A stretch of DNA of 64,000 nt, from positions 104,817,904 to 104,881,903 of the forward strand of contig NC_057717.1 of the NCBI RefSeq assembly GCF_004010195.1. The letters are read 5' to 3'. The notes beneath the pieces are model-generated. The model was not told the origin of the DNA, made no database searches, and worked only from the letters and a program-made list of their open reading frames with translations. This DNA is from Chiloscyllium plagiosum (Eukaryota). Below are positions 1 through 64,000 of the stretch, piece after piece. The position numbers and the translations under genes are program-made. Numbering within the stretch: position 1 is the stretch's first letter; each line of letters opens with the position of its first letter.

Positions 1-195
1 TTTCTTCCTCTCTCGTGAATCGGATTCCTGTGAGTGTGGCATTGATGATCCGGTGTGTGTTCTCTATTTCTGTGTTTTTAATGATTACAAAGGTGTCATC
101 GACGTATCTGACCCAGAGTTTGGGTTGAATTTGTGGTAAGACTGTTTGTTCTAACCTTTGCATTACCACTTTTGCTATGAGTCCAAAGATGGGTG

Positions 196-329
196 AGGAG
201 GAAGTGAGGTCTGCAGATGCTGGAGATCAGAGCTGGAAATGTGTTGCTGGAAAAGCGCAGCAGGTCAGGCAGCATCCAGGGAATAGGAGAATCGACGTTT
301 CGGGCATAAGCCCTTCTTCAGGAATGGAA
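196..329 (-). mobile_element. Short PLE pLTR-derived repeat (family A) nested in the Penelope RT
   Basis: Same gtgaggactgcagatgctgg...gctggaaaagcgcagcaggtcaggcagcatc sequence as about 8 other copies in the window; it splits the GTPMG/SP motif. Confidence 0.8.
289..326 (-). ncRNA. Minimal type I hammerhead ribozyme motif (family A)
   Basis: The minus strand reads attc-CTGAAGA-A-GGGC-ttat-GCCC-GAAAC-GTC-gatt: intact core, 4-bp stem II, ACGT palindrome as stem III, weak stem I. Confidence 0.65.
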
Positions 330-1285
330 AGCCCATGGGTGTGCCGTTGGTTTGTTCATATATTTGGTTGTTGAATGTGAAGTGTGTTGTGAGGCACAGG
401 TCCAGTAGTTTGAGTATGCAGTCTTTGTTAATAGGTTCCCCGTCTTGTTGTCTGTTTTGTATGTCCAGCAGGTTGGCTATTGTTTCTCTGGCTAGGGTTT
501 TGTCGATAGAGGTGAACAGTGCCGTTACGTCGAATGAGACCATGGTTTCTTCCTTGTCTATGTGTATATTTCTGATGATGTCCAAGAATTCCTGTGTTGA
601 CTGTATAGAGTGTCTGGATCCGCTGATCAGGTGTTTCAGTTTCTTTAGCCAGTTCTTTAGCCAGTTTGTGTGATGGTGTCCCTGGTAGTGACACTATGGG
701 TCTGAGTGGGATGTCTGGTTTGTGCACATTGGGTAGTCCATAGAATCTGGGGGTGTTGTTGCTTTCACAGGTTTCATTCTCTGTAGGTCCGACCTGGTTA
801 TCTGTCCGTTTTTTTGTAGGTTCCTCAGTGTGTTGTTTATCCTATTGGTGAGCTGTGGGGTGGGGTCAAACTCCCTCTTTTGGTAGGTATTGGTATCTGC
901 AAGTAGTTGGTGCGCTTTTTGGATGTACTCTGCTTTGTCCAGGATGACCGTCATTCTGCCTTTGTCTGCTGGTAGTATGATTATGTTCTTATTGTTTCTT
1001 TTAGTGCTTCCCTCTCCTTGGTGTTGAGGTTATGTGTTTGTCTTTTCCTTGTTATCAGGGGTACGATACTTTGTCTCACTGTTTGTTGTGTCTCTTTTGT
1101 CAGTCCATTGTTTTTGAGTGTGCATTCTAGTGCTGCCAGGAAGTCTGTTGTCTTGGCGTCCCTGTGATTGTCGTTGAGTCCCCTGGCCAGTATTGCTCTT
1201 TCCGTGTCTGTGAGCTGTCTGTGGGAGAGGTTTCTAACCCAGGAGTGTGTTGTGATGTCCTCTCTGTTGTGTGTTAGTTTGGTCA

Positions 1286-1587
1286 TTTTGGACAACACCA
1301 CTATCATAGGACAAGCCAAACAGAGACTAGCCAGGGAATTCCTAGAGGCATGGCACTCATCCACAGATTCAATCAATAAGCACATTGATCTGGACCCAAT
1401 ATACCAGCCACTGCAGCGGACAGCTGGAACTGACAACCGGAAGCAGCAGATACAAATCACTATAAATGCCGGAGGAAACATCACAGAAGTGCTTCACAGG
1501 AGGCTCCCAAGCACTGAGGATGTCACCTAGACAGGGGACGAAACGCCTGCAACACAAATTCCCAGCTCGGCGAACAGAACCACAACA
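1286..1587 (+). mobile_element. Inverted Penelope 3' end (endonuclease C-terminus plus pLTR)
   Basis: DNTTIIGQAKQRLAREFLEAWHS resembles the PLE GIY-YIG domain C-terminus; it is opposite in orientation to the adjacent RT; hammerhead-like motif at 1511-1550. Confidence 0.8.
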
Positions 1588-3059
1588 TTAGAAGTACACT
1601 GAGGAAGGAACACAAGCCAATTAATACTTCAGATTGACCTCTAGATTAGAAGTGGCATATTCCAGCTGGAGAATCCTATTTTCCACCAACCCCAAAAGTT
1701 TTTTGTTTTCCCTTTTTCAGTGGTACTACATCTTTGTTAATCTGTTAAAAGAGTTTCTGATTTTGCCAGATCAGATGATTAATCCAAATAAATTATCTTT
1801 TGTTTCTCACGTGCTGATTGTATTACATTTATAAAAGGCAGGAGTCAAAATTTATTTTCCTCTTTGAAACATTAGTGCAGAAGACAATTTTGAAATTGCT
1901 TTGATGGTTCAGTATAATCATCCAGTTATACATTATAATGTGCAGCATTACAGACAGGTAACATAATGCAAAATGGTACAACTTCCATGAAGCATGTATA
2001 TGACAGAACATGCATTGGCACAGGAATAGGTCTCAGACATCACTCACATGAGACATTAATGAGGGAGAATGCATTGACAAAAAAAAGATGATGACCTCAT
2101 TAGTAAGCAATCCATCACTGACTGCAACTTCTGTCCAACAGATTCAGATGTACAATTTTAGGAAAACAGGCTGTACCATGTTTTTGCTTTCTTGGACTTC
2201 CTTTGGATGCTAATGCTAGTGAGATAATCTCACCCACCTTCTGTGCAATGCAATATCATTGTTCTCTTCCACTAATAATACAAATGCCAAGTGTTACTCA
2301 GACATCCAACTGGTTCAATCTGGATCATTTATGAGAGGGAAAGAAAACTATAAAGAAATAATTACCTGATTTGAAATTCTGAATCTGAAACCATATCATT
2401 TCACTTACGCTTAAGGTGTCAAAAAAGACATGCATTTATTAGGAATCCTTTGATTCCTCCTTCAGCAGTTGCACTCTACTCGATTATGATGAAATACACA
2501 TTTATTATGCCAGCAAAAATAAGCTCATTACAGTATAAGATTCATGATGTGAAAAGGACATTCAGTCAAAAGAGTATACAATCTAATTCACCCAGTCTCA
2601 TATTTAACTGTAACTAGAATGTCCCCAATGCCTCTGATACTACTGCCTTCTCACTCAGATTATTTCAAATATTCATTACCCTTCACTAAAGATATATTTT
2701 CAAAGAATGGTTATAAATTTATTTTCACTAACTTGAATATTTATCCTTTAAATATTGGCTTAACATAATCAGTGTTCATCTCACCTACATAACTTAATAT
2801 TTCATACACACAGAGAGAGGGAATGCCTTTAATCTATATTTTCTCTGAATTATAGAGCAAAATTGTTCTAGATTTTCCTCAAACTTCATCCTCTATATAA
2901 TGAAAATAACTCCTTTACTTCTTATTTCCTCCCATGTCTGCACATTCCTTTTGAAGTATAATAACAGGAGATACATACAGCACTCCACAAGCTTTGACTA
3001 GCACAATAATAAGCTTCACAGTACCATCATAGATTTGTTTTCCACAGACTTAACCACAA

Positions 3060-3790
3060 TAAGACGTAGCAGCAAAAGTAGGCCAATCAGCCCATCGACG
3101 CTGCTCTGCTATTCAACAAGATCATGATTGATCTGATAATCCTTAACTCCACTTTCCTGTCTCTATGGCAGTCCTGAGAACATTTAATGACCCAGCCTTG
3201 ACAGGGATTCACTACCCTCTGATAGAAGAGATTTCCTCTCATCTCTGTCTTAAAAATGTGACCTCTTATTCTAAGACGATGCCCTTTGGCCTTAGATTCT
3301 CCCACAATGGGAAACAACCTCTCCATATCTACCTTATGAAGTCTCCTAAGAATCTTGTGTGGTTCAATGAAATCACTTTTTACTCTTCTAAATTCCAATG
3401 AGTACAATGCTTCTCAATGTCTCTTCATAAGACAATCCCGCAATACCTAGTATCTGCCCAGGGAACTTAATCTGGACTGGACACTATATCTCTCTCTAGG
3501 TAAGTGCGCTAAAAATGTTCACATATTCCAGCTGTGGTCTGACTTGTGTCTTGCATAGTTTTAGCAAAGCCTCTTTACTGCATTCCCTTTGAAATAAAGG
3601 CCAACATTCCATTTATTACCCAATGAACTTGAATGCTAGCTTTTTGTGATGCATGAATTAGGACTCCAAATCCCTGTGTGCTGAAGTTTTCTGCAAACTT
3701 TTTATTTAAGCAATATTCAGCTCTTCTATTCTTCCTGACAAAGTGCATAATCTCACATTTCTCACATTATATTCGTTGTGCCATTACAGC
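3060..3790 (-). mobile_element. CR1-type LINE 3' fragment (degenerate)
   Basis: ORF 3087..3407 YSLEFRRVKSDFIE...KGHRLRIRG...FYQRVVN is a typical CR1 ORF2 C-terminus. Confidence 0.8.
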
Positions 3791-5080
3791 AAGACTACAT
3801 TTCCCAACAATCTATGTTCTCTAATTCCTTTAACTAATGTAGTCAAAAACTAAGTGAAGGTACCAGTATAACATAGGTATTGAGTGATAGACAGCCAGTC
3901 GTGCATACAACTCATATGTTTGCCAAATTCCTTGTATCCATAATCAGTCAGAACGGGAGCATCACAGAACGATATGCTTGAGTATTTGTTTCTGTTGCTC
4001 GAGGTGAGAAATGGTTAATAGCTGTGATAGGTAGGGAATGATTGGAACAAAAAGTATGGAAAGAGTGTTAAATTATTCAAAAATTGGAAAATTGAGCATG
4101 GAATTAACAAAGGGTGATGGAAAAGCTGACTGCACCAAAGGGGATATTTAGAGAAATTTGAAACATATATTTTGAAAGGATGCTTCTTCTTTGGTTCAAA
4201 TGGACAGATCCCATATAGCTCCAAACAATATTGAAATACTTGTTGCAGTTGATCTTCTCAGAAAATATTTCAGAAACAACTTTTAAACTGTATTCACTAC
4301 TTAGCGATTTTCACAATTTTCAATGTTTTCACAAGTGTATGTACTTTTTGCAATCTGCCTCTTCAACATGCACATTGGGAATAAGAAGAAAACAAGAGAA
4401 GGGGTATCCAGAACATTAAATACACTAAGCCATATGTATTGTTCAAGTCAAGATAAGAAGAGAATGGTTTAACTTCTTGTCTCAAGACTTAAATGAACCT
4501 TTTGATACTCCTACTCCATCCCTAAACATGTTTGATTCAATTATTCACTGTTGTGTTTTGTTTCCCTTTCAATTTTATATGACCCCCACCCAAGGTACTG
4601 TCACGGAGTGGGTTATAGTTTGTGGGCAATAGATAGCTTTTGATATCTCTCACAAGTGCTTAGTTTTCCTCCTTAGCCTGGACAGTGACTGACAGCAGGA
4701 TAGCTGCAACTGGTCAAAACAGCTGAGCCTAGCAGCCAAACACATACTTCCACCATAGGTTACTTGAACAATCATTATGAACTGAGACACAGCCCTTCCT
4801 AACCAAGAAATGTTAAAGTAAACAATAGTATCTGTACCACCACCTTTAACAAGTTCAATCAATTTAACATGGATTGGTGTTAGAAGCGAGGGACTTTCCT
4901 GGTCTGAATAGATCAGTGCACCTGCAGACTGAGATATCAGGTTTAGAACAGAAATTACTTTAACAAAAGAAAGTTCAGCGTATTTCTGCAACAATCTTCT
5001 GCTTAATACTTTAATGAAAGTATTAATCTTCCTGTTAATGAGTTAACACTCCTGCCAAATTAAGGGAATTTGACACACTC

Positions 5081-5436
5081 GTGGGCGGCACGGTGGAAGT
5101 GGGCGGCACGGTGGCAGTGGGCAGCACGGTGGCACAGTGGTTAGCACTGCTGTCTCACAGCGCCAGAGACCCGGGTTCAATTCCCGCCTCAGGCGACTGA
5201 CTGTGTGGAGTTTGCACATTCTCCCCGTGTCTGCGTGGGTTTCCTCCGGGTGCTCGGGTTTCCTCACACAGTCCAAAAATGTGCAGGTTAGATGAATTGG
5301 CCATGCTAAATTGCCCGTAGTGTTAGGTAAGGGGAAATGTAGGGATATGGGTGGGTTACACTTCAGCGGGTCGGTGTGGACTTGTTGGGCCGAAGGCCCT
5401 GTTTCCACACTGTAATCTAATCTAATCTAATCTAAT
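5081..5436 (+). mobile_element. HE1-type tRNA-derived SINE with a triplicated 5' head and (TAATC)n tail
   Basis: A box tggcacagtgg, B box ggttcaattcc, tail taatctaatctaatc; near-identical copies at 31537-31855 and 54824-55136. Confidence 0.85.
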
Positions 5437-5756
5437 TTTATCCATTAATGTGTTTAACAGTATTTGTTTGCGTTGTGCTAATTTTCTTAGCTATAGCCAG
5501 AGCTACACTGTCCCTCACACCTGTTCCAAAACCGCACCCCAATGATTCTGAACACTTATGAAAACTTAAAATTTGAGAACACTTGCTAAGTAGAGACAAC
5601 ATGCATTCCACATCCTCTCTCTGCAAGCATAGAGATACGAGCAGAGTGTACGTACCATGTCTCTCATTGAAAAACTGAGAAAAGAATGAACAGGCTGCAT
5701 ACAAAGACCCTAGGCAGCAGGACCTTCCATGCAGATACATGAGATCAGGAAGACAC

Positions 5757-6256
5757 NNNNNNNNNNNNNNNNNNNNNNNNNNNNNNNNNNNNNNNNNNNN
5801 NNNNNNNNNNNNNNNNNNNNNNNNNNNNNNNNNNNNNNNNNNNNNNNNNNNNNNNNNNNNNNNNNNNNNNNNNNNNNNNNNNNNNNNNNNNNNNNNNNNN
5901 NNNNNNNNNNNNNNNNNNNNNNNNNNNNNNNNNNNNNNNNNNNNNNNNNNNNNNNNNNNNNNNNNNNNNNNNNNNNNNNNNNNNNNNNNNNNNNNNNNNN
6001 NNNNNNNNNNNNNNNNNNNNNNNNNNNNNNNNNNNNNNNNNNNNNNNNNNNNNNNNNNNNNNNNNNNNNNNNNNNNNNNNNNNNNNNNNNNNNNNNNNNN
6101 NNNNNNNNNNNNNNNNNNNNNNNNNNNNNNNNNNNNNNNNNNNNNNNNNNNNNNNNNNNNNNNNNNNNNNNNNNNNNNNNNNNNNNNNNNNNNNNNNNNN
6201 NNNNNNNNNNNNNNNNNNNNNNNNNNNNNNNNNNNNNNNNNNNNNNNNNNNNNNNN
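5757..6256. other. Assembly gap (500 N)
   Basis: N run. Confidence 1.
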
Positions 6257-8071
6257 TAGATCGCATTTGATGGATTGCTTAACTCTTTTGTATGCTGTAG
6301 AAGTTGTTTGACATACATTTGGGCTGTACTGAGGCTTCATCAGAGCAACACTTCATTTTTAAGTTAATGCTGTTCCTGGCTTGCCTTTTTGCATCCTTCA
6401 TTGAACCAAGTTTGATTTCCTGGTCCGGTAGGAATGGTACAGTTGTGGGTATGATGATCCGTGAGAATACAGATTGCTTTGGCTATAATTTGCTGCCCCT
6501 GATGGCCCATAGGTCATTATGGATACCTAGCTTTAAGTTTTAGATCTGTTTGAAATCGCTCCCATTTGATACCCACACATTAGTTGGTGTTCGTTACAGA
6601 CAGCATCAGCATTGGGGGTGCAGTAGGTGTCAATCAGCAGGAAGTTTTCTTCATGTATATTTGACGTAATGCCACGAGACCTCACATATCTAAAATCAAT
6701 ATTGAGTAGTCCCAAGGCAATTGCATACCACTGGTCTGCCCCGTCAGGTTTACCAGGGTTGGCCACTGTAGTTTTTGTAAGGTCTGATCCATGAGTATGG
6801 CTGTCTCAAGCTAGTGCTTGACTAGTCTGTGGGAGAACTCTCCTAATTTTAGAATTATATTAACACAAGTAATTCTGTTTCTCTTCTTTATAACCATGAT
6901 TTTACAGCTTCAGCTTCTACTCATTGTTCCCACCTCTAACCTTTCCACTCTTTGGTAACATTTCCCCAATGTTTGTTGCCTTCTGCACATTTGGCTTATT
7001 TCTTATCTCTTGATAGATCTTTGCTTCCTTGTCTATCAATCACTCCACATATTGCTTGCTATCTGTGTATGGACTTCTTCCCCACATCATAGGGATTCTG
7101 GACTACTAGCTGTCACAGAAAACTGTTTTAAAAACTTTAGCAGAACATTACAATGAAAAGTTACATCAAGTTCATTATTACATATTAAGATGTAACGGAA
7201 TTCAATTCAGTTTTTGAAGACTGCATTTTACCCCTGAAGTTTTGTTTTCATATCCCTCTTGAAGAAACTAAATTCCTAGTACATTTCCAAGTGCTGTCTG
7301 TACTTCTATAACTCGCCAAGTGAAATAGATTGCTGCCAATTTGATCAGAGAAGTTACATCTGAAGCAATCCCAATACGATCCTTCTGGCTTTAGTACACT
7401 TAGCAGATTCAATCTCTAAAAAAATTATGTTGAATTTATGGCATAGACATAGATCTTCTTTGAACATGTACTTGTATTTGCATCTCCCTCTCTTGCTTAG
7501 ATTCAATTTAAATGCATCTATGCTATCTGTCTCAATTAGACCATATGGCAACAGGTTCCATATCTGACTACTCCTGAATTCCCCATCAGATTTATTAATA
7601 ACCATCTTATACAGAATGGTTCCAGTATTAGAGAATTTCAACCATCATGTAGCTCTTGCTCTCCAATTGAGCAATTTACCAAGAGCCAGTCTCCCGTACT
7701 TTTGCACATTCTTCTATTTCAGATTATAATCTAGTTCACTCTTAAATGCCTTGTTTGAACATCCCTCCACTAGCGTCAGATTGTGCATTCCAGATCTCGG
7801 ACACTCACTTGTGAAAATAGTGTTCCTCATGTCTCCACGGATGGTCTTTAGCTTTGGATTTCGCACACAAGTGGAAAATACTCTTTATGCTTATGCTATT
7901 AAAAGCCTTTTATAACCTCAAAGATCTCTCATCAGGAATTGGTGGTGGTATCCTTGGCAGTTTTAACTCACTCTTATTCAGATAATGAAGCCAATTGTTG
8001 CATTTTGACTGTCAAGCTAGCTAAGATCAGTTAACTGCAAAGAACCTTGGACTGCCCAACTCTCCATGTTA

Positions 8072-8185
<114 letters not shown>

Positions 8186-9079
8186 TCAGTTTACTCATTG
8201 ATGATGAACAACAATCATTATTAATATCATAAGAAATAGAAGAAGCAATAGATCATTCATCTCCTTGAGCCAGCTCTGCCTTTCAACAAAGCCATGGTCA
8301 ATCACATTGTCACCTTAAGTCCACTTTCCTGCCATTCAGCTGATTGTGCCTGCATTGGTTATTTGAATGAGCAATAAGGTTGTAATTCTGAGTCCATGAG
8401 TGCCATGCACATCATAGAGTTCACCCTTATGAACTCAAAACATTCCAGGAAGTTTTTCAATTACATAAAGGATACTGAAGATACGAAGATAATTGGTAAC
8501 ACAGTGTGCTGGTCTACTGAAGATATACATCACGAAGTGACTGAGCAAAGCTCTTTACATGCCAAATCTTTGACACCAGCTAAACTGTCTGGATCAACTA
8601 AAAGATGCTGCCTGAGATAGGCCATTACAATGTGACTGATAATGAAAATTGATAAGATCTTCAGCTGACTACTGGTAAAAGTGTTTTAAACAGACTTGGG
8701 ATAGTTCTACAGAGTAGAAAGAAGTCCTTTGGTCTATCATGTCCACTACAATCATCAATCACTGATCTATTTTAGTCCTGTTTTTCGACCTTTGGCCCAC
8801 TGAAGCTATGCACTGTGGTAGCGCTGTGCTGGTTCGAGGAATGAGAGTGGCTGAAGACAAAAATCTCTGTAAATTTCTGTGACAAGGTATCATACAATAT
8901 TAACATTCTTTTATAATCTCAAGTGAATGCAGATACTGTCCAGGCCAATTCAATTTGGCTAGTCATTTCCCATTTTAGGCCAGGGTGTAATAGTAGGTAT
9001 CTTTTTCTTCCCTGGACTACAGACAGAAACTGTGAAAAAGGAACATAATTTTAAAAGGGAAGAATGTACATTGGTGATC

Positions 9080-10515
9080 ATCTCCCAATATTCTGTAGAT
9101 TTTTAAACAGGTCCTACAGATTGGAAGGTAGCTAATGTAACCCCACTATTTAAAAGGGGAGGTAGAGAGAAAACAGGGAATTATAGACCATTGAGTCTAA
9201 TGTTGGTAGAGGGGAAGGTGCTAGAATCCAATTTCATGGATTTTATAGCAGAGCATTTAGAAAAAAGTAGTAGAATGAGGGCAAAGTCAGTATGAATTTA
9301 CAAAAGGGAAATTATACTTGACAAACCTTCTGAACTTTCAAAGGTGTAACTAGTAGAATCGATTACGGGCAGCCTGTGAATATGGTTTACTTAGACTTTT
9401 AAAAGGCTTCCAACAAAATCATACATAAGAGATTAATATGTAAAACTTAACTGCACGGGAGATGGATAAAAATTGGTTACCAGACAGGCAACAAGGAGTA
9501 GGAATAAAAGGATCTTTTTCGGAGCAGCAGGCAGAGTGTAGTGGGGTAATGCAGGGATCAATATTAGGACCCCAGCTATTCACAATGTATGCTAATAATT
9601 TAGATGGGGGAATTAAATGTAATGTCTTAAAATGTGCAGATGATACAAAGCTGGGTGGAGGGTGAGCTGTGAGGAGGAGGCAGAAAGGTTACAGTGTGAT
9701 TTGGACAGGTTGAGTGAATGAGCAAATGCATGGCAGATGTGAATATAACATAATGTAGACAAATGGGAGGTTATCCACTTTGGCAGCAAAAATAGGAAGG
9801 CAGATTGTAATGTGAGTGGCTGTAAATTGAACGAGGGGAATGGTCAATGAGACCTGGATGTCCTTGTGCACCAGTTGCTGAAAGTAAGTGCGCATATGCA
9901 GCAGGCAGTAAAGAAGGCAAACTGTATACTGGCCTTCAAAGTGAGAGGATTCAAGTACAGGAACAAGGATGCCTTGCTGCAATTATTAAGGGCATTGGTA
10001 AGACACAGTTTTGGTCACTTTATCTGAGGAAGGATGCTATTGCTATATAGGGAGCACAGTGAATATTTACCAAATTGATTCCTGGGATGACATGCAGAGA
10101 GATTGACTCATATAAGATGGTATTCACTTGAGTTTAGAAGAAAGAGGGATTTATCTCATAGAAATCTATAAAATTACAACAGGACTAGACAGTTTAGATG
10201 CAAGAAGGATGTTCTCAATGGTGGTGGAGTCTAGAACTAGGGGCCATAGTTTAAGGATGAGGGGTAAATCTTTCACGATTGAAATAAGGTGAGACTGGTG
10301 AGCCTGTGGAATTCACTACCCCAGGATGGTTGAAACAAAACATAATGTGTATTCAAGGAGGAGGCAGATCTAACTTGTGGCTAAACAGATCAAGGCATGG
10401 GGGGACAGTGGATTAGGCCACTGAGCTTACTGATCAGGCATAATCATATTGAGTGGCGGAGCAGACACAAGGGATCAAATGGTCTACTCTAGCTCCTATC
10501 TTTTATGTTTCTATG
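9080..10515 (+). mobile_element. CR1-type LINE, degenerate RT to 3' end
   Basis: NVTPLFKRG..GNYRP, QGSILGPQLF and ADDTKLGG motifs with stops and frameshifts. Confidence 0.85.
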
Positions 10516-10689
10516 TTTACAAAGAGTTGTTTGCAGCTTGAAAAAGCAAGGGCAGCTGAGTGATGCATATGAGACAATATTATGTTTTGAGGACATTAAA
10601 TCCAGACAAGTTGGCACCATTATTGTGGGTTGAGGAGAGCTCAGCATAGCAACAACCCTCTTACTGGTCAGACTGCAGTTTAATACAGA

Positions 10690-10975
10690 TTCTGAGGGAA
10701 ATGAAACAGAGTGAAGCAAGAAAACATCCAGAAACTAGCTGCGTCAATTTTTGTCTCCCTCCTTTCTCTGTAAAGTTGCTTTCTCTAACTTTCATTTTAA
10801 CAGGAAATGACATCACCATAGGAAATGACATCACCAACTCAAAGAAACCCAAATATATAAATAGAAAGCATGAATCATCAGCAATGCTTCGTCCGGAGGC
10901 TCATTGAAGATGTTACCTAGTATGGTGATGGAATGTCTGAACATGAATCTTCCAGCTCAGCAAGCAAACCTACCA
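10690..10975 (+). mobile_element. Old Penelope pLTR fragment (related to family B)
   Basis: Contains a tandem aggaaatgacatcacca repeat, a decayed hammerhead (tca-ttgaaga-tgttacc..ggtgat-ggaa-tgtc-tga, 10901-10940) and ccagctcag as at 1562. Confidence 0.55.
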
Positions 10976-13026
10976 TCCTTAATTTGGAATGTTTTTTTTT
11001 AGTGACTTGCTTTTCAGTGTTCTGATCAAGAGGACATTGTTATAGTTACTAACAATGGGAAAGTAAGGTGGGACTATCCAAAGGGGAATTGGGGCTGTGT
11101 TCCCTGGTGGCACATTCAGGTGAATCAGAGATAGCTCAGTCAGAAACAAAGTGTTGATCGTTTATCTCACTTTCTACTCAGCTGTGCACCTTATAACTAA
11201 TGTCAAGGGCCATGCTCTCATGACCACATACTCTGGGAGAACTAGACTGGTCCAGAGCAGTTGAAGCACTAGAAGCTTTTTTAAGTATCCAGCAGTCTAC
11301 TTGAGATAGTTTCCCCTGCAACATAGTCCTCATACACTGCCACCCATGTGCACAGATTGGGAACTGGAACAACGAGCCAATGGTTAGTGCTAGCCTTTTT
11401 AACCCAGTAGTATCCCTCTTCAGGCTCAAATAGTGAAAGCACAGGAAACGGAGGCAAAATAAAGTCATTCTGATAATTGACAGGTGTTATTATACCAAGT
11501 GAGACCACCAAATTTGTGTTACAACTGTTCCAGGAACCAATAACTTTTATTTTTCAAGTATACAAGTATAAGGTCCAGGGGGCTTCTCAAGAGAATAAAG
11601 TCACAAAATTCAATGGGTTTTAAACAAACAACAATATACCTTACTATGGAACTTTAGAACAGTAATACAATCAACAATGCACGTACAAATCATTTCTATT
11701 ATTCTGAATTAACATATAGTAAAAACTGGTAATAGATTGTGATTGAATAATCCACAGTGCACATCAAGTAGCAAAGGCAATCAAGACAGATCCCACAAAT
11801 TTCTCAGCAATGCCTCCCAAACATTAATGTCATGGTAGATTACCAAATCTTATTAAAATTTATGAATTTATAATTTTATAATTTATAAAATTTATAAATT
11901 TTAATTTTGTCAATCTTAAATCTCCCTCTCAAGAGCTGCTCCCTCATGTAATACCTCAGCAATTACTCCTATTCAAGTCAATTACGCTCCATTCCTAGTT
12001 TTTGCTCCAAAGACTGAGAAATTGCAAACGTATACTCACTCATAAGCATAATTCCAGCTCTTCATCAACAGCTAACTTCACCAAGCTAAAACTGTCCCTG
12101 GGTTTTTCCTGCATTCTCATTTTTTATTTATTCACTGTGAGGTGTAGGCATCATTAGCTAGGCCAACATTTATTGCCCATCCTGAGTTGTCCATGAGAAG
12201 GTGGTGGTGAGCTACCATCTTGAACCACTGCAGTTCATGGGCTGCTGATAGACCTACAATGCTATTATGGAGGAAATTGCATAATGATACTGCCCACCCT
12301 GAAGAATCCCCTTCTCCCCTTCCACCTCCATCTGATTAGCAACTACTTTTCAGCTTTATCTCCTCTACTCCTTTCTCCCTGTCAGGATGTAGACTTAGGG
12401 AATGGAAACAGCATGAGTCATAATTTGGAGATGTGGTCTAAACAGATAACTTGAATTTTGAATCAAGACCTTGAACACGAGTCATACACCTCCTTGTATA
12501 CTTTATCAACTTAAAATAGCAGTTCTACAAACACAAAAACATATGGTCAGCTGGGTAAGATGTCAAATTGCAGTGTTAAAATTGAAAATGGAAAGGCTAA
12601 TATCAAATCAGGTTTACAGGTTAATTGGCACCATCATATGCATTCACTTCACTGGCACATGATGGTTGTCACATATACACGTGCTAACTGCCAGGCTGGA
12701 GACTGGTACAACCCACATCAAAAGTTTGAGTGCAATGTAAATGCCATTTTGAACACAAAAAGGAATCCATAACACCAAAAATATGTGCACTGCACAATTG
12801 CATGTGGTGGACATAGAAGGATAACTTGGCAATTTTGTCTACTGAATCTGTTCTGTCATTTTTTGACAATTGTTGTTTAGCTGTTTTACTTTTAAATTTA
12901 TTTCCCTCCCCCTTTTATATACACAGAATTATTCACAACATTTGGCTCTATCATTTCCATTGCAGCAGTGACCCTTTTAAAGACAGAGATCAAAGGTTTA
13001 CTATATATTAATTGGCAATAGCTTAC

Positions 13027-13156
13027 ATTATTTCTTGTGGCAGTTGGTTGGACAGGATCTTCTGCAGCCAGTGCAATACTGCTCATTGCGATGACGATGA
13101 GGATACACATTTCAAAGTAGCGTAAATTTACAATGTAATGGCAGGCTCGGCGCAGT
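13027..13156 (-). CDS. CACNA1A: CACNA1A exon 22-equivalent (130 nt): [43 protein letters not shown] (IIIS1)
   Basis: gacag acceptor and gtaagc donor; overlaps ORF 12898..13110. Confidence 0.96.
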
Positions 13157-14699
13157 CTGTCAAGAAAGGTTTAAAATAATTTGATTTATTGCACTCGTTA
13201 TTGCTGAAGCTTTGTAAAACTAGAACAAGTTTAATCATAGAGCAATATAAACTCCTGTTCACAAAAGGATCAATGTATTGATGAGAACAATAACTTTCAG
13301 TTAACAGGATTGAGATATTGGCTCAGGATCAGGAGTGGGCAGGAACTAAAATTGGCACTGTTGGCCTGCATTCTAACTCCCAGGTCTCGTCCCGTCCCAT
13401 CTCTGGGCATTTTTGTGAGGGTGATGGAAGAAGGTGGGAGAGTAGGTGGAAAGGGTAACTGGTTGGGGTAGGGCTACACACCCTAATTTGACAGGTAACC
13501 CATTAAGCTCAGTAAAAGCTACTTGAGGCCAATTAAAGGAGGCAGACATGTATTTTCCAACTGGATGATGTTCTTGCAGGCAGTGGAGCCTAGTTTATGC
13601 ACCTGAAAATAGTCTCCCAGTGGCATGCAGTAAGGAGTCAGTCCCCAAGAATAATTAGGAATGCTCCCCCCATAACTAGTTGCCTGGCTGCTAAAAACAT
13701 TGCTTACTTTAAGATCTGAAAAAGTTGGAGAGGGTGCCTTCATATTGAGGCACCCTCTCACTTATTTATGCCAAACTGCTGCTTCTTTCAAGCTGGAAGA
13801 CCTCTGATTAGCCCCCTGGTTTTAAGAGCTAATTCAGCGTAATTAATTGGATGGCAGATCTGTCTCCATGTCAATTAAGGGAGCACCCATGTGAAAATCA
13901 TGAGTGACTGTTCCAGTCTAGGAGATGGGTTTGGCATCTGCAAACATTCCTGACCTCTGTTTCCTGCTCACTGGCAAGAGCAAATTTTAGAGCAATATTC
14001 TAGCTGAGTGCTAAGAAAGCAAGAGAAAAAGATAGCACTCAATACGAGATTTGGTAAGCAAACAACAGGGAGACTAAAAGATGAGAAACAATGGGGTTAC
14101 TGAAATGGCAGCTTTGGTAATAGAAGTTTGGTGCTAGGTACTTTAATGATAACCTACTGCTGTTTTTCTAATTGATGGGTGACTGTGGTACTAAGTTGAA
14201 TTGTTAAGGTTGCATTCAGAACATGAGATTTCCATTCCTAGGTAACTACTACAGAAAGGTATTCCCCACAATGCTTACCCCACTTTACTTCGTCACTGTT
14301 CTGTAATGCCTTCTAAGAATGTTTTCATTTTGATTTTTTCCAAAATTAAGAGTCACTAGTGCTTTCCTGCCAAAATCAGGCAAGCCATTGATACAAAAGG
14401 GAACCATAACAGAAAATGAAGACCACTGCTGTTACCATCTTCCCTTCCTTTCTCTGTTCAGAATTCTGAAGGGACGTTTCCTGCCTAGATATCCTGGTTA
14501 ATTCTTGGTAATCCCAACTTGCGATCCTCTTCCAACTACGTGTTTCAAAGCAAAACACAGGAAATGTCACATGTCCTTTTAAATCCTCTCTTCTCACCAT
14601 CTAAAGTCCCAAACACTCCTCGGATTTACAAGTACTTCTTTCAATCTGTTCCACTGCTCACAATATAGTCTCCTTTATGTTATGTTTGTGTGCATATTG

Positions 14700-16090
14700 C
14701 AAGTTGGATGACTGGCTTGAAGGTAACAGACAGAGGGTGGTGGTGGTAGAGGGTTGCTTTTCAGATTGGAGACCAATGACCAGTGGTGTGCCACAAGGAT
14801 CGATGCTGGGTCCACTGCTTTACATCACTTATATAAATTATTTAAATGTAAACACTGGAGGTATGGTTAGTAAGTTTGCAGATGACACTGAAATTGGTGG
14901 TGTAGTGGACAGCGAAGAAGGTTACCTCAGAGTACAACGGGACCTTGATCAGGTGCGCCAATGGGCCGAGGAGTGGGAAATGGAATTTAACTTAGATAAT
15001 TGTGGGTGCTGCATTTTGGAAAGATAAATCAGGGCAGGACTTATACACTTAATGATTAGATCCCCTACAGTGTGGAAACAGGCCCTTCGGCCCAACAAGT
15101 CCACACCGACCCTCCGAAGAGCAACCCACCCAGACCCACTCTATATTTACTCCTGACTAATGTACCTAACACTATGGGCAATTTAGCATTGCCAATTCAC
15201 CTAACCTGCACATCTTTGGACTGTAGGAGGAAACTGGAGCACCTGGAGAAAACCCACGTGAACATAGGGAGAACGTGCAAACTCCACACAGACAGTTGCC
15301 CGAGGCAGGAATTGAACCCAGGTCCCTGGCGCTGTGAGGCAGCAGTGCTAACCACTGAGCGACTATGCCACCCCCAATGAAAAGGTCCTGGAAATGTTGC
15401 TGAACAAGGAGATCTTAGAGTGCCGGTTCATAGTTCCTTGAAAGTGGAGTCACAAGAAGACAGGATAGTGAAAATGGCATTTGCAATGCTTGTCTTTATT
15501 GATCAGTGCATTGAGTACAGAAGTTGGGAGGTCATGTTGCAGCTATACAGGACACTGGATAGGCCGCTTTTGAAATACTGCATTCAATTCTGGTCTCCCT
15601 GTTATAGGAAGGAGCTTGTGAAACTTGAAAGGATTCAGGAAAGATTTACAAGGATGTTGCCAGGGTTGAACAGTTTGAGCTATAGGGAGAGGCTGAATAA
15701 TCTGAGGCTATTTTCCCTGGAGTATGGAAGGCTGAGGAGTAACCTTATAGAGATTTATAAGGTTAGAGTGAATAGCCAAGGTCTTTTCCCCAGGGTGGAA
15801 GAGTCCAAAATACAGGACATAGGTTTAAGCTGAAAGGGGGAAGATTTAAAAGGGACCGAAGGGGCACCTTTTTCACACAGAAGGTGATGAGTGTATGGAA
15901 TGCCAGAGGAAGTGGTGAGGCTGGGACAATAACAACATTTAAGAAATATTTGGCTGGGTATATGAGTAAGGAAGGGTTTAGAGGGATATGGGTCAAATGC
16001 TGGCAAATGGGACCAGATTAGTTTAGGATATTTGGTCAGCATGGATGAGTTGGACCTAAGGGTCTGTTTCCATGCTGTATATTCTATGAC
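14700..16090 (+). mobile_element. CR1-type LINE 3' part, interrupted by a SINE
   Basis: SGVPQGSMLGPLL and KFADDT in ORF 14677..15027; C-terminus in ORF 15420..15833. Confidence 0.9.
15056..15376 (-). mobile_element. HE1-type SINE nested in CR1
   Basis: Reverse complement of the SINE at 5117-5436; aatga on both flanks (possible short TSD). Confidence 0.85.
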
Positions 16091-17014
16091 TGCAATTCTA
16101 TTGACAACTTTGCAGGATATCTCAATCCAGTCTGTAATCCTGCCCGAGTGTCAAATAGCCTGTAATTTTAATTCTCCACCCTCCCTCCATACTGACATTT
16201 CTGTTCTCAGCTTATTCTGCTGCTCCAGCGAAACTCAATGCAAGTTTGAGGAATAGTACTTTATCCTTCGATGAGACTTCAGAGCATTTCTCTCTTTCTC
16301 TCTCCACATATACTGTCATAATCTGCAGAATATTTTCAGCTTGTTCTGCTGGTACTGCATATTGAACTGCATTTTCCTCAAACTGTCCTTGCTGTGGCTC
16401 CTCTCCCACCTTTCACATACCAAAGCTCACAACTTGGGATTTGCACAGTTCCCAACTTATTTCCTTTCCACCCATCCCTGTTTCGACTGTTCCCCTGGAT
16501 CACTAGATTGGCAGAACAAACTCTTTAATTATGTCCTCTTGCTTTGACTCACCTGCAAACAATTGGTACTCTTCTGCTGCTTCAGTGTCAGTTTAAGAAA
16601 ATAATAGATACCTACTGGGCCTATAGGTATTTTTAGACAGACAAGCTGGGATATCTAAATGCTTTATCCCTACATTCTTTTACTTAGTTTTCTTTGTCTC
16701 TGTTATCAACTTACTTAAGAGTCACTCCTAGAACTATAGTGGCCTGATGTTCAACTCCACTTTTCCAGTAAGCTGATAGGGATGCCTCCTGCAGCCTGCA
16801 GCTTGCTGACTATTATTACAAAACCCTAGGCCCAACATGATATGGTCTTTGGGCCTATCTAAATAGAAGAAAAGCCTGAAGCATGACTCTCCAGCATAGT
16901 TTCTAAGTAATATTTACAATTAAGAGTGAAATGAAAGGGCTCTGATATACAACTGGAAATATTGCTGAGATCTCTGTCAGTCCAAATTCTGAAACATATT
17001 TGGAAGTGACTCAC

Positions 17015-17153
17015 GGATTTGTAGTGCTGAAGATAAACATGGAGCTGAAGGGTGGCATTGGTTTCGGTCCATCTTCATCACCACCCTTCTCTTCCTCTTC
17101 TTTCTTTTCTTCTTCCTTTTTCGGCAAAACATCAGTGTTCGCATTTTTGTTTA
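17015..17153 (-). CDS. CACNA1A: CACNA1A exon 21-equivalent (139 nt): [47 protein letters not shown]
   Basis: tttcag acceptor and gtgagt donor; manual translation. Confidence 0.95.
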
Positions 17154-19249
17154 CTGAAAGAAGGAGATCCATTACTTGATTTTCATTTTTATGTGCTTAA
17201 TGTATGTCTGTACATTAAAATGATATTTTTTGAAACATTGAAAATTTTGAAAAGGTTTTTGTAAGACAGTCAAGTAACCAATTTAGAGTACATTTTCTTC
17301 CCTCCCCAGAAGTTACTGTCTACTTCTTTAATGTCTTACTTATGAACAAAACACCACAAATAAGTAACTGAAAACAAATAGACAGAAACCATTGCCTTTC
17401 AGAATGTCCACAGCACTGTAACTCTGCAATCTCACCTCAAAGGGTTAACTGTTAGGAACATAAGATGAGTGGGTCATTCCATCCTTTCCACATCAAATTT
17501 TCCTTTGCCCGTTCTCAATCCATATTCCATAATCCCTTATAACCTATCTTCCAATCTCAATCTTGAAAATTTGAATCAGTTGATTAGCTCCTTCGGGGAG
17601 ATTTTTCCTACCGGACATGTAAAAATGGACTTTGGTCGTCACTTTCTAATAGCTGAGCTCAAATTTTAAAATTGTTACCCCTTGTTTAAGATTCTTCAGT
17701 GACGGAAATAGCTTCTTTGTCTAATCAGTTTATCATTAAAATCCCCAATTAGGACACCCTTAGCCTTTTAAACAGAGGAACTTAAGTGTGAACCTAGATA
17801 GGAAGATTTGGCAGGCTATTTCACAACATGAGAGGGAATCAGGTGACAGTCATACCCAATTCATCAACACTTGTCAGCAATAAGCTTGGCTGATTCTTTT
17901 TACCGTGTTAGTGCCCTTACCAACAATCTTGTAAATGACATTACAATCTTGTAAATTAGCATAGGCAAGAAGAAACCCAAACTGAGGATTTTATTTGTTA
18001 GTATGACAAAGTCTCAGCCTGGGCAGAAATGTTACTAATTAATCAACTGAACCAAAAAGATGATACTGGTATCTCTATAACAATGGGTAATTGTTAATGT
18101 ATTTAATTGAAAATGAATGTCACCAAGCAATATGTAATACTCAAGCTTAATTCTTACATTAACTGAAAATGGATAGTTTCTAACTTATAAGCACTTGCTT
18201 GGTGATACAGAACTAAAACACTTCTAATTTAATATTGCTGGATAAATACACTTCGTCAAAGGTTTTTGTCTTGCACTCTCAGGATATGTATAAAATTATC
18301 AATACAAGTGAAAAGCAGCATGTATAAGAGAGTGCTGATTCGTTGGAAATTGCACTCTGATTAGTAGAGGTATTGCCATAGAAAATGCAGCAGCTAACAA
18401 TGATTGTCTGTTAACTGCCAGACTCAAAAATCTAAGTGACAGAGATTTGCTGGTTCATTTCTCAGGGCAATACCTTGACCAATGAGAGTCAATCTGTCTA
18501 ATTTCAAAGCCTGACAGTTCTCATAGTGAGTGCATGATGAAAAACTTTTGACAAAATGTCTTTTTACAGCAATTCTCAAGTTCAATTTCTAGTTTACGAA
18601 TAGGCAGAGCCAAAGATTAGAATTTCTATACAAAATGATGAAGTTAAAAATGTTTCTAATTCACAAATAATTCCTTCAATGTTCTGATTAGCAATATTCA
18701 GTCTCGATAGACCACCTGAAAAGTTTTTTTCATTAACTTTTAGCTCTACCTCTTCAACCATGTCCTATTTCATGCACTCTCATGTGACTTAAATGTGTCC
18801 TCAAATATCCGACAATCCTAAAGCAAAACTGGAGGCTACCACTTTTGTGAATCACAAGATCCTTCACATGATACAGGATACTTAAAACCAACTTCCATCT
18901 CACCTGTCTGCATTGGGTCTAGATCTAGAACCTTGAAGAGTAAGGCTTGTGTTGACTGCTGTAATATGCAGTTACAGGAAGGCTTTATCATTTCAAAACT
19001 GCCTTACTTTCTATACCAAAAATCACTACACCCTACTCCAAACTCTTATTTTTATTCCTTTTTTAATGGTAGTACATTAATAGAAACTACCTGGCGATAA
19101 TTTGGAGGACATCAAGATTCTAATTCTTAAAGAAAATCCATTTCCTTGTTGATAACAGTATTAATCTTTAGGTAACTCTTGGAAACAATAAGCATGCAAA
19201 ATGGCTCTGCTAGAAACACTAAAACAAATAATAAACTGTTCAAGAATAT

Positions 19250-19585
19250 CAGGATGGTGCAGTGGCTCAGTGGTTAGCACTGCTGTCTCACAGCCCCAGG
19301 GACCTGGGTTTGATTCCACCCTTAGGTGACTGTGTGGAGTTTGCATGTCTCCTTGTGTCTGCATGGATTTCCACCAGGTGCTTTGGTTTCCTCCCACAAT
19401 CCAAAGATGTGCAGGTTAAGTGGATTGGCCATGCTAAATTACCCATAGTTTTCAGAGATGTGTGGGTTAGTCATGGGAAATGCAGGGTTATTGGATAGGG
19501 GGATAGGTCTGGATGGGCCGCTCTTTTGAGGGTTGATGTAGATTTATTGGGCTGAAAAACCTATTTCCACACTGTATGGATTCCA
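19250..19585 (+). mobile_element. HE1-type SINE (diverged)
   Basis: tggctcagtggttagcactgctg head and ggccatgctaaatt body. Confidence 0.8.
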
Positions 19586-20771
19586 AGGACCTGGAATTAA
19601 GTGTCTAATGAGATAATTTTCTATTTAACAATAGCTTTTGATATTTTCAATTATTAAAAACCTGCTCGGGATATATATAACTGAGTTTGGATTCAATGAT
19701 GCACTGGACTGCATATCCAATTCTGGAGAAAGTAACTGAAAAGAATCAGTTTCCACAGTTGTGGGGGAAGCATGGTGCTAACAGGAGTCAGACCCACAGC
19801 ACCCAGAACGGATTCAGAGGCAGCAACAGGAAGCTGCAGGGTGCCAAGGTGGATGACTTGAAAGGCCCTCAGTACTTTGGGACTTCCTCCTGGTTTTAAC
19901 AAAAAATATTAATATTGGATATCTGGGCTTTCAACCAATAAACAGCTGAGCCTCAGGGAAAACACTGCCAAATCAACTCTGTGGTCTATTTCGTTAATTT
20001 TACAATACTTATTTACACAAGATAAAAGTGTTTTAATTAAAGGGTCTAGATGATTGACAGTTTAACTGGACTGCAGTAGAAACAACGTTTTATAAATGAA
20101 TGACCTTTTGAAAAACATTTTAAACTTTCACTATAGAGTCAATGATTCAACAGAGAGTGTTTAGAATGGGCATTGAAGTGTCAAGCTTGGCATGAACAGT
20201 GTGGGTGGGTAGGAGCATGGATAGGAGCTTTAAAACTTACCTTTCAAAAGGTTCCCTCATCCTGATTATGGTTTGTAACACCTAGGGTAAACCAAGAGTC
20301 CTTTAAAAGCTGGCTCATTTCTATGAAAATTGCAGCGATCTAAGAGATACTTATCCCTGTAACAGAGGCAGCCAGCTCTAGTTTATAAGGTGCAAGCTCA
20401 CAATCCAAACCAGCCCTTAAATAGAATTGGTGAAAATCGGGAATTCTGAGAATGGTGTCACAAATCCTGAAATTGGATTATGGAGTTTCTCCATGAAAAT
20501 ACAGCCAGAAAGCTGAAATAGTGTATATAAAATATTCATTCTCATGAATGAAAAAAAAATAGCATATTATTCAGATAATACAATTGTGGAAATGGTTGGA
20601 TCACATTTTTGAGCCAAATTTAACACCTTCATAAATATATTTATAAAGAACAATTCTTATTTTGTGACATGTGGTGCACCAACAAAACATCTCTCATAAC
20701 TGGTACCAATCTAACCAGAAAATGCTAAATACAGTACTTACATAAAATGATCTTGCAACCGACAGACTTAC

Positions 20772-21247
20772 CTTGCAAAGATGGATCTGCAAATGGGATA
20801 TTAATAGTTGTATGATCAGGCTTCTTAGCATTTTTTGCTGGATTGTTTGGATTGGTTGGATTAGTTGGATTGGTGAGAATAAGGCTGTTTTCCGGGTTTT
20901 TGGGATTCCCAGGATCGGTAGGATTTCCAGGTGTAGTAGTTGGGGCCTTACGATTGGTTGAGTTATGGGGATTAGATGGGTTGCCAGGATTATGAGGGTT
21001 AGTATGGTTTCCAATTTTTCCAGGATTATGAAGATTGACAGGATTGGAAAGGTTAGCTGGATTTGTGACATCCTTGGTATTATTGGTATTCCTGGGATTG
21101 GAGGGTTGGGTTGCCAACTTGCTGTTTCTGAGATTGTCTATATCTTCTGTCTGTTGTCCATTCTGCCTGCTCATGTCCTGTTGCACTGGCCGAGTGGTAG
21201 AAAGGGCTGGGCCACCTGGAGCAGGCAGAACACCTCCGTGGCTTTCT
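20772..21247 (-). CDS. CACNA1A: CACNA1A exon 20-equivalent (476 nt): ESHGGVLPAPGGPALSTTRPVQQD...NP-rich...DHTTINIPFADPSLQ
   Basis: ttctag acceptor and gtaagt donor; phase 2-1; inside ORF 20725..21417. Confidence 0.93.
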
Positions 21248-22556
21248 CTAGAATAACAAATTGAAATTACAGGTGAGAATAAGTAAAGCAAAATAATAAA
21301 CTGCAACAAAGAAAAAGTTCTACTAAACACAAAAGTCAGTTTCACATAGACAGAGTTTGCTAACAGTATTACAATACATGAATCAACAATGTACTTAAAG
21401 TACAAGAATGAATCCATGTGTATCTTGGACTATTCTTATTTCATAACCTTGAGATTGATTGGCTCAGTTGGCTGAATGGCTGGTTTACAATGCAGCATGA
21501 TGCTAATAATTCAAGTCCTGAGCCGGCTAAGGTTACCATGAAGGACTCTCCTTCTCAATCTCTCCCCTCACCTAGGGCGTGGTGACACTCACATTAAACC
21601 ACTACCTATTGTCTCTCTTTCTCTCATGAGCGAGCAATCCTATGGACTGATAAGGCTATGGTGGCTTTATTTCACAATCAATATAAGAAACAGACAATCT
21701 TATAATTTATTTCACATTTGATTTTTGGAGCTTACTGAGCACAATGTGGCTATGACATTGTCTATATGACAAGAATGGCTAGAGTTCAAGATTATTTCAT
21801 GACATAAAGTGTTTTGGGACATCCTGAAGTCACAGTGGACACTACAAGAATGCAAGTTTTTCTTTCTCCATTTACTCGGATCAAAATGAGCAAAATCATA
21901 GAACTGTTTCTGAGGAACGTATTTTGTTATTGTTGTAAACAGTACACAAAAGAAATCTTTCTTTGTAACCAAAGAGTGAACAATCATAAAATATAATTGA
22001 AAGGAGCACTGAAAGCAGGAGTTGCCCATTACTAAGAAACCAGAAATAACATGAATCATTAAAAAAAACTATTAACATCAATCACAGTCATTAACTATGT
22101 ATTAGTCAGAACTACGATTATCCCAAAGATGTACATGGGTAAATCTTGTGCCAGAGATATTTTCATGTCCAACTGCTTCCATCAGTAAATCGTAAAGCTT
22201 AGAGAATTCTATAGCTATGAAAAACTTTAGGCTTGGAGGAGATGTGGAGGTAGGATGATGAATATTTTACTACTGTGTAAATGAGGAGAATTTGAATAGT
22301 GTGCACTACTGACACCTAAGCCACAGTATAAATGTGCCGAGTTCAGTTCAGTTATGCTTTAAGTATCACAAACAATATTTAGGATTGATTATGACGTGAT
22401 TATCTGAAACTTTTCAGGAGGCTCAAGTTTGCTCTTTTGCTTCCTAATTTATGACTTATCATTAACAGCACAACTGGAAATATATTAGTATTATATGATG
22501 TCACGACATTATCTTTTGTAATGTACATCATAATAATCCAGCCTATATTAGGAATC

Positions 22557-22772
22557 TAGGAGAAGAAAGTGAGGACTGCAGAGGCTGGAGATCAGAGTCG
22601 AGAGTGTGGTGCTGGACAAGCACAGCAGGTCAGGTAGTATCTGAGGAGCAGGAGAATTGACATTTCGAGCATAAGCCCTCCATAAGGAATGGCTTTTGCC
22701 CGAAACGTCGATTTTCCTGCTCCTTGGATGTTGCCTGACCTGGTGTGCTTTTCCAGCACCACTCTCTCAATT
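22557..22772. mobile_element. Family A palindromic (head-to-head) PLE-derived insertion
   Basis: Inverted arms; flanking direct repeat ctatattagg(a/g)atc at 22543-22556 and 22773-22786. Confidence 0.8.
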
Positions 22773-22850
22773 CTATATTAGGGATCCAGAATATTTTACG
22801 TCAGCATATATTGTAAGATAAATTATTAAGTAATGATTGTTAGACTGAGG

Positions 22851-24032
22851 TACAGAGAAACCTCAAGTATCCGAACGAGATGGTGGGGCACTATTTCATT
22901 CAGATAATTGATTATTCAGTTAATGGATTATTCGGATAATTGATTATTCGGTTAATTGATTCAATGCAACTTCTCTGGGGCTTGGGTTTTCCTTTTTACT
23001 CACTCTGCCTGTCTTACTCCCTCTCTCTGTATTAGGGTTTGTTTCTGAACAGACACACTTGTGTGTAAGGGATCTGCAGCATTGCTAAAGATCCCCGCCC
23101 ACACCCCCTCATTAGTTCAATGGGGTTGAAACAGCGAGCACTTGCTAAGTCCGCTCCCCATTCAGGAGACTAGGCAGCAGCACACTGCGCGTGAGACCCT
23201 CCCCCTGTCCGCCCTCCCAATCCCGCACCTGCACGCACCCAACACCATCTGACCCTGCCCCATTCGCCTCCACAACACCATCTGTCCCTGCTCTTCCCCC
23301 CACCCCCTCACCGTCTGCCCCCAACCCCATCTGCTACCCCCAACACCGTCTGCCCCACCCCCATTGGTGCCCCTCTTGGGCAGCCGGTCCAGTAAGACTG
23401 CTGCAGCCTTTGGGGGGTGAGTCTCAAAATCTCTCTCACACACACACATTTTACTGCAACTTTTTGACAAGCTCTCACTCTGCCCTGTACAGGACAATGT
23501 GGGAGAGATAATCTGAGGAAGGGGTGTTTAGGGTACACTCAGTGTAGAACTCCAGGGAAAGTGTAGAGAGAGAGAGAACGAACAGGCGGTCAGTCATTTG
23601 GAGACAGTGCCTGGGCTCCCATCAATGTCCAGGACTGTTCTCGGCAGCATTTCAGTAAGCTGGGTTCATTTTTAATCACTGAAAAATGTGTTGCTGGAAA
23701 AGTGCAGCAGGTCAGGCAGCATCCAAGGAGCAGGAGAATCGACGTTTCGGGCATAAGCTTATATTGAAGAAGGGCTTATGCCCGAGACGTCGATTCTCAT
23801 GCTCCTTGGATGCTGCCTGACCTGCTGCACTTTTCCAGCAACACATTTTTCAGCTCTGATCCCCAGCATCTGCAGTCCTCACTTTCTCCTCATTTTTAAT
23901 CACTGTAAACATTAGACATGAACAGTGTTGAAACAACTCTTTGATGTAATGTTTCGATCAGAACCTTGAGACCTTCTTTGAATAATCTGAAATGCGGATA
24001 ATTGATATTCGAATAATCAAAGTTCCTCAGTT
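22851..24032. mobile_element. Putative non-autonomous DNA transposon (Tc1/mariner-pogo-like)
   Basis: Imperfect terminal inverted repeats starting TACAG (about 17/25 match by eye); the subterminal motif ttcggataattgatta is repeated at 22898-22960 and near 23995. Confidence 0.5.
23682..23890. mobile_element. Family A palindromic PLE-derived insertion, nested in the putative DNA transposon
   Basis: About 80-bp inverted arms; perfect TSD catttttaatcactg at 23667-23681 and 23891-23905. Confidence 0.85.
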
Positions 24033-24157
24033 TATAACATACAATGTTATACAATATAAGGGTAGTTGACAATAAATTTTGCAATGCCTACCATGAACAT
24101 CCCTACACTGAACAATATTGTAAATGTTTTGTTAAGTCACTTTAAAACAATACATAC

Positions 24158-25048
24158 TTCTTCCGTTTGTGTCTCCTTTCTTTTGCTGTTGGATCCTTAT
24201 CATCTCTTTCTTTTTTAGCGTCATTATCATAAGTGGATTGAGCATGACGGCTTCTGCGGCGTTTTTCTGGCCCATCCAGATTTTCACTTTCTGCACCTCC
24301 TTTCCCTTCCTTGTTGCCCCGGGAACCCTCTTTGTGCTTTGACCGCCTCTCACTTCTTTCACTTTTGATACCCTCCTCTACTCCACTGACATCGTGACTT
24401 TCTGCATTACGCCGGTGTGGTCTGTGTCTGCGCTCCCTGTCTCCCTCAGTCCTTGGTGAGGCACTTCTCCCTTCTTTGCTTACTCCTGGTCTGTGTTGGT
24501 GACGCCGGTGAGGTTCATTGGTTCTACTTCTTTCACTATCACCATCCCGTGTGTTCCTTTCATTGTTTCCCTCCCGGTCCCTTCCACGGTATTCCACATC
24601 TTTAGGAACACCATCTCGATTTGTTTCTCCTTCTTTGCTGTTACTGCGATACCTCCTGGGCCTGTCTCCCTGCTCCACACCCCCCATTTCCCTTTCAGAT
24701 GTCCTGTCTTTGTTTGGATCATTGGCTCGATCATGGTAACGGGTCTGCTTTCTCAGAAACTCCTCAGCCCTTTGTTGACTGCTTCGGTGATCAGCTGAGG
24801 GTTCTGAAGGCCTTGTTTTGTTAGTGTTGTTGTTCCTGTTTTCCTGAGGGTCAACAACCAAAGGCCGATCCAAGTGCGTTTTCATGTCACGTCGGATATT
24901 CATGGAATAAGCCATTTTCCACCTCTCATCAGGGTCTAATTCATTGTAAATGGCCTCCCGACTGGTCATCAGATTTTGCTTTCTCATCTCACTCATTCGT
25001 TGCTCCCACACTGTCTTTCCATGTTTCTGGTTCTTCTGTTGTTCTTTC
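24158..25048 (-). CDS. CACNA1A: CACNA1A exon 19-equivalent (891 nt), synprint / II-III loop: [17 protein letters not shown]...KERRHKRK
   Basis: ttcacag acceptor and gtatgt donor; phase 2-2; inside ORF 24142..25098. Confidence 0.95.
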
Positions 25049-26669
25049 CTGTGAAGATAATAGAAGTTATCACATTGACCAGCCAGTGTAATATCCACAA
25101 TCAGTTAGCTCATAACACCAACAATCTGTATGTTTTTAAGCGAATTTTAAGCCCCTTTCTTTCTCAAATGATTGACTTCACCTACCTGTTTTCTATTTAT
25201 ATTTCAAAGCTTACTCCTACCAAAGGGTTCTCTAATTATCCCTGCATCATTCTGTTCTGTCCACTTAAATGGATTTTCCTCATAACTCATTACACTTTGA
25301 GTGAAAACTTAATTTTAACTCATTCTCATTTTGCTCAAATTCTATCTGTGGCTCCTATACTGAGCAATTTCCTTTTATTATTTAACTTCACATTCTTGAA
25401 AGCTTTTACTGGGTCACTTCAATATTTAATGAGAAACAAAGTTAACCCTGTTATCTTTCTTTACAAATGACTTTTCTTAAAAACGGGATCATCTGTATAA
25501 TCATTATAAAATTTTGGCAATAGAGTTTGTTTCTTTATAAAGCATTCCATTGGATAAGCCTAGTTAGAGAAGAGATACTAAGACTTAGCATCTTTGAAAA
25601 TGAAGAAGTTGTCAGGTTCAGATTAAAAGCATCACAGAGAGCACATTTCTCTCCTTGAAGGACATGTCAACTCACTGCCTTAAAACATTTTCTTCCCTTT
25701 TATCTTGGATCTCTGTCAACTCCCTTTATTGAATCATGTGCCATAACTAGATTGAACATGATAGCTACTACTTTCCTACTCCACCATGTGGATCCCTGTT
25801 TTATCTGTCTCCTCTTTCTTTTTGATCTAACATTAACCTTCTTCAGCATCAATGTTTGAATTGTGATTTTTTTTCTCAGATTTGTGTTAACTAGAACTGA
25901 ATTGAGCAACGTATACCTCTGTCCAATAGGAAATTGATCAAATATCAATTTTTATTAATCAGTTCTGGGAGGTTATACTTACCAAGAAATGTTTGGGACT
26001 CTTTTCTCTGGTAATGTTAGTGGTAGAGGCATGATCTGATAAAAGTATTTTTTAATAATGACACAGTTTGATGGAATTCACATAGGAGATACTTCCGCTG
26101 ATAGGATTAGAATGAAGGTCCATAGAATAAAATTTTGCTAATAAATGCAATAAGGAATTCCAAAGTAGCTATTTTATTCAGAAGGTAAAAATTCACTGTC
26201 ACAATATTAATTATTTAAATGAACTTAAGGAGAAGCTAAAGAAACATGAGTGAGAATCAAAGCTATTGATGTGGTTAGTTGAATGGATGGGAGAAAATGG
26301 TATGGACTGTAATGACCAAGTGTAAATGTCAGTGTGGGCTGAATGGTCTACTCCTTTGCATTTATAAATTACGTAAAACGAACAGATTAACAATTTTCTA
26401 GATTAATTTTCACATAGAAATATACAGCCACCAGAGAGAATAAGCTTTTTTCTTCATATTGGTTTCCCTGGAATTGAACCCAAGTTCCAGAAGTATAAGA
26501 AATTTTTTCTAGTTAACTGCACATCTGAGGTGGGATTGGGGGTTAGAAGACCTGGAATTGCATAAGTGGCCTGTACTAATGGCAACACCAAATATAAAGC
26601 CTTCCTACCTTCAGGGGAAATTTATCAATACCTTTCAAAATTGTTATGTTAGGAAATGTCACATCTCAG

Positions 26670-28430
26670 TAGGATTGATGAGGTTAGTGCAGTTGATATT
26701 GTCTACATGGATTTTAGTCAAGCATTTGATAATGTTCCACAAAACAGACTGGTCAGAAATAATAAATCCCATGGGATACAGCCAACGTACATTTTAAAAG
26801 TTTGTGTTTTAACAAGTGTCCCAATTTATCAATACATTATAGCAGAATGACCTTTACTTTGTATCTTTATTCACTGAGCAAGAAAACAAAAATCTTTCAG
26901 AACTAGAGACTCAACTGGCTTAGAAGAATGAGGAGTTTGAGAAATTTAGCATCAGTACGGAGACTGTATTGGTGAAAGTAATGGGGCTGAAAGTTGACAA
27001 ATCCCGAGGACCAGAGTGTTCAAAGAGATAATTATAGAGATAGTCAATGAATTGGTGCTGATCTTCCAAAAGTCTATAGATTCTGGAATGATTACTGTGG
27101 ATTGGAAGGTAGTCGACATTCCTACGTCACCCCACTATGTAAGAGAGTGAGAGAAAACACAGAGAATTACGGACCTATTAAATTTACATCAATAGTAGAG
27201 GAAATGCTAGAATCTATTATAAAAAATGGGATAAATAGACATCTGATTGATAATGACCTGATTGGGCATAGTCAGCAAGGATTTGCAAATGGAAAATCAT
27301 CTTTGATAAACTTGGAACTTTTTGAAGATATTATTAACAAAATTGACAATGGAGAGCTGGTGGACTTAGTAGATATATTCTAAGCGAAGAATGTTCAGAG
27401 ATGTTATTACATACATCTGGAGCAGATGGGACTTGAACCCAGACCTTGTGACCTGTAGGTCGGGACACTATCACTGCACCATAAGAGATCATTAGTTTTG
27501 GGGAGAAACAATGCACCCAGACCCTGTGATAAAGTTTCTTTTTAATGTTAACCTGTTCAGATGTGTTATGACCCACCTCTGGAGTAGATGAGGGCATCTA
27601 CCTCAGAGGTAGGGATCCGCTGGGCCTGTATTCTCCGGAGTTCTGAAGAATGAATGATAGCCAGGGATAGTTACAGTGGATTCAGGTAAAATGTTTCCCA
27701 TGGTTAGGGAGTATAGAGTCAGGGGCACAATTTAAAAATAAGAAGGGGGCTACTTGGGTCTGAGATGAGTAGAAATGTGGATTTTCAGTCTTTGAGTATA
27801 TTTATTGTAGAAATTGATAGATTTCTGATTATCAATGACGTACAGTGTTATTGGGATGAAAAGTGCTGAAGAGTCCGATCAGCCATGGTCATACTGAATG
27901 GCATGATAAGCTCAATGGGCTGAATAGTCTACTCCATTTCTATGTTCCTATAGCTCCAACAGACTACAGAGGAGATAATGTAATAATGTTGCCACAGTTT
28001 AAAAATTGTAGCCGCAAGGAAAGAGGGATAGGCTAGGGTGTTTTCCTTAGAACACAGGAGGCTGAGGGGAGACTTAATGGAGGTGTACAAAATAATAAGT
28101 GGCTTAGATAGAGGGGACAGGGAAGGCCTGTTTCCCCTCATGGGAACGTCCTAGTGGAACAGACTTGAGGTAAACAATAGGAGGCTTAAAGGAAATGTGA
28201 GGAAAAACATTTTCATCCATTGGATATTTTTTTCAGTTCACTATCCAGGCAGGAACTCTCAACTCATTTAAAAGGAAAATGGACCAGTACCTGGAGCACT
28301 GTAACCTGTAAGGCTATGGATCAGATGCTAGAAAATGGGATTAGAATGGGTGGTTAGTTTACTTAGCTGGTGTAGATACGATGGACTGAGTGGCTTTTTT
28401 CATGCTGTAATATTTCTATGTTTCTACTCT
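26670..28430 (+). mobile_element. Cluster of decayed CR1 LINE fragments
   Basis: AVDIVYMDFSQAFDNVP, ENYGPIKFTSIV..SQQGF and RRLRGDL-type motifs. Confidence 0.75.
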
Positions 28431-29860
28431 TATTTAGATTTATTAAACTTAAAACTGAACCGTCAAAAGCGGAAAGCACAAAACTGAGATGAGCAAAAAA
28501 AAGCAAAGTGAAGATGCAGCTGAGATTGTTAACACACTCAGTGCCATCCTTACTTACCAGAGCGCAAATGAAATCCAGCACATTCCATGCAGCATGCAAT
28601 CAGTTAAATGTACAGAGTTCAACATGAGCTGCTTTGCAAGGCAGGAAACTGGAAGAACAAATTTATTTTTTAAAAATTCTGTCCCTCCCTCTTTTCCATT
28701 TTCTTTCATTGATTTTTCAGTAGTGTGAGAGCAATTGAGCTAACACAGCATATGCCTCAACCAAAGGCTGTGCAATGCATCAATAACAAGAATACACAGC
28801 TGCATTCAAATGCCTTGGTTATCAATTCTTGGTGAACTTTGTTTACTGTGCTTATTGTGTTATGGAATTGAAATAGAATGTGCTCACAGTGTCAGTTCCA
28901 TTTACCTAAGGGTCAGATCAAGTTTAGAGTAAAGATGTCTGTACTCAATCAAAAATGATGTCTCACCTTAGAGGGAAGAGACTGGCCTAATGGATTGGCA
29001 GAGGACTGAGAATATAGGTAAATATGGTCATATTACGATGAAGGGCTGGGAACATGCAGCAAGATGAGAAGCTGCTCTCACTCATGAATATTCTTTTACC
29101 ACAGGGCAGGTTATCTAATGGTGCCACAAAACTTATTGCTCACGCAACTGTTAACAGCCAATCAGGATGTCAGGAAGCTCAATTTGTGCTCACTTATTTG
29201 TGCATAGTGGGGAAAATGGGCAGGGGTGGGATCTGGAGGAGTAGATTGGATTGATCTGAAGAACTGTCCCAAAACCTGATTGACATAAATCATTAACCTT
29301 AAACATTATTCCATTTCCACCTGCAAAGTCAACCAGTGAGAAATTAAAATGCAAGTAACAAAACTGAACTGATGAATATTAATGAGAAAACGAAGCAAAA
29401 TGAGAGATTAAAAAGAAATAATGTCATACATCATTTACCAGTTTGCTGCACTTTTACATGAAGAACAGAATTATACAATGTTATAGTTCAATTGAAAATC
29501 TCTAGTGGTTTGCATGGAGTGATTTACATGGAATTCATAGAATTGCAAGATTGACACTGTCCCATTGCAAGAGCAAAGTTCAAGGTAGGGTTAAAGGTTC
29601 CTTGGTATCTGTTATTTCTCAGAAAGGATGCTGGCATACTTAGCAATTATTTTGTATAATTTAGTTCACAGCTTTTTCTTTTGTCATTTCCTATTCCAGA
29701 GATATGAAGGCCACCCTAGTTGAAACCAACTAAGCACAGACCAGATATTACATGCAATATGATACTCCGCATTTTGCTGTTTAGATCCGAGAGAACAAAA
29801 AATCAATTGAAATCCAGATAAAATATATCATAACTTTACAAAAATTACATATATTTCACT

Positions 29861-29989
29861 TGATGATGGGGCTTTTGCCCGAAACATCGATTTTCCTGCT
29901 CCTCGGATGCTGCCTGACCTGCTGCATTTTTCCAGCACCACTCTAATCTTGACTCTAATCTCCAGCATCTGCAGTACCCACTTCTGCCA
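29861..29989 (+). mobile_element. Family A PLE-derived short insertion
   Basis: Decayed hammerhead at the start; TSD atatttcact at 29851-29860 and 29990-29999. Confidence 0.75.
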
Positions 29990-31536
29990 ATATTTCACTA
30001 CTACCTATCTACAACTAATTTATGAATATGAATTTTAAAACAAGTTGAATTGTAATCCATTTTGATTTCCTCAATGGGTAACCATCACCTAGTGCAATCA
30101 CTGTACCATCATCAATGAACTGTATATTTTTAAAAGACAAAAAACTAAAGTGAAATTTTATATAATAAAAGGTTACATTATTAGGACCAAGAAAGCTCTA
30201 CACTCGACATACATTATATTTTCAATACCTTGATGTACAGATTGTATATAACAACATCCAACACAAGTTATCTGCAAGTTTTAATGATCCAGTTATACTT
30301 TGAAATGTGTCTCTCTTTGATCTCTTTAAACCCATGAATTTATTATTATAGTTGAACTAAAGCCCAAAGCACCAATCTAAAGTTTTTTCAAGGCCTTCAA
30401 CATCCATCATCAGTAGTAGCTCAGTAGCACCACTGCTGACCAAGCTGATGGAGTTCTGAAGAACAGTTCTTCCAAATTGGGACCAGTGCAGGTGGTGAGA
30501 AAATCAAAATGAGGGAAGAACCTATTTGACCTTGTCTTCATTAACTTACCTGTTGCAGATGCATTTGTCCGTAACATCATTGCAGGAGTGATCAATGAAC
30601 AGTCCTTGTGGAGATAAAGTTTCAGTACCTCAATGAAGAATTGTATGGCAATTGTAAGGGACCATATATTTTTCCTTTTGAACCATAACCTGGACTGGAA
30701 TATTCAATGGTATACAGCTAAAATACCAGTAGAGTTTTTCAACTTGAAAACCAAGTTGGATTGTGTAGTGTACAGTTTCAGCTGTAGAAGATAATGTTGT
30801 TTTTGGAGATGTGAGTTGTTACATTATGAGACACAGTGGCATCAAGGTCTCTTAGTTAAGGAAAAACTGCCTGATGACTGCTCTCAGATTGGTCCAACTA
30901 TATTTTGTTACAGACCTGCAAGAAGAGTGCAGCGAGAAACATTCAGAGCCCGCAAATGGAAAATATCTTTCTCTCTCCCTTCTTTTTGCATGTGTGAAAA
31001 GACAGAAAACCTAAAGACTCTAAAAATAAAGATTCTAAAACAAGAAAAGACCTAGGTCCATGTGATCAGTCATCAAATCAAAGAATGATCATGGTTCTGC
31101 AGATGACATTGTGTTATCATTGTTAAAATCAAAAGAATGATGAGAAATAACTCACTACATTGGTCTGGATTCTTGACCTACAGAATTTATTTAACTGTCT
31201 ATATTTTACACCCGTAATATTTATGTCAAATAGTCTGGCTTTTGTCTGTCTTATTCATGAATTAATGTGTGAGAGACTGCAGTTTTAAAAGGATACTATT
31301 CAAGGCACATAATAGTGGATGTGTTTCTTTAGTCTTTGCCATTTGTTAAAGAGTAAATAAGTTTGTTTACAATAAAAAAGGTTTTTTTTTGTGTTAATGA
31401 TACAACCTAGTGTGAATTGATTTTGTCCACAATAGCAGTCAGGTAAAATGAACACGTTCATGACTTAAGTGGGTATTTCTACATTTATGATGGCTTGTTG
31501 AATAGCGGAGCTGGTTTTTGGTACACACTGTCCAGT

Positions 31537-31855
31537 TTAGATTAGATTAGATTAGATTACAGTGTGGAAACAGGCCCTTCGGCCCAACAAGTCCACACCG
31601 ACCCGCCGAAGCGAAACCCACCCATACCCCTACATTTACCCCTTACCTAACACTACGGGCAATTTAGTATGGCCAAATCACCTGACCCTGCACATTTTTG
31701 GATGGTGGGAGGAAACCGGAGCACCCGGAGGAAACCCACGCAGACACGGGGAGAACGTGCAAACTCCACACAGTCAGTCGCCTGAGGCGGGAATTGAACC
31801 CGGGTCTCTGGCGCTGTGAGGCAGCAGTGCTAACCATTGTGCCACCGTGCTGCCC
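31537..31855 (-). mobile_element. HE1-type SINE (young)
   Basis: (GATTA)n tail; near-identical to the copy at 54824-55136. Confidence 0.88.
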
Positions 31856-34800
31856 AGTTATGATGTAATACAATAGCACCAACTCAGTGTAAAATGGAAT
31901 ACAATCAAAATAAACCTGGCAGCTCAGATTAGATATCCATGAGGTGCTGCAGGCTATCAACAGAATTCTTGATTAGTATCATATCCACAAACAAACATTC
32001 AGTCAGTCCACCACCAATGCTCACTATTCACAAGATGTGTTACAGAAATTCACCAGAGATTCTTTAGCAGCACTTTCCAACTCCAAAACTACTTTTACCT
32101 AGAAGGACAAGAGCAGAAATACATGGGAATACCACCACCTTCAACTTCCAGTCAAAGCCACTCACCACCCTGACTTGGAAATAAGTCACTGTTCCTTCAT
32201 TGTCACTGGGTCAAAATCCTGGAACTCCCTTCCTAACAATACTGTGGATTACAAAACTTTCATGATGACTCCAGGAACAGCAGAACCTGATTTCCCTGCT
32301 CGACTCAAGTGAGTATGATGATCCCTGTATGGATTCTGTTATCCTTACCACTTGCCTTCCCACCTATATTAGTGTCATCAGCTCACCATTGAATCAGGGT
32401 TTCTCCCTTATTAGTGGTAAAGTGAAGTATATGCCACAGGGTGACAGATTATGCTATAATACATCCTTTTTATTAATAACTCATAATTCATCCGCTCCTT
32501 AATCTCACAACAATGCTGTGAGATAACTTAAAGGAGCTGGTTGAATATGGGTCTATGCCTTTTAACTAGTCCCCCTTCTAATTCCCACTCTCATTAGGGC
32601 TGGTAAAATCTTGCCCAGCCTGTCATAAAGCGTTTGTGGAAATCAAATTCTCAAAATAATACATATAAATAATAAATAATATTTAAGTAATATGACAATA
32701 TCTAAAGCAATTTCACCTTATACAACTCAGCTGTTGGCTCCATATAACTTAGGTCCATTTCTTACTAAGGACCACAGTTACTAAAAGTAAAGTACATCAT
32801 GAAAACACATTAAATCAAATGGACATAAAATAAATACAAACTAAAATAAAGAAATGTCAACTCAATTCCTATTACAAATGCCATTTGATGTCAGCACTGC
32901 TTCTATTATGTCAATGTCATGGTATGTGATAACTTCTGCTGCTCCACAGGTGAGTGTGAACAATAGCTCGAGTTTCACAATGGAAAAAGGAAATTATGGA
33001 TTTCAGCTTTACTCACAGAGATTAGAAGTTACAAAATAGTACTTCAAGCTAAATAATGAACTATGCTAATTATTACAGAACCAAAACGCACATTATCAAT
33101 CAGTTTGACTTAATTGGAACTACAAACATCATTGTATAATGGCCTCATTCTCTATATCCAGATCTAATAAGTGACACCAGATGTCAGACCCATTATTGCA
33201 AGAGAATCACAATTTTCCTCTCTATATCCACTCCCCAATGAGGAATCCTGAATTAATCCTCAGATGTGGCCAGAATATATATTATCAATCATACACTGAA
33301 TAAGATTTCAACTATATATGTAAATATGTAAACTCTACCATATAACAAGGACTCAATCTTCCCCACAGACCACAGGATGAACTTTGAACGTCTCACAAAC
33401 AGAGTATGTGGACTTTAGAAAAAGAAACAAAACTACACATTTTCTTTATCTCTTCTGGAGTCCAAATCAACTTCTTGTTATTGTTGTTTTCATACCTTCA
33501 CACTCTTCTCTTAGATGAATTTGAAGGCTAATTAACAGTCGAACAGACCACAATGCAAATATTGCTTTCATGGCTACAACCATCATCATACCAGAAATTT
33601 GGTCCTAAATGAAGCAAGGGTTTATGGGCTTTCAACAACTCACCTGATGGGGGAAAGGAAGGAGGTGTCAGACACCCATTCCGCATATCCCACGAGACAT
33701 CAACTGAGAGTTCAGATCTAGAACTGAAGTTTCCACATTAGGAAATTCTGACTTAAAAATATGAGCATTCTAACTTAGAGGCAACTAGGTTTAGTTGGAG
33801 CACTGTTTAGAATAGGCAGGAGAAAAAAAATATTGAGGTATTAAAACAAAATTACATACCTTCTGCATTTTCTTTTCATTATTTGAATAATGAAGAATCC
33901 ATTCATTTTTCACAAGAATAAAATAGCAAGGAGATGAGAGTGGTTGAGGGGCCAAAGGAGGGAGAGCAGGGTGAAATGATTGGAGACCAGCTATCATAAG
34001 ATCAACGTTTCTACAACTAAAAAGTTAGTGGGCCCACTTGAAAATGACCTAAATTCATTCCTCAGTCTGTAGACAAAACTGTTTGTATTAGATTCAAACA
34101 CAGAGTTCAGAAATTAAACATCAATGAACTAACCTAGTTTCACCTAAACCATATTATTGTACATTTAGCATGCAAACATAATTTTCAAAGTAATTTGTGG
34201 TTTTACAATCCAAATATATTTACATGAAAATAACTAAGAAACACAACAAAACATACAATATAAATACCACTGATGTACAAGATATTATTCTATTTTACAA
34301 ACTTATACAGCAAATATTTTGCATAGAATTATCTTCACAGTTTCAAGAAACACAAAGGTGGGATTTATAGTCAGGCAATGCTGAGATATACTCAATTATG
34401 TCAAATCTGGACTGTATGCTATATATACAAAATATTTTGAATAATTACAAAAGTGATCATGAAGTGAGTTATCTGGATTTTTAGAGGGAAACTAGATTTT
34501 CTGTAATCTGCACTGCATGAGTACTTACATTTGAGTGCAGGCATCATTGTAGTACATTGAGGTCCTAGGGGAAGGGGCTCTTACCCTCTCTGTACTGTTC
34601 AGACATGTGGAAAAAGTGTCAAAGTTCAGAAGCATGTTCTTTGTTACTGAACACCAGCTGAAGTGTATACATCCTGGGATTCTGTATTCATGACTGTCCT
34701 GGTTAATTTTTGTTTTCAAACTTGCTAAAAATTTGATTTAAAATCAACATTGCCTCTTGGGAGAAAATTCAAGTAACTTTATCACTTAATATTCAAGAAT

Positions 34801-37800
34801 ACCAAATTACCTTCAAGGTTTGAGTATTGGATTCTGGAGTGTGGTAGAACTGGCTTTTTTTCAAACCAGGTTAGATGAACCTTAGGTGGAGACACTCATG
34901 TGATATATATTTGATATTACTATCACCATGTTAATTAATATCAGCTAATTGCCATCTTTAAAAGTTTATTTTTCCATTGCTTTTGTAATAATATTGTCAC
35001 TGAATACTGGGGGTTGTCAAGCAGGATTCACTCTGCCTATCTCCAGTTGCCCAAACTTCTGCATTTTTCAGTGCAGCGTGGATCCTCAGCACAGGGAGGA
35101 GAATGGGAAGGAGATTTGCTCCCATCCTAGCCACTTTTCCTTACCTCCTTGCAGCAGGTTTTAGTGTAACACAGGCAGATACTGAGGCCTGTTGAGAACT
35201 CTCATGTTAGTACTCTCAGCTGCAGATGGCACATGACACACCGAAACCCAAGAACAGAGGAGTGTGAAAATGTCTTGGAGAAAGAACTTAAAACTCTTAA
35301 AAGTCTAATTTTAAACAAAATATTGAAAAGCATGTATTTTTCAATTCAGAAAAGTCATCATCTACCAACATCTTGCAACTTAGAAAATTATTTAACTATT
35401 ATTTCATTCAGACTACTATGTCAATAACTAAAAGAGGGAAAATCAAAAAGTTAGCCAGGCCAATCTAACAACTGGACACAATAGTGTTATTGGAGAGGCC
35501 CATTATATACGGAGGCTGAGGTAGGGCATAAAGATAGAAAATTATCATAAAATGACAAGATCAATTAAAATGTAAAAGTATAATAATTAAACAAAAATAA
35601 GAGATTATGCTAACTGGGGCTAATATTTTATGTTCCTTGATTTCAACTGAGCAAAAAAAACGAAAAACAAAATCACTGATTTTTTTTCCTGAAATTGAAT
35701 AACAAAATGCTTTTTTAAATCAAAATGTTCAAGAAATCCAATACTCTAACCATTCCATGTTATGTTAAAATTACAATGTTAGCCTTGCATTTCCAAAATG
35801 TGGAGCTAATTTGAGCCTTGAGGCTACTTGGGCCAGGATTGCCACGTAGCCAGATCAGGAAAGTCAGGTGTATCACAAGATATCTTATCATATAAAAATA
35901 TACAGTTTTTAAACCTTACAAATATCATTTAGCAAATTGCTACACAACAATATGTTCTGAAGGAATGACACAGTTATGATTATTGAAACAAACAAAAGCA
36001 TGTATTAAAAGATGTGATTGAGTTGTTCAGAGCTGGCCCGGCTCAAAGTGCAGCACCATCCATGACAAGATACCTTGTATCAAGTTAACTTTGTTTTAAA
36101 ACTTCCCCACGCTTTACTCCCTTTGCTTCCTGCAGGTGCCAAACCTAGTTGGGGTATATCACTATAGACATTAGCAGCTCTCCAGTACCATTTGACAATC
36201 TGATAAACAATGAGAATTTTTAAAATGCAATTTTTTTAGAATTGTAAGATGTCACTTATAACTACAGACAAGAATTAGGTATTATTCCATCCGTCATTTT
36301 AGTAAAGATGTTAACTTGATAATGACACACAAGCACATTAGGAATTTTGTATACTATTATCAATTTATGAATTACTATTCAGCTGTTGATACTTTGAATT
36401 TATTCAATATTCAGTTTCGGAAGTTTGCAAGACAACCTTGGAAAATTACTTCAGGATAACAAGCTGCCAAACATTTCAGTTAATTTCTCAACTACCGCCC
36501 TGAGGTAATGGCTGTGTGATTTCAACTTGGATTCCTTACTTTCACAATGTGAGCCTATGATGTAGATCTCTAAAATAAAAATCATTTTAGGCATCTCAGT
36601 TGAGCCTGATTCTGCCTTAGCTTAATGTTCACATACAAGTACCTTACACCATAGAATGCTGGTGATGAACAGTTGGAAATCCAATTGATTTCCTTTAATG
36701 TACACTCATTGTTCTTCTCGCTGACATAGCAATAGTAAACAAAGACTAGTTTAACATTTTTTACTTCTGTTTTCCTCAGCTCTCCTGAAGGCAGCTACTC
36801 TTGGAGGGTTATGGTTTTACAAAGGCTACTGGCTTTCCGGTAGCTCACTCAAGTAACTACATGTAACAGAATGGCTTTTCAGACAAATACTGAAGGGAAA
36901 TACTCTACAGTCAATAAAAAAAAACCTCTTTTGAAGGACCACATTTCTCAAATTTAAGAAAGAGCAGCACAGAGGCAATGGTCCAAATGTCTCTCTTCTG
37001 TGCTATAATCATCTACAGTTTTATGATGCCCTCCTATAGCAAAAGGCAGAGAGGAAGGAAGGGAATAACTGGGTTTCTAGAGGGGATCATGAAAATCTAA
37101 TCTGTGGTGATATTTCTAAATATCTTATTTAAAATGTTTAATTGTAAGTTTTAGTGAAGACTTTGACTTCGCAAAACAAAATCGCCTTAATTAGTGAGAA
37201 TCTATTCATTAAAATCTTGACTTACAATGTTGTTATAATCGTATTTATAGAAAATTTATTAACTTCAAATTTACTTTAGCCTAAAGAGTCTTCCATGGAA
37301 TTTCTGAGAGATAATCTGGAACATGGGTTGATGCCTAGCTTCTAAGATGAAGCTGCACTTAACTTGGGCAGTTCCTTTAAGGTTACGTCTCTGGCACTTC
37401 CTGGAATGAAGTAGTCTAAATAGGCATGTTCAGAAATCTAAAAGAGTGTAATTACTGGAGGAATATTATTTATATCAGCTGCCCCCTTCGATTTATTTCC
37501 CCTCTCTTTTCCTTTTTGGTTGCTTAATCCTGTCCCTTAACCTGCATGTACAATCTCAGTTGCTGTTGGGACAGAGGCTTGGTTACCAAAGTAAAAATAG
37601 GGGGAAATTACTATTCTGTTTTGTTTATACTTTAACATTCATTCTTTGACATTAATACACATATTCATTATTTTTCCCTTCATTTATTTAGTGAACTTTG
37701 TATTTTTAAAGAAAAGTATCATTAGCAATGTTGAATGGAACACTTGCTCAGTTCCTGCTATCAGTTTAAATGTTTGGTAAAGTAAAACATCCTCAACTCT

Positions 37801-37904
37801 ACCCTAACAAAACACCTCAGTTCTATCTTCAGAGCATAACTGTTTCTGCACCAGTGTCATTTTTCTATTTCTTAGTTTTTCTACCATTTTAAAAAAGAAT
37901 TAAA

Positions 37905-38340
37905 GAGGGAGCTGGGAAGTTTTACAAGGATGATACCAAAATGCAAAAGAAGGATTACTATGCTGCGCCAAAAGACAAAGGAATAACCAATTAGATTATA
38001 AAAGATTTTGACAAGAGTGGATATAGGGACAATATTTCCTCCTGTGGGGAAAACATAACTAGAAGCTATCAACATAAATGATCAAGAAATCCAGTAGGAG
38101 AATTCATAATACTTCCTCACAGAATGACCACAAACAGAGATGAAAATATGAAACTCTTTAGTATAGGGAGTGGTTGAAGTGAACAGTACAGTTACAGTTA
38201 ATAATAGGCTAGATAAGCAGATGAAGAAGAATGAAATACAGGGTTTTGCTGATAGTTTTAATGAGGAAAAACGAGAGGAGGCTCAATTGGAACAATAACA
38301 TTGACATGGATTGGTTGAGTCAAATGACCTGCCTCTTATT
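37905..38340 (+). mobile_element. Decayed CR1 LINE 3' end
   Basis: tttacaaggatgataccaaaa..tataaagattttgac..gtggttgaag pattern shared with other CR1 ends in the window. Confidence 0.55.
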
Positions 38341-39269
38341 ATTTTGTGCCTAGTATGAATTTTTTTAAGATTGCCCAAACTAAATTCATGGAATACTCTT
38401 AAGTAAGAGATGGGAAATTTTCATCTTATGTCTAAACTAGATTTAAACCAAAATTTTAGAAGTCAAGGAACAGCATCTATTTCCAACTCCACCCACAAGC
38501 TAGAAATTTCATGCTTAGATTTAAAAGATTCTTTGTGTTCTATCCAAAGATCTTATATCTAAGTTTCTCCAAGCTTATTTTCCTCCTCTGTCACTCTTTG
38601 TTTCTCCATTGTGCTGAGTGGCTTTCAGGTGTACAACTGATGGCTCTCTCTTTATAAGTATTTTCAGTTGATGTTTGTTTTTTTCCAATTTTATTTCATG
38701 TGTGAGCACTGATTCTTGCATCAACAGCCTCTGGCACTTTGCTCAATTCACCATTTGCATTGTGTAAACTCAAACAGTTTAGGTGTCAGGAAACATTCAA
38801 TCATGCCTCACAATTAATGTTCCAATACTTTCTAATAGGAATTACTGAATAAGACTAAACAGGAGTAATCAGTTTGATCTTTTTCCCTAGTTTCAGAGCA
38901 TTTACTTAGTTGCAGCAGCTTTGTTACAGAAGAGTTGAACCACCAGAAATTAGGAATAAAATCTGCAATCTTTCTGCATGTATGACTGTATTACATCCTA
39001 TGGTGCACATTCCTACTTAAGTCATCGGGAAAGCTCTGACCAATTACTTACCAAAAAATAATCAACTTTTATTTGGGAAAGAAATGTATGCTCAGTAAAT
39101 AACCACAATGTAACGTCTCTAGTCTGGAATTCTTGACATCCACAATAATAGTTGTCTTAAATTTGTTTTCAGCTGGTCCCACAGTTCTCTGACTTATCAT
39201 TAGCAACAGCCCTGGAACCCATTGGGGCGCTGCTGCTGAAGCAGACAATGCATCCAAAGAGCTCATCAC

Positions 39270-39865
39270 AGAATCACAGATCCTCTACACTGTGGAAACA
39301 GACCTTTCAGCCCAACATGTCCACATTGATCCTCCGAACAGTAACCCACCCAGACCCATTCCCCCTACCCTCCTGACTAATGCACTCCCTGAACAACATG
39401 GGCAATTTAGTAAGGCCAATTCACCTAACCTGCACATCTTTGTGATTGTGGGAGGAAACCGGAGCAGCCGGTAGAAACCCAGACACGGGGAGAATGTGCA
39501 AACTCCACATTTCACACAGACAGTCACCCAAGGCTGGAATTGAACCTGGTGTTTTGAGGCAGCAATGCTAACCACTGAGCCTCCATGCCACCCCAAACTT
39601 CTTCAATCTTTGGTAACATATTTAATTGCAAATTTCCTCTGGCTGCTCCGGTTTCCTCTCTACAGTCTAAAAATGTGCAGGTTAAGTGGATTGGCCATGC
39701 TAAATTGCATAGTGTCCAGGTATGTATAGGCCAGGCGGGTTAGCCATGGGAAATACAGAGTTACAGGGATAGGGTAGGGGGTTGGGTGTGGGTGCAACAG
39801 TCTTTGGACAGTCAGTGTGAACTCAATTGGCTGAATGGCCTGCATCTGCACTGTAGGGATTCTAT
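39270..39865. mobile_element. Two adjacent, oppositely oriented HE1-type SINEs (about 39270-39594 on -, 39640-39865 on +)
   Basis: Both share the SINE body (gtgcaggtta..ggccatgctaaattg). Confidence 0.75.
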
Positions 39866-40131
39866 TTTCTAAGTGCCATGTGAGTCCAGGATGTTTGTAT
39901 GCAGACTGAGTTGGGCAAATCTTAATTCAGTTGCTGACTGAAAATGTGTCCAGAGCGCAGGAAAAACTGTGACAGCTGAGTTGGGAAGCTGAGGGCAGCT
40001 TCAAAATTTGCTGTGCTTTTTTTTCCCAGTCTGCCTTTTGAATAAACATCTTACCCCAGCAGATGACTTTGAATTTCAGGCTGACAACCAAAAGTGGTGA
40101 ATGTGCTTGTTTGCCGGATTGTGTGAACAAT

Positions 40132-40298
40132 AGAGAGAGAGAGAGAGAGAGTGAGAGAAATGAGAGAGAGTGTGTGAGAGAAAGTAAGAGAGAGTGAGAC
40201 AGAGAGAGTGAGAGAGAGAATGAGAGAGAGTGAGAGCGAGAATGAGAGCGAGCGAGAGTGAGACAGAGTGACGGGGAGAATGAGAGAGAGTGAGAGAG
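40132..40298. repeat. Imperfect (GA)n microsatellite
   Basis: Direct reading. Confidence 0.95.
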
Positions 40299-42264
40299 GG
40301 TGCTACATTTGCGTTTGTTAATGCAGGATGTTATTTAACCTTTGACAGTGTTCATTGTTTTATCAGGACATATTTTCAATTAAATAGTTTTGAAAATGAA
40401 CACTTTTGTGTCTTAACACTCACTTTGGCATGTTTTAATATCACAGGTACATATTTCTATACAGATCATAAACTTATGGTTTGGCATTCTAACATTAAAT
40501 TTTAAAATCCAGAAATGCTTTGGTTGCAAGTATTCCAGACTAGAGCAATTACGTTGTATAAATATAAAGAATATCCATCTTAAAATAAGGAAAAGAAAAA
40601 TGTTTTTTTGTTAAAGTCTTGGTGGTATTTAGATTTTTTAAAATAAAAGAAATACAGTTTGGCCTGATATAGACAACAAATACAAAAAATTGGCACAATG
40701 GGCATACTAAAATATATCCACATGGCTGATACATGCAGAATGTATATATCAGGCTAGAAACTGCTACAGATGATTTCAGCAAACAGATGCTTATTATACT
40801 CACACCAAATTCTATTCCTGCTATTTTACACTATCCTGCTTTGAGGAACTAATTTTCCAAGTTACAACATTGGCCTAGTGTGAAATCTCCACCCAACGGC
40901 TTACTCTTCTGATTGATGCTATGTATATTCTTTTGTAATGTCTAGTAGCCCTTCCTCGCTTTCAACTTTGATTTTGTCTGGTTAAAAGTCAACCATAATT
41001 TTATAAGAGAGGAAGATGAAAGAAAATCTCAGAGAGCTACTTTCTGTGCAATATACTCAGTCCCATCTCTTATGGAGAAGTATAGAATCTTATTTACAAT
41101 ACAAGAATGCTAATCATTTGTCTTAATTGAAACCTATATTTCCATCAACTGCCCCCACCAAATCACTGTCATCCCAACCCAATACTTCAGTGAATGTGGA
41201 AGGGTTGCATTGTCTTAGAGCATCCCCATTCATTTCTGTGGTAAGAAGAACTTTAAATCAATCTGGGAAGTAATCTGTTGCATTTTACTAATGTCTACTG
41301 CATTTCTAATGGCATCCATCCCTACTAAAATTAATAGCTCATTCAGTTCCACTGAAAGACCATCAACATGAAATGTTAACTCCATTTCTCTCTCCATAGA
41401 TGCTACCTGGCCAGCTACTTCTAGTATTTTCTGATCTTATTTCAAATTTCCAGCATCTGCTTGTAGTGAAATAAATGGAGCTGTGGTAGCATCCAAGCTT
41501 TCATTGATTTTGTCCTGGAGGACAACCTGAATTGGAGGCTCCTCAAGAAGGAAGAAATTACATGTTATTTTAATACTAATCAAATATATCGTTATCACTA
41601 TATTTCCCAAGATAGAGATGGGAGTGATATAAAGCAGGTACTCTCCTCTTGATTCTTTTCTTTCTCTTTAATTTGGTTATAATCAGAACCAATTGCCAGG
41701 TAAGTGACAGTTTCTTGTTACACACCAGCGGGAAACTGGTCTTTGAAGAAGTCATGGCATTTAGGGTATAGCTGTCAGAACAAGAAATAGACTTGAACCC
41801 TAATTCCAACAAAGCAGGAGATATATAATTTTGGTCTCTTGTTGGATTGAATTCCCTCATATGAATTTCATTCTTCTATTTCCTGGCTAAGGTGCCAGTC
41901 ATTTGACCTGTTTCCATTTAATGTCAATATCAATTATGTGCATACACCAGGAGGTAAGAGGGCATCTGGGTTGCTGGCTCCCAATTTCACCCCTTACCTC
42001 ATCTCCAAGATTAGAGTTCTGCCATGAAATGAATCACAAATGCAATGTTCAGGTAGACCATGAATTAGCAAGCTGAACACATCAAAACATCGTACTACAA
42101 AACAGTAACTTGTCCACAATGTTTCCAAATATGCTTTGTTAAATGTGATACTCGAATAAAAGTTTTAAACCAATGTCACAGAAACTCTTATTCTGACAAA
42201 CTGTAACTTTATTACTTTAATTAACCCTTAGTCCAGCTAAGATAATATTACCAGTCTCTACTTA

Positions 42265-42372
<108 letters not shown>

Positions 42373-43087
42373 CTATTACGACACATTGAAAGCTCTGTGA
42401 GAAACTTAAATAGGTAGCTAGAAAGGGGACATTGTTGCATTGTATTAACTGTTACAAGCGGTGATAATGTGTGTACTAGCAGGTCTACTTATAGCTATTT
42501 CAATGGCATCTACTCAATGTCACAAACTATGGGTTAGAAGCTTATCCTTGAATTCTGGGTTTGATTCCAACTAAAATATTGGTTAGAAAGTCTTTCAATA
42601 AGCTCAACCACTAAAGTGAAACAGGCCTGATACAGTTTCAGTGTAGGACTCAGTGGAAATTATACCTCAACTCAAAACTGCCACAAGGCTACCCGACTTG
42701 TCAAAGGAATAAAAAGTATCATAGTGCTGCATAAGAGCTCTGTTTCAGGAAATGCATTGGTTGGAGTAAAGTAGAAGAAACTTTATACAGCACGTTCTGG
42801 TATAATGTGTGTTTCATCAATACAAATTGGCTATAGCATGATTGACAAATTGTGGATGCTGTTTGGATAATGCAAACTTTCTACTGAACAGATATAGTGA
42901 TTTTCTATAGCACGATGCTACACAGGAACGCAACTGTCACATTATATTAGAATGCACAGTTGCGCATTGGGCTTGGTCTGGGAATGCATGATGTTCACAC
43001 TGGCTATATAAAATGAAAGGTGTGCCTTCTCAGTACTACGTTTGCTTTCACAAGCATGACTTGCTAAATAAAACATTTTTATTTTAC

Positions 43088-43155
43088 CTTTGTGAGTTCT
43101 TGTGCATTGGCAAGGTTGTCCACAGCGATGGCCAAGAATACATTCAGCAGAGTGT
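43088..43155 (-). CDS. CACNA1A: CACNA1A exon 17-equivalent (68 nt): YTLLNVFLAIAVDNLANAQELTK (IIS6 end)
   Basis: ccag acceptor and gtaaaa donor; manual translation. Confidence 0.95.
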
Positions 43156-44404
43156 CTGGTTACCAAAATGAAGGTAATAAAAGACAGTGAATGTGCACAA
43201 AAACTCTAAAGTGATCATATACTGGTAGATGGGGAGAAACAGTTCCCACTGGTGGCAGGATGGCAATCCAGTGGACATAGATTTAAGGTAAATGGCAGAA
43301 GAAGCAATAGTGACATGAGGAAAATCTTTTCACGCATCAAGTGTTTGGGATCTGGAACGTACTGCCTGATAGTATGGTGGAGGGAAGGTGAAACAAAAAT
43401 TGCAACAAGGAATTGGATCATTATCTCAAAGGAAGCAAATTAGGCCTAAAAGACGAAGACAGAAATGAAATTAGGTGAGGTTCTCCTTCAAAAAGATGTG
43501 CTGAATAGCCTCCTTCTGTGCTATAATGATTCTGTGGTTCTTTCATTTAATAGGGAAAAGGCAAGAAATTGGCACCAAGTTAAAATGCTCAGACAACCAG
43601 AGCAGACATAACGTCATAGAGTCATACAGCACAGAAAGAGACCCTTTGGTTCAACTAATTCGTGCTGACCAGACATTCCAATCTGACCTAGTTCCACTTG
43701 CCAGCATTTGGCCCATATCCCACTAAACTGTTTCTATTCATATACTCTTTCAGATGCCTTTTACATGGTGTAATTACACCCGCCTCCACCACTACCTTTG
43801 GCATGTGATTACATACACACAACACCCTCTGCATGGAAAAGTTACCCCTCAGGTTATTTTTAAGTCTTTACCCTCACACCTTAAACCTATGCCCTCTAGT
43901 TTTTTTACTTTAGGAAAAAGACCTTGCCCCTCATGATTTTATAAACCTCTATAACTTCAACCTTATAAACAGCTTATGGGGAGTTGGAATGTGAGGTAAC
44001 CACTGCAGAATTCACAGCCTCCAACCTGCATTTTATATAGCTCGTCCTATGATTATTCTGGTCAATAAAAGTCATTGTTGCTGGGGATTTGAAAAGCAAT
44101 GGTAATTCATTGGATTATCTCTTGCTGATGATAACATTTGTGTATTACCAATGTTAAGTTACAGGGTCAAAGATAAAGTAGCTGAAGATAGTTGGGCCAA
44201 GTACTGAGGAAGTCCTGCAGTCATGTTCTGGTGCTGAGATGATTGTGTTTCACTTACCATCACCATTTTCCTTTCTTTGAGGGATGGCTCCAACCAGTGT
44301 GTCAGAATATTCCTTTTGACTTCAATTTATTTGGGGCTGAAGATCTACACTTGTTAAAATGCCAACTTGTGATCACGGGCAGTTACTGTCCCCTCATTTC
44401 TGGA

Positions 44405-44620
44405 CGAAAGTGAGCACTGCAGATGCTGGGGATTGGAATCAAGAGTGCTGGGATAGCACAGCAGGTCAGGCAGCATTCAAGGCTCAGGAAAATCAATGTT
44501 TCAGGCAAACACCCTTCATCAGGAAGGGCTTCCTGATGAAGGGCTTTTACCCAAAACGTCGATTTTCCTGCTCCTCGGATATGCCTAACCTGCTGTGCTT
44601 TTCCAGCACCACACTCTTGA
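44405..44620. mobile_element. Family A palindromic PLE-derived insertion
   Basis: Inverted arms; TSD cctcatttctgga at 44392-44404 and 44621-44633. Confidence 0.8.
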
Positions 44621-45701
44621 CCTCATTTCTGGAGTTCAGCCCTTTTGTTTGGAACAAGGCTGTAATGAGGTCTGGTGCTTCTGCCATCATCAGATCAAAA
44701 TATAATTGCTATTATTTTTCTATAATTTAGAAGAATATCAGTTTGATATCAAGCATATGATGCATATGGCTTGTCTAATAAACTAACCGATAAGATTTTG
44801 AATTTCAAAATTCAACTTTAACAACAAATAGAATGTGCACCATCATCTCTCCATGATGTGGAGATGTCAGAGTTGGACTGGGGTGGACAAGGTCAAAAAT
44901 CAAACAACACCAGGTTTATTTGAAATTGCAAGCTTTTGGAACGTGGTATGATAGGGTAGTATAAGACACAGTATTTATAAGCAAAAATTAACTTTAAAAC
45001 TAGCTTCCCGTGTTGAATCCTTTAATTGGTTAGGAAGTCGATTGCTAATTAAAATGCAAAATCCAGATTCCTTTCAAGTCCCTAGATAGTTAAAGGTTTT
45101 ATTAATGAACAAGAGGTAACACCTCAGGTTAGACAATCACTTTAGGTGTGAGGTCCCCTTAAAACATAGGCAGATTTGAAGTGGGACCTCACACCTAAAG
45201 TGCATCAGTTTTATCCTTTTCCATAAGTATTTTACAACTAATAGAAATATGATCACTTGCCCAGTAGTGCCACCCCCCTCCTCAACTGACATTTTAGTCA
45301 CTTGTCCTGCCTTAATCCCCAGTGGAAGATCAAGTTTTGCTCCTTCTTTAGTGGGTACATCCACATATTGAATAAAAAGTTTTCTTGTACGCAATTAACA
45401 AATTCCTCCCCATCCAAGCCCCTAACACTATGACTGTCCCAGTTTGGATGTTTGGAAAATTGAAATCCCTTACTGGTTACAACCCTGTTATTAGAGTCAT
45501 AGAGTCATAGGGATGTACAGCATGGAAACTGACCCTTCGGTCCAACCAGGAATGTAACAAGAGCTAATCTTATAGCCCAGTGGTGTGGCAAAGTGGGGCA
45601 TTCAACATCTATAGGAGCACACAGGCATTTCTGCAGGTGACTCCAGGATGGAATGTTGCCTCCCTGGTTCCAGGGACAAGATGTCATAGAGTCATAGAGA
45701 T

Positions 45702-46002
45702 CAAAGTTTGTGCGAAGATTTGTAGCTCGGGTGCTCGTTGCTGTGGTTCTGTTCGCCGAGCTGGAAGTTTTTGTTGCAAACGTTTCGTCCCCTGGCTAGG
45801 CGACATCATCAGTGCTTGGGAGCCTCCTGCGAAGCGCTTCTTTGATGTTTCCTCCGGTGTTTATAGTGGTCTGTCCCTGCCGCTTCCGGTTGTCAGTTTC
45901 AGCTGTCCGCTGTAGTGGTTGGTATATTGGGTCCAGGTCGATGTGTTTGTTGATGGAGTTTGTGGATTCACAAACTTCCAGCTCGGCGAACAGAACCACA
46001 GC
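45702..46002 (-). mobile_element. Family B Penelope pLTR fragment inserted in a CR1 tail
   Basis: Reverse complement of 1360-1587; TSD agtcatagagat at 45690-45701 and 46003-46014. Confidence 0.85.
45776..45815 (-). ncRNA. Minimal type I hammerhead ribozyme motif (family B)
   Basis: The minus strand reads GCA-CTGATGA-T-GTCgCCT-agcc-AGGgGAC-GAAAC-GTT-TGC: stem I GCA/TGC, stem II, ACGT palindrome, GUU triplet. Confidence 0.72.
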
Positions 46003-47358
46003 AGTCATAGAGATGTACAGCATAGAAACAGACCTTTCGGTCTAACCCGTCCATGCCGACCAGATATCCCAACCCAATCTAGTCCTACCTGCCAGCACCC
46101 GGCCCATATCCTTCCAAACCCTTCCTATTCATATTCTTACAGGTTTTGGAGATCTCCTTACATATTTGCTTCTCAGGTTTCCACTGACTATTGGGGGGCC
46201 TATAATATAATCCCAACAAGGTGATCATCCCATTCTTATTTCTCAGTTCCACCCATATAACTTCACTGAATGATCTCCCTGGATTATCCTTCCCAAGTAC
46301 AGCAGTAATGTTATCCCTATTTGACTAAAAACTTTAACTCTCTCTCTCTGTCTACACAAATGCTGCCAGATCTGCTGAGCTTTTTGCACACTTGTTTTAT
46401 TTTTAATTTCAGACTTCCAGCATCTGCAATATTTTAATTTTAATTTAACAAAGCAGATATTTTCTTCATTTTATTAGCTTGCACTATGGTAGACGTCTTT
46501 TTGTTATAAAAAGGAACAAATTAAAACCCAGGTAACTTCCCATAGCAGATACAGATGTATTCTGAGCCACTCAGACCACTTTCCAACAGCTGATTTCAGA
46601 ATGTCTTGGATGCAAATCTCAGTACAATAACCAATCAAATGCAAATTAGTGTCAATATAGGAAATTGAATTTAAAACAGGAAATGCTGGAAATATTCACC
46701 GCAATGGGCAGCACCAGAACTTATGTAATTGTTTCAGGTCAATGACCTTTCATTGGAGATGTGATAAAAGGTTTTGACAATCGTACAATGGATATTAAAT
46801 ATCACAGGTACAACCATTGGAGATATAGGAGAATACAACTTCAATAAACAGGTCACCTCATTCTTATTGTTTGCAAAATAAAATGGAACAAATAATGTGA
46901 TTGGTCCAAACTCTATTCATCAGACAGAATAAACTTTGTAAAGATCATGGTTTAGAGTAGAAGGGACTACGTAATATATTTTTTGATTTCTTAAAAGATC
47001 TGTTATAAAGCACAAATATGGAAATCTATCACAGAACGTTTCTAATATCTGGAACAAAATCTAAGAATAATTTATCAGATTAACATTTGGGATAGACAGC
47101 TACGGGGTGATCTGACTTATATCATTACAATAATGACTTTTGGGAGCTGATAAAGCTGATAAAGATTCAGAACAAGAAGATCAAAAGAAAATACAGAATT
47201 TCCATTGGAATATCAAGAGTTCTACAAAATATGCAGTATTCACGAAAGCCACTAGGGTCCTATAGCTTGCTCTAACCAACAAGGTGTGTCCATGTTCCTG
47301 TTGGAACTGTGCCAAACAACTGATATTCAAAGGTTCACATTTGAAATGACAAGGATAC

Positions 47359-47476
47359 AGTTTCCAAAGAGAGTCAGAACAATGAAATAGACTGAAGAAA
47401 TCATCCCTCTGTTAACACCGCCCTGGGATTCTATCCCATCATACATCACAACATTCCAATCTTCACCAGTCAGAAT
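47359..47476 (-). CDS. CACNA1A: CACNA1A exon 16-equivalent (118 nt): [39 protein letters not shown] (DII selectivity-filter Glu and IIS6 start)
   Basis: ctttag acceptor; TGEDW filter motif; followed by a GTATCCTT U12-type donor. Confidence 0.96.
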
Positions 47477-47979
47477 CTAAAGGGAAAAAACATAACATTT
47501 ATCTACTTAAAATATATTTTTATTTCCCATTGCCAACTCTGTTTACAGGACAGTAAAGTTTTGCTGGTACGCAGTTCATTCTTTGGAGACAGCAGCATGC
47601 AAGAGACCCCTTCAAATGCCCAACTGCATGCAAACTATCAAATTCTTATAACATTCTGGCAAAATCCAGCAATTTAATACAATATTCATTTTATTTAAAA
47701 GATATTTCTTAGAAGGTCACAAGCTGAGCAGCTAAATCTACGTAACTTAGTTTGAACACCATACCATTTTGATTGCCGCCATAGCAATAATTAATTGTGA
47801 AGTGTTTTGAGACAGCATGACAAAAGGGCTTAAGAGCAATATTGCACTCCAATACATTGATTTTTCAAAATTAAATCCACATGCTTTTTTAAACCCAAGA
47901 TGTGTGTGGTTGAATTTTTTTACTGTCTTTTTTACTTATTTCAACTGGATGAGTGGAATATTTCGACATCATGTCTTAC

Positions 47980-48052
47980 CTGAAATACAGTCATTATTGC
48001 TGCAGGAAAAGTATCAAAGTTGGTGGAGGGTGTGCCAGATTCAAAATTAAAT
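47980..48052 (-). CDS. CACNA1A: CACNA1A exon 15-equivalent (73 nt): [24 protein letters not shown]
   Basis: ttacag acceptor and gtaaga donor; domain II pore helix. Confidence 0.95.
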
Positions 48053-48446
48053 CTGTAACATTTGAAAAAAAAAGGAAGCTTTGAATCAAAACTATGTATT
48101 TCTCTTGATTTCAGTCAAAACCAAATTATGGTTTCTTTTCAAATGCTTCCCCTGCCCTTAAATGAGAGCACTGATCCCTCCTGTCAGTTGCAATTACATC
48201 AAAAATCCTTCAATGTCTTTCTTAAATAATCATTCTTTATTCATTAAAATAGACAGTGAAAGACAATTTATTTGCAGATCAAGGAAAATATCATGAAGCA
48301 ATGCTGACTTTGTTTTTCCTGCATACAGACTTTCTAGCTGATGAGAAATAGAGATGGGCTTTGCTCGTCATGGTTGTAAACTATTATATCCCAAAGTTAA
48401 AAATCACACAACACGAGGTTATAGTCCAACAGTTTTAATTGGAAGC

Positions 48447-48482
48447 ACACTAGCTTTCGGACTGACACTCCTTCATCAGGTG
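48447..48482 (-). ncRNA. Minimal type I hammerhead ribozyme motif (family C)
   Basis: The minus strand reads CAC-CTGATGA-A-GGA-gtgtcag-TCC-GAAAG-CTA-GTG: stem I CAC/GTG, AGCT palindrome, CUA triplet. Confidence 0.65.
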
Positions 48483-49005
48483 GTAGTATCCCAGTTACTG
48501 TCACTGCTGAAATATGCAAATTCTGACAAAGAATAGACCTATGATGTCTGACTGAAAGAATAAGCATTGCATACATCAAATAAGTAATCAGGCCATAAAG
48601 CATCCTGTTATTTTTAAATCCTCTCCTTTCATGTAATGTTTAAAAACAGCAGACATGATATGCTCCAGATTTCTTGCACTTTTATAGACAACCATGAGAG
48701 TTAGAGTATGTCACTTCTTTTTGTTCAGTCTTTGTTGGAATGTTAATTTTCCTCATAGATTCAAATTAGTACTAAAATATTCCATGTATGCTCAGTTTTA
48801 CTGTGACAGACATGTAACACTCCTGGCAAGGAGTCAAGGCTATCAGTCAGATAGCAAGCGAAAGAAAACTGACAAAAATTATAGGAAGAACCAGGCATAT
48901 AATTACACTGTAAAGCTACTGAATGATCATTTCAAAGCGATTAACATTCTACAGCACTGTTTAAGAAAAACAGACTGCAACATAAACTAATTCCAGCTTA
49001 GAAAC

Positions 49006-49040
49006 CATCTGATGAAGGAGCGATGGTCCGAAAGCTAGTG
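49006..49040 (+). ncRNA. Minimal type I hammerhead ribozyme motif (family C)
   Basis: CAT-CTGATGA-A-GGA-gcgatgg-TCC-GAAAG-CTA-GTG. Confidence 0.62.
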
Positions 49041-49530
49041 CTTCTAAATAAATCTGTTGGACTATAATCTGGTGTTGTGTGATTTTCAGTTTAAAAAGAT
49101 TTGTTCTTGTCAGATCTCGAACTTTTATGCTCAGCTGTGTTTGAATCATCTAGGAGAAAGTGAGGACTGCAGATGCTGGAGATCAGAGCTTACAAATGTG
49201 TGGCTGGAAAAGCGCAGCAGGTCAGGCAGCTTCAAAGGAACAGGAGAATCGATGTTTCAGGCATAAGCCCTTCTTCAGGAATGAGGAGGGTGTGCCAAGC
49301 AGGCTAAGATAAAAGATAGGGAGGAGGGACTTGGGGGAGGGGCGTTGGGAATACGATAGATGGAAGGAGGCTAAGGTGAGGGTGATAGGCCGGAGAGGGG
49401 GTGGGGGTGGAGAGGTCGGGAAGAAGAGTGCAGGTCAAGAAGGCGGTGCTGAGTCTGAGGGTTGTGACTGAGAAAAGGTGGGGGGAGGGGAAATGAGAAA
49501 GCTGGAGAAATCTGCATTCATCCCTTGTGG

Positions 49531-50298
49531 NNNNNNNNNNNNNNNNNNNNNNNNNNNNNNNNNNNNNNNNNNNNNNNNNNNNNNNNNNNNNNNNNNNNNN
49601 NNNNNNNNNNNNNNNNNNNNNNNNNNNNNNNNNNNNNNNNNNNNNNNNNNNNNNNNNNNNNNNNNNNNNNNNNNNNNNNNNNNNNNNNNNNNNNNNNNNN
49701 NNNNNNNNNNNNNNNNNNNNNNNNNNNNNNNNNNNNNNNNNNNNNNNNNNNNNNNNNNNNNNNNNNNNNNNNNNNNNNNNNNNNNNNNNNNNNNNNNNNN
49801 NNNNNNNNNNNNNNNNNNNNNNNNNNNNNNNNNNNNNNNNNNNNNNNNNNNNNNNNNNNNNNNNNNNNNNNNNNNNNNNNNNNNNNNNNNNNNNNNNNNN
49901 NNNNNNNNNNNNNNNNNNNNNNNNNNNNNNNNNNNNNNNNNNNNNNNNNNNNNNNNNNNNNNNNNNNNNNNNNNNNNNNNNNNNNNNNNNNNNNNNNNNN
50001 NNNNNNNNNNNNNNNNNNNNNNNNNNNNNNNNNNNNNNNNNNNNNNNNNNNNNNNNNNNNNNNNNNNNNNNNNNNNNNNNNNNNNNNNNNNNNNNNNNNN
50101 NNNNNNNNNNNNNNNNNNNNNNNNNNNNNNNNNNNNNNNNNNNNNNNNNNNNNNNNNNNNNNNNNNNNNNNNNNNNNNNNNNNNNNNNNNNNNNNNNNNN
50201 NNNNNNNNNNNNNNNNNNNNNNNNNNNNNNNNNNNNNNNNNNNNNNNNNNNNNNNNNNNNNNNNNNNNNNNNNNNNNNNNNNNNNNNNNNNNNNNNNN
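49531..50298. other. Assembly gap (768 N)
   Basis: N run. Confidence 1.
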
Positions 50299-50456
50299 CC
50301 TGGGCCTGCAATCTTCTTCCCGACCTCTCCGCCCCCACCCCCTCTCCGGCCTATCACCCTCACCTTAACCTTCTTCCACCTATTGTATTCCCAACGCCCC
50401 TCCCCCAAGTCCCTCCTCCCTACCTTTTATCTTAGCCTGCTTGGCACACCCTCCTC

Positions 50457-50492
50457 ATTCCTGAAGAAGGGCTCATGCCCGAAACGTCGATT
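50457..50492 (+). ncRNA. Minimal type I hammerhead ribozyme motif (family A)
   Basis: attc-CTGAAGA-A-GGGC-tcat-GCCC-GAAAC-GTC-gatt. Confidence 0.65.
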
Positions 50493-51049
50493 CTCCTGTT
50501 CCTTTGATGCTGCCTGACCTGCTGCACTTTTCCAGCAACACATTTTTAAGCTGTGTTTGAATCATGTTTTAATTATGAGATTTATTACATTATTATGTTT
50601 TAGGACTGTGGCTTTATTTCAGTGAGAAATGGAGTGAACCATGTAAACTGGTCTGAAGTCTGCTAACTGTAATTTGGGTTATTTTGATTGTTGTGGTTCA
50701 AAGGGGACCCACATTCTTCACTTGAGAAGAAGGTGCATGGTGCTTACTCTTGAAGACATTGATTGTAGCCTATGTGGTAACAGTAGGTCAACTGGAGGTC
50801 TCCACAGTCCCAAAAATGTGTTGTGCATGTCAGATTACAAATGGTTATGCTATAAACTTTCAATTTACTCCCAAGAGATACAAGAGGTGAGGTCTTAAGG
50901 AAAACTAATCAGCATTTCTACCTGGGTACCAGGTCCATGTGAGTCATGTTGCCATGGAAATTTCTTTAACCGGGGAAGGGTTTTTAAAGAGAGGCCTGAT
51001 ATCCAAGGAGATAGAGCAGATGCAGGCAACAAGATACTATGTTTCACTA

Positions 51050-51254
51050 CTGAAAATGTGTTACTGGAAAAGCGCAGCAGGTCAGGCAGCATCCAAGGAG
51101 CAGGAGAATCGACGTTTCGGGCATGAGCCCTTCTTCAGGAAAGATGCCCAAAACGTCGATTCTCCTGCTCCTTGGATGCTGCCTGACCTGCTGCGCTTTT
51201 CCAGCAACACATTTTCAGCTCTGATCTCCAGCATCTGCAGTCCTCACTTTCTCC
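51050..51254. mobile_element. Family A palindromic PLE-derived insertion
   Basis: Inverted arms; diverged flanking repeat act(a/g)tgtttc(a/g)cta. Confidence 0.8.
51106..51141 (-). ncRNA. Minimal type I hammerhead ribozyme motif (family A)
   Basis: The minus strand reads ttc-CTGAAGA-A-GGGC-tcat-GCCC-GAAAC-GTC-gattc. Confidence 0.62.
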
Positions 51255-51929
51255 ACTGTGTTTCGCTATACAAGAAGTGGACGAGAGCTAGCACATGGAT
51301 TGAAAAACCAAATTCATGAAGTGTTAAACTGAAGCTGGAACCTCTGCCTACCTAGTGCTACAGCAAGAATCTCTGAGTAAAAATACTTACTGGAAGTCAA
51401 TTGTCAAATTAAATATTCTCAGGCACAGAAAGGAATAGGACAAAGATTTACCCTCAGGAGTTATGACTCATTTTGGACTGCTTACAGAATTGATTTGTCT
51501 ACTTAAAGGTCGGCATAAAGTATATTTGTGAAGTGTGTCTTTGGTTGTATTGAAAAAAGAGGAAATTATTTTTTGTAGTTTAATGTACAAGCTTTCTATA
51601 AATATATTGTTTATTCATCCTCTCAGCTATTGCATGAAAATTCAAAATTCTTTTTTAAAAAGTTAACTCCTTGGGGGAGATCATAGCAGTTCCTAGCAAA
51701 ACTGCAAATAATGAATCTTCAACTACAATTCTAGCAAAATCTCCCATGATAATTGATGCTGTTTAAAATCAGTTCCTGGTTATGACCTTATTACATCATG
51801 TATCATTACTACTAATTAAATCATTTATTTCACTTAATTAAGCATTCCTAAATGATGCATGATTTGATTAGATCATAAAGTTACAGATGACATGCATACA
51901 AAACAAATATCGAGAAACCTGGTACTTAC

Positions 51930-52061
51930 TGGCCACCAAAGAGCTGCATTCCTAAAAGGGCAAATACAACAATAAAGAGGAACAATAGGAACAATAAGCT
52001 AATAATTGACTTCATGGAACTCAGTAAGGAGACAACCAAGTTTCGAAGAGAGGCCCAGTAC
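51930..52061 (-). CDS. CACNA1A: CACNA1A exon 14-equivalent (132 nt): [44 protein letters not shown] (IIS5)
   Basis: cccag acceptor and gtaagt donor; manual translation. Confidence 0.96.
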
Positions 52062-52148
52062 CTGGGATAAAAAGAAATATCTATCAGTTTTTATTGTCCT
52101 AGAGGAAGCCAAAATTCAAAATCAGCATTAAATCCTGTACCTGTGTTA

Positions 52149-53328
52149 ACATAGAGTCATAGAGATGTACAGCATGGAAACAGACCCTTCAGTCCAACCC
52201 GTCCATGCCGACCAGATATCCCAACCCAATCTAGTCCCACCTGCCAGCACCCGGGCCATATCCCTCCAAACCCTTCCTATTCATATACCCATCCAAATGC
52301 CTCTTAAATGTTGCAATTGTACCAGCCTTCACCACTTCCTCTGGCACCTCATTCCATGCACGTACCACCCTCTGCGTGAAAAAGTTGCCCCTTAGGTCAA
52401 TTTTATATCTTTCCCCTCTCACCCTAAACCTATGCCCTCTAGTTCTGGACTCCCTGACCCCAGGGAAAAGACTTTGCCTATTTATCCTATCCATGCCCCT
52501 CATAATTTTGTAAACCTCTATAAGGTCACTCCTCAGCCTCCGACGCTCCAGGGAAAACAGCCCCAGCCTGTTCAGCCTCTCCCTGTAGCTCAGATCCTCC
52601 AACCCTGGCAACATCCTTGTAAATCTTTTCTGAACCCTTTCAAGTTTCANNNNNNNNNNNNNNNNNNNNNNNNNNNNNNNNNNNNNNNNNNNNNNNNNNN
52701 NNNNNNNNNNNNNNNNNNNNNNNNNNNNNNNNNNNNNNNNNNNNNNNNNNNNNNNNNNNNNNNNNNNNNNNNNNNNNNNNNNNNNNNNNNNNNNNNNNNN
52801 NNNNNNNNNNNNNNNNNNNNNNNNNNNNNNNNNNNNNNNNNNNNNNNNNNNNNNNNNNNNNNNNNNNNNNNNNNNNNNNNNNNNNNNNNNNNNNNNNNNN
52901 NNNNNNNNNNNNNCACCACCCTCTGTCTTCTACCTTTGAGCCAGTTCTGTATCCAAATGGCTAGTTCTCCCTGTATTCCATGAGATCTAACCTTGCTAAT
53001 CAGTCTCCCATGGAGAACCTTGTCGAACGCCTTACTGAAGTCCATATAGATCACATCTACTGCTCTGCCCTCATCAATCGTCTTTGTTACTTCATCAAAA
53101 AACTCAATCAAGTTTGTGAGACATGATTTCCCACGCACAAAGCCATGTTGACTACCCCGAATCAGTCCTTGCCTTTCCAAATACATGTACATCCTGTCCC
53201 TCAGGATTCCCTCCAACAACTTGCCCACCACTGAGGTCAGGCTCACTGGTCTATAGTTCCCTGGCTTGTCCTTACCATCCTTCTCAAACAGTGGCACCAC
53301 GTTTGCCAACCTCCAGTCTTCCGGCACC
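52149..53328 (-). mobile_element. Young 5'-truncated CR1-type LINE containing a gap at 52650-52913
   Basis: Open RT ORF (PEDWRLANVVPLF..GNYRPVSLTS..YMDFSKAFDKV), open C-terminus 52231..52614 and (ACTCTATG)n tail. Confidence 0.92.
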
Positions 53329-54277
53329 ATTGTTAAAACAAGCAATTCAAATTTTATTATTTCAAGGCTAACCATTAAATAATCAGAACAACCAAATATC
53401 CTTCGTAGACCAGTTTTCAAGTTTAATTAAATTTATAACTTTATTTTTAAATTCCTGGAAGATTATTGGTGACAGAGTAAGATGTTCTTACCCAAGGACT
53501 TTGCACTATTGTCACAGAACCACAATGAGATATTCTGTGTGCATGCATGGCAGCATCATCAGATTGCCATTTATGGAAAACAATACAGATATGTTCAATC
53601 CAAAGGGAGCTTGTGGCATTCACCATCAATGTATTAAAATGAATGACAGACCTGCTCCAATTCAAATAACTTTAAAGTGGATACAGGGGTTACCATTCAC
53701 TGAGATTTGAGTGTTCATAATGTTGGTGTTGAGGGTGAAAGCATTGACATTTTCTGTCTGATATTAGACAGTTTTAACTAGTCCTTGTATAGAATAACAT
53801 AAGTCATCCTTTATTTCTGTTGTGTGTAAATTGTGTGTAGGTAGATTAATGAATCGTGAACAGAGTTTCAAATTGAGGGTGTCAAGGTCTTTGGTTATTT
53901 AGAAGGGCGGTGAAGTTCAGCTCTTTAATTACCAGGAATTACAGCAGATTTTAATTGTTCTATGTTTTTTCCTGGGTAACTATTCAGGTAAATGAGTTGG
54001 AAACTTTTGTCTCCCTCTGGGTTGTAGACATTTTCAGAGAGTTGCAGATACAGGATAATTGTCCAGCAAATTTCCCAGGTAATTCCTATAGAGTCAGTGT
54101 GTTGGGATCTCCAAGGGGTCCTGGTACATTTTTCAGGATACATGCTATAAAAATAATCTTCCAACCCAGAAAATCCGGAACAGAGAATATCAAGAAACTG
54201 TGTACACTCCAGTATATGTGACCACCAATATTATCAGCCAAATATTAAACTGACAGAATGGCAAACTGGAAAACTTA

Positions 54278-54466
<189 letters not shown>

Positions 54467-54823
54467 TCAGAAAGTGTTTCCAGTTGAGCCTTTTTTGAGA
54501 TGTTGATCTGATTCAGAATACTCATCAATGGTCATACCCAAAGCAATGATCTAACTTTCTTTCAATCTTTACTCAGAGATAGAATAGAAAGGAGGAAGAG
54601 TGAGGCCTTCACTATCCAATGCATGCTGTTGGAAAGACACATATCTGGATGTTAGCCTAAGGAAGAATCATACTTTTCTGACATATCTCCACAATAAGTG
54701 ATGACTGCCATAATTGTGAACATGTTTATGAAGGTTTACTTCACTGGTCTTTCATTTTGAGCACTTACATTTTGACTGAAAATATCAACCAGAAAAAAAA
54801 TCATCAGCATGTTTAAAATGTTT

Positions 54824-55136
54824 GTGGGCGGCACGGTGGCACAGTGGTTAGCACTGCTGCCTCACAGCGCCAGAGACCCGGGTTCAATTCCCGACTCAGG
54901 CGACTGACTGTGTGGAGTTTGCACGTTCTCCCCGTGTCTGCGTGGGTTTCCTCCGGGTGCTCCAGTTTCCTCCCACAGTCCAAAGATGTGCAGGTCAGGT
55001 GAATTGGCCATGCTAAATTGCCCGTAGTGTTAGGTAAGGGGTAAATGTAGGGGTATGGGTGGGTTGCACTTCGGCGGGGCGGTGTGGACTTGTTGGGCTG
55101 AAGGGCCTGTTTCCACACTGTAAGTAATCTAATCTT
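54824..55136 (+). mobile_element. HE1-type SINE (young)
   Basis: Intact A and B boxes; taatctaatc tail. Confidence 0.88.
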
Positions 55137-55518
55137 AAAAAAAAATATTGTTACCAATTCTTCTTTTGATCATCACATTCAAAGCCCACTGCAGAGTCAA
55201 TCTTCATGAGTGAGCTTCACTACTCTTCAACAAACTAACTGATCAGTTCAGGAACTAACCTTTTTTATAAAATTAGTCTGACATTCCCATCTTCCTCCCC
55301 TGAACATGCTGCCACAACCTTAACTATAACTTCCAAGCCTCATCAGGTCCACCAACTCATTCTCTGAGAGTCCATATGGCAAGATCAGTTAAATGAGCAC
55401 AAAGCAGTCTTTGGAATTCAGGTTTTTCCTAGTCTATGCCTCAGATACACAATGTGCAGTGCATTGACCAACTGAGACATTACAGGGAATTCTAAGAATA
55501 AACCTTTCAAAGAAATCA

Positions 55519-55674
<156 letters not shown>

Positions 55675-55744
55675 TTAATAATTTAACCAAAGGCAATGGA
55701 GCAGGATTACAGCAAGACAAGTGTACATAGGCTAAACAAAAAAA

Positions 55745-55935
55745 AACAAAGAAGTGCAGATGCTGGAAATCAGGAACAAAAACAAACATTGCTGGAGAAA
55801 CTCAGCAGGTCTCGCAGCATCTGTGAAGAGGCAATTTTTTGGGGTCCAGTTCTGAAGAAGTTCACTGGACCTGAAACATTGACTTTGCTCTTTCTCCACA
55901 GATGCTGGCAGATGTGCTGAGTTTCTTCAGCAATT
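55745..55935. mobile_element. Older palindromic PLE-like short element related to family A
   Basis: Inverted arms (gctggagaaactcagcaggtct..gcagcatctg / cagatgctg..tgctgagtttcttcagca); decayed core ctgaagaag..tgaaacatt; relatives near 41350-41460, 46320-46430 and 46670-46750. Confidence 0.6.
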
Positions 55936-56929
55936 TTTCCTCTTGTTTTACACAGTTTTACATAGACTGTTTCCATTAAAAATAGGTATGAAGAAATTTG
56001 TACATGAAGATTGCAGCATTCTTTAATAAAAATAAGCTGTGCTGTTATACAATGCCTAAAAGTTTTTTTAAATGACATGTAGGATATACTATTCTACTAT
56101 AAATTATAACATTTAAATCCACTATAATTATAAAGTTCTACGATAATAATAGAGATCTTTTTCTGCTATAATACATTCCTACATGATTTTCTTAGGCAAA
56201 TTGAATACAATTATAGCCCATAGTTGAGTTTTCCAATTGTCAGACAGCAGCCCACCTCATTAAAATAACCTGGTCTGAGTGACCTAAATCTTTTCAAATG
56301 GCCTAATATCAAGAGGCCTGAAAACTCAACAGGAATTTTCTTTTTTCATTCACTCATGGAATGTGGACATTGCTGGCTGTGCGAGTATTTATTGTCTACC
56401 CTTATTTGCCCTTTAGTGAGTGATTTTCTAGGCCAATTCAGAGGGCAGTTCAGAGTCAACTACATTTCAGTGGCTCTGGATTCAGATTAGGTAAGGACAG
56501 ACATTTCTTCCTCTAAAGGAACCAGATGGGTTTTTATGACAATAAACAATGAAACCAATCATTAAATAATTGACTTTTAATTTCAGATTTTTATTCAATT
56601 CAAATTCCACCATTTGTTGTACTGGGATTTAAACCCAGGACTCCAGAACATTACCTGGAACTCTGGATTATTGGTCAAGTGGCAATATCGCTTCAGCCAT
56701 TGCCTCCCCTTTACTAATGACAAAACATAAACTTCTGTTTAATTATAGAGAGCACAATAAATAGCCATGAAAATGGGACTGTGTTTTGAGGCCCTAATTC
56801 TGAAGTAGACATAGACAATATTGTAGATGAAATCCTATCACTTTTTAAATCTACCTATACATAGCACAGTCCAGCCTATGTACAAACATTGCTGATTTAC
56901 AATACGTATGAATATTCTGAGGCACTCAC

Positions 56930-57139
56930 AGAGGAAGTCAGAGAGCCAACCTGGCTGCTTGTAGTGTACAATTGCAACACACAATGTGTTGAGTGCTACC
57001 AGACTAAGGACAGTCCAGTAAAAGGCCTGAGTTTTCACTACCCGTCGGACGAAGAAGCGAAACCGTCTTTCCTTCTTGCGGAAAAATGAAGATCCCTCAA
57101 GTTTGGCACTTTTAATACTTGCTCTTGTAAAAGGAGATC
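56930..57139 (-). CDS. CACNA1A: CACNA1A exon 11-equivalent (210 nt): [70 protein letters not shown] (IIS1)
   Basis: cag acceptor and gtgagt donor; contained in ORF 56838..57185. Confidence 0.96.
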
Positions 57140-58394
57140 CTGTTCCAGGAGAAGACAACAGACAGTCAATTAATAAAAAGATCATATTAGAGTATTGATC
57201 AAAATGTCTGATGCTCCTTTTTCTTCTCCTCTCCTGTCCTGAAGCTGATGCACTACAGTTTGGTTAGAACCGGTCACTATTCAATATCCAATGTAAATAT
57301 ATAGCCTATTCAACCATAGGACAATCACAATCAAGTTGAATTCTCCCCTCAAGTCAAATCCACAAACTTTGTACATTCTTGTAGCAATCAAGAACAATAA
57401 TTCTGAATGAATTTCCAGTCTTCCTTAGCACAGATAACCAGAAGTCAATTGCAACACTGAGATCAATGCATCAACAGCGACCAATTGTGGAACCTCTGCT
57501 CTTCGAGTAAATAAATAACATACCAGATGGCATACTTAACCCGCCAAATCATTCAGGAAGCTCAAACCATGATGAAAAGTAATGATGAAGTCAGAAAAAT
57601 GTTTGACATAAATGAACATTTGTATATTTCAAAGAGCATTAGTTACTGTTTCATTGTGTCACTTTATACATTAGTGGAGATGAGATTGGCAGTTTAGTAA
57701 ATCCTTTTTTTGAAACACTTAAAACTATTCAGAAGGTTTAATGATAGTGAAAAAATACAGAGTAGCAATTTTCTACTTCCATCGTCAATTTTTAACATCT
57801 AGTACTTTCATGGACTGATTCCAAAAAGGAAAGAATGCTGATTTTAAAAATGGCCACAGCATGAGCCAGGTTTCATGAAACCAACAGTAGATGAAGTGAA
57901 ATTACCACTTTTATCAAAAGAGACTGAAACCAGTCAGGCATCAAGAAACCTACACCTTCTGTTCGATTCACACTTTCATGACAAGTTTATTCATAGGAGA
58001 TGAAAATCATCACCTATAATTATCTAGCTCAGAGGCAGTAAATACTTAGAAACACATGAATGAGCTATATTTAAAGTAACTGATTTGGCAGAGATGGATT
58101 TGTGACTGAAACTTGAGAAGGTTCTCTCTCTGCTTTCTATGGAAAGACAAAGCAACAGATAACAAAAAAAATTGGAGGAAATTCTGAATGCCTAGGACTT
58201 AAAGATACTTGCAATATTCATGGCTACTGATCCAGAAAATTTCTAACCAACTGATATTGTTCGTTAAAATCTAATACCTCAAGAACACCCCTAGGACTTC
58301 AATACTGCATATTCTTTCATCTTACTTTTGTGCTGTCACAGTCACCTTATAGCTCGGTATGTGTGTCTGTATGCATGTTTGTTGTGCCTTTATT

Positions 58395-58805
58395 ACGGTC
58401 CAACCCATCCATCCCGACAAGATATCCTAACCTAATCTAGTCCCATTTGCCAGCACTTGTCCCATATCCCTCTAAACCCTTCCTATTCATATACCTACCC
58501 AGATGCCTTTTAAATGTGGTATTTGTATTAGCCTCCACCACTTCCTCTTTCTGTAGCTCAAATCTTCCAACCCTGGCAACATTCTTGTAAATCTTTTTTG
58601 AGCCCTTTCAAGTTTCACAGCATCCTTCTGATAGAAGGGAGACTAGAATTGCAGACAATATTCCAAAAGTTGCCTAACTAATGTCCTGTACAGCTGCAAC
58701 ATGACCTCTCAACTCCTATACTCAATGCTCTGACCAGTAAAGGAAAGCATACCAAATGCCTTCTTCACTTTCTGTTTCTGTGCTGTACATCTCTATAACT
58801 CTATG
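58395..58805 (-). mobile_element. CR1 LINE 3' fragment with an internal deletion
   Basis: Similar to 52150-52650. Confidence 0.8.
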
Positions 58806-59554
58806 ACAAGAAATAAAGTTGCACTTCAATTCACTCAAAAACACCTTGTAACTGGTACTTTTTTGTTTTCTAGTAAACTACACAATTAAATTTTAATAGT
58901 TTGGAGGTGCCGGTGTTGGACTGGGATGTACTAAATTAAAAATCACACAACACCAGGTTATAGTCCAACAGGTTTATTTGGAAGCGCTAGCTTTTGGACT
59001 GCTGCTCCATCATCCATCTGATTTTTAAAAATTTTAATGGGAGTGAGCTTTTGTTTTATGCGAAAAAGAATTTACTGTAAATCCTCAGTATCCATGAGTT
59101 CATGACTCGTGAATTCAACAATCCACACCAAAACGTAAGTAGCAACAAAATTCAACATCTGTGGCAAAGCTCATGTGTCAGTGATATTTAACATGTTTTC
59201 AATCTTTTAAAGGGCTCCACACTTGTGAATTTCATCATTTGCTGGGTTCTCAGAAACAGAACCCTTGCTGTAAATTACTATAAAACATTTTTATCGTAGC
59301 CAACCAACGGGGTTGAAAAGAGGAAAGCTGATTCACTTTGCACCTGGTTCTAATGGAAGGATCAGATAGTTAGAAAATGAAACGCTTATAATTTAATCAA
59401 TTACACTCCAATACTTCACCTGTTCTCCATGTCTGAATCTGAAAGTAACAGTCATGACAGCAGGAAGATAACTTAAATTCCTCTATTTCTTCTATGAATG
59501 ACATCAGCCCAACTAGATACGAACCTAGAATTGAATACGTTAATTGGTCGCTAT

Positions 59555-62500
59555 TTTTTAATTGCTTGTGGGATATGGGTGTCACTAGCTGAGCCAGCAT
59601 CTCCTGCCCTTTATTAGTTGGCCTTGAGAAGGTGAGGGTGAGTCATCTTCTTGAACCATTGCAACCCATTTGATGTAGGCAGGCCCACAAAGGAAGTTCT
59701 AGGATTTTGACCCAGCTGCACTGAAAGAACAGCAATATTTTTCCAAATCAGGATGCTGTGTGGACTGGAGGGGAACTTGCAGATGCTGGTCTTACCATGT
59801 ATCTGCTTCCCATGTCCTTCTAGATAGTAGAAGTAGTGGGTTTGGAATGTGCTGTTTAAGGATCCTTGGTGAATTTCCCTTGTGCATCTTGTAGACAGTA
59901 CATAATGCTGTTTCTGAGTCTCAATAGTGGAGAGACTGCGTGCTTGTAGATGTGATGCCAATCAAACATACTACTTTGACATGGAAGGTGTCAAGCTTCT
60001 TGAGTGTTATGGAGCTGTATTCATCTCAGCAACTGGGGAGTATTATCACACTTCTAATTTGTGCCTTGTAGATGCAGATAGGCTTTGTTGAGTCAGGAGA
60101 TGTGTCACTCACTGCAAGGTTCTTAGTCACTGACCTGTTCTTGTAGCCATAGTATTTATTTGACCATTCCTGAAGAAAGGCTTATGCCCGAAACGTCGAT
60201 TCTCCTGTTCCCTGGATGCTGCCTGACCTGCTGCGCTTTTCCAGCAACACATTTTCAGCTATTTATTTGACTAGTTCTGTTCAGTTTCTGGGCTGCAGGA
60301 TGTTGACAGTTGGGGTTTCAGTGAAGGTCATGCCATTGAATGTCAAGAAATGATGGTTAGATTTCTTGTTGGAGATAGTTATTTCCATGCTACTATGTAG
60401 CATGAGTGCCACTAGTCAGCTTGTCCAAGTATTGCTGCATTTGGACATGGACTGATTCAGTAGCTCAGGAATCATGAATAGTGAACATTGTGCAGTCATC
60501 AGAAAACATCCCACTTTTGACCTTACAATTGAGAGAAGTAATTGATGATACAGCTGAAGATATTTGGACCTTGGAACCTACCCTGAAAAAACCCTGGCAG
60601 TGATGCCCTGGATCTGAGATGACTGATGTCCAGCAACTACAACCATCCTCCTTTGTGCTAAGTATGATTCCAACCAATAGAGTTTCCCCCCTGATTCCAG
60701 TTGGCTCTAGTTTCACTGAGGCTGCTTGATGCACACTTGCTTAAATATGAACTTGATGTCAAGATCAACCACTCACACCTCATCTCTGGAGTTTTTGAGA
60801 ATACGTCATCAGTATTATTGGTGGAATGTTGTCAAGGCCCATAGCCTTTATGGTATCCATTGCCTTTAGCAACTTATTGATGTCATGTGGAATGAACTAA
60901 ATTGCCTGAAAATTGACATCTGTGATGCTGGGAATCTCTGGTGAAGGCCAAGGTAGATCATCCATTCTTATTTTCTGGATGGAGACTATTGCAAATGTTT
61001 CAGCTTTATCTTTTGCACTAATGTGCTACTTTCACTATTTTTGAAGTTGGGGATGATGTGCATTCCCCACTGAATTCTTTGATTGTCCACATCATTCACA
61101 ATTGGATGTGGCAGATTTGTGGTGCTTAAATCTGATCTGTTCATTGTGGAATCACTTAGCTCTTAGATTCAAAGGTGGACACTACATCATTTGATACGCC
61201 GGGTGCTTCTCCTGGCATGCACTTCTACACTTTTCTTTGAACAGGGCCAATCTCCCGAATTAATGGTCATGGTAGAGTGGGCAATATGCCAGGCCATGAG
61301 GTTATAAGTTGTGTTAGAGTAGAATTCTGCTGCTGCTATTGGCCTACAGCAGCTCATGGATGTCCAGTCTTGAGTTGCTAGATTGTTTGAAATCAATCCC
61401 ATTTAGTACAGTGATAGTGCCACACAACAATGTTTGAGAGTATCTGCAATGTGAAGATGGAACTTTGTTTTCACAAGGATTGCATGGTTGTACTGTCATG
61501 GACAGATACATTTGCAGCAGGAAGACTCGTGAGGATGACATGAAGCTTGTTTTCCTCTCACCACCTGCTGTAGGCCCAAACTAGCAGCTAAGTTCTTTAG
61601 GACTCAACCAGCTCAGTCAGTGCCAACACTCTTAGTGATGGACACTGAAGTCCCACACCTAGAATATGTTCTGTGTCCTAGCTATCCTAAGTGCGTCCTT
61701 AAAGTGGTGTTCAATGTGGAGGAGCACTGATTCATCAGCTGAAAGAATTAATTGATTAGGGGTTGGGAGGGATGGGGTGTCGGGGTGGTAGGTGAGGTAA
61801 TCAGCAGGGTCCTTTTTTGCTCATGATTTACCTGATACGATGAAACTTCATGGTGTCCAGAATCAATTTTGAGGATTCCAGGTGGAAGTGAGGACTACAG
61901 ATGCTGCAGATTAGAATCAAGAGTGCGATGCTGGAAAAGCACAGCAGGTCAGGCAGCATCCGAGGAGCAGGAGAATTGAGGATTCCAGGGCAAGTCCCTC
62001 TCAATTGTATATCACTGTGGTGCTTCTCTGTTAGGTCTTTCATGCCAGTGGGACGGGAAATGCCAAGGGATGGTGATGGTACTATCTGGGACATTGCATG
62101 TAGTGTAAGATTCCATGTGTATGACTATGTCAGTCTGCTGATTGACTAGTCTGTGAAATAGCTCTTCTAATTTTGGCACTCGCCTCCAGATGTTGGTAAG
62201 AAGGACTTTGCAGAGTTGAAAGGGCTGATTTTTGATAATATTGTTGCTGCTGCTTCTTAGAATGGCAAATAGTCCATCTGATTTCATTCCTTTTTTGAGG
62301 CTTTTTAGTGGTTGATAAATAGCTTGCTAAGTCATTTCAGAAGACAGCTGAGAGTCTGGAGTCACGTATAGGCCAGACAAGGTTATAGATGGCTGTTTTC
62401 CTTCCCAAAAAGGACATTAGTGAACCAGATGGATTTTTACAATAATTGGCAAAACTTTCACAGTCATCATTTGATTTCTAATTCCCAATTTTTATCAAAT

Positions 62501-62610
62501 TCAATTTTTGACCATCTGCTTTGATGGGTTTTGAACCAATGTCCCCAGAACATTTCAAATGTCTCTGATTACTAGTCCAGCAAAAATACCACGATACCAG
62601 TGCATCCCCA
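59555..62610 (-). mobile_element. Long, heavily decayed LINE region (CR1/L2-like) with nested family A insertions at 60165-60259 and 61883-61975
   Basis: Residual KL..GIRG and F.DDCT RT-like motifs. TSDs are tatttatttgac (60153-60164 / 60260-60271) and ttgaggattccagg (61869-61882 / 61976-61989). Confidence 0.6.
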
Positions 62611-62721
62611 GTCCACTTAATTCTACATTGCATTTGGGAAACTCCAAAGTTTTTTTTTTACAGTGTCTCTCAATTTTTAGTTTAATTTAGCGCTGACAGC
62701 AGTACTATGTAAAATACTCAC

Positions 62722-62811
62722 CAACAGAAGAAATGTCTGCCAGATGATCTTCACCCTCTTCGGGATTCAGTAAATCAGTTTTACTCTTTTTTATTGTTCC
62801 TCTTCTCATAG
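62722..62811 (-). CDS. CACNA1A: CACNA1A exon 10-equivalent (90 nt), I-II linker: (A)[29 protein letters not shown](G)
   Basis: ttctttccag acceptor and gtgagt donor; phase 1-1; translation matches the Cav2.1 I-II linker. Confidence 0.95.
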
Positions 62812-63304
62812 CTGGAAAGAACAGATTGGAAAAGTGAAGAGAAATAAAATGGATGAGATAGAATAGAGAGGCTTAGTTCTTCCTAACAAAAGCCCAATCT
62901 TAAAAGAAGGAAATAAGCTGTTTAAAATAATGAGTATCAAATTTTCATTATGGGATATTTTTGTAAAGTTTGCATGACACTAGTAACTCATATGAACACT
63001 GATAGGTCTCACAGCATGTACTGAAGACTGTTCATTAGCACACTCCCAGTGAAAACTGACACACTCTCAGAACTCACTGTATATATTGATGCATTGTCAG
63101 GATATTCCTGAAATTACTGGTGTAATCCCAGATGCTCACTGCAAATACTGCCACTTCCAGAATTTCTGCAAATTACTAGCACTCTCCCAGAAAGCACCTG
63201 GGTATTACAGCTCAGTATTGGGAATTAAGTAAATATTAACAAACTCCTAAGGACACCCAGTTCTAACCCCAACCTAAGTTTGTATTCTGTATGGATTGTG
63301 TGTT

Positions 63305-64000
63305 TCATAAAGTCATATAACATAGAAACAGACCCTTTGGTCCAACTCATCCATGTAGATCATGTTTCTTAAACTAAACTAGTCCCACTTGCCTGCATTT
63401 ACCCCCTATCCCTCTAAATCCTTCCAATTCATGGACCTGTCTAAATGTCTTTTAAATATTGTAATTGTACCTGCATCTACCTTTTCCCTTGGCAGTTCAT
63501 TCATTTCACATACCAACCACTCTGTGTGTGAAAAAGTAAATCCTCAGATCCCTTTTAAATTTTTCTCCTCTCACTCTAAAAATATGCCCCTAGTTTTGAA
63601 CTCACCCCCCCCCCCCCAAGGGAAAAGGTCTTTGCTATTCACCCTATCCATGCCCCTCATGATTTAAAAAACCTCTATAATATCACCTCTCAACCTCCTA
63701 CATTCCAGTGAAAAATGTCCAACCTACCCTTATAACTCAAACCTTCTGGTCCTGACAACATCCTGGTATATCTTTTCTGAACTGTATAGCCTTCCTATAG
63801 CAGGCCGAAGAGAACTATATATGGTACTCCAAACATGGCTTCACCAATGTCCTGCATAACATCAACATGATGAGCCAACTCCTATACTCAGTGGTCTAAT
63901 CAATGCAGGCAAGCATACTAAACATCTTCTTCATCATCCTGTCTATCTGTGACGCAAGTTTCAAAGAACGATGTACCTGAAGCCCTCTCTATTTGACAAA
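63305..64000 (-). mobile_element. CR1 LINE 3' fragment
   Basis: Similar to 52150-52650; runs off the window end. Confidence 0.8.

Follow-up and report, generated by a model that had tools for sequence, protein, structure and literature searches.

Hammerhead motifs in the CACNA1A introns

The window analysed here, a stretch of 64,000 nucleotides from the shark Chiloscyllium plagiosum, lies in CACNA1A: its ORF at 24145-25104(-) has a match, with an E value of 2.7e-71, in the P/Q-type channel alpha-1A chain 8x90_A. On this basis, the hammerhead-like motifs of the initial annotation are indeed set in introns of this gene, and every motif on its list is present at the coordinates and on the strand given. 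The family A core, CTGAAGA-A-GGGC/GCCC-GAAAC-GTC, was found at 298-321(-), 50461-50484(+) and 51115-51138(-), and the copy at 60170-60197(+) is, as claimed, mismatched at a single position of stem II. Both family C copies, and the family B copy at 45776-45815(-), read exactly as they had been written. The description of the other family B copy, at 1511-1550(+), has to be corrected, since it reads CTGAGGA rather than CTGATGA and GAAAC-GCC rather than GAAAC-GTT; with GCC in place of GTT, its cleavage triplet is lost. The window contains more copies than had been listed, with 14 family A arms in all, a third, decayed family C copy and an old B-like copy.

Two descriptors were used to compare the window with shuffled sequence. 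The loose descriptor (core, stem II of at least 3 bp, and GAAA) finds 9 sites in the window versus an average of 1.19 across 200 dinucleotide-shuffled sequences. This test is weak by itself because the 9 sites make up only 3 independent families and 23 of the 200 shuffles contain at least 3 sites. The strict minimal-hammerhead descriptor, which adds the G10.1-C11.1 pair, a palindromic A-N-N'-U, H17 and a helix I of at least 2 bp, finds 6 sites representing all 3 families, with no site in any of 1000 shuffles and none in the reversed sequence. Helix I at these strict-descriptor sites is 2 bp in family A and 3 bp in families B and C. The hammerhead of the Drosophila virilis Penelope-like element (PLE) has 2 bp in helix I. 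Family A has a stem II of just 4 bp, and in family C stem II consists of 3 bp, a mismatch and then 1 bp. In all three families an unpaired extra base separates A9 from G10.1, G10.1 pairs with C11.1, and helix III gives way to a palindromic ACGU or AGCU; according to Cervera and de la Pena, these three traits emerge independently of the descriptor they used (PMC4209133). The Rfam hammerhead models, of which the initial annotation had proposed Hammerhead_1 as a check, matched nothing in the window, even at E<=10.

Family B is part of a Penelope-like element

The features related to family B are as follows.

1..1289 (-): broken PLE with N-terminal domain and reverse transcriptase (RT) through the YVDD motif, in at least five reading-frame pieces; continues beyond the window start
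1290..1587 (+): inverted, 5'-truncated PLE 3' fragment with endonuclease C-terminal codons, the degenerate family B hammerhead 1511-1550 and about 45 nt beyond it
10880..10990 (+): B-like 3' end, old and diverged; decayed hammerhead at 10904-10933(+), TTGAAGA ... GGAAT-GTC; from a relaxed scan, homology to B judged by eye
45739..46003 (-): 5'-truncated PLE 3' fragment with the intact family B hammerhead 45776-45815, a strict-descriptor site

Family B is physically part of an ORF with RT and a GIY-YIG-like block, and its hammerhead lies across the stop codon. The motif overlaps the last codons and the stop of an ORF whose relatives have RT followed by the GIY-YIG-like block; the ORF ends in ...LPSTEDVT or LPSTDDVA, with the stop codon inside loop II. 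Its closest proteins, at 89% identity, are from carpet sharks, and 8 shark proteins match it at E<=0.01. One of these, shark protein P0001, has an RVT_1 match and a VVYKIPCKDC..YIGQTGRQ..IHEH block, and its C-terminal end falls at the same residues as that of the family B ORF. The GIY-YIG assignment is below the Pfam threshold (15.2 bits versus a cut-off of 22.6, in one of the four proteins scanned); HTH_animal, RVT_1 and GIY-YIG are all present in the Atlas look-alike clusters.

At the start of the window, the PLE N-terminal and RT remnant stands head-to-head with a family B fragment. Pieces 265-693 and 2-226 of the broken PLE, taken as ORF translations, align by eye to P0001, and the fragment at 1290..1587 is 89% identical to the P0001 C-terminus, with a TAG stop in loop II. 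Ahead of the fragment at 45739..46003 comes an inverted 35-nt repeat of its 3' end (45969-46003).

Families A and C as short 3' modules

The copies of family A and its relatives are listed first, followed by those of family C.

197..330 (-): 134-nt family A unit, long form, nested in the RT coding sequence of the broken PLE; intact-looking hammerhead 294-326, a strict-descriptor site
22564..22762 (long arm -, short arm +): inverted family A pair, decayed cores
23684..23889 (short arm -, long arm +): inverted family A pair with TTGAAGA and GAGAC; arms 98% complementary
29869..29984 (+): family A long form, older subfamily, TTGATGA-T-GGGGC..GCCC-GAAAC-ATC; decayed hammerhead 29860-29884(+)
44408..44613 (long arm -, short arm +): inverted family A pair, CTGATGA subfamily; CpG-decayed hammerheads 44499-44522(-) and 44533-44556(+)
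49153..49530 (-): family A long form; CpG-decayed hammerhead 49255-49278(-), with some 160 nt of 3' UTR upstream
50299..50545 (+): family A short form; intact hammerhead 50457-50492, a strict-descriptor site; shares the upstream 3' UTR of 49153..49530, its inverted partner across the gap
51050..51254 (short arm -, long arm +): inverted family A pair; short arm with intact hammerhead 51106-51141, a strict-descriptor site; long arm without the 5' core
55755..55952 (no strand): palindromic element of a fourth, A-related family, degenerate CTGAAGA ... GGACC-TGAAAC-ATT-GAC; 76% identical to the tail region of family A
60164..60260 (+): family A short form; hammerhead 60170-60197, single stem II mismatch
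61881..61992 (-): family A long form, older, 5'-truncated within the hammerhead

48400..48487 (-): family C short form; intact hammerhead 48447-48482, a strict-descriptor site
49004..49086 (+): family C short form; intact hammerhead 49006-49040, a strict-descriptor site
58897..59016 (-): family C long form, tailed (about 34 nt); decayed hammerhead

Each copy is a 5'-truncated 3' end in which the hammerhead is followed by about 45-65 nt and, in some copies, by a tail of about 34-44 nt; copies often stand next to an inverted truncated partner. Families A and C, as short 3' modules, bear the hallmarks of PLE insertion described in the available portions of PMC8557442 and PMC11167929: inverted 5'-truncated copies lie next to one another, and one end may have a tail of 30-40 bp. 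Inverted 5'-truncated neighbours are seen in 4 family A pairs, in the pair across the gap and in the 35-nt family B piece. The family A arms fall into 8 long and 6 short ones that differ by 34-44 nt, and all 5 inverted family A pairs combine one long with one short arm; of the three family C copies, 2 are short and 1 is long. At the unit at 197..330, P0001 runs uninterrupted through GTPMG-SPIFGL, whereas the window has 134 nt between those codons. The copy at 49153..49530 also includes the last 31 codons of an ORF that abuts an assembly gap. No tool confirmed a PLE ORF linked to family A or C.

Contigs from DNA sequencing bear on the ends and the abundance of these modules. More than 3000 contigs stop at the family A long-form ends (49151-49153), where the flanks are AT-rich and non-conserved. 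At the short family C end (place 48392), 747 contigs extend further, and their consensus resembles the tail of the long family C copy (agreement 0.45, likeness judged by eye). A G occurs at 44549 in most genomic copies and restores the stem II pair. Summed contig depth in one DNA run is 1.2-5.5 million on repeat bins versus about 40-77 on unique bins; depth does not equal copy number, but it bears out qualitatively, for all three families, the high copy number that had been proposed.

RNA reads, predicted folding and conservation of the core

Raw single-cell RNA reads (8101 of 12,955,460 placed) show no pile-up of read ends at any place, in a library type ill-suited to this test. At the loose end at 48487, expressed family C copies mostly run on upstream with a conserved sequence. 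The minimum-energy fold predicted by RNAcofold is not the hammerhead dimer; in family A, the competing imperfect palindrome GAAACGUCGAUUC pairs instead.

Excess conservation of the core over flanking repeat sequence, whose lack the initial annotation had named as evidence against its own proposal, is absent from family A (92.8% in the core versus 91.3% downstream, 14 arms). This result fits dead copies, for which neutral decay is expected. The most variable positions of the family A arms are the free ones, N7 (6/9) and loop II (83%).

Interpretation

We conclude, with a probability of roughly 85%, that the motifs are type I hammerhead modules of the minimal kind, situated in the pseudo-LTR region at the 3' ends of several PLE families that have greatly multiplied in the shark genome, and that the copies in the CACNA1A introns are dead insertion products rather than working ribozyme genes. 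The proposal of dimer-type minimal hammerheads of PLEs in several families is supported, for family B by the ORF with RT and GIY-YIG-like block and for families A and C by the PLE-specific insertion signature.

Chance core-like words in abundant repeats, amplified by copy number, are a highly improbable source of the motifs. The loose-descriptor shuffles, by which three independent families are not unusual, and the silence of the Rfam models would agree with such an origin, but the strict descriptor finds nothing in shuffled sequence, and family B sits exactly where PLE hammerheads are expected. It is unlikely, too, that families A and C represent SINEs or MITE-like hairpin repeats moved by other machinery (e.g. 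CR1/L2-type LINEs) that merely contain or captured a hammerhead-like segment. A CR1/L2-like LINE remnant does lie within the window, family A often forms long perfect hairpins as in foldback elements, the start lies within a few bases of the hammerhead in two solo A copies and in each of the three C copies, as in discrete short elements, and the tools used tied a PLE ORF to neither family. Against this stand the alternative 3' ends about 34-44 nt apart, the single tailed arm in every inverted pair and the adjacent inverted 5'-truncated copies, features that the available part of PMC8557442 describes as PLE-specific and not observed in LINE target-primed insertion. Long A copies also have about 160 nt more upstream sequence and an ORF end, most expressed C copies have a conserved upstream continuation, and the A and C motifs share the special features of PLE-linked family B.

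A more serious possibility, to which we nevertheless give less than even odds, is that these are true PLE 3' ends whose hammerhead-like fold is no working self-cleaver in the shark families, being kept as a recognition or folding element for the RT-endonuclease or, in B, partly by coding constraint, with RNA cleavage dispensable for transposition. According to the available text of PMC11167929, catalytic hammerhead mutants of an Anolis PLE left insertion in vitro unaffected, cleavage required protein, and no RNA-seq reads started or ended at the site. The lack of a read-end pile-up in shark RNA, the very short helix I, the predicted fold and the coding nature of the 5' half of the family B motif point the same way. 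However, three sequence-unrelated families retain all catalytic core positions, G10.1-C11.1 and a palindrome by which U16.1 and H17 are correctly placed; unless the hammerhead fold is under selection in master copies, this is difficult to account for. Variability is highest at the free positions, and published PLE minimal hammerheads cleave weakly as dimers (PMC4209133).

For the preferred reading, hammerheads of PLE 3' ends, we propose a mechanism whose steps (dimer cleavage, priming and inert solo copies) are all inferred from published PLE work. In transcripts of active master copies, two hammerheads would pair via their ACGU or AGCU palindromes to form helix III and would cleave after GUC, GUU or CUA, in a reaction that is probably slow and assisted by protein; for dimer cleavage of PLE minimal hammerheads, the available part of PMC6765202 cites Lunse et al. 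2016/17. The RT-endonuclease would nick AT-rich DNA, and reverse transcription would begin at one of two internal sites 3' of the hammerhead. Two alternative start sites would yield the short and the long, tailed 3' ends. Solitary intronic copies, lacking a partner and decaying neutrally, probably have no effect on the host pre-mRNA.

Comparison with known systems

The shark motifs resemble the minimal hammerheads of metazoan PLEs (PMC4209133) in their CUGANGA and GAAA boxes, the unpaired base between A9 and G10.1, the G10.1-C11.1 pair and a palindromic 15.2-16.2 without a helix III hairpin. The occurrence of several sequence-unrelated families per genome, mostly as solo copies, the opposite-strand pairs 100-700 bp apart and the location at PLE ends, established here for family B, are also alike. 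They differ in having a helix I of 2-3 bp where the published consensus has 4-5 bp, a stem II that in families A and C falls short of the reported 6-8 bp, and, in family B, a hammerhead that lies across the stop codon of the ORF. That paper makes no mention of cartilaginous fishes. The Rfam Hammerhead_1 model (RF00163) and the other Rfam hammerhead models have the catalytic core and type I topology in common with the shark motifs but expect a helix III hairpin and longer helices, and the shark motifs go unmatched.

Animal non-LTR retrozymes are likewise short, non-coding type I hammerhead units related to PLE pseudo-LTRs, and they have been reported in one chondrichthyan among 31 vertebrates sampled (PMC7229834; bioRxiv 10.64898/2026.07.22.740005). 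The defining feature of retrozymes is a head-to-tail tandem arrangement of units from which circular RNAs arise, whereas families A, B and C occur in the window only as solo or inverted copies, with no tandems. In addition, Xenopus retrozymes are depleted from introns (bioRxiv 10.64898/2026.07.22.740005), whereas the shark copies are intronic.

The Poseidon element PAc of Anolis carolinensis, as described in the available part of PMC11167929, is also an RT plus GIY-YIG element with a hammerhead and AT-rich targets. Two adjacent internal reverse-transcription start sites explain its optional 30-40 bp tail, and the tail of the shark copies is likewise optional; in both, RNA-seq ends are absent at the hammerhead site. 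The PAc hammerhead overlaps the start of the ORF, whereas that of family B overlaps the end, and biochemistry is reported in that text for PAc only. In the whale shark genome, PLEs have expanded in introns, according to the available part of a preprint (10.1101/443036). The pairing of PLEs with hammerheads is already known from other animals, and the shark families are further members.

Hammerhead motifs in the window

The initial annotation listed minimal hammerhead motifs in three repeat families, A, B and C, that are unrelated to one another in sequence. On re-reading the sequence, three of the family A sites (298-321, minus strand; 50461-50484, plus strand; 51115-51138, minus strand) match as written, and the single stem mismatch reported for a fourth (60170-60197, plus strand) is indeed seen. 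The sequences reported for a family B site (45776-45815, minus strand) and for both family C sites are likewise correct. The second family B copy (1511-1550, plus strand) had been transcribed wrongly. It actually reads CTGAGGA and carries GCC instead of GUU, and is thus a degenerate family B copy. A simple scan and self-BLAST of the window together reveal 14 family A arms (an arm being one copy, often in an inverted pair), far more than were initially listed, and a third, decayed copy of family C. An old B-like copy lies at 10904-10933, and a fourth palindromic family, related to family A, lies at 55755-55952.

A loose hammerhead descriptor finds nine sites in the window, compared with 1.19 expected from shuffled sequences. 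Taken alone, this is a weak test because the nine sites belong to just three families, and a count of three or more is reached in 23 of 200 shuffles. A strict descriptor, which was set after the data were seen and whose terms were drawn from Cervera and de la Pena 2014 (PMC4209133), finds six sites in three families when helix I is at least 2 bp, and three sites in two families when helix I is at least 3 bp. Its other terms are the core boxes, 0-1 extra base after A9, the G10.1-C11.1 pair, a stem II of at least 3 bp, the palindrome A-N-N'-U, and H17. The strict descriptor finds no site in 1000 of 1000 dinucleotide shuffles of the window and none in the reversed sequence. The extra base, the G10.1-C11.1 pair and the 15.2-16.2 palindrome are traits that emerged, without having been searched for, in the minimal hammerheads of Penelope-like elements (PLEs) (PMC4209133).

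Hammerhead architecture

At the six strict sites, which represent all three families, the core boxes C3-A9 (CUGANGA) and G12-A14 (GAA), followed by A15.1, are intact; in other copies the hammerhead core shows CpG-type decay. An unpaired nucleotide, U in family B and A in the other two, separates A9 from G10.1 at all six sites, and the G10.1-C11.1 closing pair of helix II, which the strict descriptor demands, is found in each family. The helix III hairpin is absent, and a palindrome followed by H17 is present: ACGU-C in family A, ACGU-U in family B, and AGCU-A in family C. A palindromic 15.2-16.2 segment permits helix III to form in a dimer, and is followed by U16.1 and H17.

Helix I comprises 2 bp in family A and 3 bp in families B and C. 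Helix II comprises 4 bp in family A, seven positions including one G.G mismatch in family B, and 3 bp, a G.G mismatch and then 1 bp in family C. Helix I in all three families, and helix II in families A and C, are shorter than in the published PLE consensus, in which helix I has 4-5 bp and helix II has 6-8 bp; the helix I of D. virilis has 2 bp (PMC4209133). Across the three family C copies, the inner pair of stem II reads U-A, C-G and C.A, which, for so few copies, is no more than suggestive of compensatory change. Among the few family A copies in the window, the stems do not covary. The Rfam models Hammerhead_1, Hammerhead_3, Hammerhead_II, HH9 and HH10 have no match in the window at the gathering threshold, nor at E<=10. 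Judged from sequence, the three families are best described as PLE minimal hammerheads, with which they agree in all of the qualitative features tested except for their shorter helices and the lack of a tandem pseudo-LTR in the window.

Family B and its PLE-like open reading frame

PLE features in the window
1-1289, minus strand: broken PLE whose ORF pieces encode the N-terminal domain and the RT through YVDD
1290-1587, plus strand: 5'-truncated PLE 3' fragment, directly head-to-head with the broken PLE
45739-46003, minus strand: second family B copy, a 5'-truncated 3' end ahead of which 35 nt of its terminus recur in inverted orientation

The ORF of the fragment at 1290-1587 (plus strand) ends in ...LPSTEDVT, and its stop codon lies within loop II of the family B hammerhead. 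The 80-aa ORF end has eight protein matches at E<=0.01, which come from Chiloscyllium punctatum, Hemiscyllium ocellatum and Rhincodon typus, the best being 89% identical. P0001, a shark protein of 463 aa that is related to this ORF, spans the RT pieces of the window, continues into a VVYKIPCKDC..YIGQTGRQ..IHEH block, and ends at the same residues. Its match to Pfam RVT_1 (E 3.3e-6) scores 27.4 bits, just below the cut-off of 29.6. Pfam GIY-YIG is matched below threshold (15.2 vs 22.6 bits) by one of the four proteins scanned, and the motif is recognisable by eye in P0001. Look-alike clusters in the Atlas carry HTH_animal, RVT_1 and GIY-YIG (score 0.96). A PDB profile search with the shark PLE proteins returned no matches, and tblastn of the PLE pieces within the window returned no additional coding copies. 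Given the ORF end, its shark matches, the RT and GIY-YIG-like block of P0001, and the Atlas clusters, we read family B as the 3' end of a PLE, the location in which the hammerheads of such elements are expected. To our knowledge, PLEs always carry hammerheads.

At 1284-1291, the full-length-looking minus-strand PLE starts essentially at its ATG, approximately 5 nt from the inverted 3' fragment, and thus this element family seemingly has almost no 5' UTR of its own.

Copies and insertion signature of families A and C

In P0001, GTPMG-SPIFGL is uninterrupted, whereas in the window 134 nt separate those codons, indicating that the complete family A unit at 197-330 (minus strand) is a nested insertion. 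Measured against this unit, eight of the family A arms are long, reaching position 129-134, and six are short, ending at 90-100; long and short 3' ends differ by 34-44 nt. Four tight inverted pairs have arms 2-19 nt apart, a fifth flanks an assembly gap at 49531-50298, and all five pairs consist of one long arm and one short arm. Of the family C copies, two are short and one is long, the long one bearing a tail of approximately 34 nt. Inverted, adjacent, 5'-truncated copies are seen at 1-1289 (minus strand)/1290-1587 (plus strand), in the 35-nt piece of family B, and in the family A pairs.

Craig et al. (PMC8557442) give as hallmarks of PLEs frequent 5' truncation, an inverted 5'-truncated copy adjoining the 5' end, assembly trouble, and a tail of 30-40 bp that is frequently present at a single end; according to them, LINEs do not show this pattern. 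The window shows the same pattern. For PAc, a PLE of Anolis, the published account (PMC11167929) explains the tail by two adjacent internal start sites of reverse transcription and describes the targets as AT-rich.

The assembly gap (768 N) lies between inverted family A copies that share 251 nt, which fits a published remark that tandem and inverted PLE structures break assemblies. The family C copies at 48400-48487 (minus strand) and 49004-49086 (plus strand) are divergently oriented, with 516 bp of single-copy DNA between them, and the element position at which each begins is the same, a few bases ahead of the hammerhead.

The sequence upstream of a long family A copy comprises approximately 160 nt of 3' UTR together with the final 31 codons of an ORF cut short by the gap. 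When the 31-aa ORF end was compared with 1.84 billion representatives, the sole match was an unrelated repetitive protein of 2640 aa; a 72-aa frame read through the family A 3' UTR has no protein match, and searching metagenome contigs for the exact hammerhead pattern of family A gave none. Since protein searches did not link the gap-cut ORF to an RT-GIY-YIG protein, the PLE origin of families A and C rests on the motif and the insertion signature. At 16110-16520 (plus strand), degenerate ORF pieces are followed by sequence that we take, by eye, to resemble the region after the family A hammerhead. The degenerate endonuclease-like ORF piece at approximately 16110-16253 has no protein match. 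This region may represent an old 3' fragment of an A-type PLE from which the hammerhead was lost.

Sequencing runs

Joints in the DNA run connect 44615-44621, where the short family A form ends, with 49182-49188, where the tail begins. At 49151-49153, more than 3000 contigs terminate, and the flanks there are AT-rich and have no common consensus. Beyond the short family C end, 747 contigs continue into a consensus (agreement 0.45) that resembles the long-copy tail by eye. Contig depth in the DNA run X1 is 1.2-5.5 million on the family A, B and C bins vs approximately 40-77 on most unique bins, a quantity that, as the tool warns, is not a copy number. We read it only as indicating a very high copy number, which bears out the earlier description of the families as high-copy.

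The repeats are represented both in RNA contigs and among the raw single-cell reads. In X21, a poly(A)-primed single-cell run, 8101 of 12,955,460 reads were placed on the window; in run X22, 0 of 8,328,510 reads were placed there, so this run carries no weight on read ends. The raw single-cell reads, from a library ill-suited to detecting cleavage, show no excess of read starts or ends at any place in the window. Among the joints listed, there are long-form continuations and no back-joins.

At family C positions 48419-48422 and 49067, poly(A)-primed raw reads with long T/A runs (396, 314 and 319 reads) occur as loose ends. The element position is the same in both copies, 33-36 nt after the hammerhead site and downstream of ATTAAA or AATAAA. 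These read ends point to a used polyadenylation site in family C, serving either its own transcripts or host mRNAs.

Ribozyme function and a possible mechanism

Several results speak against a working ribozyme: the lack of an Rfam hammerhead match, a helix I of just 2-3 bp, a predicted minimum-energy fold other than the hammerhead dimer, and the level of core conservation. The initial annotation had proposed excess conservation of the core over flanking repeat sequence as a test of ribozyme function. No such excess is found across the 14 family A arms, in which conservation is 92.8% for the core and 91.3% downstream. We do not regard this near-equality as refuting a ribozyme, because the copies are dead, CpG-losing insertions and selection would act only on master copies. 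The sequence CCCGAAACGTCG holds three CpGs. The most variable positions among the family A arms are N7 (6 of 9) and loop II (83%), which, small as these numbers are, fits the tolerance of the hammerhead. When segments of 42-48 nt were folded with RNAcofold, the hammerhead dimer was not the minimum-energy fold, and in family A a competing palindrome pairs instead. This result weighs little because the energy model lacks the tertiary contacts of the core. A type III fold for the palindromic copies of family A, in which the long outer helix could replace helix III, was rejected; by eye, the helix I segment has no self-complementarity.

The anatomy of the copies and the link of family B to an ORF are observed in the window, and for the cleavage and priming steps we infer the following from the literature. 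Two motifs in master transcripts would pair through ACGU or AGCU, forming helix III. The paired motifs would cut after GUC, GUU or CUA, in a slow reaction that may depend on the PLE protein (PMC4209133; PMC6765202; PMC11167929). The RT-endonuclease would then begin cDNA at one of two downstream sites, giving rise to tailed and untailed ends.

A bolder proposal, which we consider improbable, is that in carpet sharks the minimal transposable unit of PLEs has shrunk to a SINE-like module of approximately 95-134 nt, present in very high copy and extending from 4-7 nt upstream of the core to either start of reverse transcription. If this were true, hammerhead and tail would be the entire cis-requirement for mobilisation by the PLE protein, and the position of the 5' end beside helix I would imply that a hammerhead-linked step other than H17 cleavage sets the 5' end of the RNA. 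In that case, intact sense-strand copies within long neuronal introns could also pair occasionally and cut the pre-mRNA.

Setting in CACNA1A

The placement of the motifs in introns of CACNA1A, a minus-strand gene, holds: the ORF at 24145-25104 (minus strand) matches 8x90_A with E 2.7e-71 and is a long exon encoding the II-III loop region of the P/Q-type channel alpha-1A. The long coding exon at 20728-21429 (minus strand) is, by its looks, presumably the next CACNA1A exon. Four of the six intact hammerhead sites are in the CACNA1A sense. No intact sense-strand copies of the same family lie near each other, the two of family A being approximately 50 kb apart, and an effect on the CACNA1A pre-mRNA is therefore unlikely. 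For the whale shark, an intronic expansion of Penelope-like elements is described in a preprint (10.1101/443036).

Other repeats occur nearby. A CR1/L2-like LINE remnant at 14605-15833 (plus strand) has an RVT_1 match and, by eye, typical C-terminal motifs. After it, at 15960-16093, lies a short repeat with further copies at 43613-43753, 46003-46135, 52155-52286, 58393-58498 and 63305-63432; the depth bin of this repeat in the DNA run is the second highest, behind family A. Rfam has no match in the window at the gathering threshold, and the sub-threshold matches that appear at E<=10 (mir-680, HIV RRE and MIR6457; 23717-23814, 51055-51213 and 55764-55952) were rejected as artefacts of inverted PLE 3'-end hairpins. 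Hairpins of such inverted pairs thus produce false microRNA-like and RRE-like near-matches, as well as an assembly gap.

Comparison with known systems

Cartilaginous fishes are unmentioned in PMC4209133, and retrozymes and PLEs were found in the single chondrichthyan of a 2026 preprint (bioRxiv 10.64898/2026.07.22.740005). In the literature we found no shark-specific description of PLE hammerheads; the supplements of these two studies may list shark families. The shark repeats described here, 90-130 nt long and very abundant, and their long hairpins should be annotated as PLE 3' ends. Their many natural hammerhead-plus-tail variants, with short and long ends and inverted pairs, could be used to test the two-start-site model of PLE reverse transcription, and the shark families could show whether a very short helix I still permits cleavage.

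Non-LTR retrozymes consist of tandem head-to-tail hammerhead units that give rise to circular RNA, whereas no direct tandem of A, B or C units is found in the window, which has solo and inverted copies only. Lacking tandem units, the families are not retrozymes in the strict sense. PLEs of the EN+ clades have one ORF, with an RT ahead of a GIY-YIG endonuclease, and form head-to-tail partial tandems, or pseudo-LTRs; the window has none, an absence that speaks for the window alone. The inverted 5'-truncated neighbour of these PLEs is common to the broken PLE, family B and family A, and their optional 30-40 bp tail is likewise found in families A and C. The families of the window mostly confirm the known biology of PLEs, in a new host lineage.
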